Assembly (NCBI GenBank): GCA_963783305.1
Contig: CAWAMW010000007.1
Coordinates: forward strand, 224,001-288,000
Source: an uncultured Gemmatimonadales bacterium
GTDB lineage: Bacteria; Gemmatimonadota; Gemmatimonadetes; Longimicrobiales; RSA9
Reading direction: 5' to 3'
Length of the DNA: 64,000 nucleotides
A model generated the notes under the pieces. That model was not told the origin of the DNA, did not search any database, and saw only the letters and a program-made list of their open reading frames with translations. The position numbers and the translations under genes were made by a program. Shown here one piece after another: positions 1 to 64,000 of this stretch. Each line of letters opens with the position of its first letter. Within the stretch, counting starts at the first letter, position 1.

Positions 1-113
1 TGAAACGACTCAAGGACGAGTACCGGGTCCTGGGCGTCCGGTGCTTCGATCTTTTCCCCCAGACGGCGCACGTCGAGACCGTCGTGGAGTTGGAATCATG
101 CGCTACTTCGTAA
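1..113 (+). CDS. 3' end of a 23S rRNA (uracil-5)-methyltransferase, RlmD/TrmA family (partial)
   Basis: Frame 3 reads [46 protein letters not shown] is the family's C-terminal motif; TAA at 111-113. Confidence 0.8.
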   Translation, partial: KRLKDEYRVLGVRCFDLFPQTAHVETVVELESCATS

Positions 114-625
114 CGGTGGCCGGGCGCGAGTTCGAGGTGGACCTGCGCTCGGATGTCCCGACGGTGGACGGCGAGCCGCTGGACGCCTCGCTGAACCTGA
201 TCCCCGGCACCCCGGTGCGGCACCTGCTGACGGATCGGCGCTCGCAGGCGCTGGTGGCGCGGCCGGGGGAGAAGGGCTTCTGGGACATTCACCTGAACGG
301 TGACCGCTATGAAGTGGAGGTCGTGGACGAGAGGACGCGCGCCATCCGGGCACTGACAGGACAGGGGTCGGCGGCGCAGGGGCCGCGTCCGATCCGTGCG
401 CCCATGCCGGGGCTGGTGGTGCGGGTGGACGTGGAAGAGGGAGACACGGTGCAGGCGGGACAGACGGTGGCGATCATCGAGGCCATGAAGATGGAGAACA
501 ATCTCAAGGCTGCGTCCGACGGAGTCGTCTCACGGGTGAAGGTCCGGGCGGGTGAGCCGGTGGAAAAGGGGACGGTCCTCGTGGAGCTGGCAGCGGCGGA
601 GGGAGGGACCGAGAGCGATGGGTGA
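98..625 (+). CDS. Biotin carboxyl carrier protein (acyl-CoA carboxylase subunit)
   Basis: APMPG and EAMKMEN biotinylation motif; ATG at 98 (175 aa). Confidence 0.9.
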
Positions 626-2180
626 CGGGGCGCGGCGGACCACGAGCGGAGTGGACGTGGAGCGGCTGTACGGGCCGGAGCGGACGATCGATCCACAGTC
701 TCTCGGCGACCCGGGCGAGTATCCGTTCACCCGGGGTGTCTATCCGGACATGTATCGTGGGCGACTGTGGACCATGCGGCAATACGCCGGCTTCGGCACC
801 GCCCAGGAGACCAACCAGCGCTATCGATACCTGCTGGACGCGGGACAGACCGGGCTGAGCGTGGCCTTCGACCTGCCCACGCAGATGGGGTACGACTCGG
901 ACGCCTCCATGGCGGCCGGTGAAGTGGGGCGGGTGGGTGTCGCGATCGACACGCTCGAGGACATGCGCCGTCTCTTCGACGGCATCCCCCTCGAGCAGGT
1001 TTCGGTCTCGATGACGATCAACGCCACCGCGGCCGTTCTCCTCGCCCTGTATGTGGCGCTGGGCGACGAGCGGGGGGTTGCGCGGGAGAAGCTGTCCGGG
1101 ACGATCCAGAACGACATCCTGAAGGAGTACATCGCCCGGGGCACCTACATCTACCCGGTGGAGCCCAGCCTGCGCCTCATCACGGACACGTTCGCCTTCT
1201 GTGCCAATGAGGTGCCCCGCTGGAACACCATCTCCATCAGCGGCTATCACATCCGCGAGGCCGGTGCTACGGCCGCGCAGGAGGTGGCGTTCACCTTTGC
1301 GAACGCGCTCGAGTATGTGGATCGGGCCGTGGCCGCGGGACTGGCGGTGGACGACTTCGCGCCGCGCCTGTCCTTCTTCTTCGCGGCGCACAACGACCTC
1401 TTCGAGGAGGTGGCAAAGTTCCGCGCCGCGCGCCGGCTGTGGGCGCGGCTCATGCGCGAGCGCTACGACGCCACGGGGAAATCGCTGCTGCTGCGGTTCC
1501 ACACGCAGACGGGCGGCGTGACGCTCACGGCTCAGCAGCCGCTCAACAACGTGGTGCGGGTGACGGTCCAGGCGCTCTCGGCGGTGCTCGGCGGCACGCA
1601 GTCGCTGCACACGAACGCCTACGACGAGGCGCTGGCGCTCCCCACGGCGGAGTCCGCGAAGCTCGCGCTTCGCACGCAGCAGATCCTGGCGCACGAGTCC
1701 GGTACGGCCCAGACCGTGGACCCCCTCGGCGGGAGCTACTACGTCGAGTCGCTCACGGACGCGCTGGAAGAGAAAGTGCGGGAGTACCTGGCGGAAGTTG
1801 CCGAGCAGGGCGGTGCGGCCCGGTCCATCGCGTACTTCCAGGAGGAGATCCACCGGTCGGCGTACGATCACCAGCGTGCGGTGGAGAGCGGGGAGCGTGT
1901 GATCGTGGGGGTGAACGAATACCGCGACGACGAAGGCCGAACGCGGATCCAGCAGCCCGACTATGGTGCCCTCGAGCGCGAGCAGCAGGAGCGGGTCCGG
2001 GAGGTGCGCGAGCGGCGTGATGCCGGCGCGGTCATGAACGCGCTGACCGCGGTGCGAGAGGCCGCTCGAAGCGATGCCAACCTGGTTCCGCCCATGGTGG
2101 AGGCGGTGAAGGCCCTGGCCACGCTGGGTGAGATCAGCGACATCCTCCGTGAAGAGTGGGGCCAGTACCACGAACGCTGA
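618..2180 (+). CDS. Methylmalonyl-CoA mutase, substrate-binding large subunit (no B12-binding domain)
   Basis: [37 protein letters not shown] motifs; the Tyr/Arg specificity pair fits methylmalonyl-CoA. Confidence 0.92.
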
Positions 2181-2254
2181 TGCAGCGCTCGCCGGAGAGG
2201 GCCCCGCGGGGCCCCGGGCGGCGCACGACCTGAACGAGGAAACCGAGAGCTAGC

Positions 2255-2605
2255 GTGCCGACGTACGAGTATCGGTGCCCCGAGGGGCACGAGTTCGAGA
2301 AGTTCCAACGGATGAGCGACCCGCCCGAGGCGGATTGCCCGGAGTGCGCGCGGGCCGCCGAGCGGATCCTTTCCGGTGGCGCGGGCCTCCTGTTCAAGGG
2401 CGAGGGCTTCTACATCACCGACTATCGGAGCGACAGCTACAAGAAGGCGGCGCAGAAGGACAAGTCGGGATCCGAGTCGAAATCGGAATCCAAGGGCTCT
2501 TCGAGTGGCGAATCGAAGTCGGGGTCGGGCGGCTCGGGCGGCTCGGGCGGGTCGGGCGGGTCGTCGTCGAAGTCGTCGGACAGCAAGACGCGGAGCAAGG
2601 AGTGA
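2255..2605 (+). CDS. FmdB family zinc-ribbon protein with a Gly/Ser-rich tail
   Basis: MPTYEYRC..GH..CPEC, FKGEGFYITDY. Confidence 0.9.
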   Translation: MPTYEYRCPEGHEFEKFQRMSDPPEADCPECARAAERILSGGAGLLFKGEGFYITDYRSDSYKKAAQKDKSGSESKSESKGSSSGESKSGSGGSGGSGGSGGSSSKSSDSKTRSKE

Positions 2606-4287
2606 CGGCCGAAGACGCGCTGCGGGCCAGGCTGGCGGAGATGGCCGAGTCCCTCGGCGCGCCGGGTGTGGAGCCCCAGCTCGACCGGCCGCGCAACCCG
2701 GAGCACGGCGACTGGGCGACCAACCTGGCGATGGTGCTGGCGAGCCGGCTCAAGCGGCCGCCCCGGCAGATCGCCGAGGAGATCGCCGCCAACCTGGACC
2801 TGTCCGGCGCCGGGGTGCGCAGTGCGGAGGTTGCGGGCCCCGGCTTCATCAATTTCCGCCTGACAGGCGCACAGCTGGCCACGCTTCTCGACCGCGTTCT
2901 GGAGGAGGACCTGGACTACGGGCGATCCGGGGGCGTGGCCGACGGTCCCGTCATGGTGGAGTTCGTTTCCGCCAATCCCACCGGTCCGCTGCACATCGGC
3001 CACGGGCGCCAGGCCGCGCTGGGCGATGGGATCGCGAGCCTGCTGGAATGGACCGGTCGCACGGTCCAGCGGGAGTTCTACTACAACGATTCCGGGCGGC
3101 AGATGGACCTCCTTGCCCGAAGCGTATGGGCGCGGTACCAGGAGCGGCTGGGGCAGGACGTGGAGTTCCCTTCCGAGGGCTACCATGGCGAGTACGTGCA
3201 GGACGTCGCGGCGAGTCTGGAGGCGGAGGTAGGGGACCGGTACCGCGGCGACGATTCCCAGGAGGCACTGGACGCCATGCGTCGTCATGCCGTGGGGATC
3301 TTGCGGCGGGAGCAGGACCGGGACCTGGAGGCGTTCGGCGTCCATTTCGACCACCACTTCCTGGAGTCATCGCTGTACGAGGGTGGACGTGTGGAGGGCA
3401 CCGCCGACGCGCTGCGGGAGACCGGTCTCGTGTACGAGCACGAGGGTGCCGTGTGGCTGAAGACCACCGAGTACGGCGACTCGAAGGACCGGGTCATGAT
3501 CCGGAGCGATGGTGCGCCCACGTACTTCCTGCCGGACATCGCCTACCACGTGACGAAGTGGGAGCGGGGCTTCCACGACGCCATCAACGTGCAGGGCTCC
3601 GACCATCACGGCACCGTGGCGCGGGTGCGGGCCGGGCTGCAGGCGCTGGGTCTGCCAGCGGGTTACCCCGAGTATGTGCTGCACCAGATGGTGCGGCTGG
3701 AGCGGGGCGGCCGCGAGGTGAAGTTCTCGAAGCGGGCTGGGTCGTATACCACGCTCCGGGAACTGTTCGAGGAGACCGGCACGGACGTGGCTCGCTACTT
3801 CTTCCTCATGCGGCGGGCCGAGACCCAGATGGTCTTCGACCTGGACCTTGCCCTGGACCAGTCGGACAAGAACCCGGTCTACAAGGTCCAGTACGCGCAC
3901 GCCCGGCTCACCAGCATCTTCCGGAAGGCCGGGGTGGACCCGGACTCGGCCGGTGCCGGGGCGGACACGGGACTGCTCCAGACCGAGGACGAGCAGGCGC
4001 TCATGAAGCAGCTCGGCCAGCTGCCGGAGGTCATCGAGAGGGCGGCGGCGGGTCGTGCGCCGCACCTGGTCTGTGACTACCTTGAGGAGACGGCGGGGAT
4101 GGCCAACTCCTGGTACCACTCGGGGAACCCGAGCCGGAACCCGGAGCTGGCCGTGCTGGTGGATGATCCGGACCTCAGGGAAGCGCGGCTCACGCTGGCC
4201 CGGGGGGTCCGGATCGTGTTGCGTAACGGGCTCCGGGTCCTGGGACTGACGGCGCCGGACCGGATGGCGAGAGAGGACGTGGAATGA
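2602..4287 (+). CDS. argS: Arginine--tRNA ligase
   Basis: GPGFINF, SANPTGPLHIGH, KFSKR, QYAHAR; GTG start overlaps the upstream stop. Confidence 0.95.
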   Translation: MTAEDALRARLAEMAESLGAPGVEPQLDRPRNPEHGDWATNLAMVLASRLKRPPRQIAEEIAANLDLSGAGVRSAEVAGPGFINFRLTGAQLATLLDRVLEEDLDYGRSGGVADGPVMVEFVSANPTGPLHIGHGRQAALGDGIASLLEWTGRTVQREFYYNDSGRQMDLLARSVWARYQERLGQDVEFPSEGYHGEYVQDVAASLEAEVGDRYRGDDSQEALDAMRRHAVGILRREQDRDLEAFGVHFDHHFLESSLYEGGRVEGTADALRETGLVYEHEGAVWLKTTEYGDSKDRVMIRSDGAPTYFLPDIAYHVTKWERGFHDAINVQGSDHHGTVARVRAGLQALGLPAGYPEYVLHQMVRLERGGREVKFSKRAGSYTTLRELFEETGTDVARYFFLMRRAETQMVFDLDLALDQSDKNPVYKVQYAHARLTSIFRKAGVDPDSAGAGADTGLLQTEDEQALMKQLGQLPEVIERAAAGRAPHLVCDYLEETAGMANSWYHSGNPSRNPELAVLVDDPDLREARLTLARGVRIVLRNGLRVLGLTAPDRMAREDVE

Positions 4288-5210
4288 GTATTCTCGTGGT
4301 GGGCAGCGTGGCCACCGACCGGATCGAGACCCCTTTCGGGAAAGCCGATCGGACGCTGGGCGGCGCAGCCACCTACTTTTCGGCCGCCGCCTCCCTCTTC
4401 CAGCCGGTCTCCCTCGTAGGAGTCATTGGCACCGACTTCCCGGAGCACGAGCTCCAGTTCCTGAAGGACCGGGGCGTGGACATGGTCGGTCTGGAGAAGG
4501 CGGAAGGCGAAAGCTTCTTCTGGTCCGGCCGGTACCACTTCGACCTGAACAACCGGGACACGCTGGAGACGCGCCTGGGCGTTTTCGCCGATTTCCAGCC
4601 CAAGATCCCGGAGCACTGCCGGGACGCGGAGTGGGTGTTCCTGGCGAACATCGATCCCCAGCTCCAACTCGACGTGCTGGACCAGGTGGACGCGCCCAAA
4701 TTCACGGCGGCCGACACCATGAACTACTGGATCGAGGGCCACCGGGACAAGCTCCTGGATCTACTCGGCCGCATCGACTGCCTCATGCTCAACGACAGCG
4801 AGGCCCGCGAGCTTTCCGGTGATTACAACCTGACCCGCGCCGCCCGCTGGATCCGCGACCGGGGTCCGCGGATCGTGGTGGTCAAGAAGGGGGAGCATGG
4901 AGCGCTGCTCTTCACCGACAACCACATCTTCTTCGCCCCTGGCTACCCGCTGGAAGAGGTCTTCGACCCCACCGGCGCGGGCGATTCCTTCGCCGGGGGG
5001 TTCATGGGCTGGCTGGCGCACGCCGGCTCTTTCGGTGAGGACGAGCTGCGCAGGGCCATGATCTATGGCTCCGCCACCGGGTCTCTGGTGTGCGAGAAGA
5101 TGGGAGTGGAGCGGCTGCGAGAGCTCGATGTCGAGGAAGTGCACGAGCGTGTGAGGGAGTTCCGGAGGATGACGGTGTTCGAGCACCCCGTGGCCAGGGC
5201 CCATGGCTGA
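4284..5210 (+). CDS. PfkB family carbohydrate kinase
   Basis: N-terminal GGAA and C-terminal DPTGAGDSFAGG signature. Confidence 0.9.
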   Translation: MSILVVGSVATDRIETPFGKADRTLGGAATYFSAAASLFQPVSLVGVIGTDFPEHELQFLKDRGVDMVGLEKAEGESFFWSGRYHFDLNNRDTLETRLGVFADFQPKIPEHCRDAEWVFLANIDPQLQLDVLDQVDAPKFTAADTMNYWIEGHRDKLLDLLGRIDCLMLNDSEARELSGDYNLTRAARWIRDRGPRIVVVKKGEHGALLFTDNHIFFAPGYPLEEVFDPTGAGDSFAGGFMGWLAHAGSFGEDELRRAMIYGSATGSLVCEKMGVERLRELDVEEVHERVREFRRMTVFEHPVARAHG

Positions 5211-6243
5211 CGGGCTCAGCTACCGGGACGCCGGGGTCGACCGGGAGATGGCGGAGCGCGCCAAGGACCGGATCGCGGAGCTGGTCGCGTCCACCGACAC
5301 CGATGGAGTGCTCTCGAAGGTGGGGTCCTTTGGTGGACTTTTCCGAATGCCCAAGGACGCCACTTCACCGGTGCTGGTCTCCAGCGCGGACGGCGTGGGG
5401 ACGAAGCTGAAGGTGGCGATGCGCGCCGGCCGCCACGACACCGTGGGTCACGACCTCGTCAACCACTGCGTGGACGACATCCTGGTGGAAGGCGCGCGCC
5501 CGCTGTTCTTCCTGGACTACATCGGGATGGGGGCCCTCGAGGAGGGCGTGGTGGGGGAGCTGGTCGAGGGGCTGGCCCGGGGCTGCCGTGAGAACGGCTG
5601 CGCCCTCCTCGGCGGCGAGACCGCCGAGATGCCGGACTTCTATGCGCCCGGCGAGTACGACCTGGCCGGCTTCATCGTCGGAATGACGGAGGAGGACCGG
5701 CGGCCGGGGGTGAACCGGGTGAGGGAAGGGGCCGTGCTCGTGGCGCTCGCTTCCGGCGGGTTCCATACCAATGGCTACTCGCTGCTGCGGAAGCTCCTGT
5801 TCGAGCGTCTGTCGCTCGACCTGGACGACCCGTTCCCGGAGGACGGCCGTCCCGTGGGCGATGTGCTGCTCCAGGTGCACCGCAGCTATCTGAAGCCGGT
5901 GCTTCCGCTCATCGAGGACGGCACCGTGCATGCCCTCGCCCATATCACGGGTGGCGGGATCCCCGGGAACCTCTCGCGCTCCCTGCCCAGCGGCGCACGG
6001 GCGCGGATCGATCGGTCGAGCTGGACCGTGCCACCGGCCTTCCGCGGTGTGATGGAAGCGGGCGGGATCGACGAAATGGAGATGTTTCAAACCTTCAACA
6101 TGGGCATTGGCATGATCCTCGTCGTGGACGGGGACGCGGCCGATGACGTGGTCAGGGCTCTCGAACATGCGGGCGAGCAAGCGTGGGTTCTCGGAACCGT
6201 GGAGCAGCGGCCGGATGATGGAGACGCTGTCGTACTGGAGTAG
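5203..6243 (+). CDS. purM: Phosphoribosylformylglycinamidine cyclo-ligase
   Basis: YRDAGVD, DGVGTK, GGETAEMP, HITGGG, TFNMGIG. Confidence 0.95.
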   Translation: MADGLSYRDAGVDREMAERAKDRIAELVASTDTDGVLSKVGSFGGLFRMPKDATSPVLVSSADGVGTKLKVAMRAGRHDTVGHDLVNHCVDDILVEGARPLFFLDYIGMGALEEGVVGELVEGLARGCRENGCALLGGETAEMPDFYAPGEYDLAGFIVGMTEEDRRPGVNRVREGAVLVALASGGFHTNGYSLLRKLLFERLSLDLDDPFPEDGRPVGDVLLQVHRSYLKPVLPLIEDGTVHALAHITGGGIPGNLSRSLPSGARARIDRSSWTVPPAFRGVMEAGGIDEMEMFQTFNMGIGMILVVDGDAADDVVRALEHAGEQAWVLGTVEQRPDDGDAVVLE

Positions 6244-7249
6244 GCGACCCGGGGTCGCGGCGCGTGTCTGCGCGTTGACGCTCCTCGGTGGGCTCCTCTC
6301 GGTGGTGGTGCCCACCGGGGCACGCGCTCAGAGCGACGACCTCAGCCGGGCGTGTGTCAGCCCGTACAGCGTTCCGAGCGACCCGGTGTCCGCGGAGTGT
6401 GCGCTCTCCGTGGCGGCGGTCCGACTGATCCAGCCCAGAGTGGGTCTCGCTCTCTTCGGCGGGAGCCCCGTTCCCGGCAGCGCGAGCACGCTCGGCATGC
6501 GACTCGGGTCGGTCCCGCGGTTCAGCCTGTCCGGCCGGACCATCGTACTGCCCATGGAGCTGCCGCCCCTGGCGGACCGGGCGGTGAACCTGCAGCCCAT
6601 GCCGAACCTCAGGCCCGGCGAGGGCGTGGGCGCGCTGGCGTTCGGGCTGTCGGGGCAGGCGACCGTGGGGCTGCTGTCCGGGTGGTCGCCGCTCCCGACC
6701 GTCGGCGGCGTGCTGGCGGTGGACGCCATCGGGCGCGCCTCCTGGCTCCACCTCCCGGGCGAGCAGGGCTTCGACGGGAGCAGCGTCTGGGGCGCCTCGC
6801 TCGGCGTTCGGGTGGGTGCGCTCCGGGAGTCGTTCACGCTCCCGGGGATCTCCGTCACCGGATCGTACGGGCGGAGCACGAGCTTCACGTTCGGTGAGCC
6901 GAACGACCCCACGGGCGGTCACATAGAGACGGGCGTCGGGAACTGGAATCTCACGGGTGCCCTCACCAAGCGGATCGGCGCGATGGGCTTTACCGGCGGC
7001 GTCGCCTTCGACCGGTACACGGGGGACGTGGAGTTCTCCTACGTGGGCGGCCCGGTGAATGGGGTGCGGGCGGATGCCGCCACGGACCGCTGGTCGGCGT
7101 TCGCGAACGCCTCGTGGACGTTCCTGATCCTCCACGCGTCTCTGGAGGCCGGATGGCAGGACGCGCCCGTGCCAGGCGGTCTGCCACAGGGGACGACGCT
7201 GGATCCCACGGGCTGGTGGGTGGGCACCGCCCTTCGCATGTCGATCTGA
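6215..7249 (+). CDS. Exported hypothetical protein, possibly an outer-membrane beta-barrel
   Basis: Signal peptide ending ARA-Q; alternating beta-strand patterns; ends VGTALRMSI; stop coupled to the ribD start; start uncertain. Confidence 0.6.
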   Translation: MMETLSYWSRRPGVAARVCALTLLGGLLSVVVPTGARAQSDDLSRACVSPYSVPSDPVSAECALSVAAVRLIQPRVGLALFGGSPVPGSASTLGMRLGSVPRFSLSGRTIVLPMELPPLADRAVNLQPMPNLRPGEGVGALAFGLSGQATVGLLSGWSPLPTVGGVLAVDAIGRASWLHLPGEQGFDGSSVWGASLGVRVGALRESFTLPGISVTGSYGRSTSFTFGEPNDPTGGHIETGVGNWNLTGALTKRIGAMGFTGGVAFDRYTGDVEFSYVGGPVNGVRADAATDRWSAFANASWTFLILHASLEAGWQDAPVPGGLPQGTTLDPTGWWVGTALRMSI

Positions 7250-8340
7250 TGAGCCCGGCCGCCCCTGACACCGACGATCGGTTCATGGGCAGGGCGCTCG
7301 AGCTGGCGGCCGAGGGGTGGGGCCGTGTGCACCCCAACCCGCTGGTGGGCGCCGTGGTGGTCCTGAACGGCGTGGTGGTGGGCGAGGGTGCTCACCGCGA
7401 GTTCGGAGGGCCGCACGCAGAGGTGGAAGCGCTGAAGGCCGCGGGGCCGAAGGCACGGGGAGCCACGCTGTACGTGACGCTCGAGCCGTGCGCGCACCAC
7501 GGCAAGACGCCCCCGTGCACCACCGCCATCCTCGAGCACGGGATCCGACGTCTCGTCTACGCCGCGCGCGATCCGAATCCCGAGGCCACCGGGGGCGGAG
7601 CACGGCTCGCCCAGCAGGGCCTCGAGGTCGTGAGTGGGGTGGGCGCGGACCGCGCCCGGCGTCAGAATGCTCTCTTTCTCCATCCGATCGAGGCCGAGCG
7701 CCCCTTCACCGCGCTCAAGTTCGGAATGACGCTGGACGCGCGGATTTCGAGGGAGGCCGGTGAGCGGACGGCTATTACGGGCCCGGAGTCGCAGGCGGAG
7801 GTTCATCGGCTCAGGTCCGGCTTCGACGCGGTTCTCGTGGGGGGCAGGACGGCGCGGGTGGACGACCCGGAGCTGACGGTGCGCCACGCGCCCCCACCGC
7901 GCGTACCCCCTGTCCGTGTGGTGATGGACCCGATGGCGCGACTCCCGCCGGAGAGCCGGCTCGCTACGACGGCCGGCGACGTCCCGGTGCGGGCGCTGGT
8001 GGCGCCGGACGCGCCAGGGGACCGGGTGGCGGCGCTGCGGCGCTCCGGCGTGGACGTCGTCGAGGTCCCGAGGGTGCAGTCGGGGCTGGACCTGGACGCC
8101 AGCCTGGAGGCGCTCTGGGAGCGCGGCATCCGGACCATCTTCTGCGAGGGCGGCGGCCGATTGGCGTCGTCGCTGCTCGAGGGCGGTCAGGTCCAGCGTC
8201 TGTACCTGTTCGTGGCCCCGGTGGTGTTCGGTGGAAGCGGTGTGCCTGCTTTTCCGGGCGATTCAGTGTTCCGGGGCGAGCGGCCGGAGGTGCGGCAGCT
8301 CGGCTCAGACACTCTTCTAGTCATAGATCGGAGCGCATGA
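7249..8340 (+). CDS. ribD: Bifunctional riboflavin deaminase/reductase
   Basis: PNPLVG, HAE, TLEPCAHHGKTPPC, EGGGRL. Confidence 0.95.
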   Translation: MSPAAPDTDDRFMGRALELAAEGWGRVHPNPLVGAVVVLNGVVVGEGAHREFGGPHAEVEALKAAGPKARGATLYVTLEPCAHHGKTPPCTTAILEHGIRRLVYAARDPNPEATGGGARLAQQGLEVVSGVGADRARRQNALFLHPIEAERPFTALKFGMTLDARISREAGERTAITGPESQAEVHRLRSGFDAVLVGGRTARVDDPELTVRHAPPPRVPPVRVVMDPMARLPPESRLATTAGDVPVRALVAPDAPGDRVAALRRSGVDVVEVPRVQSGLDLDASLEALWERGIRTIFCEGGGRLASSLLEGGQVQRLYLFVAPVVFGGSGVPAFPGDSVFRGERPEVRQLGSDTLLVIDRSA

Positions 8341-8948
8341 TGTTCAGCGGTATCGTGGAGGCGGTGGGGCGGGTAGAGCGCGTGGACGCGGCGGACAATG
8401 GCCGCCGCTTCCGGATCTCGGCGCCGTTCGCGCAGGAGCTGGGAGAGGGCGACTCCGTGGCGGTGGAGGGAGTGTGCCTCACGGCCACGGCGCTGGACGG
8501 CGCCGTGTTCGAGGTGGAAGCCATCGCCACAACGCTGTCCCGCACGACGCTGGGCGAGCTCGAAGAAGGGGCCGCGGTGAACCTGGAGCGGGCGCTCGCC
8601 CTGGGTGACCGCCTCGGCGGGCACCTGGTTCAGGGGCATGTGGACGCCGTGGGCGAGGTCGTGGCGGTGACGCGGGAGGGCGAGCACGTTCTTCTGGACG
8701 TGCGGCTGCCGGGGGTCGTTTCCGAGGTCACCGTTCTGCACGGCTCCATTGCGATCGCGGGAGTGAGCTTGACGGTGAATGCCATGCGGGCGTCAGACGT
8801 GGCGCAGGTGGCGCTGATCCCGTACACCTGGGATCACACGACGCTGCGGGACCTTCGGCCCGGAGGCGGGGTTAACCTCGAGGGAGACATGCTGGGACGG
8901 TTCGTGGTGGACTACATGAAGAAGCGCGGCCAGAAGGAGGCCGGATGA
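8337..8948 (+). CDS. ribE: Riboflavin synthase alpha chain
   Basis: MFSGIVE, GVCLT, VNLERAL, GGHLVQGHVD. Confidence 0.95.
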   Translation: MMFSGIVEAVGRVERVDAADNGRRFRISAPFAQELGEGDSVAVEGVCLTATALDGAVFEVEAIATTLSRTTLGELEEGAAVNLERALALGDRLGGHLVQGHVDAVGEVVAVTREGEHVLLDVRLPGVVSEVTVLHGSIAIAGVSLTVNAMRASDVAQVALIPYTWDHTTLRDLRPGGGVNLEGDMLGRFVVDYMKKRGQKEAG

Positions 8949-10264
8949 GCAGCGCCCCTGTGGGGTTCGACCCCGTCGAAGAAGCGATCGCCGAGATCCG
9001 CGAAGGCCGGATGGTGATCGTGGCCGATGACGAGGACCGGGAGAACGAGGGCGACCTGGTGGTTGCCGCCTCCCGGATCTCCCCGGAAACGGTCAACTTC
9101 ATGGCCCGGCACGCCCGTGGCCTGATCTGTGTCGCGCTGACCCCCGCACGGGCCGAGCAGCTGGGGCTGCCGCTCATGGCGGAGCAGAACACCGAGGCGT
9201 TCCGGACGGCCTTCACGGTAAGCGTGGACGGACACCCGCGGTTCGGCGTCACGACCGGTATCAGCGCCCGGGATCGGGCGAAGACCATCGAGCTGCTGGT
9301 GGACCCGGAGACGAAGCCGAGCGACCTGCGTCGGCCCGGGCACGTGTTCCCGCTCCGGGCGGTCCCTGGGGGCGTCCTGCGCCGCGTCGGGCAGACCGAG
9401 GCTTCCGTCGATCTCGCCCGCCTCGCCGGACTGCCCCCGGCGGGTGTGATCTGTGAGATCATGAACGAGGACGGCACCATGGCCCGGCGCCCCGAGCTGG
9501 AGCGGTTTGCCGCCGAACACGCGATCAAGTTCATCACCGTCGCCCAGATCGTTGCCTATCGCCTGACCAACGAGCGGCTCGTCCGGCGCATCGCGGAAGC
9601 CGCCATGCCCACGGAGTACGGCGAGTTCAAGGTGATGGCGTTCGAGAACCAGATCGACGGCCTGGAGCACGTCGCCATCGTGAAAGGCGACGTGGAGGGG
9701 GGCGAGGACATCCTGGTGCGGATGCACTCGGAGTGTCTCACCGGGGACGTGTTCCATTCTCAGCGCTGCGACTGCGGCCTTCAGCTGGAGGCCGCCATGC
9801 GCCAGATCGACGAGGAGGGGCGCGGTGTCATCGTCTACCTGCGACAGGAGGGCCGGGGGATCGGACTGGCGAACAAGATCCGGGCGTATGCGCTCCAGGA
9901 CACGGGCCAGGACACCGTGGAGGCGAACGAGTCGCTGGGGTTCAAGCCGGACCTGCGGGACTACGGGATCGGAGCCCAGATCCTCCTGGACCTGGGACTC
10001 AGCACCATCCGGCTGCTCACGAACAACCCGCGCAAGATCGTCGGGCTGGAAGGGTACGGCCTGCAGATTACCGGGCGGGAGCCGATCCATGTGGAGCCCA
10101 CGGCGCACAACCGGAGCTACCTGGAGACCAAGCGGACCCGACTCGGTCACATCCTGCCGGAGGCGGTCGAGCCGGCGCTCGGCGAGGAGACCACGACAGG
10201 GCGGGGCAACGGTGTGCCCGCCGCGGACGGCGATTCGGAGATGGCCGGGGAGAGGGAGGACTGA
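8945..10264 (+). CDS. ribBA: DHBP synthase / GTP cyclohydrolase II
   Basis: DDEDRENEGDL, RMHSECLTGD, CDC, QEGRGIGL, LLTNNP. Confidence 0.95.
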   Translation: MSSAPVGFDPVEEAIAEIREGRMVIVADDEDRENEGDLVVAASRISPETVNFMARHARGLICVALTPARAEQLGLPLMAEQNTEAFRTAFTVSVDGHPRFGVTTGISARDRAKTIELLVDPETKPSDLRRPGHVFPLRAVPGGVLRRVGQTEASVDLARLAGLPPAGVICEIMNEDGTMARRPELERFAAEHAIKFITVAQIVAYRLTNERLVRRIAEAAMPTEYGEFKVMAFENQIDGLEHVAIVKGDVEGGEDILVRMHSECLTGDVFHSQRCDCGLQLEAAMRQIDEEGRGVIVYLRQEGRGIGLANKIRAYALQDTGQDTVEANESLGFKPDLRDYGIGAQILLDLGLSTIRLLTNNPRKIVGLEGYGLQITGREPIHVEPTAHNRSYLETKRTRLGHILPEAVEPALGEETTTGRGNGVPAADGDSEMAGERED

Positions 10265-10265
10265 G

Positions 10266-10739
10266 GTGGAGATCGAAGGATCGACGGACGGCGCGGGACT
10301 ACGGTTTCTGGTCGTCGTCTCGCGTTTCAACGAGACGGAGACCGAGCAGCTGCTGGAGGGAGCGATGGCGTGCCTGGTCGAGCACGGACTCCGGGAAGAC
10401 GATGTGGACGTGGTGCGGGTCCCCGGCGCGTTCGAGATCCCCGGGACGATCGGAGTGGCGCTCCGTTACGGGAGCTATGACGGGATCGTCGCCCTGGGCT
10501 GCGTGATCCGGGGTGAGACGCCCCACTTCGACTACGTGGCCGGGGAAGCCGCGCGCGGCGTGCAGGAGCTGGCGGTGCGGCACGATGTCCCCATCGGGTT
10601 CGGCGTGCTGACCACGGACACGCGGGAGCAGGCGCTGGCGCGGGCTGGCGGTCCGCGCGGCAACAAGGGCCGGGACGCGGCTCTGACCACGCTGGAAATG
10701 GTGCACCTGTATCGGGGATTGCGACCGGATGCGCGATAG
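10266..10739 (+). CDS. ribH: 6,7-dimethyl-8-ribityllumazine synthase
   Basis: SRFN, VPGAFEIP, VIRGETPHFDYV, GNKG; GTG at 10266. Confidence 0.95.
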   Translation: MEIEGSTDGAGLRFLVVVSRFNETETEQLLEGAMACLVEHGLREDDVDVVRVPGAFEIPGTIGVALRYGSYDGIVALGCVIRGETPHFDYVAGEAARGVQELAVRHDVPIGFGVLTTDTREQALARAGGPRGNKGRDAALTTLEMVHLYRGLRPDAR

Positions 10740-11142
10740 AAGCAAGGCACGGGCGTGGGGACTGCGCGTCCTCTACGCCTGGGACTCCCGCAGCGACGCG
10801 GAGCTGGCCGTAGTCCTGGATGAGTTCCTCACGCGGCGGCGCATCGCGCCCGATCGCCGAGAGTACGTGCGGCGCCTGGTGACCCACGTGGCGGAGGACC
10901 GAGAGGGCCTGGATGGCGCCATCCAGGAGAGCCTCACCAACTGGCGCTTCGAACGGCTATCCGTCATTGACCGGAACATCCTCCGCCTCGCCGCGGCGGA
11001 GATGCTCCACATGGAGGACATCCCTCCACGCGTCTCCATCCAGGAGGCGCTGAACCTGGCCGAGCGCTACGGCACCGACCAGAGCCCCCGCTTCATCAAC
11101 GGCGTTCTGGACGCGCTGATGCGGCGCATCGGACGGGGATGA
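10729..11142 (+). CDS. nusB: Transcription antitermination factor NusB
   Basis: WRFERLSVIDRNILRL, FINGVLD; classical ribH-nusB order. Confidence 0.93.
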   Translation: MRDRSKARAWGLRVLYAWDSRSDAELAVVLDEFLTRRRIAPDRREYVRRLVTHVAEDREGLDGAIQESLTNWRFERLSVIDRNILRLAAAEMLHMEDIPPRVSIQEALNLAERYGTDQSPRFINGVLDALMRRIGRG

Positions 11143-12245
11143 ACCTGCTCGTCCTCAACTGGCAGGACCGGCTCAACCCCCAGGCCGGAGGTGCGGAGAC
11201 GCATCTCCACGAGATCTTTGGACGTCTGGCCGGGCGCGGCCATCAGGTGACGCTGCTCGTTTCCGGCTGGGCTGGCGCCGCGGCGCGGGACGATGTGGAC
11301 GGGATGGAGGTGCATCGGGCCGGCGGGCGCTATACATTCAGCCTTGCCGCCCCGGCCTACTACCGCGCGCGGCTCCGGACCCGCACGTTCGACGTCATCG
11401 TGGAGGATCTGAACAAGGTTCCGCTGCTGTCGCCGCTCTGGGCCGAGCCGCCGGTGGCGCTGCTGGCGCACCACCTGTTCGGGATCACGGCATTCCAGGA
11501 GGCGTCCCCCCCGCTGGCGGCCGCCACGTGGCTCCTGGAGCGGCCTCTTGGACGGGTGTACCGGTCCGTGCCGACGATGGCGGTGTCGCGGAGCACGGCC
11601 CACGATCTGGGCGAGCGAGGGCTGCCCGAGGAAAGGATCGCCGTGATCCCCAACGGCGTGGACCTGGATCGCTTCACTCCTGCGGCGGAGCGATTCGACG
11701 CTCCCACACTCCTGTACCTGGGGCGGCTCAAGCGGTACAAGCGGGTGGATCTACCGATCCGGGCTGTCGCGGCGCTACGCTCCGAGGGCGTGGACGTGCG
11801 CCTGATCGTGGCCGGGACCGGGGACGCGGCCGAGCCGCTGCGCGCACTGGTTCGCGAGCTGGGCGTGGGTGATGCGGTGGAGTTTCGGGGGTTCGTGAGT
11901 GAGGAGGAGAAACGGGAGCTGTTCCGCCGCGCCTGGGTGCACGTACTGACCTCGCCCAAGGAAGGGTGGGGGATCACGAACCTCGAGGCCGCGGCGTGTG
12001 GGACGCCGACGATCGCCAGCGATTCGCCGGGTCTGCGCGATTCCGTGGTGGACGGGGAGACGGGTTTCCTGGTCCCCCACGGGGACGTGGCGCGGCTCGC
12101 GGACCGGATCCGGTTGTTGATCGGCGATGAGGCGCTTCGTGAGCGGCTGGGCCGGGAGGCTCGCCAGTTCGCCCAGCGCTTCACCTGGGAGGGGGCCGCG
12201 ACCGATACGGAGTCGTTCCTTACGGAGGTTGCTGCTTCCGACTGA
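11139..12245 (+). CDS. Glycosyltransferase family 4
   Basis: GGAE, PNGVD, EGWGITNLEAAACG. Confidence 0.9.
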   Translation: MNLLVLNWQDRLNPQAGGAETHLHEIFGRLAGRGHQVTLLVSGWAGAAARDDVDGMEVHRAGGRYTFSLAAPAYYRARLRTRTFDVIVEDLNKVPLLSPLWAEPPVALLAHHLFGITAFQEASPPLAAATWLLERPLGRVYRSVPTMAVSRSTAHDLGERGLPEERIAVIPNGVDLDRFTPAAERFDAPTLLYLGRLKRYKRVDLPIRAVAALRSEGVDVRLIVAGTGDAAEPLRALVRELGVGDAVEFRGFVSEEEKRELFRRAWVHVLTSPKEGWGITNLEAAACGTPTIASDSPGLRDSVVDGETGFLVPHGDVARLADRIRLLIGDEALRERLGREARQFAQRFTWEGAATDTESFLTEVAASD

Positions 12246-12268
12246 AGCTCATTTAACGGGGGGGGAGC

Positions 12269-12592
12269 ATGGACGTTCGCATCACGACCCGGCACGTAGA
12301 CTTGAGCGAGAGCTTCATGGCGCACGTGGGGGAGCGTACGCGCAAACTCACCAAGTACGAGCCGCGACTGATCGCGGTCGACCTGCTGTTCGATGGCGAT
12401 CACGGCAAGCTCGCGACGGAAGCGCGTGCTACGGTCCCGGGTCGCCCGCCGTCCATCGCACGGGGTGCGGCCGAGGACCCTCGCGCATCCCTGGACGAAG
12501 CGTTGAAGAAGCTGGGTCGGCAGCTCCGCCGCGAGCGGAAGAAGCGGGTGGACCACCAGGCACCTCCGCCTGTGGTGGTGGTCGAGGACTGA
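12269..12592 (+). CDS. raiA: Ribosome hibernation factor HPF/RaiA
   Basis: ITTRHVDL...KKLGRQLRR; lies before hprK. Confidence 0.85.
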   Translation: MDVRITTRHVDLSESFMAHVGERTRKLTKYEPRLIAVDLLFDGDHGKLATEARATVPGRPPSIARGAAEDPRASLDEALKKLGRQLRRERKKRVDHQAPPPVVVVED

Positions 12593-12604
12593 ACCGGAGA
12601 CGCC

Positions 12605-13567
12605 GTGCAGACGAAGCTGACCGTAGAGGAGCTCTACGCCGACAAGCGAGAGGCGCTGGGCATCGAGCTCCTCACACCCAACCTGTCCCTCTCGGGGGCG
12701 ATCGAGGGGCCGAGCCTGTCGAGTCCCGGGCTCATCCTGACCGGGTTCAACGAGAGAATGCCCAAGGGTCGGCTCCAGGTGCTGGGTGAGACGGAGGTGT
12801 CGTACATCCGGTCGCTGGAACCGGACGAGCTGAAGACCGTGCTTTCCCGCCTCTTCGGCCTCAGCATGCCGGCGCTGGTGATCACCAAGGGGCTGAAGGT
12901 GCCCGAGCCTCTGCTGAAGGAAGCGGTGGCCCGGGGCGTGCCGGTGCTGCGCACCTCGCTCAAGACGGGCGACTTCTACCGGCGGCTCCAGCCGTACCTG
13001 GAAGGCATGTTCGCGCCCACCACCACCATGCACGGCTCGCTGGCGGACGTGTATGGTGTGGGGCTGCTCTTCGTCGGCCGGAGCGGGATCGGGAAGAGCG
13101 AGTGTGTGCTGGACCTGGTGGAGCGGGGTCATCGGCTGGTGGCCGACGATCTGGTCTATGTCAGCAAGCGCGGTAACGACGTCCTGATCGCGCGGGGTCA
13201 CGAGCTCCAGCGGCACCACATGGAGATCCGGGGCATCGGGATCATCGATATCCCGGCGCTGTTCGGGATCCGGTCGATCCGGCAGCAGAAGCGGATCGAG
13301 GTGGTGGTTCGGCTCGTGGACTGGAACGAGCGAGAGGCGTACGAGCGGACCGGGCTGGAGTCGGAGCAGATCGACATCCTGGACGTAAACATTCCGCAGG
13401 TGACCGTCCCGCTGAACCCCGGAAAGAACATCACGGTGATCTCCGAAGTGATCGCGATGAACCACCTCCTGAAGTACTCGGGCGTGCATTCTGCCGAGCT
13501 CTTCAATGCGAGTCTGCAGGCGGCGATGCGCCCGGTGCGAGACTACCTCGAGGAGGACTATGAGTGA
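12605..13567 (+). CDS. hprK: HPr kinase/phosphatase
   Basis: HG..GRSGIGKSE, LVADD, MEIRGIGII. Confidence 0.95.
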   Translation: MQTKLTVEELYADKREALGIELLTPNLSLSGAIEGPSLSSPGLILTGFNERMPKGRLQVLGETEVSYIRSLEPDELKTVLSRLFGLSMPALVITKGLKVPEPLLKEAVARGVPVLRTSLKTGDFYRRLQPYLEGMFAPTTTMHGSLADVYGVGLLFVGRSGIGKSECVLDLVERGHRLVADDLVYVSKRGNDVLIARGHELQRHHMEIRGIGIIDIPALFGIRSIRQQKRIEVVVRLVDWNEREAYERTGLESEQIDILDVNIPQVTVPLNPGKNITVISEVIAMNHLLKYSGVHSAELFNASLQAAMRPVRDYLEEDYE

Positions 13568-13955
13568 CGGTGTCCGCGGTATCGTCGTGGCGCACGCAGA
13601 CCTGGCCCGGGCCCTGATCGAGGCGGTGGACCGCATCGTGGGCCTGGAGGATGGCGTGCTCACCGCGGTCAGCAACGAGGGGCTCGGTCCCACCGGAATC
13701 CGCGAGCGACTGGCGGAGGCCGCGGGAAGCGGCCCGGCCGTGGTCTTCACGGATCTGCGGGAGGGCAGCTGCGGCATGGCCGCGCGCCAGATCTGCGTCC
13801 GTGGCGAGCACCAGATCCTGGTCACGGGAGTCAACCTTCCAATGCTTCTCGATTTCGCCATGAACCGACACCGCCCCCTCGACGAGGTGGTGGAGCGGGT
13901 GCTGGACCGGGGCAAGGGCGGGATCCAGCGGGTGCCGGAGCGGCTGCCGTCATGA
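13560..13955 (+). CDS. PTS mannose-family EIIA
   Basis: IVVAH phospho-His, TDL..GS, TGVNLPMLL. Confidence 0.88.
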   Translation: MSDGVRGIVVAHADLARALIEAVDRIVGLEDGVLTAVSNEGLGPTGIRERLAEAAGSGPAVVFTDLREGSCGMAARQICVRGEHQILVTGVNLPMLLDFAMNRHRPLDEVVERVLDRGKGGIQRVPERLPS

Positions 13956-14437
13956 CGGTCGTGCTCTTCCGGATCGATGAGCGCCTGATCCACGGCCAGG
14001 TCGTGCTGGGGTGGGGTGGGCGACTTCATCCGGAGCGCATCGTGGTCGTGGACGACGAGCTGGCGGGCTCTCCGTGGGAGCAGGAGCTCTACACCATGGG
14101 GGTGCCCGTGGGAGTGGAGGCCGGGTTCGCCACCGTGGAGGAGGCGGTGAGGTTGCTTCCCGGCTGGCTTTCGGGGTCCGAACGGGTGGTGCTGTTGACT
14201 CGGGATATCGCCACCATGAACCGGGTCGCCGCGAGCGGTCTGCTGCGGGGCGAGGAGATCAACATCGGCGGCATTCACCACGGACCTGGTCGCAGCCGCG
14301 TGCTGCGGTATGTCTTCCTGAGCGATCAGGAGAGGGAAGGGCTACTCGAGCTGTCGGGGCGCGGCGCCACGGTCGTTGCGCGGGACGTACCGAGCGCCCG
14401 GGGCGTGGGGCTCGACGAACTGGTGGACGGCCCATGA
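13952..14437 (+). CDS. PTS mannose/sorbose-family EIIB
   Basis: RIDERLIHGQV, INIGG. Confidence 0.92.
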   Translation: MTVVLFRIDERLIHGQVVLGWGGRLHPERIVVVDDELAGSPWEQELYTMGVPVGVEAGFATVEEAVRLLPGWLSGSERVVLLTRDIATMNRVAASGLLRGEEINIGGIHHGPGRSRVLRYVFLSDQEREGLLELSGRGATVVARDVPSARGVGLDELVDGP

Positions 14438-15126
14438 TTTCGTGGGTCGTGCTCGGGCTGCTCGGGGGTCTGGTCGGCCTGGACGGGACCTCGTTTCCGC
14501 AGGTGATGATCTCGCGCCCCCTGGTGTCGGGAACGCTCGCGGGCGCCGTTTTCGGTCGGCCCCTGGAGGGTCTCGTGATCGGCTTCATCCTGGAGACCTT
14601 CTCGCTGATCAGCCTGCCGATCGGCGCGGCTCGATACCCGGAGACCGGCACGGCGGCGGTGGCGGCGACCGGGGCGTACATGGCCGCCGTGGGTCCGGGG
14701 CTCGCGGCCGGAGCGGAGCCAGGGGTCGCCGCCGGGGCACTCGTGATCGCGGTGGCGTTCGGCTTCGCATGGGAGTGGGTGGCGGGGGAGACCGTGGTGC
14801 TCCAGCGTCGGAGCAACGGTCAGTTGCTGACGCGGCAGGGGACGTTGGGCGGCGACCAGCTGCAGAGAGCGCATATCTCGGCCATGAGCATGGATTTCGC
14901 CCGGGGCGCCATCGTGGCGTCCACCGGCGCGCTCACCGGGTACGGTCTCCTGTGGGTGCTCGGCGGGGAGTGGGGTCTTCCCCGCACGGCGACACTCGGT
15001 GTTCTCACGCTGCTGGTCGCGACGATGGTGGGCACGACCCTGCCCCTGTTCGGCGGGGCCCGCGCACGACGTATTTCATGGGCGCTGGGCGTCGCGGTGG
15101 GGCTCGCCCTGGTGGTCCTCACGTGA
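14434..15126 (+). CDS. PTS mannose-family EIIC
   Basis: QVMISRPLV, PIGAARYPE; hydrophobic. Confidence 0.85.
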   Translation: MISWVVLGLLGGLVGLDGTSFPQVMISRPLVSGTLAGAVFGRPLEGLVIGFILETFSLISLPIGAARYPETGTAAVAATGAYMAAVGPGLAAGAEPGVAAGALVIAVAFGFAWEWVAGETVVLQRRSNGQLLTRQGTLGGDQLQRAHISAMSMDFARGAIVASTGALTGYGLLWVLGGEWGLPRTATLGVLTLLVATMVGTTLPLFGGARARRISWALGVAVGLALVVLT

Positions 15127-15908
15127 GCGGCACCGGCGACGGCAGCGCTCCGAAGACGGCGGCCGATCGGCGACCCCCGCTCGTCTCGATCCTCTTCCGT
15201 GCGCTGGCGGTGCAGGGGTCCTGGAACTACGAGACACTTGCCGGGACGGGCTTCGCGTTCGTGATCCTGCCGGCGCTCCGGCGGATGCACGGCGGCGACG
15301 AGAAGGCCGTGGAAGAAGCGCTGCGGCGCCACGAGGTGCCGTTCAACAGCCATCCCTACCTGGCGCCACTGGCGATCGGCGCTGTGATACGGATGGAGGA
15401 AGATGCGGAGGACCCGGCGGTAATCGATCGCTTCAAGGCGGCGCTGCGCGGCTCACTCGGCACGCTGGGCGACCAGCTGGTGTGGGCGGGCTGGCGGCCC
15501 GTATGCCTGCTGGCCGCGCTCGTCCTTCTGCTGGTCGGTGTTTCGTGGTGGGGGGCGCTGTTGACGTTCCTCCTGGTATACAACCTGGGTCATGTGGGGA
15601 TGATGTACTGGGGTCTATCGGTGGGACTGTCGGAAGGCCGTGCCGTGGCGGAGCGCCTGCGCGGCACGGTACGGAGCACGCAGCCGAGACTCATGGCCGC
15701 CGGCGCCTTCCTGGCGGGTTTGGTCATGGTGCTGGTGGTGGTGGACGGCGTGCCGGGGCTCCTGTTCGATCCTGGCTGGCTCTGGGCCGTGGCGGCGGTG
15801 GGGTGCGTGGCCGTGGGCGCCCGCTGGGGGGAGAGGGCCCGCCCGTTGGCGGTGGGTGGCGCCGTAGCGCTCGCGGTGATCGGTGTGCTCGCGGGGGTGA
15901 TCAGGTGA
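15123..15908 (+). CDS. PTS mannose-family EIID
   Basis: QGSWNYE, FNSHP, LGTLGDQLVW. Confidence 0.88.
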   Translation: MSGTGDGSAPKTAADRRPPLVSILFRALAVQGSWNYETLAGTGFAFVILPALRRMHGGDEKAVEEALRRHEVPFNSHPYLAPLAIGAVIRMEEDAEDPAVIDRFKAALRGSLGTLGDQLVWAGWRPVCLLAALVLLLVGVSWWGALLTFLLVYNLGHVGMMYWGLSVGLSEGRAVAERLRGTVRSTQPRLMAAGAFLAGLVMVLVVVDGVPGLLFDPGWLWAVAAVGCVAVGARWGERARPLAVGGAVALAVIGVLAGVIR

Positions 15909-16177
15909 GCGAGATCGAGCGCAGCGTCGTGATCCAGAACAAGTACGGTCTGCACGCCCGTCCCGCCGCGGAGTTCGTGAAGGCGGCGCATTCGTTCGAC
16001 TGTGATATCCAGGTCCTCAAGGGCGACCTGGAAGTGAACGGGAAGAGCATAATGGGCATGATGATGCTGGCTGCGGAGCGGGGCGCGGAGATCGTCATCC
16101 GCACGTCGGGACCCGAGGCCGACGCGGCGATGGAGAAGCTCGTGGGGCTCGTCACCAACCGGTTCGGGGAGGAATAG
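15905..16177 (+). CDS. ptsH: Phosphocarrier protein HPr
   Basis: GLHARPAA (His15) and NGKSIMG (regulatory Ser); 90 aa. Confidence 0.95.
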   Translation: MSEIERSVVIQNKYGLHARPAAEFVKAAHSFDCDIQVLKGDLEVNGKSIMGMMMLAAERGAEIVIRTSGPEADAAMEKLVGLVTNRFGEE

Positions 16178-16178
16178 C

Positions 16179-17966
16179 GTGGGCAAGCGACACGTCTGTG
16201 ACGGCACGCCCGCGTCGCCGGGGATCGTAATCGGTCCTGCGCACATCGTGCTGTGGGAGCGCCCGAAGATCCCGCATCACACCATCTCGGTGGACGAGGT
16301 GGAGAGCGAGATTCAGCGGTTCCGGGACTCCCGGGTGGCCACGCGGGAGCGACTCACGGAGATCAAGGAGCGGACCGCCGATCGGCTGGGTCCGGTGGAG
16401 GCGCAGATCTTCGAGCCGCAGCTCATGATGCTCGATGATGCCGACCTGGTGGACGACGTGGAGAGTTATATCCGCGAAAACCACCTGTCGGCGGCGCGTG
16501 CCCTCGAGCTGAGGATGCTGGAGTTCCAGTCCCGCTGGCGTGACACGGGCCACCCCATGGTCATGGACCGGCTGAACGACCTGGTGGACCTCGAGACCCG
16601 GATCGTGCGGCACCTCATGGGCCTGGGCGATCCGGATGGTGTCCTGGAGGGTATAGCGGAGCCGGCGATCCTCGTGGGGCGGGACCTGACGCCCAGCATC
16701 ACCGTTCAGCTCGATCCAAAGCGGGTACTGGGCCTGGCGATGGACGCCGGCACCCGAACCTCCCATTCCGCCATTCTCGCCCGCGCACTGGAGATCCCCG
16801 CGGTGGTGGGACTCTCTGATCTCGCGAGCTCCGTGGAAGAGGGAGACGAGCTGATCCTGGACGGACGCGCCGGTCGGGTCATCGCCTGCCCGGAGGACCG
16901 GGAGCGGAACGTGTACCGGGAGCGGGACATCCAGGCACGGGAGTGGGAGCAGGAGCTGGTGCTGCTCGCGCACCTGGATGCCGTGACGCCGGACCGGCAG
17001 AAGGTGCTGCTCCGCGCCAACATCGACATGCCGGGCGAGGCGCGGAGTGCGCGGGAGCACGGGGCCGAGGGGATTGGACTGTTCCGTACCGAGTTTCTCG
17101 TGGTGGGGCGCCGCTCGCTCCCCGAAGAGGAGGCGCAGTACCAGGCGTATCGGGAGGTCGCCGAGACGTTTCCCACGGAGACGGTCATCATTCGCACGTT
17201 CGATCTGGGTGGCGACAAGTTCCCGCTCTTCCTCAACATGCCACCCGAGGAGAACCCCTATCTTGGATGGCGGGCGATCCGTGTATGTCTCGACATGCCG
17301 GAGCTCTTCCGCACGCACCTCCGGGCCATGCTGAGGGCGACCGTCCACGGTGACCTCCGGATCATGCTGCCCCTGATCAACGACCTGAGCGAGCTCCGGG
17401 AGACGCGTCGCATCCTCGAGGAAGAGGAGGACCGGCTCAACTCCGATGGAATCCCCTTCAACGCGGGGTACAAGCTGGGCGTGATGATCGAGACGCCCGC
17501 GGCCGCGATCTCGGCGCCGCGGCTCGCGCGCTATGCCGATTTCTTCTCCATCGGCACAAACGACCTGACGCAGTACACACTCGCGGTGGATCGCAACAAC
17601 TCGAAGCTCTCCAGCCGCTTCACGCCCTATCATCCCGCCGTGCTCGAGTTGCTGCGGCGAACGGCCGACGCAGGGCGCGGCGCCGGCCTCGAGGTCAGCG
17701 TATGCGGAGAGCTCGCCTCGAGTCCACTGGGCGCGTACCTGCTCCTCGGCCTCGGCATCACCGCCCTCAGTATGGCTCCCACGGCACTTCCGGAGATCAA
17801 GAAGGTGATCCGTACCGTCCCCGCCTCCCACGCCCGCGAGACCGTCGCACGGGCCCTGGACGCGCCCGACGCGGCCACCGTTCGGGACATCCTGAGCGAC
17901 GGACTCGGCGAGTGGCTCGACCTGTCGCTCTTCTCCGGCCGCTGGACCGTGTCCGAGCCGGAGTAG
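16179..17966 (+). CDS. ptsI: PEP-protein phosphotransferase (enzyme I)
   Basis: TSHSAILAR, GIGLFRTEFL, SIGTNDLTQY, VCGE. Confidence 0.95.
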   Translation: MGKRHVCDGTPASPGIVIGPAHIVLWERPKIPHHTISVDEVESEIQRFRDSRVATRERLTEIKERTADRLGPVEAQIFEPQLMMLDDADLVDDVESYIRENHLSAARALELRMLEFQSRWRDTGHPMVMDRLNDLVDLETRIVRHLMGLGDPDGVLEGIAEPAILVGRDLTPSITVQLDPKRVLGLAMDAGTRTSHSAILARALEIPAVVGLSDLASSVEEGDELILDGRAGRVIACPEDRERNVYRERDIQAREWEQELVLLAHLDAVTPDRQKVLLRANIDMPGEARSAREHGAEGIGLFRTEFLVVGRRSLPEEEAQYQAYREVAETFPTETVIIRTFDLGGDKFPLFLNMPPEENPYLGWRAIRVCLDMPELFRTHLRAMLRATVHGDLRIMLPLINDLSELRETRRILEEEEDRLNSDGIPFNAGYKLGVMIETPAAAISAPRLARYADFFSIGTNDLTQYTLAVDRNNSKLSSRFTPYHPAVLELLRRTADAGRGAGLEVSVCGELASSPLGAYLLLGLGITALSMAPTALPEIKKVIRTVPASHARETVARALDAPDAATVRDILSDGLGEWLDLSLFSGRWTVSEPE

Positions 17967-18014
17967 CCCTGGACTGGACTCCCACGGACGCGATCCCCGA
18001 ACCCGAAAGGCCCC

Positions 18015-19190
18015 GTGGCCACACACCTCTTCACATCCGAGTCCGTCACTGAGGGTCATCCGGACAAGCTGGCCGACCAGATCAGTGACAGGATCCTGGA
18101 CGCCGTGCTGGCGCAGGATCCGCAGGGGCGGGTGGCGTGCGAGGTCCTCGTCACCACAGGGCTCGTGATCGTGGCCGGGGAGGTCACCAGCTCCGTTTCG
18201 CCCGACTACGCGGCGCTGGCGCGGGGGGCCATCGCGTCGGTGGGATACACCGACGCGACCTGGGGGATCGCGGCCGACACGTGCGGCGTCATGGTCTCCG
18301 TGGACCGGCAATCGCCGGACATCAGCCAGGGCGTGGACCCGGGCGGCGCCGGGGACCAGGGGATGATGTTCGGCTACGCGGTGGACGAGACGCCCGAGCT
18401 CATGCCGGCGCCGATTCAACTCTCGCACAAGCTGACCGCCCGTCTGGCCGAGGCGCGCCGGGATGGCACGCTGCCGTGGCTCCGGCCGGATGGCAAGGCG
18501 CAGGTCACGGTGGAATACGAGGGCGACCGGGCGATCCGGATCGAGACCGTCGTCGTAAGCACCCAGCACGCAGCGGATGTGACTCTCGACCAGGTCAGGG
18601 AGGGCGTCCTGGAGGAGGTCATCGTGCCGTCGCTCCCGGAGGAGCTCTTCGACCGCGACCACTGCATCTTCCACGTGAATCCCACCGGCCGATTCGTGGT
18701 GGGGGGACCGCATGGCGATGCCGGTCTCACGGGCCGCAAGATCATCGTGGACACTTATGGCGGCGCCGGCCGGCACGGCGGCGGCGCGTTCAGCGGCAAG
18801 GACCCGACGAAGGTCGACCGCTCGGGCGCATACGCCGCGCGCTGGGCGGCCAAGAACGTGGTCGCCGCGGGGATCGCACGCCGCTGCGAGATCCAGCTCG
18901 CCTACGCCATCGGGGTGCCCGAGCCGGTCTCCATTCACGTGGACACCTTCGGCACCGGCCGGGTGGCGGACGAGGCGATCGCACGGGCGCTCCGGCAGGT
19001 CTTCGACTTCCGGCCCCGGGCCATCATCGAGAGCCTCGGACTCGACCAGCCCATCTACCAGCCGACCGCCGCGGGCGGCCACTTCGGCCGCATGCCGGAG
19101 CGCAGGGAGGTGTACGGTCGGAGCGTGCAGCTGTTCCCGTGGGAGCGGGCCGATCGGACGGACGCGCTGCGGGAAGCCATGGGCGAATGA
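18015..19190 (+). CDS. metK: S-adenosylmethionine synthetase
   Basis: [35 protein letters not shown]. Confidence 0.97.
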
Positions 19191-19297
19191 CCATGGGCAC
19201 CATCGGATTCGATCCTCGATCCTGGCCGCTCCGGTGAACCCGAGGCGGCGAGCGGAGTACCATCAGCCGTGCAAGCATTTCAGCCCGTGAGGTCTCG

Positions 19298-19834
19298 ATG
19301 AAGGAAGTAACCGTGCAGAGCCTCGGCCTCGACCGTAGCTCGAACACCCCCGTCGTCATCCTGCAGGAGAAGGACGGGTCCCGTGTGCTGCCCATCTGGA
19401 TCGGTCCGGGGGAGGCGAGCGCCATCGCGATGGAGCTGGCGGGTATGAACTTCTCACGGCCGCTCACGCACGACCTCATGACGTCGGCCATCCGCGGGCT
19501 CGGCGGCTCGCTCACCCGCGTGCTCATCACTCGGGTGGTGGACAATACGTACTACGCAGAGATGATCATCGCGCGTGACGGCGAGTACTTCAGCCTGGAT
19601 GCCCGGCCTTCAGACTCCATCGCCATGGCCCTTCGGATGGATGCGACCATCTACACGAGCGACGACCTCCTCGAGGACACGTCCATCGAGATCTCGGAGA
19701 ACGCCGACTTCGACGACGAGCCCATCGACCTGGAGTCCGAGCTCTCGGGCGAGGAGGAGGAGCCGCCGCCGGAGGATCTTAAGGAGTACCTGCGGCGGCT
19801 CCACCCTGAGGACTTCGGGCGGTTCACGCCGTGA
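19298..19834 (+). CDS. Bifunctional nuclease family protein (DUF151)
   Basis: LPIWIG..EA, RPLTHDL, DARPSDSIA. Confidence 0.9.
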   Translation: MKEVTVQSLGLDRSSNTPVVILQEKDGSRVLPIWIGPGEASAIAMELAGMNFSRPLTHDLMTSAIRGLGGSLTRVLITRVVDNTYYAEMIIARDGEYFSLDARPSDSIAMALRMDATIYTSDDLLEDTSIEISENADFDDEPIDLESELSGEEEEPPPEDLKEYLRRLHPEDFGRFTP

Positions 19835-20550
19835 TTCACGCCACCCCGTCCGCCCGTGCCGGACGCCTTCTGCGGATCCCGGTGCTGGCCCTGCTGGCTC
19901 TCCTCCCGGCCCTGGCCGGTCCGACGCCCGGTCATGCCCAGGAGCTTACGGGAGTGGCCCTCGGGCCCGATGGGACGCCACTCGCGGACACTCCCGTGGT
20001 CCTGCACCGCGTGGGCGAAGGCGGCGCCGGCTTCATCTCCACCGACACCACCAATGCCGAGGGTGCGTTCCGTTTTGTCCTGGAGGGCGGCGGCGGAGAT
20101 ATCTACTTCGCTGCGCTGCGGTACGAGGGCGGCATGTACATCGGCCCCGCCGTGCAGGCCGGAGGGGAGCCGGTCGCGGGCTACACCCTGCGGGTGGAGC
20201 CAGGAAGCGAGGCGGGCGCCGTGGCCTCCGCCCTGGCCCGGCCGGGCCCGATGCCCGTCGCCGCCCGGCCGTCTGCGCAGACCCGTGCCGCAGGCCGGGC
20301 CGGATCCGACCTGGGCGCGCTCCTCCTGGTGGGACTGCTGGCGATGGCCGCGGCGGCTGCGTTCGTCTACGCGGCGCCCCGCTACCGGGAGCGTCGTACC
20401 CGCGATGCGCTCATCCAGCTGGCCGAGGCGGAGAACGCGCTGGAGGGGACCGGCGAGACCCTTCAGGGCGACGAGGCGAGCGCGCGGGATCGAGCGCATC
20501 TGGAGAGCCAGCGAGCCCGGCTGAGGAAGCAGCTGGCGCCCCGGAGCTGA
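19831..20550 (+). CDS. Exported membrane-anchored protein with a carboxypeptidase-regulatory-like domain
   Basis: Signal peptide, G..L..DGTPL...TTNAEGAFRF, late TM helix, coiled-coil tail. Confidence 0.6.
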   Translation: MIHATPSARAGRLLRIPVLALLALLPALAGPTPGHAQELTGVALGPDGTPLADTPVVLHRVGEGGAGFISTDTTNAEGAFRFVLEGGGGDIYFAALRYEGGMYIGPAVQAGGEPVAGYTLRVEPGSEAGAVASALARPGPMPVAARPSAQTRAAGRAGSDLGALLLVGLLAMAAAAAFVYAAPRYRERRTRDALIQLAEAENALEGTGETLQGDEASARDRAHLESQRARLRKQLAPRS

Positions 20551-20551
20551 C

Positions 20552-21301
20552 ATGCCGCTGGTGACGGTGGACTCGATCGTCCTCCAGGCGTTCCCTTACA
20601 GCGAGACCAGCAAGATCCTCCGGCTGCTGACGGGTCCGCACGGGGTGCAGAGCGTGATCGCGAAGGGTGCCCGCCGGGCGAAGAGCCGCTATGGCGGGAT
20701 CCTCGAGCCGTTCACGGACGGGTCGGCCTCGTTCTACCTGAAGTCGAACCGCGACCTGCACACCCTCCGGGAGTTCGAGCTCCAGCGGCCCCGGCAGGAA
20801 TTGGGGCGCGACCTGGTGCGGTTCGGCGCCGCCTCGCTCATCGCGGAGGTCGTGCTCAGAACGGCCAGTGACCAGGAATCGCCGGAGCTCTTTCAGACGG
20901 TCCGAGCCGCGTTGAATGACCTCCAGTCCGTTCCCGCCGGACAGCTCGAGGCGGTCGCTCTTGCGCATACCTGGACTCTGATCACGATCCTCGGATTCGG
21001 GCCGGCGGTGGACCACTGCGTCCACTGCGGTGGGCCGCTTCCGGAACTGGGGGACCTCTACTTCGATTACGGCGCGGGCGGCTCACTCTGTGGCGAGTGC
21101 GGCGGCGGCGGAGGGGCCGGCCGCGTGCTGCCACAGCGCGCGCGCAGGGACCTGGTCGGGCTGTGCGAAGGACGGATCATGGAGCTGGACCGTACGGCCG
21201 CCCACTGGCAGTTGCTCGCCCGGTTCCTCACCTATCACCTCGTGGACGTGGGCGCGCTCCACTCCCTCGACTTCCTGGCGGCCGCCGTGGCTTCGGAATG
21301 A
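20552..21301 (+). CDS. recO: DNA repair protein RecO
   Basis: YSETSKI, IAKGARR, CxxC...CxxC zinc finger. Confidence 0.93.
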   Translation: MPLVTVDSIVLQAFPYSETSKILRLLTGPHGVQSVIAKGARRAKSRYGGILEPFTDGSASFYLKSNRDLHTLREFELQRPRQELGRDLVRFGAASLIAEVVLRTASDQESPELFQTVRAALNDLQSVPAGQLEAVALAHTWTLITILGFGPAVDHCVHCGGPLPELGDLYFDYGAGGSLCGECGGGGGAGRVLPQRARRDLVGLCEGRIMELDRTAAHWQLLARFLTYHLVDVGALHSLDFLAAAVASE

Positions 21302-23166
21302 AGGGGATCATCGGCACGGCCGGACACATCGACCACGGGAAGACAGCGCTCATTGGTGCCTTGACGGGCGAGCGGACGGATCGACTGCCCGAGGAACAGC
21401 GTCGCGGGATCAGCATCGATCTGGGGTTCAGCCAGTTGGATCTGGACGGTGGGCGCCTGGGCGTCGTGGATGTGCCGGGGCACGAGGACTTCATCCGGAA
21501 CATGCTCGCCGGCGCCACCGGAATCGATGTTCTGCTGCTGGTGGTGGCCGCCGATGAAGGGGTCATGCCCCAGACGCGGGAGCACACCGCCATCGCCGAG
21601 CTCCTGGGGGTGGAGCGGGCGGTGGTAGCGCTCACGAAGGTCGATCTGGTGGACGACGACTGGCTCGGGCTCGTCCACGATGACGTCGCCGGATTCCTCG
21701 CCGACACCCCCTTCGCGGGGGCGCCCATGGTGACCACCTCCGCGACCACGGGTACAGGACTCGACGAGCTGCGAGAGACCATCGGCCGCGTGTTCCGGGG
21801 CGCCCGGGGCCACGCCGACGACCTGTTCCGGCTCCCGGTGGACCGGGCGTTCACGGTGCGCGGCACGGGCACCGTGGTGACGGGCACCGTGTGGAGCGGC
21901 CGTCTCGGCCGCGACGCGACCGTCCGCCTGCTGCCGGACGGACCCGACGCTCGCGTCCGCTCCCTTCAGGTCCACGGTCACGATGTGGACCGGGTGGAGG
22001 CCGGCGAGCGTGCGGCGATCGCCCTGGCCGGGATCGACCGCGACGAAGTGGAGCGGGGGATGACCCTGGTTGCGGAGCCCGGGTGGGATCCGGGGCATAT
22101 CCTCACGGTGCGGCTGCGGGTGCTCCCCGGCAGCGCGTGGAGCATCGAGGACCGGCAGCGGGTGCGTGTGCACCTCGGCACCGCCGAGGTCATGGCGCGA
22201 GCCGTCCTCGTGGACGGTCAGCGGGCGCTCGGGCCGGGCGGCGAGGGGTGGGCACAGCTGCGGCTCGAGGCGCCCCTTCTGGCCCGGGCCCGCGACCGCC
22301 TCGTGATCCGGTCCTATTCGCCCGTCACCACCATCGGCGGTGGCATCGTGGTGGAGCCCTCCGCGCCCCGCCGCAGCCATCTGTCCGACGCCGACGGCTC
22401 TCTGCTGCGGTCGCTGCTGGAGGGGGAGCCGGTGAGCGCCGTTCGCGCGCTGCTCGGCGCTGCCGGCGCGGCGGGCCTGGAGACCGCGCCGATCCCTGTG
22501 CTCACGGGTGCCCGTCCCGCTGTGGCGGCCAGCGCACTTCAGAACGCGGTCCGGGTGGGCGGGCGGGTGTACTCGGATGGGTCCCTCGATCGCGTTCGGC
22601 AGTGGCTGGTGGAGGAACTGGCGCGGTACCACGAGCGGCGCCGGCTCGACCCGGGGATGGATCCGGAGGCGCTCCGCCGCGCGTGCGCGGGGGCTGATCC
22701 CGCACTCGTGCAGCATGCGTTGGACGACCTGCTGGGAACGGGCGTCATGGAGTCGCGCGGGGGGCGGGTCGCTCTCGCGGAGTGGCGGGTCACGCTGTCG
22801 GACGACGAGGCGGCACTACGGGACCGGGTGATCACGGCGCTGGTCGACGCCGGGGCCGCGCCGCCGAGGCTGGACGAGCTCTCCGCGGCGCTGGGCGAGC
22901 CGCCCGAGATGGAAGCGATCGTCGGGCTCCTGGAGCGGGAGGGCCGCCTGGTGCGGCTCGAGCACGACCTGTTCGTGGACGCCACGGCGGTGGAGCGGCT
23001 GGTGGCGGCCGTCCGCGGCCGGTTCGCCGGCCGGTCGGACCTCAGTCCGGCCGATTTCCGTGAGGTGGTGGATGTCTCGCGGCGCCATCTCATGCCACTG
23101 CTGGCGTACCTGGACGCGGAGGGCGTCACGGTCCGGGGGGGAGACGGCCGGGCGGTGGTCGCATAG
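21298..23166 (+). CDS. selB: Selenocysteine-specific elongation factor
   Basis: GTAGHIDHGKT, TDRLPEEQRRGISIDLGF, DVPGHEDF; C-terminal winged helix SRRHLMPLL. Confidence 0.93.
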   Translation: MKGIIGTAGHIDHGKTALIGALTGERTDRLPEEQRRGISIDLGFSQLDLDGGRLGVVDVPGHEDFIRNMLAGATGIDVLLLVVAADEGVMPQTREHTAIAELLGVERAVVALTKVDLVDDDWLGLVHDDVAGFLADTPFAGAPMVTTSATTGTGLDELRETIGRVFRGARGHADDLFRLPVDRAFTVRGTGTVVTGTVWSGRLGRDATVRLLPDGPDARVRSLQVHGHDVDRVEAGERAAIALAGIDRDEVERGMTLVAEPGWDPGHILTVRLRVLPGSAWSIEDRQRVRVHLGTAEVMARAVLVDGQRALGPGGEGWAQLRLEAPLLARARDRLVIRSYSPVTTIGGGIVVEPSAPRRSHLSDADGSLLRSLLEGEPVSAVRALLGAAGAAGLETAPIPVLTGARPAVAASALQNAVRVGGRVYSDGSLDRVRQWLVEELARYHERRRLDPGMDPEALRRACAGADPALVQHALDDLLGTGVMESRGGRVALAEWRVTLSDDEAALRDRVITALVDAGAAPPRLDELSAALGEPPEMEAIVGLLEREGRLVRLEHDLFVDATAVERLVAAVRGRFAGRSDLSPADFREVVDVSRRHLMPLLAYLDAEGVTVRGGDGRAVVA

Positions 23167-23208
23167 GTCGGGTGCGGGTCTTGCACGGCAACTCGGCGCG
23201 GACCGGCC

Positions 23209-23238
23209 TTGACCACGGTGCGGGCGCCGCCGTAGTAT
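23209..23238 (+). promoter_or_regulatory. Putative sigma70 promoter
   Basis: TTGACC-18 bp-TAGTAT upstream of the 23325 gene. Confidence 0.45.
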
Positions 23239-23324
23239 GCAATACCGAATTCCACCAGGATCATTCGATCTGGAGGGCGATCGAACACTCTGTTACAGCA
23301 CAGCTGGATCGTGCGGAGAGGGCC

Positions 23325-23774
23325 ATGAGACGCCTCGCTTGGATTGGCGTCTTCTTCCTGGTACTCCTCGCGCTCCCCCCCCAAATGGTGGCTGCGCAGG
23401 ATACCGGGAGAGACGCAAACCCGGCCACCGATTCCGGCTTCGAGTTACAGCAGAATTATCCGAATCCGTTCAACCCCACGACCCGGATTCCCTTCGCGTT
23501 GCAGCCCAGCCTCTTCGCGGACGGTCGGCCGGTGGTGGTCACCATGCGGATCTTCAATGTTCTGCAGCAGCTCGTAGCTTTTCCCACGGCGTTGAACCAC
23601 CCCATGGGAAACGGGATGCCGGTCAGAGAGCTTACATACGAGTCGCCCGGCCAGAAGGAAGCCTTCTGGGACGGTACCGACCTGAACGGCCGCCAGGTCG
23701 CCTCGGGGATATACTATCTCCAGGTGATCGTGAACGGGCAACGACGCGTCATGCCGATGATCGTGTCGAAATAG
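23325..23774 (+). CDS. Secreted stand-alone FlgD-Ig / T9SS-CTD-like domain protein
   Basis: Signal peptide, then LQQNYPNPFNPTT and WDGTDLNGRQVASGIYY; 149 aa. Confidence 0.8.
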   Translation: MRRLAWIGVFFLVLLALPPQMVAAQDTGRDANPATDSGFELQQNYPNPFNPTTRIPFALQPSLFADGRPVVVTMRIFNVLQQLVAFPTALNHPMGNGMPVRELTYESPGQKEAFWDGTDLNGRQVASGIYYLQVIVNGQRRVMPMIVSK

Positions 23775-23822
23775 CCCGCGGCTCGCGGCGTCCGTCGAGG
23801 TCGAACGGAGGCGCAGAATGCC

Positions 23823-23860
23823 GAAGTGCCCTTCTCCGGAGCGGGGAAGGGCACTTCTTT
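23823..23860. terminator. Hairpin between convergent genes
   Basis: GAAGTGCCCTTC (23823-23834) pairs with GAAGGGCACTTC (23846-23857), followed by TTT. Confidence 0.7.
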
Positions 23861-23937
23861 GCAATGGTGCGGTCGGTCGGGCCGGGCGGGTGCCCGGAAG
23901 CGGGGCGCTGGCGGCCCGCACTCCATCGCCCGTTCGG

Positions 23938-24297
23938 CTACTGTATGAAGTAGAGGAACCGACCGCAGTGGGGACACGAGTTGAGTGCCCTCCGCTGCTC
24001 CGGATCGGAGGCGATGGCGGTGGCGACCGCAACGAAGCACCCATAGCAGGTACCGTTGATGGCCGGCACCACGACGCGGTTGAGGCTGCCGGCGAGCCGC
24101 TTGTACCGGCTGCTCGTCTGCGGGTCGAGCTCTCCCTCCACCTCGGCGATCTTCTCATCGAGCTGGACGACCGCCTGTTCGATGTCCAGCCCGAACTCCT
24201 CGGCCTGGACCTGCGAACCCGCGTCCTCCTGGAGGAGCTCACGCCGCTGGGCCTTCAGATCCTGGATCTGGAGCAGAATCTCTAGCTGGGGGTTCAT
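23938..24297 (-). CDS. C4-type zinc-ribbon domain protein
   Basis: Coiled coil, then CYGC...CPHCGRFLY. Confidence 0.85.
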   Translation of the reverse strand: MNPQLEILLQIQDLKAQRRELLQEDAGSQVQAEEFGLDIEQAVVQLDEKIAEVEGELDPQTSSRYKRLAGSLNRVVVPAINGTCYGCFVAVATAIASDPEQRRALNSCPHCGRFLYFIQ

Positions 24298-24306
24298 GGA
24301 TCGCTC

Positions 24307-24759
24307 CTAGATCGACTTCTCTTCGAGGAGGGCCAGGAAGTCCTTGGAGGCCTGGATCTCACCCAGGCGCTGGGGGACGTCCGGCTCCTTGGCGAACTGC
24401 GCGATCTTCCCCAGGACGGGCAGGTACTGGTTGCTGACCTCCAGCGGGGGCGCCACGATCAGGAAAAAGTGGTGCACGGGCTCGTCGTCAATGGCGTTGT
24501 AGTCGACGCCCGCCGGCTTGCGACCGAACGCGATCCGGAGCCGGTTGACGACCAGCGATCGGCAGTGGGGGATCGCGATCCCGCGACCGATCCCGGTGGA
24601 GCCGAGGTTCTCGCGTCGCTTGAGCATCTTGAAGAGGATGCCTTCGCTCTTTTCGTCGAGGGCCAGGAGGGCGATCAGCTCCTTGAGGATCTCGTCCTTG
24701 GTCTCGCCCTTCAGGTCCAGCTCGACGACGTCTGTATCGAAAAAGTCTCGCAATATCAT
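24307..24759 (-). CDS. ptsN: PTS EIIA of the Ntr/fructose type
   Basis: RENLGSTGIGRGIAIPH; start at MILRDFF. Confidence 0.85.
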   Translation of the reverse strand: MILRDFFDTDVVELDLKGETKDEILKELIALLALDEKSEGILFKMLKRRENLGSTGIGRGIAIPHCRSLVVNRLRIAFGRKPAGVDYNAIDDEPVHHFFLIVAPPLEVSNQYLPVLGKIAQFAKEPDVPQRLGEIQASKDFLALLEEKSI

Positions 24760-24791
24760 TTCATATCTCCTGTGCCGCGTGAGAGCGCGGA

Positions 24792-24820
24792 AACATAAGG
24801 ACACGTGGAAACAGTGTCAA
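24792..24820 (-). promoter_or_regulatory. Putative sigma70 promoter for ptsN
   Basis: Minus strand TTGACA-17 bp-TATGTT. Confidence 0.55.
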
Positions 24821-24838
24821 AGCGCGGGGCTGGCTTGA

Positions 24839-24867
24839 TTGAACGACTTTTCCTCCCCTGTTAGATT
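24839..24867 (+). promoter_or_regulatory. Putative sigma70 promoter for dusB (possibly leaderless)
   Basis: TTGAAC-17 bp-TAGATT; the ATG begins 7 nt after the -10 box. Confidence 0.5.
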
Positions 24868-24873
24868 CGTGCC

Positions 24874-25878
24874 ATGGACGCCCTCACTCGCCTGTTCGAC
24901 AGGGAACGCACCCCGCTGTATCTCGCGCCGCAGGCGGGCGTGAGCGAATCGCCCTTCCGGCGGCTCTGCCGCGGCTTCGGGGCGGACGTGGTGGTGAGCG
25001 AGTTCGTGAGCGCGGAGGGGCTGCGTCGGGGCAGCGGCCGGACGCACGAGTATCTGCGCTTCGAGGAGGCTGAGCGGCCCATCGGCGTGCAGATCTTTGG
25101 CGGTGACCCGGGCGCCATGGCAGAGGCGGCGGCGCTTGTCGAGGAGTTGTACGCCCCCGATTTCCTCGACATCAACTTCGGCTGTCCGGTCAAGAAGGTG
25201 GTGAAGCGGAACGGTGGATCCGGGTGCCTGCGGGACCTGGACCTGGTGCAGTCGATCATCCGCGCGGTGTCCGACGCCATCCAGATTCCGACCACGGTCA
25301 AGATCCGGAGCGGCTGGAGCGAGGAGCTGCGCGACCCGGTGGCGATCGCGCTGCGCTGTCAGGAGGCGGGGGCCCGGGTGCTCACGCTGCACGCCCGGAC
25401 GCGGACCCAGATGTACTCGGGAGAAGCTGACTGGTGTGAGATCCGGGACGTGGTCGAGGCGCTGGAGATCCCGGTCGTGGGCAACGGCGACGTACGGAGC
25501 GGCGAGGATGCGCTGCGCATGCGCGAGGAGACCGGGTGCGCCGGGATCATGATTGCCCGCGCGTCCCACGGTCGACCGTGGATCTTCCGCCAGGCGCGGG
25601 CGGCGCTGGACGGTCAACCGATCCCGGCGGACCCCGGTGTCGAGGAGCGGTTCCAGATTGCGCTGGAGCACGCTCGCAATGCGATCGCGTTCGAGCGGGA
25701 CGAGCGCCGCGCGATGCTGGAGTTCCGGAAGCACCTGGGGTGGTACACGAAGGGGCTGCCCGACGGTCGCACGCTGCGCCAGGAGCTCTTCCAGGTCACC
25801 TCTCTGGAGGACGTGCGGGACCGCCTGGCGGGATACGCGGGCCTGACGGAGTCCGAGTCGGAGTCCATCGCCGCGTGA
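24874..25878 (+). CDS. dusB: tRNA dihydrouridine synthase
   Basis: LAPQAG, DINFGCP, TVKIRSG, LHART, NGDV, RKHLGWY. Confidence 0.9.
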   Translation: MDALTRLFDRERTPLYLAPQAGVSESPFRRLCRGFGADVVVSEFVSAEGLRRGSGRTHEYLRFEEAERPIGVQIFGGDPGAMAEAAALVEELYAPDFLDINFGCPVKKVVKRNGGSGCLRDLDLVQSIIRAVSDAIQIPTTVKIRSGWSEELRDPVAIALRCQEAGARVLTLHARTRTQMYSGEADWCEIRDVVEALEIPVVGNGDVRSGEDALRMREETGCAGIMIARASHGRPWIFRQARAALDGQPIPADPGVEERFQIALEHARNAIAFERDERRAMLEFRKHLGWYTKGLPDGRTLRQELFQVTSLEDVRDRLAGYAGLTESESESIAA

Positions 25879-26657
25879 AGGACCGCGTCCTCGATCTCCT
25901 GGCGCGCGTGGCCGCGGGGCAGGCCTCGCCCACGGAGGCGCTGGAGCGGCTGTCCTGGCTGCCGATGGAGGAAGTGGGGGAGGACGGCGCCGCTCCCTTC
26001 GCCCGACTCGACCACCACCGCGCGCTTCGGCAGGGGCATCCGGAAGTGGTCTTCGGGCCGGGGAAGACGCAGCCGCAGCTCCTGGAGATCTGCCGTCGAT
26101 TCCATGACCGGGGGGAGGGGTTTCTGGTCACCCGGCTGGAGGCCGCGGACCTGGACGCGCTTTCTGCAGAGTTCTCCGGCGGCTCGGCGAGCCACGAGGG
26201 GCGCACCTTTCACATGCCGCGACCGGATGCCCCGCCCCCTTCCGGGCTCGGGACGGTACTCGTCGTGAGCGGTGGGACGGGGGACGTACCCGTGGCTGAA
26301 GAGGCGGCGGTCACGGCCGGCGCGTTCGGCAACCCCGTGGACCGGCTGTACAATGTGGGGGTCGCGGGGATCCACCGCGTCCTCGGCGAGGCGGCGCGGC
26401 TGCGGGAGGCAGCGGTCGTGATCGTCGTGGCCGGTATGGAGGGAGCGCTGCCCTCGGTGGTGGGCGGGATGGTGGGCGCCCCCGTCATTGCTGTTCCCAC
26501 CAGTGTGGGCTACGGCGCCGCGTTCGGCGGAATCGCAGCGCTGCTGGGCATGCTCAACAGCTGCGCGGCCGGCGTCACGGTCGTCAACATCGACAACGGC
26601 TTCGGCGCCGCCGTGGCCGCGACCCGCATCAACCAGGCGGCCGGGACCGGTCGGTGA
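25875..26657 (+). CDS. larB: Nickel-pincer cofactor biosynthesis carboxylase LarB (PurE-like)
   Basis: RLDHHR..PEVVFGPGKT, AGMEGALPS, PTSVGYG, VVNIDNGFGA. Confidence 0.9.
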   Translation: MKDRVLDLLARVAAGQASPTEALERLSWLPMEEVGEDGAAPFARLDHHRALRQGHPEVVFGPGKTQPQLLEICRRFHDRGEGFLVTRLEAADLDALSAEFSGGSASHEGRTFHMPRPDAPPPSGLGTVLVVSGGTGDVPVAEEAAVTAGAFGNPVDRLYNVGVAGIHRVLGEAARLREAAVVIVVAGMEGALPSVVGGMVGAPVIAVPTSVGYGAAFGGIAALLGMLNSCAAGVTVVNIDNGFGAAVAATRINQAAGTGR

Positions 26658-28408
26658 ACATCGGGCGCCGTTCCCTCGTCCTGCCGGCGGTTCTCGTGGC
26701 CGGCTGGGGGCTGTTTTCCGTCCCGCACGGCCTCACCGGGCTGGACCTGCTTGCGGGGCTGGCCGCGGCGGGCGTCGGAATCTTCGCCGGAACCCTGTGG
26801 CCGCGGCTGCACGATGGCGCGCGCCGCTCCCTGGCCATCACTGAAGACCTCCTGGGAGACGAGGAGACGCCGGTCTCGACGTCGGTCGACCCCGATGCCC
26901 GCGGGACTCCCGAGGGGGGCGGGGCAGAACCGGTCGATGAAGACCATCGGAGACTCGATCCGCACGCCGCTCCGGACAGCATGGCCGCCGTCCTGGGTCA
27001 CCTGCGGCAGCTCCTGGGCGCCACCCGTCTGGTAGTATGGCGGGTGGACCGGGCTGCGGACGTGGTCGAGCCGGAGCACGCGGCGGGTGGGCCGCTTCCT
27101 CCCGGTACGCCCGCCGCCGGCAGTCCCCTGGTGTGGGCGATGGAGGAGCGGAGCACGCTCCGCCTCGAGGCCGCTCCCCGCTGGGCGGATGGGCCCGTGA
27201 TGGCCGTTCCCGTGGTGGACGGCCGGGTGCTCACGCTCGAGCTGCCCCTGGGCGAGATCGCGGCGGGCAGCGGACCGGATGCGGGCGCCGTCGATTTCGC
27301 TTCGGGCGTACTCGGCCCTTTCCTCCGGCTGCATGACCAGCAGAACCGGGCCGTGGCCGCCACTCTGAGGTTCGATCGATTGGTGGACTTTCTTCGATCG
27401 GTCTCCAGCGAGAACGAGTCCTCCGCCGCGCCCGCTGCGCTGGCCCGGGCCGCCCTCGAGATCGCCGGCGGCGTGGGCGCTCTGGTGGCCACGTGGGAGG
27501 GCGACGCCGGCGTGGTGCTGGTGACCGAGGGCGCGGGAGGGGGCCCGCGCCCCGGAAGGCGGTTCGCCGTTCTCGATGGGGATCTCGCCCACGCGGCGCG
27601 GACCCGCGCAACGGTTCGACGGGAGCCGGGCGAGCCCCAGCGGCCGGACCTGGCGGGCCCCGATGAGCGGTGGGAACGTGGGAGCGCGTCGTACCGGACC
27701 GTCGTACCCCTCGTCGAACCCCGGGGTGAGACAGCGGGCCTCCTGGCCTTGTGGGGCACGACGCCCCCCGCCGAGCAGGGGATCGCGCTGCTCGAAGCGA
27801 TCGCGCCCCTTCTGGCCCTGCAGATCCGCCAGGCGGATGACCTGGAGCACTACCGGCTGCGCGCTTCGGAGGATCCCCTGACCGCCCTCGCGAACCGCGC
27901 GGCGCTCGAGGACCGCATGGTCGACGAGCGGGCGCGATTCCACCGCTACCGCCGGCCGCTGTCGCTGCTCGTGGTGGACCTCGACCGCTTCAAGGCCGTC
28001 AATGACACCCATGGCCACGAGGCCGGTGACGCCATCCTGCGCAGGGTCGCCGAGGCGATCCGGGGCGCGGTCCGGGACGTGGACTTCGCCGCGCGCTTCG
28101 GAGGCGAGGAGCTCGTCGTTCTTCTGCCGGAGACCATGCTGCGCGCCGCCGTGGAAGTGGCCGAGCGCGTGCGTGCCGCCGTGGAGGGAACGCCGCTGAT
28201 CTTCGAGGGCGTCCCGATCCCCGTTACAGCCTCCATCGGAGTCAGCGCCTGCCCCGAGTGCGCAGAGGATCCCGACGGCCTGTTCGCCAGCGCCGATCAG
28301 GCACTGTACGCCGCGAAAGAGAGTGGTCGCAACCGTGTGGTCGCGGCCTCCGTCGGCGTGGCGTCGGGAGGCGTCGGGGGCGAGGAATCGGGCGGGGACG
28401 GGGGTTGA
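26654..28408 (+). CDS. Membrane-anchored diguanylate cyclase with GAF-like sensory region
   Basis: Two N-terminal hydrophobic segments; DLDRFKAVNDTHGH, RDVD I-site, GGEEL active site. Confidence 0.88.
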   Translation: MNIGRRSLVLPAVLVAGWGLFSVPHGLTGLDLLAGLAAAGVGIFAGTLWPRLHDGARRSLAITEDLLGDEETPVSTSVDPDARGTPEGGGAEPVDEDHRRLDPHAAPDSMAAVLGHLRQLLGATRLVVWRVDRAADVVEPEHAAGGPLPPGTPAAGSPLVWAMEERSTLRLEAAPRWADGPVMAVPVVDGRVLTLELPLGEIAAGSGPDAGAVDFASGVLGPFLRLHDQQNRAVAATLRFDRLVDFLRSVSSENESSAAPAALARAALEIAGGVGALVATWEGDAGVVLVTEGAGGGPRPGRRFAVLDGDLAHAARTRATVRREPGEPQRPDLAGPDERWERGSASYRTVVPLVEPRGETAGLLALWGTTPPAEQGIALLEAIAPLLALQIRQADDLEHYRLRASEDPLTALANRAALEDRMVDERARFHRYRRPLSLLVVDLDRFKAVNDTHGHEAGDAILRRVAEAIRGAVRDVDFAARFGGEELVVLLPETMLRAAVEVAERVRAAVEGTPLIFEGVPIPVTASIGVSACPECAEDPDGLFASADQALYAAKESGRNRVVAASVGVASGGVGGEESGGDGG

Positions 28409-28433
28409 GCTCCAGCCCTTCCTTCGCTATACT
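28405..28433 (+). promoter_or_regulatory. ssrA sigma70 promoter
   Basis: TTGAGC-17 bp-TATACT, ending 9 nt before the tmRNA 5' end. Confidence 0.75.
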
Positions 28434-28442
28434 TTCGGGTCC

Positions 28443-28813
28443 GGGGCCGACCTGGATTCGACGTGTTTAGTAAAGTCGGCGTTGCGTGCCGAGGTGTCCG
28501 TTACCTCGTAAAACAGCGGAACAACTCACAAGTGCCAACGATAACATGGCGCTGGCTGCGTAAGTAACCTAGTTACTTAGCTCGTAGCCCGTTTGGTGTG
28601 GGAGCCCGCCCGAGGCGCCCCTCCAGACGACGACTGATTCGGGCTGGCTCCTCGGTGAGGCCACCGCACCAGGAGCGAGAATTCAGAGTGGCTGGCTCGT
28701 GAACGGCCGTCCGTCGTGCCAATGATCGGGTGAGAAAAAAAGAAGGCGGACTACGCACGTAGAAGCGCTGAGGGATCTATTCGCGGACGCGGGTTCGACT
28801 CCCGCCGGCTCCA
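28443..28813 (+). ncRNA. ssrA: tmRNA
   Basis: 5' GGGGCCGACCTGGATTCGAC; 3' GGGTTCGACTCCCGCCGGCTCCA; acceptor stem with G3:U70; tag ORF ANDNMALAA* at 28534-28563; terminal CCA not encoded. Confidence 0.97.
28793..28813 (+). repeat. att core copy 1 (tmRNA 3' end)
   Basis: GTTCGACTCCCGCCGGCTCCA, identical at 30719, 42977 and 45557. Confidence 0.95.
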
Positions 28814-28847
28814 CTTGAGGAAGTAGGGCAGGGGCAAAGTACAGAAG

Positions 28848-28887
28848 CGGCGGAGTGAGGCGAAAAATCTCACTCCGCCGTCTCTTT
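28848..28887 (+). terminator. Terminator hairpin after the tmRNA (cassette 1 copy)
   Basis: CGGCGGAGTGAG / CTCACTCCGCCG 12-bp stem, then TCTCTTT. Confidence 0.85.
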
Positions 28888-28960
28888 GTACAGGACACCC
28901 ACCCTCTGTCAGCGCCAGGAGCAGAGCACCCGAGGACAGGTGATCGCTGCGGAGTGGCGT

Positions 28961-29006
28961 GTTGTGATTACTCGTTATATCTTGTCAAAAAACGTGTAAC
29001 CACAAC
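28961..29006. promoter_or_regulatory. Inverted repeat in the abiE promoter (probable AbiEi operator)
   Basis: GTTGTGATTACTCGTT / AACGTGTAACCACAAC, 14 of 16 complementary, ending 10 nt before the ATG. Confidence 0.7.
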
Positions 29007-29016
29007 TCATCGACCG

Positions 29017-29619
29017 ATGCCTGAAACCAAGACAGAACGCCTACTTCAGCTGGTAAGGGAGCGGGGCCTCGTGCGCGCTCGCGAGGTCGCAGCGGCGGGC
29101 TATCCGACCGCACTGCTATACCGGCTACGGGACCGCGGAGAACTCGAACAGGTGGGGCCCGGACTGTTCCGCGATCCAGACGCGGATCTCACGGAGCGGC
29201 ACTCCTATGCGGAGGTGGCGAAGCTGGTGCCTGCCGGCGTGATCTGTCTGCTCTCCGCTCTCTCCTTTCACGAAATCGGCACGCAGAACCCGTGGCAGGT
29301 CTGGATCGCCCTCGAGAAAGGGAGCCAGCGGCCCCGTTCCCCAGGACTTCCGCTCAAGACCGTCTGGTTCTCGGGTGACGCCATGGAGGAGGGGGTGGAG
29401 CGCCACGAGGTCGAGGGCGTCGACGTGCGAGTGTTCTCTGCGGCGAAGACGGTAGCGGATCTCTTCAAGTTCAGGAACAAGGTGGGCGTGGATGTGGCAA
29501 TCGAAGCGCTTCGGGAGGGCCTGGAGCGCCGAATCTTTAGCCGCGACCAGATTCTACATTTCGCTCGGATCTGCCGGGTCGAGCGGGTCATGAAGCCGTA
29601 TCTGCAGGCCCTCTCGTGA
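29017..29619 (+). CDS. Type IV TA antitoxin, AbiEi family
   Basis: N-terminal HTH with GELEQVGPGLF, ICLLSALSFHEI, KTVADLFKFRNKVG. Confidence 0.9.
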   Translation: MPETKTERLLQLVRERGLVRAREVAAAGYPTALLYRLRDRGELEQVGPGLFRDPDADLTERHSYAEVAKLVPAGVICLLSALSFHEIGTQNPWQVWIALEKGSQRPRSPGLPLKTVWFSGDAMEEGVERHEVEGVDVRVFSAAKTVADLFKFRNKVGVDVAIEALREGLERRIFSRDQILHFARICRVERVMKPYLQALS

Positions 29620-30539
29620 GCGCGGGTGCAGGTCAACCGAAGGACCTCGCCGCGTCCGTGCGACAGCGTCTTCTCAACATCGCGCGTCAGGCCGGTGAGG
29701 ACTACAACGCGCTGCTGGTACGGTTCACCACGGAACGTCTGCTCTTCCGGATTTCCCGCTCGGCGCACGCGGACGACTTCGTCCTGAAGGGTGCCTGGCT
29801 CTTCCACGCGTGGGACATCGAGCGGAGGGCCACGCGCGACGTCGATTTCCTGGGCTTCGGTGAGTCGTCGCCAGCCGCGGTCGAGGCTCGTTTCCGCGAC
29901 ATCCTCGGGACCGAGGTCGAGCCGGACGGGGTGACGTTTGATCTCGATACTCTCCGGGTCGCTCCGACTCGCGACGGTGCCGCTTATCCAGGGGACCGAA
30001 TCCGAGTGGAGGCGCGGCTGGGGGCCGCGCGTATCACCGTCCAGGTAGACGTGGGCTACGGCGACGCAATCGTCGGGGAACCGGAGGTGGTGGATCTTCC
30101 GTCTCTTCTGGACTTCTCCGGTCCGCGCTTGCGTGCCTACACCGTCGAAGCGGCTGTCGCCGAGAAAGTCGAAGCGATCGTTCGGTTCGGAACTGTGACC
30201 ACCCGGTTCAAGGACTTCTTCGATCTCGCGGTGATTGCGAGCGAGCGGCAGCTCGATGGTGTGCTTCTTCGCGATCAGATCCGCGAGACCTTCGCCCGCA
30301 GAGGCACCCAGGTTCCCGATGGGGTCCCGGCCGGACTGGGCGACGCATTCGCCGAGGGCCCGGACTCGAAGAGGCAGTGGTTGGCGTTCCTGGAGCGCTC
30401 GAAAGGTCGAGGTGGAGTATCGGAGCGCTTTCCGCATGTAGTCGCGACCGTTCGCGGTATGGTGCTCCCAGTGCTCCACGCGGCCGCCCGCGACCGCGGC
30501 TTTGCCGAACGCTGGGTGCCGTCGATCGGCTGGCGCTGA
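29616..30539 (+). CDS. Type IV TA toxin, AbiEii/AbiGii nucleotidyltransferase
   Basis: FVLKGA, RATRDVD, AEKVEAI, TRFKDFFDL; coupled to the antitoxin gene. Confidence 0.9.
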   Translation: MSAGAGQPKDLAASVRQRLLNIARQAGEDYNALLVRFTTERLLFRISRSAHADDFVLKGAWLFHAWDIERRATRDVDFLGFGESSPAAVEARFRDILGTEVEPDGVTFDLDTLRVAPTRDGAAYPGDRIRVEARLGAARITVQVDVGYGDAIVGEPEVVDLPSLLDFSGPRLRAYTVEAAVAEKVEAIVRFGTVTTRFKDFFDLAVIASERQLDGVLLRDQIRETFARRGTQVPDGVPAGLGDAFAEGPDSKRQWLAFLERSKGRGGVSERFPHVVATVRGMVLPVLHAAARDRGFAERWVPSIGWR

Positions 30540-30718
30540 CCGGCGAGTACGAGTGGCCGATCGAGGGCTGGAGCCATCGTTCCCGCCGTGGGACTCACTC
30601 TGGAGCACCGTGGGGCGCGTTACATCGCACACCCCCATCGCACACCTTCTTCCGCAGACCACGCGTTCTGCCAGTAATGGCGGGGATATCTCCGTTTCCG
30701 ACTCCGGAGCACCTGCAT

Positions 30719-30810
30719 GTTCGACTCCCGCCGGCTCCACTTGAGGAAGTAGCGCAGGGGCAGGATACAGAAGCGGCGGAGTGAGACGACAAAATCTCAC
30801 TCCGCCGTTT
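30719..30810 (+). repeat. att core copy 2 plus near-identical copy of the spacer and terminator
   Basis: Core 30719-30739; downstream CTTGAGGAAGTAG..CAGGGGCA..TACAGAAGCGGCGGAGTGAG..CTCACTCCGCCG matches 28814-28880. Confidence 0.95.
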
Positions 30811-30825
30811 CTTCGTGCGTGGCTA

Positions 30826-31041
30826 TCAGCCCTCCTTCACTCCGCCCTTGGCTGCCTCGACAAACGGCCCTTCCTGCCCCGCCCGCTTCAGGAACTCGCG
30901 TTCCTCCGGGTCGCGAGGCGGGCGCGTCATGCCGCGCGTATCCGTGCGCGCCTGCGAGCGGCGGATTCGTTCCAGGCGGACCTGCCACTTCTCGCTGAGA
31001 TCTGGCTTGTTCATTTCGCCCATCATGACCTCCAGGCGCAT
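30826..31041 (-). CDS. Small hypothetical protein
   Basis: 71-aa charged ORF with AGGAAGG before the ATG; ends near the terminator hairpin. Confidence 0.4.
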   Translation of the reverse strand: MRLEVMMGEMNKPDLSEKWQVRLERIRRSQARTDTRGMTRPPRDPEEREFLKRAGQEGPFVEAAKGGVKEG

Positions 31042-31090
31042 GCCTTCCTGACGATAAGTACGAGATCGTACCCGAAACAGGACGGGCGGT

Positions 31091-31348
31091 TCAGGCGCGA
31101 CGGTTCAGTTCATCTATGAGATCCCTGAGCACCTGATCGGTAACCCGCTCCTGCGAGGAGGCGAGCTGCCTGAGCGCCTCGAGGGCGTCCATGGAATCCT
31201 CTCGTTCCAGCTCAGGTCCGAGCCACGACATGTCGAGGTCGTCCCCGAAAGCCGCGAGCATATCGATGGCCTGCTCGCCGTACGCGGTGTGCTTCCAGTG
31301 ATTGAATCCTACCAGTCGGTCCCGAAGCACTACTTCCTTCTTGACCAC
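31091..31348 (-). pseudogene. Probable N-terminally truncated gene (possible nucleotidyltransferase-like C-terminus)
   Basis: Protein-like [20 protein letters not shown]...; its 5' end runs into the extended tail of iorB. Confidence 0.35.
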
Positions 31349-33549
31349 TCTGAACTCCGCGACCAGGTCAGCTCGTGCGCGGCGATGGGCAGCGAACGAA
31401 TGCGACGGCCGGTGGCGGCGAAGATGGCACTGGTGAGCGCCGGGAGGACCGGCGGCAGCATCGGCTCACCCAGGCCGGTCGGGTCGTGGTCGGTGATGAC
31501 GAAGTCCACGTCGATCTCCGGGGGCGTCTGCGTCAGGCGGATGAGCGGGTAGTCGTGGAAGTTGCTCTGCTCGGCGCGGCCGTCGGCAATTGTGATGGCC
31601 ATGCCCAGGGCTGAGCCCAGCCCCTCGATCACACCGCCCTGCACGTTGTTGAGGGCGTTCAGCGGGTTGATGATCTGCCGGCCCACGTCGCCCACCGCCC
31701 AGACCCTGTCGATGTTGAGCTCGCCCTCGCGGGTGACACTGGCCTGGACCACCTCGGCGAAATAGCCGCGGTGGCTGTAATGGAACGCGGTGCCCATGCC
31801 GGTCCCGGCGGGCAGGTCGGTCCGGCCCCATCCCGAGCGGTCGCGGACGCGGCGCAGCACGCCGGCCGCGCGTGAGGCGTCGAGACCAGGCTCCTCGGCG
31901 GTGACCGCGAGGAGGTCGAGGCGGAACTGGAGCGGATCGCGACCCGCCGCGTGGGCCAGTTCGTCAATGAATGACTGGATGGCGAACGCGATGCCGTTGC
32001 TGCCCGGCGCGCGCATCCATCCCGTCGGGATCCCGGACGGCATCATGGACGCGGCGAGCATGAAGTTGGGGACGAAACCTGCAGGGAACTCGGAGCTCCG
32101 GATGCTCGCGGCGGTGGCGAAGCGTTCTCCGTCGCCCAACGAGACGAAGTGGTCACGCCAGGCGGTGATCCGGCCCTGTGCGTCGACGCCGCCGCTCAGG
32201 TAGTGCCAGCCGGCGGGGCGGTACATGTCGTGCCGCACGTCATCCTCGCGGGACCAGACCAGCTTGACCGGGTGGCCGACCTCGCGGGAGATGCGGGCGG
32301 CCTCCACCATGTAGTCGTTGTCGAGTCGGCGCCCGAATCCGCCGCCGCACCGCAGAAGGTGGATCGTCACGTCGCTTTCGGGGATGCCGAGCGTATCGGC
32401 TACCCGGGTCCGGCCCCAGTCCGGCGTCTGCGTCGGCGCCCAGATCTCAATGGTGCCGTCGCCTTTCCAGTGCGCCGTGCAGTTCTGCGGCTCCAGCGGC
32501 GCGTGGCTGAGGAAGGGATAGTGGTAGGCTCTCTCGATGGTGGTGGCCGCGCGAGACATGGCGACGTCGAAGTCGCCGTTGCTCCGGAGCGTCTGCTGCG
32601 GTGACCCTGCGGCCAGCTCGTCGGCCTGGCGCTGGAACCCAGCGCTGCTTTGCGACGCTGTTTCGCCCTCGTCCCACTCCACCCGCAGCACGTCGCGGCG
32701 GGCCGAGTGGGCATCCCACCACGTATCGGCCACGACGGCGACGCCGCCCAGCAGGCCCCTCAGGTCGTCGCCGCCCTCGACGACGAACGCGTGCCGGACG
32801 CCCGGCGCGCGGCGAACCGCTTCCAGGTTTGCGCTCGCCACGCGGCCGCCGTAAACCGGGCACTTCTCGAACACGGCGTACAGCATCCCCCGAACGGTGT
32901 GATCGATGCCGAACAGTGGCTGCCCCGTCACGATGGCGTGATTGTCCACGCCCGGGATCGGCGTGCCGATGATGCGGAAATCTTCCGGGTTTTTGAGCGG
33001 GACCGACTCGAGGGCCGGCGGCGAGAGGGTGGCAGCGCGGTCGAGGAGGTCGACGTAGGCGAGTCGCCTGCCGCTGGACCCGTGTACCACCACACCCGGC
33101 TCCGTGCTCACCTCATCCGCGGGGACGCCCCACTGCTCGGCCGCGGCCCGCATCAGCATCCGGCGGGCCGCGGCGCCCACTCGCCGCATGGGCATCCAGT
33201 GCGTTGGCGTGGCCGTGCTGCCGCCCGCGAACTGCCGCTCGTAGCGGTCGTCATGGGACGCCTGGGTCACGCGTACGCTCGACCACGGCACGTCCAGCTC
33301 GTCGGCAATGATCATGGGCAGCATTGTCTTCACGCCCTGCCCGATCTCCGGGTTCTGCGCCACAATCGTGACGCGTCCGTCCGGAGTCATGCGGATGAAC
33401 GCGTTGGGCTCGAAGTCCGCGAGCCCCGTAGCCGCCGCGTCGCCGAAGTCGAGGTAGGTGGCCAGCATCAGCCCACCGCCGGCGAGAGCGGACACGCGCA
33501 GGAAGCTGCGGCGGTCCATGGCGCCGGGGCTGGGGGCTGGAGTGCTCAT
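31330..33549 (-). CDS. iorB: Molybdopterin oxidoreductase large subunit (IorB / xanthine dehydrogenase family), Tat-exported
   Basis: MDRRSFL twin-Arg, [28 protein letters not shown]. Confidence 0.88.
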
Positions 33550-34082
33550 GAGGCGTCCTCCCGTGGCTCATGGCGGCGACCCCCGCCGTCCGGTCCACCC
33601 ACGCCGGTGGACCCGTTCGAGGTGGCCGCGGCGGACGCGGCGGCCCGGTGGATGGCTTCGCGGATCCGAAGGTAGGTGCCGCAGCGGCAGATGTTGCCGT
33701 TCATGGCGGCGTCGATGTCGTCGTCCGTGGGGCGCGGATTGCGCTCGAGCAGCGCCGCGGCCGACATGAGCTGGCCCGCCTGGCAATACCCGCACTGTGG
33801 CACGTCGAGCTCCTGCCAGGCCTCCTGCAGGGCGTGGGTGCCGTCCGGTGAGAGCCCCTCGACGGTCCGGACCCGGCCCCCGGCCACGGCGGAGACGGGC
33901 GTGATGCACGAGCGCGTGGCCGAGCCATTGAGGTGGACGGTGCACGCTCCGCACTGGGCCATGCCACAGCCGAACTTGGTGCCCTTCAGGTCCAGCACGT
34001 CGCGCAGGACCCAGAGCAGCGGCATGTCGCCGCGGACGTCGACGCTCTGCGCCTCGCCGTTGACTTCAAAAGAGAGCTTCAT
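33546..34082 (-). CDS. iorA: (2Fe-2S)-binding small subunit
   Basis: [26 protein letters not shown]. Confidence 0.9.
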
Positions 34083-34451
34083 GAGGGGGGCTCCGCTTGG
34101 GAGGTGGGACAAAAGTTAAACCGACCGGGAATGCATGGCCAGGCTACGGCGCGACGGGTCTGGCGGGTAGACCGGTGGGGAGGTGATCAGGGGTGTGGGG
34201 CCGGTCCCGGCCGCGGCGTATGGGGGGGGTAGCCAGCGATGACTCAAACAAGAAACGGACGCGCCTCCCGACGACCCTTCGCGGCAAGTGTCCCTCCGCT
34301 GTTTGTCGTGTGGCCGCCGTCCTACATTCCATCTGCGCCGTCTGCGAGCGGCCTCGGGGGCCCGCGGTCTACGGGCGGACCGCCTCTTCCGGTTGACGGG
34401 TGGCGATTATCCCGCGACCATCCGTCCGACGTGAACCGGACTACAACGGGA

Positions 34452-34814
34452 ATGCGACGACTCCTCGCGCTGACACTGCTGATCCTGACAAGCGCCGCCT
34501 CCATGGAGGAGGTGGTGGGCGTCGTGCGGGACGGCGAGGTGCATCACGAGAGTACTGTGGCCGCAGCGACACACGCCCAGGCGTCTGCGGGTGACCATGG
34601 CCATGAAGATACCGCTCACTCGGGTGAGCACCGGCACGGCGAGGGCCATGATCACGGCACTACGGGTGACCACTGCACGCACACCCACGGTCCCGCGGTC
34701 CTGACCACGACCCCGCCTCCTCTCCTCGTCGAGACGGACGAGGAACTTGTTACTGAGAGCGCGCTCCCGCGCGCGATCGTCTCCGACGGGTTCGCCCACC
34801 CTCCCCGGGCGTAA
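34452..34814 (+). CDS. His-rich leader protein (CzcI/DUF2946-like) ending HPPRA
   Basis: 120 aa; signal-like N-terminus, 14 His, HCTHTH, C-terminal HPPRA*; first ORF before czcC. Confidence 0.7.
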   Translation: MRRLLALTLLILTSAASMEEVVGVVRDGEVHHESTVAAATHAQASAGDHGHEDTAHSGEHRHGEGHDHGTTGDHCTHTHGPAVLTTTPPPLLVETDEELVTESALPRAIVSDGFAHPPRA

Positions 34815-34963
34815 TCCCCTGACGCGGCGCCGTCGCTGACGCGACGCCTCGCCGCTCGATCGAAAGCACCCACAACACAGCCGATCGATCGGATCCGTGC
34901 CCTGCACGGGCGCCTCCGCGCGTCCGTCCCGGTGGCACGGTTCCACGGAGACGAGAGACAGAG

Positions 34964-36265
34964 ATGAACCCACGACGAGCGAGTGCGCTCGCGGCCCTCC
35001 TGGCCGTGTGCGCGGCGGCGCCGTCGCTGGCGGCTCAGATGCCGCCGGCCGACGGGGCCACACCCGCCGACACGCTGCGCCTGACGCTTTCCGACGCCCA
35101 GCGACGCGCCCTCACAATGAATCCGGCCTTCCTGGCCGATGCTACGGCAGGGGAGATCGCGCGCGGGGAGCTGCGCCACGCCCGGGTCTATTCCTACAAC
35201 CCCCAAGCGGAGTTCGACGCCCCAGGGTCCGCATCGGCCGGCGAGCTGGGGGCGTATGAAGCGCGCCTGGCCCAGGAGGTGGAGTGGGCCGGGCAGCGAG
35301 GCCTCCGGATCGACGCGGCGGAGATCGGCGTCGCCCGGGCCGAGCGCAGTGTGGCGGATGCGGCCCGACGGACGCTGGCCGACGTGAGCGTGGCGTTCTA
35401 TACGGCGCTGGCGGCCGAGGAGCGGCTGCGGGTGGCGACCGAGGTGGCCGGGCTGAACGAGCGGCTGATGGAGGCGGTGCGCATCCAGCTCCGGGAGGGC
35501 GAGATCAGCATCATGGAGGCGAACCTGGCCGCGATCGAGGTCGGGCGTGCCCGTGCGCGAGTGCTGTCTGCCCGGCGCACGGCCACATCCGCGCAGCTGG
35601 CCCTGGGGCGGCTGGTGGGGGCACCGCCGGAGGTGGCCGTCCGGGTGGAGACGGAGGTGGCGCCGGCGCCGGCACCGAAAACCCTCGACCCCGACGGGCT
35701 TCTCGCGGCGGCGCTTGAGCAGCGTCCGGACCTGGCCGCGGCGGCCACGGCTGTCCTGCAGTCGGAGACGCTGACCCGGCTCGCCCGCCGGGAGGCGATT
35801 CCGAACCTCGAGATCGTGGCCCTCGCGGAGCGGGACGGGATCGGGAGCGAGCCGCGGGTGGGGCTCGGCGTGGGACTCCCGCTGCCGTTCTGGGATCGGA
35901 ACCAGGGGGTGGTCGCCCGCCGCAGGGCCGAAACCGATCGGGCGGCGTACGTCCTGGAGGCGACGCGGCTCGAGGTCCGGACGGAGGTGATCGATGCCTA
36001 CCGCTCCTACGTGGCCGCGGCGGAGGAGGTCGCGGTCTTCGAGGCGGACGTGCTGGAGCCGGCCCAGCGGACCCAGGAGATGCTGGAAACGGCGTACGAG
36101 GCGGGGAAGACGGACCTGAGCGCGCTGGTCCTTCTGCGAAACCAGCTGCTGGATGCGGAGCTGTCGTACTGGGAGGCCTGGCTGGCGCAGCGGGAGGCGC
36201 TGGTGCGACTGCGGGCCGCTACGGGCGAGCTGACGATCGAGGACCTGAACGGAAGTGACCGATAG
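34964..36265 (+). CDS. czcC: Outer-membrane efflux protein (TolC/CzcC)
   Basis: Signal peptide, helical repeats, LPLPFWDRNQG, AYEAGK. Confidence 0.85.
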   Translation: MNPRRASALAALLAVCAAAPSLAAQMPPADGATPADTLRLTLSDAQRRALTMNPAFLADATAGEIARGELRHARVYSYNPQAEFDAPGSASAGELGAYEARLAQEVEWAGQRGLRIDAAEIGVARAERSVADAARRTLADVSVAFYTALAAEERLRVATEVAGLNERLMEAVRIQLREGEISIMEANLAAIEVGRARARVLSARRTATSAQLALGRLVGAPPEVAVRVETEVAPAPAPKTLDPDGLLAAALEQRPDLAAAATAVLQSETLTRLARREAIPNLEIVALAERDGIGSEPRVGLGVGLPLPFWDRNQGVVARRRAETDRAAYVLEATRLEVRTEVIDAYRSYVAAAEEVAVFEADVLEPAQRTQEMLETAYEAGKTDLSALVLLRNQLLDAELSYWEAWLAQREALVRLRAATGELTIEDLNGSDR

Positions 36266-37438
36266 ATGAGAACCGCGACATACAACCTCGGATGGATTGC
36301 GGCGGCGCTGGCTGTGCTGGCGGCGGGATGCGGTGACGGATCGAACGGCGCCGGAGGCGCTGGCGATGAACACGAGGAGCATGCCGAGAATGGCGCACCG
36401 GGCATGGAGCTGGTGGAACTCGACTCTACCGCCCTCGCCATGGCCGGGATCGAGATCGGCGTGACGGACACGGTGCACTCCACGGCCCTGCCCGCGACCG
36501 GGACCATCACCTATGACCAGAACCGGGTCAGCCACATCGGTCCCCGAACGGAGGGGCGGATCCTGAGCCTGCGTACCGACCTCGGCGCTCGCGTCCGGTC
36601 CGGACAGGTGCTGGCGGTGCTCGAGAGCCCGGACGTGGGTGCTACCCGGGCGGACCTGCACGAGGCCGAGTCCATGGTCGAGATCGCGCGGGAGAACTAC
36701 GAGCGGGAGCGTCGTCTCGAGGAGCAGGGGATCTCGAGCCGCCGGGAGCTGCTGGAGGCGGAGCGGGAGCTCCGCCAGGCGGAGGCGGCGCTGCTCCGGG
36801 CCGGAGAGCGGCTCCAGGCGCTGGGCGCGGGCCATGGCGACGGGAGCCAGTTCACCGTCACGGCCCCGTTCGACGGCGTGGTGGTCGAGAAGCACGCCAC
36901 CCAGGGCGAGGTCGTGGGGCCGTCGGACCAGCTGTTCACCGTGGCGGACCTGGGCCGGTTGTGGATCGAGCTGGACATCTACGAGCGGGACCTGCGTCGT
37001 GTGGCGCTGGGCCAGCCGGTGCGCGTCACCACGACAGCCTACCCGGACCGGTCCTTCGACGGCGAGATCGTCTACATCGGCGACATCCTGGACCCCGGAA
37101 GCCGAACCGTGCGGGCGCGGGTCGAGGTGGAGAACCTCGCGGGCGCGCTCCGGCCTGGAATGTTCGCCCGGGCCGCGATCCGGGTTTCGGGCGAGAGCAG
37201 CGTCGTCGTAGTGCCCCGGGGCGCCGTGCAGACGATCGAGGGGCGGCAGGTCGTGTGGGTCGAGGGCGAGCTCCCGAGCCGGTTCCGGGCCCAGCCCGTG
37301 GAAACGGGCCAGACGCTTCAGGGCGACAGCATCGAGATCCTGAGCGGGCTGGATCCCAACGAGCGGATCGTTACGGAGGGCGCCTTCACGCTGAAGGCCC
37401 AGCTCTCCAAAGGCGAGTTCGGCGGACACGGGCACTGA
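36266..37438 (+). CDS. czcB: RND periplasmic adaptor lipoprotein
   Basis: LAAGC lipobox, APFDGVV, LRPGMF, His-bearing N- and C-terminal segments. Confidence 0.88.
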   Translation: MRTATYNLGWIAAALAVLAAGCGDGSNGAGGAGDEHEEHAENGAPGMELVELDSTALAMAGIEIGVTDTVHSTALPATGTITYDQNRVSHIGPRTEGRILSLRTDLGARVRSGQVLAVLESPDVGATRADLHEAESMVEIARENYERERRLEEQGISSRRELLEAERELRQAEAALLRAGERLQALGAGHGDGSQFTVTAPFDGVVVEKHATQGEVVGPSDQLFTVADLGRLWIELDIYERDLRRVALGQPVRVTTTAYPDRSFDGEIVYIGDILDPGSRTVRARVEVENLAGALRPGMFARAAIRVSGESSVVVVPRGAVQTIEGRQVVWVEGELPSRFRAQPVETGQTLQGDSIEILSGLDPNERIVTEGAFTLKAQLSKGEFGGHGH

Positions 37439-37448
37439 GGGGGCGACG

Positions 37449-40400
37449 ATGATCGACAAGCTGATCGATTTCGCCCTCCGCCAGCGGCTGCTGGTGCTCG
37501 TGGGCACGGTGGCGCTCTTCGGGGCGGGCGCGTGGGCGTACACGCGCCTGCCGGTGGACGCCTACCCGGACATCTCGCCCGCGCTGGTACAGGTGTTCAC
37601 GGAGACGGAAGGCCTCGCGCCGGAGGAGGTGGAGCAGCTCGTCACCTACCCGGTGGAGGTGGCGATGAACGGGCTGCCCGGGCTGGAGGAGATCCGGTCC
37701 GTGAGCAACTTCGGGCTCTCCGTCGTCAACATCTATTTCGAGGAGGGGACGGACATCTATTTCGCGCGGCAGCTCGTGAACGAGCGGCTGCAGCAGGCGC
37801 GGGAGGGGATCCCGGCGGGGCTCGGCGAGCCGGTCATGGGGCCGATCTCCAGCGGCCTGGGCCAGATCCTCTTCTACTACCTCGACGACGAGACGGGGGA
37901 GTACACGCTGGAGGAGCTGCGGACGATGGAGGACTGGATCGTCAAGCGGAACCTCCAGACCATCCCGGGCGTGACCGAGGTCCTCTCCATCGGCGGGCAC
38001 GTGAAGCAGTACCAGGTGGTCGTGGATCCGAACCGGCTCCGACAGTACGGACTGTCGCTCCACCAGGTGCTGGAGGCGGTGGAGCAGAACAACCTCAACG
38101 TCGGCGCGAGCTACCTCGAGGTAGCCAGCGAGGAGTACCTGGTCCGCTCGATCGGGCTGGCCCAGAACCTTGCCGACATCGAGGACATCACCATCGAGAC
38201 CCGGGAGGGCACACCCGTCCGCGTGGGTGAGATCGCCGACGTGCGGATCGGGCCGGAGATCCGGCGCGGGCTGGTGACCCGGAACGGCGAGGGCGAGATC
38301 GTCGTCGGGTTCGTGCTGAAGCTGCTGGGCACCAATACCTCGACCGTGATCGACCGCGTCCAGGAGCGGCTGGACGTGATCCGGGACGCGCTCCCCGAGG
38401 GCGTCCGTCTGGTGCCGTACTACGAGCAGGCGAGCCTGGTGGGCCGGGCCACGACCACGGTGACGAGTGCGCTGTGGCAGGGGCTCATCCTGGTGGTGAT
38501 CGTGCTGGCGCTCTTCCTGGGCAACCTGCGGTCTTCCGTGATCGTGGCGCTGAGCCTGCCCTTCTCCATCCTGCTGGCGTTCCTGCTCATGAAGCAGTTC
38601 GGTGTGAGCGCGAACCTCATGTCGCTGGGCGGGCTGGCCATCGGGATCGGGATGATGGTGGACGCGGCCATCGTCGTCGTGGAGAATGTGTTCCGATGGC
38701 TGAAGGAGGATCCGGACCCGGATGAGCCGAAGCTCCACCTCGTGGCCCGGGCGGCGCGCGAGGTCGGCCGACCCGTGTTCTTCGCCATTGCCATCGTCAT
38801 CATCGTCTTCCTGCCGCTGTTCACGCTTCAGGGCGTGGAGGGGACGATGTTCCGGCCGCTGGCCTACACCATCTCCATGGCCATGGTCGGCTCGCTCCTC
38901 TTCTCGCTTACCGTGGCGCCCGTGCTCGCGTCGTTCCTCCTGAAGCGGGAGCCGAGGGAGGCGAACGCGGCGGAGGACGAAGACGACGAGGTCGCCATCG
39001 TACGCTGGCTCCAGCGAAGGTACCAGCCGCTGCTGGCGTGGGCGTTGGACCACAAGAAGGCCGTCATCGCGGGAACCGCCGGGTTGATCGTGATCGGCGC
39101 CGGCGTCTTCCCGTTCCTCGGCACCGAGTTCATCCCGCAGCTCAACGAGGGGACCATGCTGGTCCGAGCGACGTTGGCGCCGTCGATCTCACTGAGCGAG
39201 GCGACGGCGACGGTAGAACGGATAGAGCGGGAGTTCCTGCGCTACCCGGAGGTGACGCAGGTGGTGAGCCGCATCGGGCGCGGGGAAGTGGGCGCGCATG
39301 CGGACCCGGTGAACAACGCCGAGATGTTCGTGGACCTGAAGCCCCGGGGCGAGTGGGAGACCGCCGGTAGCCAGGACGAGCTGGTGGAGGCCATGAGCGA
39401 GCGGCTGGAAGCGTTCCCGGGCGTCCAGCTCAACTTCACGCAGCCCATCGCGGCCGCGGTGGACGAGCTGCTCACGGGCACGAAGGCCGAGCTCGCCATC
39501 AAGCTCTTCGGCGACGACCTGGACGTCCTGCTCGACAAGGCGAACGAGATTGCGGCCGTTGTGGGCGAGGTCGAGGGCGCGTCCGAGGTCCAGGTGGACC
39601 AGGTGACGGGTCAGCCCCAGCTCAAGATCACGCTGGATCGCGGCGCGCTTTCCCGGTACGGGATCCCGGTCGAGCACATCCAGCATGAGATCCGGGCGGC
39701 CATCGGCGGCGCCGTGGCCGGGCAGGTCTTCGAGGGCGAGCGACGGTGGGCGATCTACGTCCGCTACGCCCCCGAGTTCCGGGCGACTGCGGAGGACGTG
39801 GCTTCGCTGCTGATCGACGCGCCGGACGGGTCCATGGTCCCGGTGGGGCAGCTGGCGGACATCCAGACGCTGATCGGGCCGCGGCAGATCTCGCGGGAGC
39901 AGAACCAGCGCTACATCACGATCCAGCTGAACGTGCGGGGCCGCGACATCGGCGGGTTCGTGGAGGAGGCGGGCGGGGCGATCCAGCAGGCGGTCGAGTT
40001 GCCGGCCGGCTACCTGACGAGCTTCGGCGGCCAGTTCGAGCTGGCCCAGGCGGCGAACAAGCGGCTGATGATCGTCATCCCGATTACGCTGATCCTGATC
40101 TTCGGGATGCTCTTCGCGAGCTTCGGCTCCCTGAAGGAGGCGCTGCTCATCCTGCTGAACATCCCACTGGCGCTGGTGGGCGGGCTTGTGGCGCTGCTGG
40201 TCACCGGGCAGAGCCTGTCGGTGCCGTCGAGCGTCGGGTTCATCGCGCTGTTCGGGATCGCCGTCGAGAACGGCCTGGTCCTGGTCACCTATTTCAACCA
40301 GCTCCACCGCGAGGAGGGCCTCTCGATCCGGGAGGCGGTGGAGCGGGGCTCCATGCTCCGGCTCCGACCGGTGCTCATGACCGCTCTGACCACGACGCTG

Positions 40401-40559
40401 GGGCTCGTCCCCCTGCTGCTGGCCAGCGGGGCCGGCTCCGAGGTCCAGCGGCCGCTGGCTATCGCCGTGGTCGGCGGGCTGGTCACGTCCACCGCCCTGA
40501 CTCTCCTGGTGCTGCCGGTGCTGTACGGCTGGCTGCACCGCGAGCCCGTGAGATACTGA
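37449..40559 (+). CDS. czcA: Heavy-metal efflux RND transporter (CzcA/CusA family)
   Basis: DAYPDIS, GLAPEEVE, GMMVDAAIVVVEN, RLRPVLMTA, GSEVQRPLA. Confidence 0.93.
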   Translation: MIDKLIDFALRQRLLVLVGTVALFGAGAWAYTRLPVDAYPDISPALVQVFTETEGLAPEEVEQLVTYPVEVAMNGLPGLEEIRSVSNFGLSVVNIYFEEGTDIYFARQLVNERLQQAREGIPAGLGEPVMGPISSGLGQILFYYLDDETGEYTLEELRTMEDWIVKRNLQTIPGVTEVLSIGGHVKQYQVVVDPNRLRQYGLSLHQVLEAVEQNNLNVGASYLEVASEEYLVRSIGLAQNLADIEDITIETREGTPVRVGEIADVRIGPEIRRGLVTRNGEGEIVVGFVLKLLGTNTSTVIDRVQERLDVIRDALPEGVRLVPYYEQASLVGRATTTVTSALWQGLILVVIVLALFLGNLRSSVIVALSLPFSILLAFLLMKQFGVSANLMSLGGLAIGIGMMVDAAIVVVENVFRWLKEDPDPDEPKLHLVARAAREVGRPVFFAIAIVIIVFLPLFTLQGVEGTMFRPLAYTISMAMVGSLLFSLTVAPVLASFLLKREPREANAAEDEDDEVAIVRWLQRRYQPLLAWALDHKKAVIAGTAGLIVIGAGVFPFLGTEFIPQLNEGTMLVRATLAPSISLSEATATVERIEREFLRYPEVTQVVSRIGRGEVGAHADPVNNAEMFVDLKPRGEWETAGSQDELVEAMSERLEAFPGVQLNFTQPIAAAVDELLTGTKAELAIKLFGDDLDVLLDKANEIAAVVGEVEGASEVQVDQVTGQPQLKITLDRGALSRYGIPVEHIQHEIRAAIGGAVAGQVFEGERRWAIYVRYAPEFRATAEDVASLLIDAPDGSMVPVGQLADIQTLIGPRQISREQNQRYITIQLNVRGRDIGGFVEEAGGAIQQAVELPAGYLTSFGGQFELAQAANKRLMIVIPITLILIFGMLFASFGSLKEALLILLNIPLALVGGLVALLVTGQSLSVPSSVGFIALFGIAVENGLVLVTYFNQLHREEGLSIREAVERGSMLRLRPVLMTALTTTLGLVPLLLASGAGSEVQRPLAIAVVGGLVTSTALTLLVLPVLYGWLHREPVRY

Positions 40560-40574
40560 TCGAGGAGGCAGACC

Positions 40575-40916
40575 ATGAAGATGATCATCGCGTTCATTCC
40601 GCCGTACAGGCTGGATCGGGTCACGAGGGCGCTGGAGCACGTGGTCGGGTTCCCCGGCATGACCGTCACCGAAGGCCGCGGCTTCGGCCGCGAGAAGCTG
40701 GCCGTGGGGGCCGAGGACCGGCGCGCGTCGCTGGAGGACTATACCGACGCGGCCCGGATCGAGGTCGTGGCCCACGACGGGCAGGTGGAGGGGATCGTCA
40801 CGGCGATTACCGAAGCCGCCCACACCGGCCAGCGCGGGGACGGCAAGATCTTCGTGCTGCCGGTCGAGCGGGCGGTGCGGATCAAGACGGGGGAAGAGGG
40901 GGAGGCGGCGGTCTGA
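40575..40916 (+). CDS. P-II family regulator
   Basis: MKMIIAFI, GMTVTEGRGFG, TGQRGDGKIFV. Confidence 0.9.
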   Translation: MKMIIAFIPPYRLDRVTRALEHVVGFPGMTVTEGRGFGREKLAVGAEDRRASLEDYTDAARIEVVAHDGQVEGIVTAITEAAHTGQRGDGKIFVLPVERAVRIKTGEEGEAAV

Positions 40917-41363
40917 TGTCGGCGGAAGGCTCGTGGAACCGGATCCGCTACACGCTCTGGTCGCCCATCTACGATCGCGTCGCCTCCTTCAGCCGATCGC
41001 GGCGGAGGTCCCTGGAGCTGCTGGCGGGTGGGAAACGCCCAGTCGCTTGACCTCCCGGACGCCAGCTTCGACGCCGTCGTCCTGCACCTCATCGTCGCGG
41101 TGGCCGATGATGGAGCGGCGGTGGTGCGGGAGGCGGCACGAGTCCTGAAGCATGGGGGGCGGGTCGTCATCTTCGACAAGTTCGCCCGGCGCGAACCCGG
41201 TCCCATACGGAGGATGCTGAACATCATCACCCACGCCCTGTTCTCGGACATCAACCGGAAGCTGGCGCCGCTGCTGGACGGGAGCGGCCTCGAGATCGTG
41301 CACCGCGAGACAGCGGCGTTCCGCGGACACTACGACATCATCCTGCTGCGGAAGGGAGCCTGA
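40916..41363 (+). pseudogene. Class I SAM methyltransferase with internal deletion and frameshift
   Basis: N-part WNRIRYTLWSPIYD...SLELL joins out of frame near 41027 to GNAQSLDLPDASFDAVVLHLI...RVLKHGG; the GxGxG motif I is absent. Confidence 0.75.
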
Positions 41364-41365
41364 GC

Positions 41366-42262
41366 ATGGGAGCCGGACACACACACGGTCCCCCGGCAGG
41401 AAGTCAGAACCGGAAGCGCCTGGCGATCACTTTGGGGCTGGTGCTCCTTTACATGGGGGCGGAGGTCGTCGGCGGAATCCTGACCAATTCCCTCGCCCTG
41501 CTGGCCGATGCCGGGCACATGCTCAGCGACGCTGCCGCGCTCGGCCTCGCCCTCTTCGCGATCTGGTTCGCCCGACGCCCCGCCACGGCGAGCCACACGT
41601 TCGGCTACTACCGCACGGAAATCCTGGCCGCGCTGGCGAACGGGGCCACGCTCGTGGCGATCTCCATCTACATCTTCGTGGAGGCATTTCAGCGCTTCCG
41701 GGAGCCGCCGGACGTCGAGGGTGGGCTGATGATGGTGATCGCGGCGGGTGGGCTCGTGATCAACCTCGCGGGGCTCCTCATTCTCCGCGGAGGTCGCGAG
41801 GAAAGCCTGAACGTCCGCGGCGCGTGGCTGCACGTTCTGACGGACATGCTCGGAAGCGTTCAGGCCCTGGTGGCGGGCGCTCTGATCTGGTGGTTCGGCT
41901 GGAACTGGGCGGACCCGGTGGCGTCGGTACTCATCGGGCTCCTCGTCATCTATTCCTCATGGGAGCTGCTGAAGGAGTCGGTCGGGGTGCTGATGCAGAA
42001 GGCGCCCGCCCGGATCGACGTGGACGAGCTACGTGACGCCATCATGGAGATGGACGGTGTCGTCGGCATCTGCGACATGCATGTATGGACGGTGACGAGT
42101 GGCCTCGAATCCATGTCCGCCCACGTCACCGTCGAGGAGGGCCGGGTCGGACGGGACATGCTGAGCCGGGTGCGAGAACTCGTTCACGACCGCTTCGGGA
42201 TCGACCACGTCACGATCCAGCTCGAGCCCGAGGGGTTCGAGGAACCGGAGGTAGCGTTCTGA
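41366..42262 (+). CDS. czcD: Cation diffusion facilitator
   Basis: MGAGHTH, LLADAGHMLSD, HVLTD, DMHVW, HVTIQ. Confidence 0.92.
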   Translation: MGAGHTHGPPAGSQNRKRLAITLGLVLLYMGAEVVGGILTNSLALLADAGHMLSDAAALGLALFAIWFARRPATASHTFGYYRTEILAALANGATLVAISIYIFVEAFQRFREPPDVEGGLMMVIAAGGLVINLAGLLILRGGREESLNVRGAWLHVLTDMLGSVQALVAGALIWWFGWNWADPVASVLIGLLVIYSSWELLKESVGVLMQKAPARIDVDELRDAIMEMDGVVGICDMHVWTVTSGLESMSAHVTVEEGRVGRDMLSRVRELVHDRFGIDHVTIQLEPEGFEEPEVAF

Positions 42263-42289
42263 GGTCGGTCAGTCGCGGAGGAGCCAGGC

Positions 42290-42410
42290 CCGCGCGTGGC
42301 TTCGACAACTTCGTCCCCCATTCCTCCCACTTGTTCTCGCCCACGATGGCGATCCGGTCCATCTCGTCCTGGTGCGTCGCGTCGAACTTCACGTCCTTCC
42401 ACAGTCCTCC
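42290..42410 (-). pseudogene. Fragment of a SpoIIAA-like (STAS/SEC14) gene
   Basis: GGLWKDVKFDATHQDEMDRIAIVGENKWEEWGTKLSKP, lacking the family's N- and C-termini. Confidence 0.6.
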
Positions 42411-42527
42411 CGGATCCCGATCTCGATCGGCCCCATGATCACGCGACCGAACGCATCGTGATCGACGTGGAAGGTCGTCAACTTCGAGCCGATCATCGTG
42501 TTCAGGAGTAGGGTTCCCACCTCGCGG

Positions 42528-42799
42528 TCAGATCTCGAGCTGCATCCCGAGCTCCACCACCTGGTTTGACGGGATCCGGAAGTAGGTGGTGGCGCCAGTG
42601 GCGTTGCGACTCATGACGGCGAAGAGCTTGTCGCGCCAGAGCGCCATCCCGGGTCGATACCAGATCGGCGTAGAGCGCCTCGCCGCCCGTCACCACCAGG
42701 AAGACGGAGCCCAGCACCAGGGGAGAGGATCATCAGGCGCTTGCCCGTAGGGCTGCTTTCCTGCTCGTACGCTTCCGGGAGCTGAAGGTCCTCGTCCAT
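42528..42799 (-). pseudogene. kup: Collapsed kup potassium transporter relic
   Basis: Three spliced pieces: N-terminal ..PTGKRLMILS, central [21 protein letters not shown]-terminal [41 protein letters not shown]. Confidence 0.85.
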
Positions 42800-42976
42800 G
42801 ACCGGCAAAGGTATTGGGTCCGACGCAGAGCCACCAGCACGACTATCTGAGGGCCTTGGGGCACTGCTTCGGGCGCTCTCCTCGCACACTCCACAGCACA
42901 CGGCTCTCACCGAAGAGGGACTTCTTAGCGCCATTACTGGGATATCCCCGGGTCACGTTTTACACGGTTCCCGCAT

Positions 42977-43068
42977 GTTCGACTCCCGCCGGCTCCATGC
43001 AGGAAGCAGTGAAGGCAGGACACAGAAACGGTGGAGTGACGCGGAAAAGCTCACTCCGCCGTTACTGT
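42977..43068 (+). repeat. att core copy 3 plus diverged copy of the spacer and terminator
   Basis: Core 42977-42997; AGGAAGCAG..GGCAGGACACAGAAACGGTGGAGTGA..TCACTCCGCCGTT. Confidence 0.92.
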
Positions 43069-43155
43069 GTGTGGCCGCCACGCCTTTGACGACGCCCCCC
43101 CTCCGCGCTACCCTTGCCTCGTCCCCACACCCGACCCCCACTACGCCAGACCACG

Positions 43156-45471
43156 ATGCGCCGACCTGTCGCCCTTGCCAGTCTCTTTGCCCTCCTCCCC
43201 CTCCTCGCCCCGGCGGCCGCGCGCGCCCAGGCCCCGTCGGCGGCCGAGATCGCCCGCTGGGAGGCTACGGCCGCGCGGGTCACCATCACCCGCGACGACT
43301 GGGGGATCGCCCACGTCCGCGGCGCCACCGACGCCGACGCGGTCTTCGGCATGGAGTACGCCCAGGCGGAGGACGATTACGCGCGCATCGAGGCCAACTA
43401 TGCCTTCGCCCTCGGGCGCACCGCCATGGCCACGGGCGAGGCCGGCATATGGCTGGACCTGCGCGCCCGCATGTACGCGGACCCGGACTCGCTGAAGGCG
43501 CTGTACGCGGAGAGCCCGGCGTCGCTGAGGGCGCTCATGGACGCGTTCGCCGACGGGCTCAACTACTGGCTGTACAGGCACCCGGACGCGGACCGCACCG
43601 CCATCCAGCGCTACGAGCCGTGGATGGCCCTCTCCTTCACCGAGGGGAGCATCGGCGGCGATATCGAGCGCATCGACCTGGACGCCCTGGAATCTTTCTA
43701 CGGCACCCAGCCGACCCGAGCCTCCCGGGCCACCGGGGGCTCCTCGGCGACCGGCGCCGGGCAGGCCGCCCGGGCCGGACAGGCCGGGCAGCCCGCGCAG
43801 GCCGGTGACGCGGCCCGGCCCCTCGTCGCATACATCGAGCGCCTGGCCAGCCGGGCGGCGGACGGGGAGCCGCGGGGGTCGAACGGGTTCGCCATCGCGC
43901 CGGAGAACACGCTGGACGGGCACGCGCTGCTCTTCATCAACCCCCACACCTCCTTCTACTTCCGCTCCGAGCTCCAGATGACGAGCGACGAGGGGCTGGA
44001 CGCGTACGGCGCGGTCACGTGGGGGCAGTTCTTCATCTACCAGGGCTTCAACCGCACGGCCGGGTGGATGCACACGTCCAGCGGCGTGGACAACATCGAC
44101 TGGTTCGACGAGACGGTGGTGGAGAAGGGGGGTCGCACGCTGGTCCGCTACGGCGGCCGGGAGGTCCCCATGGCGACGAAGCCGGTCACCATCCGCTACC
44201 GCGCGGACGACGGCTCCACGGCCGAGCGCACGTTCACCGTCTACTACACGCAGCACGGGCCCGTCGTGGCCCGCCACGGGGAGAAGTGGCGGACGGTGAG
44301 CCTCATGTGGAGCCCCGTGGACGCGCTGACGCAGAGCTACACGCGCACGAAGGCGAAGGACCTGGACGCGTACCTGGACATCATGAAGCTGCACACCAAC
44401 TCATCCAACAACACCGTCTACGCCGACGCGTCGGGGAACATCGCCTACCTCCACAGCAACTACATCCCCCGTCGCAGCACCGCGTTCGACTGGAACCAGC
44501 CCGTCCCGGGCGACGACCCGAAGACCGCCTACGACGGCGTCCTGACCATCGACGAGACCCCCAACGTCATCAACCCCGGCGTCGGCTGGGTCTACAACTC
44601 CAACAACTGGCCCTGGTCCGCCGCCGGCCCCGACAGCCCCGCCCGCGAGGAATTCCCCGAGTACGTGGAGCGCGGCCGCTACGAGACCGCCCGCGGCCTC
44701 CACGCCCTCCGCCTCCTCCCCGGGCACGACCCGTTCACCGCGGCCACGCTCACCGACCTGGCCTACGACAGCTACCTGCCCGCCTTCGCCCTCATGGTGC
44801 CGCCGCTGGTCCGGGCGTACGACGCGCTCCCCGCCGCCGACCCCATGCGCCAGAAGCTCGCCGGGCCCATCGCCCGGCTCCGCGGGTGGGACTACCGCTG
44901 GGGCGTGAACTCCGTCCCCACGTCGCTGGCCGTGTTCTGGGGGGAGGCCGTCATGGGCGATGGGTACCGCGCCGCCGACCGCCCCGAAGGCATGGCCCCC
45001 GAGCGGTGGGTGGGCGAGCGCGCCCCCGGCGCCCTGCTCGTCGAGACCTTCGCCTCCGCCGTGGACCGGCTGGCCGGCGACTTCGGCACCTGGGACGTCC
45101 CGTGGGGCCAGATCAACCGCTTCCAGCGCATCAGCCCCGACATCGGCCCCCACTTCGACGACGACGCCCACAGCATCCCCGTCCCCTTCACCTCCTCCCG
45201 GTGGGGCTCCCTGGCGTCGTTCGGCGCGCGGCCGTACCCGAACACCAGGCGGTGGTACGGCACCAGCGGCAACAGCTTCGTGGCCGTGGTGGAGTTCGGC
45301 GACAGCGTGCGGGCAAGGGCGCTGACCGCCGGCGGCGAGAGCGGGCACCCCGACTCGCCCCACTTCAACGACCAGGCGGCCCTCTACGCCATGGGGCACC
45401 TGAGGGAAGTGTACTTCTACCCCTCCCAGTTGAAGGCGCACACCGAGCGCGTGTACCACCCCGGCCGGTAG
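43156..45471 (+). CDS. Penicillin acylase family Ntn-hydrolase, secreted
   Basis: Signal peptide, RDDWGIAHV, YAQAED, G|SNG nucleophile, INPH, GESGHPDSPHFNDQA. Confidence 0.9.
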   Translation: MRRPVALASLFALLPLLAPAAARAQAPSAAEIARWEATAARVTITRDDWGIAHVRGATDADAVFGMEYAQAEDDYARIEANYAFALGRTAMATGEAGIWLDLRARMYADPDSLKALYAESPASLRALMDAFADGLNYWLYRHPDADRTAIQRYEPWMALSFTEGSIGGDIERIDLDALESFYGTQPTRASRATGGSSATGAGQAARAGQAGQPAQAGDAARPLVAYIERLASRAADGEPRGSNGFAIAPENTLDGHALLFINPHTSFYFRSELQMTSDEGLDAYGAVTWGQFFIYQGFNRTAGWMHTSSGVDNIDWFDETVVEKGGRTLVRYGGREVPMATKPVTIRYRADDGSTAERTFTVYYTQHGPVVARHGEKWRTVSLMWSPVDALTQSYTRTKAKDLDAYLDIMKLHTNSSNNTVYADASGNIAYLHSNYIPRRSTAFDWNQPVPGDDPKTAYDGVLTIDETPNVINPGVGWVYNSNNWPWSAAGPDSPAREEFPEYVERGRYETARGLHALRLLPGHDPFTAATLTDLAYDSYLPAFALMVPPLVRAYDALPAADPMRQKLAGPIARLRGWDYRWGVNSVPTSLAVFWGEAVMGDGYRAADRPEGMAPERWVGERAPGALLVETFASAVDRLAGDFGTWDVPWGQINRFQRISPDIGPHFDDDAHSIPVPFTSSRWGSLASFGARPYPNTRRWYGTSGNSFVAVVEFGDSVRARALTAGGESGHPDSPHFNDQAALYAMGHLREVYFYPSQLKAHTERVYHPGR

Positions 45472-45556
45472 GCGCCCCCTGGCCGCGCGCGGACCGCGCT
45501 GACGACATGGGGGCGGGACGCAGGTTCTCCGGTCGCAGGCCCTGTGGCACGCGCAT

Positions 45557-45577
45557 GTTCGACTCCCGCCGGCTCCA
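45557..45577 (+). repeat. att core copy 4
   Basis: GTTCGACTCCCGCCGGCTCCA preceded by GCAT. Confidence 0.92.
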
Positions 45578-45582
45578 TGGAA

Positions 45583-45621
45583 GCGCCCGGTGATCTTCGG
45601 ATCACCGGGCGCCTTGTTGTT
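45583..45621 (+). terminator. Terminator with a UUCG tetraloop (candidate native ssrA terminator)
   Basis: GCGCCCGGTGATC-TTCG-GATCACCGGGCGC perfect 13-bp stem, then CTTGTTGTT. Confidence 0.85.
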
Positions 45622-45723
45622 CGCGGCGTTCGACGCCGTCTCACCCGCGCACCCGTCTCGCTGCGCGATCCGGACGCGGGCTGAGTTGCGGTCCACATAG
45701 GCGGGGCGCCGATCACGACCTGC

Positions 45724-45773
45724 TTGACACCCGACGCCGATTGACCCCACTTTGTTCGACATGCGAACAAAGT
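45724..45773 (+). promoter_or_regulatory. Promoter with ROK/XylR-type operator 1
   Basis: TTGACA at 45724-45729, then palindrome ACTTTGTTCG-ACATG-CGAACAAAGT at 45749-45773. Confidence 0.8.
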
Positions 45774-45839
45774 CTGCGGACCCTGGCACGGCGCCATCCC
45801 GCAGCGGTCCCACTGCGCCTCCTCAAGGAGAGAGACGAC

Positions 45840-48800
45840 ATGCGTCCGGATCCCATGCACCTCACGGACCCGCCCCGACCGGGCCGGCTCTTCACCCTCC
45901 TCCTGGCGGCGGTCCTGCTGATCCCGGCGGTCGCGAGCGCCCAGGCGAATCGGGTGGAGGTGGTATCCGACGCCTCGGGTTCGCGGATCATGGCGGACGG
46001 CGAGGCGGTCTTCGTGAAGGGTGTGAACTGGGACTACTTCCCGATCGGCACGACGACGACCTACAACTTATGGGCGCAGCCGGACGACTTCATCCGTCAG
46101 GCGTTGAACCGGGAGATGTCGTTGATCCAGTCCATGGGCGGCAACGCGATCCGGGTGTACAACGGGATTCCGCCTCGCTGGGTGGAGTACATCTACGAGA
46201 ACTTCGGGATCTGGAGCATCGTCAATCACCCGGTGGGCCGGTACGGTGTCACACTCTCCGGGACGTACGTCCCGAACACCGATTACTCGGACGAGACGGT
46301 GCGGCGTCGGCTGCGGGACGAGGTGGTGGAGCTGGTGGACGAGTTCGAGGGCACGCGGGGTCTCCTGATGTGGCTGCTGGGGAACGAGAACAACTACGGT
46401 CTGGAGTGGAGCTCAGCGGAGACCGAGGACCTTCCGGTAGGTCAGCAGAACGAGGTCAAGGCCCGGTACCTGTACTCGCTGATGGGCGAGATCGTGGACG
46501 CGATCCACGCGCGGGACCCGAACCGGCCGGTGGCGATGGCGAACGGGGACCTGCAGTACCTCGACGTCATCGCCGAAGAGGTGCCCAACCTGGACGTGTT
46601 CGGCTCCAACGTGTACCGGGGCATCTCGTTCCGTGACTTCTTCGAGGAGGTGGATCGGGCCATGGGGATCCCGGTCATGTTCACCGAGTTCGGCGCGGAT
46701 GCGTTCAACGCCCGGACGATGCGGGAGGACCAGGTCACGCAGGCGCGGTACCTGATCGGGCAGTGGGAGGAGATCTACGCGAACGCCGCGGGGAACGGGC
46801 TGGTGGGCAACGCGGTGGGCGGCCTGACATTCCAGTGGAGCGACGGGTGGTGGAAGTTCGGCCAGGACAGCCGGCTGGACATCCAGGACACGAATGCCTC
46901 GTGGGCGAATGACGCCTACCCCGAGGACCTCGTGCCCGGGCAGAACAACATGAACGAGGAGTGGTGGGGGATCATGGCGAAGGGGCCGACGGACGCCTTC
47001 GGCCAGTACGAGATCTACCCGCGGGCGGCCTACTACGCGCTGAAGGAGATCTACGAGCTGGACCCCTACGGCGCCGGCGTGGACCAGCAGGTGATCGAGG
47101 ACCACTTCGGCTCCATCACGGCCTCGGCGGCGGCGCTGGCGGCCCGCGGGGACGGGGCCGCTCTCCAGTCGGCGCTGAGCAGCCTGGCTCGCTTCGACGG
47201 GCTCCGAATCGAGCTCGAGACCTTCAGCACCGGTGGGGAGCGGATCCAGACCCCCGAGGAGGCGACGGCGGGGAGCAGCCTCCGTCCCGCTTCGCAGGGG
47301 TTCGACACGAAGCAGTCCTTCTACCTCGACTTCGCCTCGAGGCCGGCGCCGAACGTGCGCGCGGACCTGGCGGTGAACGTGGTGGGCAACGTGCCGGAGA
47401 ACCCGATCGACGAGCTCTTCTACGAGGCGCCGGCCCGGCCCCGGCTGGTCCTGGCCGATGGGGAGCTGGTCCAGACGCAGCTCGACAGGATCCGGATCTA
47501 CTCCGGGAGCTTCAGCTGGGACGAGAGCCTCTTCCGGGTGGACGGCTTCTACCGCAGTGGCCACTACCACTGGGGCTACGAGGGCGACTTCTTCAACCTG
47601 TACCGGGAAGCGAACTACGGCCCCAACCTCGACATCTACAACGGGGTGGCGCCGGTCGGCGTGGAGTTCACCGGGAAACGGACGCTGGACGGGCTCAAGT
47701 TCGCCTTCGGTCCCGAGCTGTGGTGGGGCGCCAACCCGGCCGCCATGGCCATGTACACCCGGCAGCTGGGAGCGTGGACCGTCTCCGCGGTCTTCCAGGA
47801 GGACTTCGCGCGGCAGGGGCAGGTGGTCACGTCGTTCGCGATTCCCACCCCGCAGGACCGGCGGGCGACGCTGACGGTGGAGCGGGAAGTGGGCCCGTTC
47901 GGCGTCCAGCTGGGCGGGATCTGGGCCGGGTCGCCGCTGGTGGGCCGGACGTTCCAGCTCGTCGACCGCCAGTCCGACGGCAGCTACCGGGTCCTCCAGG
48001 ACCAGGTCAAGGACTCGGACACCTTCGGCGGGAAGGCGAAGGTCACCCTCAGCCGGGGCCCCATCAACTGGTACGCGCTGGGGTCGGCCACCGGGGTGGT
48101 GGCCAACGGCGGCTACGACCAGACCCAGACCTACACCGGGTGGGCCCTCAAGGACAATGGGAGCGGCAACCAGTGGCAGGTGCTGAGCGGGTTCACCTAC
48201 AACCTGGGCAGCAACGTGCAGATCGCGCCGAACTTCATGTGGCAGAAGCCCCTGGTCGGCCCCATCCCCGCGGCCGCCCCGGCGCCGGCCCGGCCCCGGA
48301 ACATCCTGGATGATCCGTTCTCCGTGCGGGTGAACCGGGAGACGGTGGCGGGTGAGCTGCTCGTGACCTGGGACCCGACCCCCGCAACCTGGATGTACGC
48401 CTGGGACAGCGACGTGCAGGAGGACGCCCCACTGGCTGTGAGCGCCGGGATCGTCTTCCGCCGCCATGAGACCACGGCCAATGCGGCGATCGGGATCCTG
48501 TCGGATGGCCGGACCGCCTTCGCCTTCCCCGGAGCGACTCCGGCGCGGGACCTCTGGGAGGCCCGGGCCCGGATGATCTCGAAGCGGAGCGAGGGTGTGA
48601 ACCTGATCCTCAACGCCTTCTACGGCATCGGGGAGCCCAACGGCGCGGATGAGCGGAAGGTCACCCGCTACGGCGGCGACGTCCGGGTGGTGCTGGGCTC
48701 GGCCAAGCTTGCGGGCTTCGCCAGGTTCGACGACTGGGGCCCGTACGACTACCACCGGGACTTCAATCTGACGTTCCCCCGACAGCTGGGCGCCGACCTC

Positions 48801-49010
48801 TCGTGGACGCTGGGGATGCCCGACTGGTTCAACGTCCCGGGCACCCGCTTCGGCGTAATGGGCACCCACCGGACGCTGAACGAGTATTCGCCCCGCTACT
48901 GCCCTGGCTTCAAGGCCGGACCGGGCGGGACCCCGATCTGCGATCCGACGGCTCCGGGCGACCAGGGGTCGGAGTGGGAGATCCGCACCTACTTCCACGT
49001 GGGGTTGTGA
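45840..49010 (+). CDS. GH2-like (clan GH-A) TIM-barrel glycosidase fused to a long C-terminal probable beta-barrel
   Basis: Signal peptide, VKGVNW, LGNENNY acid/base, FTEFGAD nucleophile; about 600-aa strand-rich tail ending WEIRTYFHVGL. Confidence 0.75.
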   Translation: MRPDPMHLTDPPRPGRLFTLLLAAVLLIPAVASAQANRVEVVSDASGSRIMADGEAVFVKGVNWDYFPIGTTTTYNLWAQPDDFIRQALNREMSLIQSMGGNAIRVYNGIPPRWVEYIYENFGIWSIVNHPVGRYGVTLSGTYVPNTDYSDETVRRRLRDEVVELVDEFEGTRGLLMWLLGNENNYGLEWSSAETEDLPVGQQNEVKARYLYSLMGEIVDAIHARDPNRPVAMANGDLQYLDVIAEEVPNLDVFGSNVYRGISFRDFFEEVDRAMGIPVMFTEFGADAFNARTMREDQVTQARYLIGQWEEIYANAAGNGLVGNAVGGLTFQWSDGWWKFGQDSRLDIQDTNASWANDAYPEDLVPGQNNMNEEWWGIMAKGPTDAFGQYEIYPRAAYYALKEIYELDPYGAGVDQQVIEDHFGSITASAAALAARGDGAALQSALSSLARFDGLRIELETFSTGGERIQTPEEATAGSSLRPASQGFDTKQSFYLDFASRPAPNVRADLAVNVVGNVPENPIDELFYEAPARPRLVLADGELVQTQLDRIRIYSGSFSWDESLFRVDGFYRSGHYHWGYEGDFFNLYREANYGPNLDIYNGVAPVGVEFTGKRTLDGLKFAFGPELWWGANPAAMAMYTRQLGAWTVSAVFQEDFARQGQVVTSFAIPTPQDRRATLTVEREVGPFGVQLGGIWAGSPLVGRTFQLVDRQSDGSYRVLQDQVKDSDTFGGKAKVTLSRGPINWYALGSATGVVANGGYDQTQTYTGWALKDNGSGNQWQVLSGFTYNLGSNVQIAPNFMWQKPLVGPIPAAAPAPARPRNILDDPFSVRVNRETVAGELLVTWDPTPATWMYAWDSDVQEDAPLAVSAGIVFRRHETTANAAIGILSDGRTAFAFPGATPARDLWEARARMISKRSEGVNLILNAFYGIGEPNGADERKVTRYGGDVRVVLGSAKLAGFARFDDWGPYDYHRDFNLTFPRQLGADLSWTLGMPDWFNVPGTRFGVMGTHRTLNEYSPRYCPGFKAGPGGTPICDPTAPGDQGSEWEIRTYFHVGL

Positions 49011-49021
49011 CCCGGCACCCC

Positions 49022-51380
49022 ATGAGCGAACCGAAGGACCAGTCCCCGGGTCCGGTGGAGCGCCGGATCCGGGAGCTCGTGGAGGGCATGAGCCTCCACG
49101 ACAAGGCGGGCCAGCTGACGCTCGTCAATGGCGCCGGGGGGCACGTCACGGATGACCTCGCCGGATCGATCCGGGCCGGGGAGGTCGGGGCCGTCCTGAA
49201 CGAGGTGGACCCGGAGACCGTGAACGAGATGCAGCGGATCGCCGTGGAGGAGTCGCCCCACGGGATCCCGCTCCTCGTCGGCCGGGACGTCATCCACGGC
49301 TTCCGGACGGTCTTCCCCATTCCTCTGGGACAGGCCGCCACATGGAACCCGGAGCGGGTGCGAGAGGGGGCCCGGGTGGCGGCACTGGAGGCGGCCCGGG
49401 CCGGCGTGAACTGGACGTTCGCCCCCATGGTCGACATCGCGCGCGACCCCCGCTGGGGCCGTGTCGCCGAGAGCCTGGGAGAGGACCCGTACCTGGGGTC
49501 CGTTCTGGCGAGAGCCATGGTGGAGGGGTTCCAGGGCGACGATCTGGCGGACCGGGGCCACATCGCCGCCTGCGCCAAGCACTTCGCCGGGTACGGCGCC
49601 AGCGAGAGCGGGAAGGACTACAACACCACCAACATCCCCGAGCGGGAGCTGCGCGACGTCCACCTCCCGCCGTTCCGGGCGGCCCTGGAGGCCGGTGTCG
49701 TCTCCTTCATGGCGTCCTTCAGCGACCTGGACGGAATCCCGGCCTCGGCGAACCGGAAGCTGATGACCGGGATCCTGCGGGAGGAGTGGGGCTTCCACGG
49801 CTTCGTCGTGAGTGACTGGGACTCCATCCCCCAGCTGATGGACCACGGGCTGGCCGGGGATCGGCGCGCCGCGGCCCGGGAGGCGCTCCTGGCCGGCGTG
49901 GACATGGACATGGCGGGGTACACGTACCTCGAGCACCTGCCCTCCCTCGTGGAGTCGGGCGAGGTGGCGGAGGCGCTCCGTGGACGCCATGGTGGCCGCC
50001 GTCCTGCGCGTGAAGCTCGCCCTCGGGCTCTTCGACCACCCCTGGACGGAGCCGGAGCGGTTCCCCGTCCCCGGCGACGCGCGGCACCTGGAGGCGGCCC
50101 GCGTGGCCGCCCGCGAGAGCATGGTCCTCCTCAAGAACCGGGACCGGATCCTCCCGCTGGATCGGGATCGGGTGGGCCGCGTCGCCGTCATCGGTCGTCT
50201 GGCCGACGCCCCGGCCGAACAGCTCGGGACCTGGGTGTTCGACGGGGACCCTGACCTCAGCGTCACCCCCCTGGCGGCGCTTAGAGACGCACTGGGCGAA
50301 GGCGTAGAGATCCGATACGCCCCGGGCCTGGACCCGTCATGGGACCGGAGTCATGCCGGCTTTCGCGAGGCCGTGGAAGCCGCCGCGGGGGCCGATGTGA
50401 CGCTGCTCTTCCTGGGGGAGGACGCCATCCTCTCCGGCGAGGCGCACTGCCGTGCCGACATCGGCCTCCCGGGAGCCCAGTCCGCCCTGCTGGAGGCCGT
50501 CCACGACACGGGGACCCCCGTCGTCGTGGTGCTCATGACGGGTCGGCCGCTGGCGCTCGAGGCCGACTGCACCGGATGGACGCGCTCCTGTGCGCCTGGC
50601 ACCCCGGGTCCATGGCGGGGCCGGCGCTGGCGGATCTCCTCCTCGGGGACCACAGCCCGTCAGGGACGGCTGCCGGTGACGTTCCCGCGAGTCACCGGCC
50701 AGGTACCCATCTACTACGGGCACAAGAACACGGGCCGGCCCGCCACCGACGAGACGTGGACCCACCTGGACGACGTCGCCCGGGGAGCGCACCAGGTCTC
50801 GGTGGGCAATACGTCGTTCCACCTGGACACCCACTACACGCCCCTCTTTCCCTTCGGCTTCGGGCTCATGTACGGGGACGTCGACTACGAGGATCTCCGC
50901 TTCCGGGCGCTGGACCAACGGGAGCCGGAAGAGGGAGGTCGGGAAGGGCTCCAGAGCGACCGGGACGCGCTCCTGAGCGACCACCTGGAGTTCACCGTCC
51001 AGGTCCGGAACCGGGGCCACCGGGCTGTCACCGAGGTGGTACAGCTCTACGTCCGGGACCCGGTGGCCAGCGTCACCCGACCCGTTCGGGAGCTGAAGCG
51101 CTTCGCCCGGGTCGCCCTGGACGCCAACGAATCCCGCACGGTGCGCTTCGAGCTCACCGCCCGTGACCTCGCCTTCCACGGCCGGGACATGCGGCCGGTG
51201 GTGGAGCCGGGCCGCTTCGAGGCGTGGGTGGGCGGCAGCTCCAGCACCGGGCTGCACCTGGAGTTCCACCTCCATCCGGGCCCGGGCGAGGCCCGGGACC
51301 GCGCCCCTGCCGGCGGTGAGTACCTGACCGTGCGGCCGGCCCCCCGGATTCCACCGCCGTCTACTTCGGAGGCCCCATGA
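49022..51380 (+). pseudogene. GH3 beta-glucosidase (BglX-like) with three single-base frameshifts
   Basis: DVIHG, RDPRWGR, KHF, VSDW, LFPFGFGL, VQLYVRD; frame changes near 49978, 50567 and 50664; may be assembly errors. Confidence 0.8.
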
Positions 51381-53200
51381 GTGCCGCCCAGCGAAGCGAC
51401 CACCCCGGCGCCCTCCTCTCCCGCATGACGCTGGAGCAGAAGCTGGGACAGATGACCCAGCCCGAGCGCCAGCACATCACGCCGGACGAGGTGGCCCACT
51501 ACCACATCGGGTCGGTGCTGAGCGGGGGCGGCTCCTGGCCGGGGAAGAACCAGCCGGCCGACTGGGTGGCGATGAACGACGCCTACTGGGCCGCCTCCGT
51601 GGATGCGGAGGAGGGCCGGATGGGCATCCCCCTTCTCTATGGTGTGGACGCCGTTCACGGCCACAACAACGTGCGAGGGGCGGTCCTGTTTCCGCACAAC
51701 ATCGGGCTCGGGGCCGCCAACGACCCCGACCTCATCGGGCGCATTGCGGCCATCACCGCCCGGGAGGTCCTGGCCACCGGCGTGGAGTGGACCTTCGCCC
51801 CGACCCTTGCGGTGGTGCGGGACGACCACTGGGGCCGGACCTACGAGAGCTACTCGGAGGACCCGGAGATCGTCTCCCGCTACGCCGGAGCCTTCGTGCG
51901 GGGGCTCCAGGGCGACCTGGGCCGGGACGCGGTGGTGGCGTGTGTCAAGCACTGGGTGGGGGACGGCGGGACGACCGATGGCGTCGACCAGGGCCGGACC
52001 GACGTTCCGGAGGACGAGTTCCGGGCCCTCCACATCGCGCCGTACCGACCCGCGGTGGAGGCGGGGGCGCTCACCGTCATGGCGTCCTACAACAGCTGGA
52101 ACGGCGTGAAGTGCCATGCCAACCGCTACCTCCTCACGGACGTGCTGAAGGGGGAACTGGGCTTCGACGGCTTCGTGGTCTCGGACTGGGACGCCATCGA
52201 CGCCCTGGCCGAGGACTACGCCGAGGCCATCCGCCTCTCGGTGAACGCCGGCGTCGACATGTTCATGGTGCCGGACAAGTGGAAGCGCTTTCTCGCCGGG
52301 TTGAAGGCGGAGGTGGAGGCCGGCCGCGTCCCGATGGAGCGGATCGATGACGCGGTCCGTCGCATCCTGCGGGTGAAGGAGGCGTACGGGCTGTTCGAGC
52401 GGGAGCGGCCGTCGAAGCGGTACTGGTCGGGCAGCGATGCGTTCGGCTCCGACGATCACCGGGCCGTGGCCCGGGAGGCGGTGCGGAAGTCGCTGGTCCT
52501 CCTGAAGCACGACGACGACGTCCTCCCCCTCGCTCCCGACGGGGAGGACGGCAGGACCATCCTCGTGGCCGGGAAGTCCGCGGACAACATCGGCTACCAG
52601 TGCGGCGGCTTCTCGATGGCGTGGCAGGGGACCGACGGGAACGACGACGTGGAGGGCGGCACCTCGATATGGGAGGGCATCCGGGCGCTGGCCCCTGAGG
52701 CCGAGCTCAGCGAGGACGGCTCGGCCGTCGACGCCGCGCGACACCGGATGGCCGTGGTGGTGATCGGGGAGCGCCCGTACGCCGAGGGGATGGGCGACGT
52801 GGGCCCGGCGGGCGGGGCGGTCCGGCGGGGCTCTTCGTTCCAGGACGCCCCCGGCCCCGGAGGGATGGAGCCGTACGGCACGACGCTGGAGCACGCCGTC
52901 TCCCACCCGGAGGACATGGCGGTGCTGGAGCGGGTGGCCGGGGCTGGCGTTCCCATCGTGACGGTGCTGGTGGCGGGGCGTCCGCTGGTCGTGAACGAGG
53001 AGCTGGACCGGTCCAGCGCCTTCGTCTGCGCGTGGCTGCCGGGCTCCGAGGGCGATGGCGTGGCCGAGGTCCTGTTCGGGGAGTCCCCATTCCAGGGGCG
53101 CCTATCCTTCTCCTGGCCCCGGGACGACGCTCAGAACCCCAATCGCGGGGACGGGTCGGAGCCCCTGTTCCCCTACGGGTTCGGCCTTACCCTGGACTGA
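51377..53200 (+). CDS. GH3 beta-glucosidase / glucan exohydrolase
   Basis: GVDAVHGHNN, WGRTYESY, KHW, VSDW, GERPYAEG, WLPGSEG. Confidence 0.92.
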   Translation: MSAAQRSDHPGALLSRMTLEQKLGQMTQPERQHITPDEVAHYHIGSVLSGGGSWPGKNQPADWVAMNDAYWAASVDAEEGRMGIPLLYGVDAVHGHNNVRGAVLFPHNIGLGAANDPDLIGRIAAITAREVLATGVEWTFAPTLAVVRDDHWGRTYESYSEDPEIVSRYAGAFVRGLQGDLGRDAVVACVKHWVGDGGTTDGVDQGRTDVPEDEFRALHIAPYRPAVEAGALTVMASYNSWNGVKCHANRYLLTDVLKGELGFDGFVVSDWDAIDALAEDYAEAIRLSVNAGVDMFMVPDKWKRFLAGLKAEVEAGRVPMERIDDAVRRILRVKEAYGLFERERPSKRYWSGSDAFGSDDHRAVAREAVRKSLVLLKHDDDVLPLAPDGEDGRTILVAGKSADNIGYQCGGFSMAWQGTDGNDDVEGGTSIWEGIRALAPEAELSEDGSAVDAARHRMAVVVIGERPYAEGMGDVGPAGGAVRRGSSFQDAPGPGGMEPYGTTLEHAVSHPEDMAVLERVAGAGVPIVTVLVAGRPLVVNEELDRSSAFVCAWLPGSEGDGVAEVLFGESPFQGRLSFSWPRDDAQNPNRGDGSEPLFPYGFGLTLD

Positions 53201-53213
53201 CGGGGCTCCGCCC

Positions 53214-54758
53214 TCAGATCACCAGCCCGGCCTCGGGCTCGCCTCGGCGCCGCTCCAGCTCGGCCCGGTTCTCGTTGGCCACCTGCTCGGTGATCTCGTA
53301 GCGGGCCACCGCCCAGATCGCGAGGATCGACGCGATGGCGGGAATGAACGCGTCGCAGACCCGCATCAGGAAGATGGCCCGGGGCGTCTGCGCTCCCCCG
53401 AGCTCCACGTCGAATCCGGTGGCGTTCAGCAGGACCCCACCTCCTGCCAGCGCGGCCGCCATTCCGAGCTTCACCACCCACCAGAAGATGGCGCCGAACA
53501 TCCCCTCCCGGCGCTCATGGGTCTCCAGCTCATCGGCGTCCACCACGTCGGCGATCATGGACCCCATGAGCGTGAAGAGCCCGCCGAGCCCGAAGGCCAT
53601 GAACGGCGCGGGGACCACCACCAGCCACGGGATCTCCGGGTTATAGGTGAACCACTTCAGCACGTAGCCGAAGACCGAGATCCCGGTGGAGACGAAGAAC
53701 GCCTTCCGCTTGCCGATCTTGGTGCCCAGCCAGGTCACGAGCATGATGACCAGGAACGTGGAGAGGGCCCCCACGGTGCCGGCGTACCCGGCGTACTCGG
53801 ATCCCAGGAGCTGGTCGCCCTCGAAGACGTAGTAGATGATGACGTAGAACTGGAAGGACGAGATGAGGATGAAGCCGTTGAAGACCAGGAAGGTGGCGGC
53901 GCCCAGCTTCAGGAACGGTTTGCTGGACAGGGTCTGCTTCAGGCCGCCGAAGAAGTCCTTGAGGCTGTGGACGAGGCCGTGGGCCCCATCGGCGGCGTCC
54001 ACCTCGGCCGCCGCCAGGGTCTTCAGCCGTTCCCGCAGGAAGATGGCCGGGAGGACCCCGAGGGCGATCGCCGCGATTCCCACTCCCAGGGCCAGCCCCT
54101 TGGCTCCGGCCATCTGGTCCTGGAACCAGTTCTGGTTCGTCATGATCCAGAGGAACCACGGGGAGATCATGTAGGCCAGCTGGCCGATGAAGTTCTGGAC
54201 GCCCATGAGCCGGGTGCGCTCATGGTAGTCGGGGGTGAGCTCGTAGCCCAGCGCCACCCAAGGGGTCGCGAACACCGTGTAGGCCCCGTAGAAGAAGATC
54301 GACCCGATCAGGAAGTACCAGAAGTAGAAGGTGTCCGACCGGCTCTCCGGGAGCTGCCAGAGGGCCACATAGAGGATGCCGGCCAGGATCGCGCCCACGA
54401 AGATATAGGGGCGCCGCCGCCCCCAGCGGCTCTTCGTGTGATCCGAGATGTAGCCCATCAGCGGATCGGTGATGGCGTCCGTCAGGCGGGGCAGGGCGCC
54501 CAGCATGCCCACCAGCGCCGGGTTCATCCCCAGCGCCAGGTTCAGGACGATGGTCATCCCTCCGATGGCGGCAGCCAGCAGGTTGTTGACGAAGGCCCCG
54601 GCCCCGTAGATGACCTTCTGGAGGAGCGGGATCCGGTCTTCCGGCGCAGTCTCGCGATGAACCGTCTGCCCCTCCGGGCCGATCGCACCGTGCCAGGCCG
54701 CCAGGGCCCGCTTGAAGAGGCCTGGCCGGCGCCCGGTCTCGCTCGTGGGGTCGTTCAC
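53214..54758 (-). CDS. MFS glycoside-pentoside-hexuronide transporter
   Basis: DAITDPLMGYISD, WGRRRPY, ELTPDYHERT, RREG. Confidence 0.92.
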   Translation of the reverse strand: MNDPTSETGRRPGLFKRALAAWHGAIGPEGQTVHRETAPEDRIPLLQKVIYGAGAFVNNLLAAAIGGMTIVLNLALGMNPALVGMLGALPRLTDAITDPLMGYISDHTKSRWGRRRPYIFVGAILAGILYVALWQLPESRSDTFYFWYFLIGSIFFYGAYTVFATPWVALGYELTPDYHERTRLMGVQNFIGQLAYMISPWFLWIMTNQNWFQDQMAGAKGLALGVGIAAIALGVLPAIFLRERLKTLAAAEVDAADGAHGLVHSLKDFFGGLKQTLSSKPFLKLGAATFLVFNGFILISSFQFYVIIYYVFEGDQLLGSEYAGYAGTVGALSTFLVIMLVTWLGTKIGKRKAFFVSTGISVFGYVLKWFTYNPEIPWLVVVPAPFMAFGLGGLFTLMGSMIADVVDADELETHERREGMFGAIFWWVVKLGMAAALAGGGVLLNATGFDVELGGAQTPRAIFLMRVCDAFIPAIASILAIWAVARYEITEQVANENRAELERRRGEPEAGLVI

Positions 54759-54765
54759 GCGATCC

Positions 54766-56004
54766 TCATACGCTCGAGCTCATGGTGGGGAACAGCGTGG
54801 GATCGTCCAGCGCCCGGGCGAGCACGTGGGTCGCCGCCCCCACCGCGAAGGCGCGGGGGCCGAGGGACGTCATCCGGATGCGGGTGGAGGCCACGGAGCC
54901 GACCAGGGTGCGTTGCATGACGGTCTCCTTGAGTGGGGTCAGGATCCGGTCGCCCACCCGGGTGATGCTCCCGCCCAGGATTACCGCGGCGGGGTTCATG
55001 AGGTTCAGGAGCCCGGCGATCGACCCACCCAGGTGCCTGGCTGCCTCGTCGAAGACCTGGAGCGCCAGGGGATCGTCCCGAAGCGCCGCATCCTCCAGTG
55101 CCGTCAGGGTGATCTCGGTGCCGTTCAGTTCGCTGTCCGGATGCGCGGTCGCGAGCTCCCGGGCCCGCTTCACGAGCGCCGTGGCGCCCGCGAACGTCGT
55201 GAGGCACCCGCGATTGCCGCAGATGCACGGCGCACCGGCGGGGTCGATGCTCACGTGGCCGATCTCTCCGGCCATCCCGCTGGAGCCCCGGTAGATCTCG
55301 CCCCTGAGGATCTGACCCGAGCCGATCCCGGTGGCCAGCTTGATGTAGGTGAAGTCCTCCACACCCCTGGCGCTCCCCCACCAGTGCTCGGCGAGGGCGC
55401 CCAGGTTGGCATCATTGTCCACGAACACGGGGACGCCGTACTCGCGCCGCAGGGCCTCGAATCCGGTTCGCCCCTCCCATGCCGGCATGACCACCTCCGA
55501 AAGGCGGAACGGCCGGGTCGGGTCCACCGGGCTCGCCACCGAGACGCCGATGCCCATGAGCCGCTTCCGATCGGGATCCACCTCCTCGAGCGCGTCATCG
55601 AGCATTGTCCAGATGAGCGACCGGGTGCCGTCGGGGTCCTCCCGCACCGGGTGGGATGCGTCGGCCCAGGCCAGGACCTCGCCCCGGAGGCTCATCACCG
55701 CCACGGAGATGTGCGTCGCCCCCATGTCCACGCCGGCAATGACGTGGGCATCGTCGTTGAACACGAGCAGGGTGGGGCGCCGGCCGCCCCGGCTGGGTCC
55801 CTCCCCCCCCTCCGCGACGAGACCCGTTTCCAGCAGAGATCCCACGATCTCCGAGACGGTGGAGCGGGAGAGGCCCAGGGCCCGGGCGATCTCGGCGCGG
55901 GAGATCTGGCGCTGGTGCCATATGAGCTCCAGCACCAGATGCGCCAGGGGACGACCCCGGGTCTCGGCGACGGAGCTGGGTCCCGCGGCAGTCTTGGTCG
56001 CCAT
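54766..56004 (-). CDS. ROK family transcriptional repressor (XylR-like)
   Basis: ISRAEIA..GLSRSTVS HTH, GGRRP, DNDAN, GEIGH, CICGNRGC. Confidence 0.92.
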   Translation of the reverse strand: MATKTAAGPSSVAETRGRPLAHLVLELIWHQRQISRAEIARALGLSRSTVSEIVGSLLETGLVAEGGEGPSRGGRRPTLLVFNDDAHVIAGVDMGATHISVAVMSLRGEVLAWADASHPVREDPDGTRSLIWTMLDDALEEVDPDRKRLMGIGVSVASPVDPTRPFRLSEVVMPAWEGRTGFEALRREYGVPVFVDNDANLGALAEHWWGSARGVEDFTYIKLATGIGSGQILRGEIYRGSSGMAGEIGHVSIDPAGAPCICGNRGCLTTFAGATALVKRARELATAHPDSELNGTEITLTALEDAALRDDPLALQVFDEAARHLGGSIAGLLNLMNPAAVILGGSITRVGDRILTPLKETVMQRTLVGSVASTRIRMTSLGPRAFAVGAATHVLARALDDPTLFPTMSSSV

Positions 56005-56067
56005 GATCTCCTGGAGTGATACGGGCGTCAGGGCGCCGGCCCAGGCCGGACCGGCGCCCCACGGATG

Positions 56068-59000
56068 TCAGTTCTGGAAGGCCACGTCATCCCAGCGGTA
56101 GGTCTTCTCGCCGGCCGTGGCGCCGTCGGTGCCGAAGTTAAAGAAGATCGAGGCCTTGTCATAGGTGTAGGACAGGTCGAGTGCCGCCGTGCCCGCCGCC
56201 TCGCTGCTGAAGTCGAACGTGAGAGTCTCCCAGGAGCCGGCCACCGTGGTGGTGGCCTCCGTCTCCACGCTCCGGGTGGGGTCCGTGGCGTCCTCGACCT
56301 TGAGCCGCACGGGGATGCCGGCGTCGGGCGAGTAGACCCGCACGGTCATGGTCGTGGCGCTCGCAGTGAACGGGATCGGCGACGCGAGACCGTCGTCCCC
56401 GCCCACGGTCGTTCCGCCCCAGGTCTCCGCGCTCCCGCTCTTGACCGTCTCGGCCACTGTGTTCGACGCGTCCGTGGGATCCGCCACCAGCGTGGAGGCG
56501 GTGCCCCCGAAGTCGGTGAGCCCGTAGTCCACGGCGGGATCGTCGAAGGTGATGGGGAGCTCGACCTGGGCGCCGCCCGTGCTGCCGCCGGCGAACTCGA
56601 CGTCGTCCCACAGGTAGGTCTTCTCGCCGGCCGTGGCGCCGTCGGTGCCGAAGTTGAAGAAGACCGAGGCCTTGTCGTAGGTGTAGGACAGGTCGAGTGC
56701 CGCCGTCCCGGAGACCTGGTCGCTGAAGTCGAACGTGAGAGTCTCCCAGGAGCCGGCCACCGTCGTGGTCGCCTCCGTCTCCACGCTCCGGGTCGGGTCC
56801 GTGGCGTCCTCGACCTTGAGCCGCACGGGGATGCCGGCGTCGGGCGAGTAGACCCGCACGGTCATGGTCGTGGCGCTCGCCGTGAACGGGATCGGCGACG
56901 CAAGACCATCATCGCCGCCCACGGTCGTTCCGCCCCAGGTCTCCGCGCTCCCGCTCTTGACCGTCTCGGCCACTGTGTTCGACGCGTCCGTGGGATCCGC
57001 CACCAGCGTGGACGCGGTGCCCCCGAAGTCGGTGAGCCCGTAGTCCACGGCGGGATCGTCGAAGGTGATGGGGAGCTCGACCTGGGCGCCGCCCGTGCTG
57101 CCGCCGGCGAACTCGACGTCGTCCCACAGGTAGGTCTTCTCGCCGGCCGTGGCGCCGTCGGTGCCGAAGTTGAAGAAGATCGAGGCCTTGTCATAGGTGT
57201 AGGACAGGTCGAGTGCCGCCGTGCCCGCCGCCTCGCTGCTGAAGTCGAAGGTGAGAGTCTCCCAGGATCCGCCACCGTCGTGGTGGCCTCCGTCTCCACG
57301 CTCCGGGTCGGGTCCGTGGCGTCCTCGACCTTGAGCCGCACGGGGATGCCGGCGTCGGGCGAGTAGACCCGCACGGTCATGGTCGTGGCGCTCGCAGTGA
57401 ACGGGATCGGCGACGCGAGACCGTCGTCCCCGCCCACGGTCGTTCCGCCCCAGGTCTCCGCGCTCCCGCTCTTGACCGTCTCGGCCACTGTGTTCGACGC
57501 GTCCGTGGGATCCGCCACCAGCGTGGACGCGGTGCCCCCGAAGTCGGTGAGCCCGTAGTCCACGGCGGGATCGTCGAAGGTGATGGGGAGCTCGACCTGG
57601 GCGCCGCCCGTGCTGCCGCCGGCGAACTCGACGTCGTCCCACAGGTAGGTCTTCTCGCCGGCCGTGGCGCCGTCGGTGCCGAAGTTGAAGAAGACCGATG
57701 CCTTGTCGTAGGTGTACGACAGGTCCAGCGCTGCCGTGCCGGCCGCCTCATTGCTGAAGTCGAAGGTCAGCGTCTCCCAGGCATCCGCCACCGTCGTGGT
57801 CGCTTCCGTCTCCACGCTCCGGGTCGGGTCCGTGGCGTCCTCGACCTTGAGCCGCACGGGGATGCCGGCGTCGGGCGAGTAGACCCGCACCGTCATGGTC
57901 GTGGCGCTCGCCGTGAAAGGGATCGGCGACGCGAGACCGTCGTCCCCGCTCACGGTCGTTCCGCCCCAGGTCTCCGCGCTCCCGCTCTTGACCGTCTCGG
58001 CCACTGTGTTCGACGCGTCCGTGGGATCCGCCACCAGCGTGGACGCGGTGCCCCCGAAGTCGGTGAGCTCGTAGTCCACGGCGGGATCGTCGAAGGTGAT
58101 GGGGAGCTCGACCTGGGCGCCGCCCGTGCTGCCGCCGTTCTCGTCGTACAGGTAGACGTTGTCGACGAAGACGGTGGTGGCGCCGGTGGGCTGACCCACC
58201 AGGATCATCTGCGCCAGGTTGGCCACGTTCATCCCGGAGAAATCGCTCAGTGGGATGTCCAGCGACACCCACTCGCCCTGATTCGGGGCCGGGTTCGCCG
58301 TGCCGTCGAACTCCACCTGGAACTCCGTGTCGTCCCCGGTCCCGATGGTCGCGTCCGCACCCGCATCCACCAGCTTGACCCCGAAGTAGGTGGCGTCGGG
58401 CGTCCAGATGTCCAGGTGGAGGTGGGTCATGGAGCTCGCGTCGACCTGGCTGCTCGCCGTCTCGATCCCCACGAAGTCCAGCGCCGAGTACTTCTTCATG
58501 GCGCTGCCATCGATGGTCACCTCGTCCAGTGTGGCCGCGCTCCAGTCCGTCCGCCAGGTATCCACCGTGACGTTGGTGTAGGCGTCGCTGAACAGGCTGA
58601 TCACGTCCTCTTCCGCCTGCGTCGGCGCGGGCGGCGCCGTCGTCGGCGCGGACGCGCCGGCCGGGCCCACCGTCACGGCGCCCGTGGCCGCAACGCTGCC
58701 CAGGGAGGCCGTGATGGTGGCCGATCCATCGCCGACGATGGCGATCTGACCGAGGGAATCCACCGTAGCCACCGACTCATCGGATGACGTGTAGTCGAAG
58801 TATGCGGGCGCGGCCGCTACCGTGACGTCCTGTCCGCTCACCTCGTACGTCACCGTCGTCCCGCTCACGGTGACGGTGTCGCCCACCGCACCGCTCACCG
58901 TCTGGTCGGCGATCACGGGACGTGGATTCGAGATGGTGGTAAGGTCCGCGAACTGCAGCTCGTCGATCCAGAAGGTGTAGCCGTTCCCGTCTTCCGCCCC

Positions 59001-59519
59001 TTCGGCGAAGAAGAAGAGCCCGTCCTCCTGGTCCAGCCTGGCGGGCAGAGGGATGGGGATGGCGTACTGCTGCCAGTCCGTGGTCAGCTGGAGGTTCGCC
59101 GTCTCCGCCGGGTAGAGCGACTCGCCCGTGTTGTTGTTCCCGAGCCCCGCCACGTTGAGCTCCGCCGGCATGCTCGCCCGGGCCCAGAACGTCACGGCGT
59201 TGTAGTCCGTCAGGTCCCGGATTGTGGTCGAGACGAACGCGCCGCCGGCGTAGCTCCCTCCCGGATTCGTGGGGACGGGAACGTCGATCCGCAGCGATGA
59301 GCTCCCCTGGTAGAAGACGCTCTGGTCGATGGAGACGGCGTCCGTCTTCGAGCCGGCGAACGCCTGGTAGCTCACTCCCGGGGCGTACCCGTCCAGGAAG
59401 ATCTCCGCGTTCCCCGGGAACTCGGCGTCTTCGAGATCCGTCAGATCACGCTGGCAGGCGGGTGCGGCAACGAGCACTGTGACGGCCAGCACGAGTCTGG
59501 CGAGGTTTCTCGAGATCAT
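56068..59519 (-). CDS. Large multidomain surface lipoprotein, probable glycan binder (about 1150 aa; 1-bp deletion near 57266)
   Basis: Lipobox Cys22 (AAPAC), beta-sandwich-like domain, Ig-like domain (YTSSDESVATVD), ISLFSDAY domain, four 172-aa repeats; split across two ORF-track frames. Confidence 0.8.
56071..58137 (-). repeat. Four near-identical 516-bp tandem coding repeats
   Basis: Linker GCTGCCGCCG at 56581, 57097, 57612 and 58128 (spacings 516, 515, 516). Confidence 0.95.
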
Positions 59520-59581
59520 CCCTTCGCTCCCGGTTGGGTCCGGTTGGGTCCGCAGGGCCAGCCATAGGGGCCTTTCCAGAT

Positions 59582-59630
59582 CTTTGTTCGCTTACCGAAC
59601 AAAGTGCGGGGGATGCACCCGGATTGTCAA
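59582..59630 (-). promoter_or_regulatory. Promoter with ROK/XylR-type operator 2
   Basis: Palindrome CTTTGTTCG-CTTAC-CGAACAAAG at 59582-59604; minus-strand TTGACA at 59630-59625. Confidence 0.8.
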
Positions 59631-59689
59631 GCGCGACGTGCCTCCCGACCCGGGACGACGGGGAGCCGGGCGGCGGGTTGGGGGGCGGG

Positions 59690-60529
59690 TCAGTCCGCGG
59701 TGTAGACGCGGACCCAGTCCACTTCCAGGGTCTGGGGGAAAGGGGTGCTGAGGTTGGGGGGGCCGGGCCAGTTGCCACCGACGGCCACGTTCATGACGAG
59801 GTGGAATTCCTCATCGAAGGGGGCGGGGTACGGGTCGCCGGTCGAGTACCAGTCGGTCTGGGTCTGATAGTGCTCGCCGTCCACGTACCAGCGGATCTCC
59901 CCCTCCTCCCACTCGAGGGCGAAGACGTGGAAGTCATCGGCGAAGATCCCGGAGCCGAGCTGGTACCAGTCGCCGGTGTACTCGTTGGCCGGGGCCTCAC
60001 CGCCGTAGTGGAGGGTGCCGTGCACCCGGGCGGGCTCGTGGCCCACGAGCTCCATGATGTCGATCTCGCCGCTGGCGGCCCATGCTCCGTAGACGCTGTC
60101 GGTGGGGAGCATCCAGATGGCGGGCCAGATCCCCTGGCCCTGGGGAAGCCGTGCCCGGATCTCGAAGCGTCCGTACCGCCAGTCGCCGCGATCGATCGTG
60201 CGGATGCGCCCCGACGTGAAATTGCGGCCGTTCACGGACTCGCGGCGGGCGGTGATGGTGAGGAGCCCGTCGGCCACGTCCACGTTGTCGGCCTGGTACC
60301 ACTGACGCTCGTTGTTGCCCCACCCGCAGAGGTCGATGTCGCAGCCGTCCCCGGTCTGAACGTGCCACTTCGTCGAGTCCAGGGAGCTCCCGTCGAACTC
60401 GTCGGCCCACACGAGCTTCCAGTCGGACGTCGGGCCGGGCTCGTCGAGGCTGGCGGCGTTTCCGCATGCGAGGGCGCCGACCAGGGAGAGTGGAGTCGTC
60501 AGAAGGAAGATCCGGACGGGTGAGTTCAT
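59690..60529 (-). CDS. GH16 endo-1,3-beta-glucanase (laminarinase-type) lipoprotein
   Basis: GALAC lipobox, WADEF, WGNNE, WPAIWML, EIDIME catalytic motif. Confidence 0.92.
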   Translation of the reverse strand: MNSPVRIFLLTTPLSLVGALACGNAASLDEPGPTSDWKLVWADEFDGSSLDSTKWHVQTGDGCDIDLCGWGNNERQWYQADNVDVADGLLTITARRESVNGRNFTSGRIRTIDRGDWRYGRFEIRARLPQGQGIWPAIWMLPTDSVYGAWAASGEIDIMELVGHEPARVHGTLHYGGEAPANEYTGDWYQLGSGIFADDFHVFALEWEEGEIRWYVDGEHYQTQTDWYSTGDPYPAPFDEEFHLVMNVAVGGNWPGPPNLSTPFPQTLEVDWVRVYTAD

Positions 60530-61597
60530 GGAACGGCTTCCGTGAGAGTGACGCGGCAGGCGAAACAAAACATGTCGCAGCGGGCCGGGTTCGGCAACCG
60601 CCGAGGGGGGAGATTTGCCACTGCACCAGGGTGGGGAATGCGGTCGCCGTATGGCAGGGGAGCCCGGTCTCCGCGTGGTGTTCGCCCCCCGAGGCAGCCG
60701 GAGCGCGGGGGGGCGAGGGAGAGGGCGTCCGAAGCTCAGTGACTTGGCTCCGTTCGGGTGTAGCGGAGCAGCCAGGGCCGCAGCAGAAAGCTCAGCGCGA
60801 AGACGAGGACAATCAGGGCGAGCGGTACGAGCCGGGTAATGGCCAGCCGGCCAGGAACGCGAGTGAGGCAGCCTCAACCAGTCCCCCGAGGGAGCCGACG
60901 CACGCGACCCCGCGGCGAGAATGGAAAGCAGGAAGGTGGGGCTGCAACACCCCCCCCAGCACACACACAGGTAGCAAACAGGCTCGGGCTCCGCGTTACC
61001 CCTTCGTCCATACCTTCGTGTCTTTTGCCCAAGGAGGGTCGGACCCGGACATCCCTACACCAAGCAGTGGAGCGCAAGGAGCGTCGGAAAGGCTGAACCC
61101 GTGGTACGCGCGCCGACTCTCCATTGATCCGCCATCCACCCCGGAAGAGGCGCGGCGTATCGCCCGGCAGGTGCCCCAGGGGCATCGCACTCTGCTTGAG
61201 GAGGCCGTCCCGTACCTGATCGAGGTCGACCAGACGGGGACCCGTCGGCTGTTCACCCATGCCGGCTGGAGTCCCGGCAGAGCTATCCCGGGGTCACCGG
61301 AAGAGCCCGAAAGCCCTGGAGCCCGTCTCCGGGAGTTGAGCCCGACCTGGCTCTCGGTATCGGCCGTGCTTCGGCGAATGGGCGCCGACCGCCTCGCGCC
61401 GCTCCTCCCCGGCGTTCGACCCCACCCGCGCCTGCCGCGAGGGCTCATCGTCGACCTGCATGTGGCGCGCTGGTTCGGCCTCGAGATCTTCCACCTCCTG
61501 GGCTTCCGCAAACGCCACCGCGTCGAGTCCGTCCTGGTCCTGGTCCGTCGGGCTACGCGTCCTGACGCTTGGCGTCGATCGTGCACGGACGGAACGC

Positions 61598-62599
61598 ATG
61601 AGCAATCCGTTCGCCCGCCTGTTCCCCGGCCTGACCGGCCGCAGGGGCGCCATCGAGTCCATCGAGCCCCAGCGGACGTTCCGGGACGTTATCGTGCCGG
61701 CGCGCACGCGGCGGATGCTGGACGAGGCTCTGACCCAGGTCTACAGCTACGACCTGATCTTCGAGGATTGGGGGCTGGGTCAGCGGCACCCGACCGGTAC
61801 GGCGTTGGCGTTCAACTTCGCCGGCCCATCGGGGACGGGGAAGACGATCTGTGCCGAGGCGATCGCGCACCATCTGGGCAAACGGCTGCTGCTGGTGCGG
61901 TACGCCGAGCTGGAGTCCATGTGGTTCGGCGAGACACCCAAGAACGTCGCGGCGATCTTTCGCCTGGCACAGGAAGAGGACGCGGTGCTTTTCTTCGACG
62001 AGGCGGACGGGATCGCGGGCCGTCGCTCGACGGACGTGTCCCGCGGGATGCAGCGGGAGATGAACACGACGGTCAACGTCATGCTCCAGGAGCTGGAGCG
62101 CTACGACGGGGTGGTGATCTTCGCGACGAACCTGGCGGCGAACTTCGACCCGGCCTTCGAGCGTCGGATCCGGACCCACGTCCTCTTCCAGTTGCCGGAC
62201 CGGGAGGAGCGGGAGGAGATCTGGCGCGTGCAGCTGCATGATCGCACCCCACTGGCCGACGACGTCGACTTCGACGCGCTGGCCGAGGCCTACGCCGTGA
62301 GCGGGGGTGACATCCGCAATGCGGTGCTCAAGGCCGCCCTCTCGGCCGCCGCCGCGGAGGGGCCGGACGCCGAGAAGCGGATCCACCAGCGACACTTCAT
62401 CGACGGCATGGAAGAGGTCGTCCGGGCGAAGACCGTCATGAGCCAGTCGCTCATCGAGCCCTCGGAGGGGCCCTACGACGCGGCGCTGGCGGAGACCCGG
62501 GAGATGCTCGTGCAGATGCGCACCGCGGCCACGGTCGCCGCGGCCACCGCGGGCGTGGCGCTGCTGATCGCGCTGATTGCGCTGATCGTCGCGTTGTAA
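61598..62599 (+). CDS. AAA+ ATPase with C-terminal membrane anchor
   Basis: GPSGTGKT, FFDEAD, FATN, DPAFERR; hydrophobic C-terminus. Confidence 0.88.
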   Translation: MSNPFARLFPGLTGRRGAIESIEPQRTFRDVIVPARTRRMLDEALTQVYSYDLIFEDWGLGQRHPTGTALAFNFAGPSGTGKTICAEAIAHHLGKRLLLVRYAELESMWFGETPKNVAAIFRLAQEEDAVLFFDEADGIAGRRSTDVSRGMQREMNTTVNVMLQELERYDGVVIFATNLAANFDPAFERRIRTHVLFQLPDREEREEIWRVQLHDRTPLADDVDFDALAEAYAVSGGDIRNAVLKAALSAAAAEGPDAEKRIHQRHFIDGMEEVVRAKTVMSQSLIEPSEGPYDAALAETREMLVQMRTAATVAAATAGVALLIALIALIVAL

Positions 62600-62780
62600 G
62601 TCGCGCTTCCGTCCCGGATCAGCGGACGCGGCTGTCGATCTCCTGCGTTTCGTGGTGCGGAGCGGCTTGCCCACGATCCCCGCATGGTGCTACAGCAGGC
62701 ACGGCCGCACATAAGGCGGAAATGAGGAGTCGCCTCAGCCGGACGATGTTGGCCCGGTGGCCCCCCGCGTATATTCGATC

Positions 62781-63476
62781 ATGAGCACGACCACGATCAC
62801 ATCCGACCTCTGGCCCGACCCCCACCTCCGGGAGCTGGCCCGTGCGGCGCTCGACCTGCTCGGGGACCATCTGAACGTCCGGCACTTCCGGAAGGGGAAC
62901 CTGCTCTGGCGGGAAGGCGACACGTCCGGGATGCTGGTCTCCGTGAGAACAGGACGTGTAAAGATCTATCGCGTGCTGCCCGCGGGCCGCGAGGCGACAC
63001 TGTTCCTGTTCGGTCCCGGTGACATATTCGGCTTCCTGCCCTTCCTGGATGGCCAGCCCTACCCGGCCAACGCGCAGGCCGTGGACGATGTGGAAGCCGA
63101 CGTGATGGCCCGATCCACGCTCCTGGAGGTGCTCTCCGCGCAACCGGAGCTGGCCATGACCCTGCTCGGGCTGCTCGGGAGCAAACTCCGGACTTCCTTC
63201 GACCTGATCCGATCGCTTTCGACTCCCAGTGCCCGGGTACGCGTGGCCCAGGCGCTACTCGACATGATCCCGCCTCCATCCCGGGCCTCCGGCTCCATGA
63301 CCCTCCGCCTCCCCGTCTCGAACTACGAGTTCGCCGGCGCGCTCGGGCTCGTGCCGGAGACGTTTTCCCGGGTGCTTACCGGCCTGGTCCAGGACGGTGT
63401 ACTCGAGCGGACGGGCAACGGCCGCTATCGGATCCTGGACCTGGACGCATTGAAGACCGCTGCCCTCACGGGTTGA
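62781..63476 (+). CDS. Crp/Fnr family transcriptional regulator
   Basis: GRVKIYR, GPGDIFG, HTH LGLVPETFSRVL. Confidence 0.9.
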   Translation: MSTTTITSDLWPDPHLRELARAALDLLGDHLNVRHFRKGNLLWREGDTSGMLVSVRTGRVKIYRVLPAGREATLFLFGPGDIFGFLPFLDGQPYPANAQAVDDVEADVMARSTLLEVLSAQPELAMTLLGLLGSKLRTSFDLIRSLSTPSARVRVAQALLDMIPPPSRASGSMTLRLPVSNYEFAGALGLVPETFSRVLTGLVQDGVLERTGNGRYRILDLDALKTAALTG

Positions 63477-63486
63477 TTCGAGTCAA
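63473..63486. promoter_or_regulatory. FNR-like box
   Basis: TTGAT-TCGA-GTCAA, 9 of 10 match to TTGAT-N4-ATCAA. Confidence 0.6.
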
Positions 63487-63606
63487 TGCGGTCGGCCCCG
63501 GCCCTCGCGAACTTCCGGGTGAACGGGCCGACGGAGGCCCGAGGAGCGGGCGCCGGCACGGCCGGCCCACCGCGGCACGAGACTCAAAGGAAAGTGGGGG
63601 AATCCG

Positions 63607-64000
63607 ATGGTGGATCCTAAGGTGTTTCTCGATGCGGGCCTGGAACTGCACGGCCACAAGTGTCCGGCCATGCCCATGGGCCTGCGCTCTGGGGCCATCG
63701 CCATGAACGCGCTGGGCGTGGGGCGCTCCGGCGCCAAGACGCTGCTCGCCCTCGTGGAGCTGGGGGACGACCACTGTGCCCACTGCTTCGGGGACGGCGT
63801 CCAGATGGTCACGGGCTGCACGTTCGGGAAGGGGAATATCAGGAAGCTGGGGTACGGGAAGTTCGGCCTCACACTCGTGGACAAGCGCACCGGTCGTGCG
63901 GTGCGGGTGGTGCCCCGGGGCGAGGCGCAGATGGGGATGAAGCAGACGCCCTTCTTCACGGAGTACCGGATGAAGGGCATCCCGCCCACGGACGTGCCGG
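63607..64000 (+). CDS. FmdE family protein (partial, runs off the window)
   Basis: MVDPKVFLDAGLELHGHKCPAMPMGLR...HCAHCFGDGVQMVTGCTFGKGN; absent from the ORF track because no stop lies in the window. Confidence 0.85.
   Translation, partial: MVDPKVFLDAGLELHGHKCPAMPMGLRSGAIAMNALGVGRSGAKTLLALVELGDDHCAHCFGDGVQMVTGCTFGKGNIRKLGYGKFGLTLVDKRTGRAVRVVPRGEAQMGMKQTPFFTEYRMKGIPPTDVP

Follow-up and report, generated by a model that had tools for sequence, protein, structure and literature searches.

Three gene packets with recombination-site-like ends follow the tmRNA gene in tandem in a Gemmatimonadota genome

In a Gemmatimonadota bacterium, the tmRNA gene (ssrA, 28443..28814, + strand, tag ANDNMALAA) is followed head to tail by three gene packets with recombination-site-like ends, which raises the question of how they came to be stacked on this target gene with no integrase among them. 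The first-pass annotation of the window (the whole 64,000-nucleotide stretch of DNA analysed) had placed an exact 21-mer at 28793, 30719, 42977 and 45557, and a search of the window confirmed all four. Copy 1 (28793..28813), attL-like, lies inside the ssrA 3' end, as had been claimed, with the T-loop TTCGACT between GCGGG and CCCGC; copy 2 (30719..30739) is the attP-like junction of units 1 and 2, and copies 3 (42977..42997) and 4 (45557..45577) follow, all on the + strand. The spacings give the previously reported unit lengths of 1926, 12258 and 2580 bp, and the four bases before the core are indeed GCGG at copy 1 and GCAT at copies 2-4. No chance match to the 21-mer is expected, even at three mismatches (100 shuffles), and the 4.35-Mb genome holds no further copy within one mismatch. 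A core with three mismatches at C7:311055 may be a chance occurrence.

That these repeats are an assembly artefact is most improbable. The genome is in 17 contigs, and the whole stretch is spanned by none of the contig pieces listed; however, the copies diverge immediately outside the core, a contig from run X1 crosses abiEii, arm, core and hairpin (30109-30785, 24 differences), another from run X4 crosses core and hairpin into unit 1 (28793-28943), and independent assemblies have the same architecture. Among the joints listed for four runs (contigs only), we found neither circle junctions, which had been suggested as a check, nor an empty site or core-to-core skip.

The left ends of the units are hairpins. 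A homologous spacer and a GGAGTGA/TCACTCC hairpin follow copies 1-3, as previously noted (unit 1, 28839..28891; unit 2, 30769..30812; unit 3, 43020..43068; all +; fold z -4.6, -7.1 and -5.4), and copy 4 is followed by a different, UUCG hairpin (fold z -4.7). Changes between the folding hairpins are G-U tolerant, which is terminator-like behaviour, and the unit 1 hairpin is a probable replacement terminator. The UUCG hairpin and its palindrome (45583..45692, +) probably form a left end belonging to a different kind of cassette: this hairpin type recurs in relatives, both after ssrA and after internal cores, and copy 4 with its hairpin matches the left ends of internal units of genome G095 at 85-89%. 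Copy 4, taken in the first-pass annotation for the displaced native ssrA end, is for this reason probably not that end, and the conserved flank, hldE-ridA, is only reached 160 kb downstream. The use of such a hairpin as a cassette left end in relatives makes it probable that the variable region extends past copy 4.

At the other end, units 1 and 2 are closed by a ~95-bp conserved arm that had been missed at first, with tandem GCACAC repeats, GATATC and CGCATG (right arm 'A', 30620..30718 and 42878..42976, both +). In unit 1 it consists of tandem TCGCACAC repeats, GTTCT, AATGGCGGGGATATC and GCAT; it is unstructured, the plus strands of the unit 1 and 2 arms folding no better than shuffles (z -0.30 and -0.65). 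Unit 3 retains just the final, core-proximal ~35 bp (45525..45556, +), without the GCACAC repeats and matched by arm model positions 70-108 (E 0.006). Arm A is kept in nine of ten aligned GCATG copies, and its motifs are conserved even though the arms are otherwise diverged (mean column identity 70%). The two ends are paired: in all five GCATG-ended closed units, three in the window and two in L114, a public metagenome contig, the left end is a GGAGTGA hairpin and the cargo is unrelated. L114 thus shows this pair of arm and hairpin around other cargo, in agreement with the proposal of one element family with standardised ends.

A direct repeat of at least 7/8 at a spacing of 10-12, located 62-112 nt upstream of the core, was present at 27 of 46 displaced cores (2.2 expected), at none of ten ssrA copies and at none of seven mini-units; the window's own arms score below this strict threshold (6, 6 and 5). 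In the host's family, similar tandem repeats sit between tRNA terminators and tyrosine integrase genes. From these sequence features, we infer that right arm A is an arm-type att sequence resembling the attP arm of an integrase. The left ends of family-A units are without the tandem arm repeat, and their attL may therefore be defective; in other arm families, some left ends retain tandem repeats, yet have no integrase behind them.

The cargo proved to be as first assigned. Unit 1 carries a type IV toxin-antitoxin (TA) pair, the antitoxin gene abiEi (29017..29619, +; PF13338; PADLOC AbiEi, E 6e-77) and the nucleotidyltransferase toxin gene abiEii (29616..30539, +; PF08843; PADLOC AbiEii, E 1e-95). 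Unit 2 holds a molybdopterin oxidoreductase large subunit with a 2Fe-2S small subunit (31330..34112, -), a metal-efflux module (34452..42262, +) with a His-rich ORF, czcC/B/A-type RND genes, PII, a split methyltransferase and a CDF transporter, and SpoIIAA-like and Kup-like gene fragments (42210..42717, -). Unit 3 encodes a penicillin-amidase family acylase (43156..45471, +; PF01804, E 7e-114). Near its left end, unit 2 also contains a 71-aa ORF and the C-terminal 85-aa remnant of a ~215-aa protein (30826..31348, -), a stretch that recurs in ssrA units of G017, G032, G067 and G095, the protein being full length in G017 and G025. The 71-aa ORF had no usable Atlas match, and the 85-aa ORF gave a single weak lead, towards a nucleotidyltransferase/TA-like parent protein. 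GC3 is 0.76 for abiE, 0.97 for the acylase and 0.89 for the host gene dusB; given these differences and the decayed distal arm, the proposed order of arrival, acylase oldest and AbiE newest, is plausible.

The units are not equally preserved. Not all three are intact cassettes, since unit 3 has a shortened arm and unit 2 has the look of a decayed fusion. Within unit 2, the 3' half of a GGAGTGA-type hairpin (34294..34318, +) is the probable scar of a lost junction, which suggests that this unit is probably two fused cassettes; one run X2 contig (n=1) links an intact hairpin to 34294, and nhmmer returned no match for the half hairpin. Decay is clear in units 2 and 3 and also in G002 and G032, and the truncated genes and arm remnants amount to active deletion at the locus. 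Deletion could therefore also have removed integrases.

Comparison of the ssrA locus across relatives, as had been proposed, showed that unit number and content vary, from a near-empty site to ~18 copies of the ssrA end. The arm model matched 11 of 73 genomes, strongly only in the host genome (G000), G002, G032 and G089, and 611 bp of the integrase-less left end of unit 2 is 92.8% identical to DNA directly 3' of ssrA in G032, which belongs to another genus. Junction BLAST against 401 genomes of the phylum matched little beyond the core. Three G079 units share an identical end sequence and look IS-rich, and may have arisen by duplication instead of being independent cassettes; a fourth G079 interval, of 7684 bp, was set aside.

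We then consider where an integrase might be. The absence of an integrase from the window, as first reported, is borne out by tblastn with nine recombinases (best E 0.08), by two HMMs on six frames (no integrase match) and by PHROGs on intergenic ORF pieces (0/24 matched); among 19 window ORFs, Pfam assigned neither a transposase nor a relaxase, so this part of the claim stands with relaxases covered through Pfam only. Integrase remnants, which would have pointed to ordinary decayed islands, were found neither in the window nor along the 160 kb leading to the conserved flank, and none of the 28 closed ssrA units (three in the window, 25 elsewhere) gave an integrase signal. As a positive control, a 31-residue integrase remnant was detected, and tRNA islands of the same genome still hold such remnants. 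In 59 further stretches, mostly around family core matches, the only remnant was one IntI fragment. Across seven contiguous ssrA-to-hldE intervals (1.18 Mb in total), phrog_1 was absent from six; in the seventh, an IntI-like fragment of 66 codons lies at a distance from all cores.

Beyond the locus, PF00589 and phrog_1 in the host genome identified XerC, XerD, an IntI-like protein and a tRNA-Ile pseudogene; no tyrosine recombinase was found beside the same spacer and hairpin, the place proposed for such a search. The full integrase match lists of 13 relatives contain none at a core; the family-wide lists, each of which leaves out 206 matches, are not drawn on for an absence. No ssrA core lies near the best 80 of 167 family tRNA-integrase loci (tRNA at 60), near 15 other long integrases or near 13 serine recombinase loci in the family. 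PF00239 gave one sub-threshold match in the host genome, on another contig; PF07508 has none there and occurs in the family, not at ssrA. The ten arm-model loci then scanned had no integrase, plasmid and phage sequences gave no match, and the family tRNA-integrase query found nothing in viral contigs. The 18 IMG/VR core matches included no Gemmatimonadota-type attP, being mostly tmRNA-like or tRNA contexts, with one phage carrying an unrelated integrase.

As the best explanation, to which we give about an even chance, a tyrosine integrase from a helper not found here would have placed non-autonomous cassettes into the T-loop of ssrA. Each unit would arrive as a circle whose attP comprises right arm A, GCATG, the last 21 ssrA bases and the terminator hairpin, and a lambda-type tyrosine integrase would cross over within TTCGACT, restoring ssrA with a new terminator and shifting older units farther from it. 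A rare or transient helper element would supply this enzyme, absent from cassettes and genome, either in trans or from an adjacent tandem position that it later vacated, and resident cassettes would then decay by deletion. This account, evenly balanced as a whole, includes an intact unit 1, a fused unit 2 and a unit 3 that has lost most of its arm. Against it stand the lack of any helper, circle or empty site among our findings and the failure of the window's arms in the strict repeat test.

Possible, if somewhat on the unlikely side, is that autonomous islands lost their own attL-side integrase by deletion starting just behind the terminator, as in the classical origin of CIMEs, and are now fossils or mobile only in cis with a neighbour. 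This route is described for CIMEs (PMC5704250), and it would fit the family-A left ends, the decay noted above and the position of host-family integrases directly behind a tRNA terminator and left arm. However, it would have to accommodate the remnant-free closed units and further stretches (bar the one IntI fragment), the remnants that tRNA islands of the same genome do retain, and the other arm families whose left ends keep tandem repeats, still with no integrase behind.

A host enzyme shuffling the units, namely XerC/XerD, the solitary IntI-like protein (C15:291441-292532) or RecA acting on the ~90-bp junction repeats, is quite improbable. The host genome yielded no intact tyrosine recombinases besides XerC, XerD and the IntI-like protein, and junctions 1 and 2 share 92% identity across 98 bp, but the arms have no attC-like fold, G095, which has the longest array, has no IntI-like match, and RecA alone leaves conserved motifs within diverged arms unexplained. 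The 21-mer core, which we take to be unlike the dif consensus, also counts against a host enzyme.

Placed among known systems, the array is a compact form of known genomic-island building that recurs in related genomes, and its closest counterparts are CIMEs and the module-less Dehalococcoides ssrA islands. CIMEs have no integration or transfer genes, keep attL and attR, and are regarded as ICEs/IMEs that have decayed next to an active element (PMC5704250). As in CIMEs, integration and transfer genes are absent here (integrases searched specifically, relaxases via Pfam on 19 ORFs), units stack in tandem at one target site, and units 1 and 2 keep both ends at the sequence level (core, arm and hairpin), with the unit 3 arm truncated. 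Unlike CIMEs, the smallest units here hold one or two genes and, although decay is visible, no integrase-bearing parent or neighbour was found in the genome, the examined relatives or the integrase and arm loci searched. The Dehalococcoides islands are likewise tandem, with ~20-bp ssrA 3' repeats and a fixed difference between ssrA and displaced copies; 15 are without an integration module and proposed to be cis-mobilisable, and 16 have a DsiB serine-recombinase module (PMC3146451). Here there is no DsiB/DsiA module, and the arms look like tyrosine-integrase arms.

With tRNA/tmRNA tyrosine-integrase islands, the array shares a restored target and a displaced 3' fragment in the same orientation, together with a putative crossover in the T-loop region; unlike Islander-type islands and the Pseudomonas tmRNA islands, which carry intY (PMC12595487), its units contain no tyrosine integrase. 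Since Islander rejects candidates without an integrase or below 2 kb (PMC4383910), such arrays would be invisible to it. In the additive flexible islands of Alteromonas, tRNA/tmRNA hotspots hold cassettes that vary, czc and TA cargo among them, and partial-gene repeats mark some (PMC4898812); conserved arms, as seen here, and a mechanism do not feature in that account's description of them. Compared with integrons and CALINs (PMC11389934), the outcome is alike, namely stacked recombinase-less cargo with standard ends, new units probably entering at one end, but the ssrA anchor, units of up to 12 kb and genes on both strands differ. The earlier term 'integron-like' is thus an analogy only: the right arms show no attC-like hairpin fold, and no IntI is adjacent, the C15 protein scoring 201.5 against the TIGR02249 cut-off of 265. 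A partial literature search returned no paper on arrays of such cassettes in Gemmatimonadota.

Our broadest reading, which we offer tentatively and consider unlikely, is that Gemmatimonadota possess an integron analogue built on double-stranded att sites, in which circulating cassettes that never carry an integrase, with standard arm-plus-terminator ends and 1-10 cargo genes (TA pairs, efflux, hydrolases), are plugged into ssrA by a rare helper. Were they instead decayed islands, the locus would be a well-preserved case of known accretion. With arm and core defined, the missing helper can be searched for and excision put to the test. If the analogue exists, ongoing accretion would feed a 100-200 kb variable region behind ssrA, unseen by integrase-based island finders, and if cassettes are the normal ssrA currency here, much of the accessory genome (defence, metal resistance, hydrolases) would move by a route that integrase-requiring tools discard.

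The array is real and is a case of CIME-like accretion at ssrA. In the window, G000:C7:224001-288000, the 21-mer core of the ssrA 3' end occurs four times, at 28793 (copy 1, inside the tmRNA at 28443-28814), 30719, 42977 and 45557, where none would be expected by chance; all four are exact matches at the places given in the first-pass annotation, and its flanks, spacings, hairpins and cargo for the three units between consecutive cores (AbiE; oxidoreductase plus metal efflux; acylase) all hold. Most of the AbiE unit is matched, at about 4-8% differences, by contigs from sequencing run X4, which also connect core and hairpin to the unit; that the repeats are misassemblies fits poorly and is highly improbable. 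ssrA reads GCGGG-TTCGACT-CCCGC and the displaced copies GCATG-TTCGACT-CCCGC, so that identity begins at the G directly before the T-loop. This is consistent with crossover in the T-loop, our putative crossover point and a recognised tDNA subsite (PMC4383910).

The unit ends are longer than first reported, since a homologous right arm of ~95 bp (arm A) lies upstream of copies 2 and 3, comprising two GCACAC repeats 12-13 bp apart, GTTCT, AAT..GGGATATC and then GCATG. In a metagenome collection GCATG plus core was matched at six loci, three of them on the single contig JABAOG010000165.1, whose junctions enclose units of 3451 and 2118 bp with cargo that, judged from translations, is unrelated to that of the window. 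The GCATG-plus-core match at locus L116 is a chance one inside a coding region. The arm is present in nine of ten aligned GCATG copies, with only the core-proximal part retained at window copy 4, and a GGAGTGA hairpin forms the left end of all five closed units ending in GCATG. These left-end hairpins fold and tolerate G-U changes, as in RNA terminators, with weak covariation (double changes in 3 of 17 pairs); the right arms show no fold (z -0.3, -0.65). When the whole genome (G000) was searched for the same ends, the arm and hairpin profiles matched this locus only, plus one match at E 0.85. Because comparable tandem repeats sit between tRNA terminators and tyrosine-integrase genes within the same family, we read the arms as putative integrase arm-type sites. 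A Gemmatimonadota tyrosine-integrase family with weak PF00589 scores of 29-37 bits (L086, L082, L164-L243) has tRNA genes of many isoacceptors within 2.5 kb at 60 of the best 80 of its 167 loci.

Among relatives, the core was found in 62 of 73 family genomes, many with several copies, a tally that takes in four unpublished genomes and in which several one-mismatch matches turned out to be chance. G095 has 19 core matches, one probably chance (about 18 ssrA-end copies), spread over several contigs (L048-L053); its units of differing cargo share a second standard arm with GGGTAACA repeats, and this array would serve better than the window as a test case. G030, G082 and G017 carry a third arm type, which has CCCACAC repeats. 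Tandem direct repeats lie upstream of 27 of 46 displaced cores, against 2.2 expected, and of none of ten ssrA copies or seven mini-units; the window's three displaced copies fall below this strict threshold. The site is near-empty in G029, and hldE-ridA follows ssrA by 0.5-10 kb in G029, G014, G086, G031, G016 and G019 and by 103-205 kb in G068, G066, G000 (160 kb), G032, G067, G017 and G079, figures that are interval lengths only and do not imply foreign origin throughout.

Mini-units, with 142-212 bp between two ssrA-end copies, number 14 in nine genomes (L004, L005, L006, L013, L014, L048-L051, L059, L062, L263). They contain a terminator, a degenerate core and a palindrome of the CGCTTCGCTC type, often together with a degenerate copy, in inverted orientation, of the core or T-arm. 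They lack arm repeats by the strict tandem-repeat test and may be a small non-coding repeat element of a separate kind. At L009:9417-10220 (G002) and L061:16510-17330 (G032), a TA-like pair (Gp49-like plus HTH_37) is followed by a core-less arm-A remnant, marking a decayed cassette of the arm-A family. The pattern reaches beyond the family, as G316, from another family, carries a 1049-bp ssrA unit (L261:5780-6849) whose right arm has tandem GGTCACAC repeats and whose only cargo is a TA-like pair of two genes.

The earlier reading of copy 4 and its UUCG hairpin as the native end has to be revised. The sequence after copy 4 shares 85-89% identity over 130-160 bp with DNA after internal cores in G095 and after ssrA in G095 and G079. 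It thus probably represents the left end of a different type of cassette rather than the native end, although it may have originated as the native terminator. At 45635-45692 lies a palindrome assembled from two copies, one inverted and one direct, that resemble the T-arm region of ssrA, with a second, core-less copy 19.5 kb downstream (G000:C7:289141-289224). Unit 2 is probably a fusion of two cassettes. The 3' half of a left-end hairpin lies at 34294, and one contig from run X2 links an intact hairpin directly to this position through a weak joint (short left side, depth 6), where a 16-letter insertion nevertheless makes an exactly complete stem. Also present in the unit are a gene truncated at its 5' end, of which G017 and G025 have the full version, a split methyltransferase and further gene fragments. 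The DNA right behind ssrA in G032, another genus, matches the first 611 bp of unit 2 at 92.8% identity. Beyond the array, a glycoside-hydrolase-like gene at 48803-51380 is seemingly split into overlapping frames (48803-50254 and 49980-51380), which appears to be a frameshift or assembly error.

The tyrosine recombinases of G000 are XerD, XerC, a solitary IntI-like protein and a broken integrase at tRNA-Ile (G000:C2:389-1042); no large serine recombinase was found in this genome. Shuffling of the units by host recombinases fits poorly and is unlikely. The IntI-like protein (L003, G000:C15:291441-292532; Phage_int_SAM_4 plus PF00589) scores under the integron-integrase cut-off, and similar proteins are present in several relatives. 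Two HMMs, A1 from eight family integrases (including unpublished G020 and G024 sequences) and a second from 16 mixed recombinases, gave zero matches when run on the window units and 50 ssrA-associated loci translated in all six frames, in agreement with the initial impression that the units lack an integrase, while detecting the controls, including a 31-residue remnant. Across 59 further stretches the one match was a C-terminal IntI-like fragment in G066, 18.5 kb downstream of ssrA with no core near; no integrase was found across the whole 160-kb G000 interval, and phrog_1 had no match in the complete lists for five other long intervals. The tRNA islands of G000, unlike the ssrA units, retain integrase remnants. 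In the ~29-kb tRNA-Arg island (G000:C17:111611-140867) an integrase N-terminal remnant follows the displaced fragment; G000:C14:8451 holds a displaced fragment of tRNA-Gly, and 19 tRNA genes cluster in 2.5 kb at G000:C2:112817-115285.

We give about an even chance to non-autonomous cassettes, which the tyrosine integrase of a helper element would insert at ssrA and which would then decay in place. By the textbook CIME route, in which islands lose their integrase (PMC5704250), the units would instead be formerly autonomous; this account, which we hold possible but tentative, draws on the decay visible in the units, on family-A left ends without tandem repeats, and on the finding of neither helper nor circle, no helper integrase being found among the relatives' integrase loci examined or viral, plasmid and phage sequences, and no excised circle among the junctions listed from contigs of four runs. 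However, the HMM-searched loci hold 28 closed units (three in the window, 25 from 13 other sources) without integrase remnants, and for this reason we favour insertion by a helper over integrase loss. The decay gradient and GC3 across units agree with outward displacement of older units by new ones, that is, with position reflecting order of arrival, as new tycheposons displace older ones (bioRxiv 10.1101/2020.12.28.424599).

The proposed integron-like behaviour stands as regards outcome, in which the array resembles an integron, but not in mechanism, as its right arms do not fold like attC sites and no IntI sits next to it. Related systems described elsewhere are the tandem ssrA islands of Dehalococcoides, 15 of which have no integration module (PMC3146451), the additive cassette hotspots at tRNA/tmRNA of Alteromonas (PMC4898812), and the tmRNA islands of Pseudomonas that bear their own integrase (PMC12595487); among title listings and text passages, we found no report of ssrA arrays in Gemmatimonadota. 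With no cognate integrase among the relatives examined, the array stands out for its standard arms and very small units.
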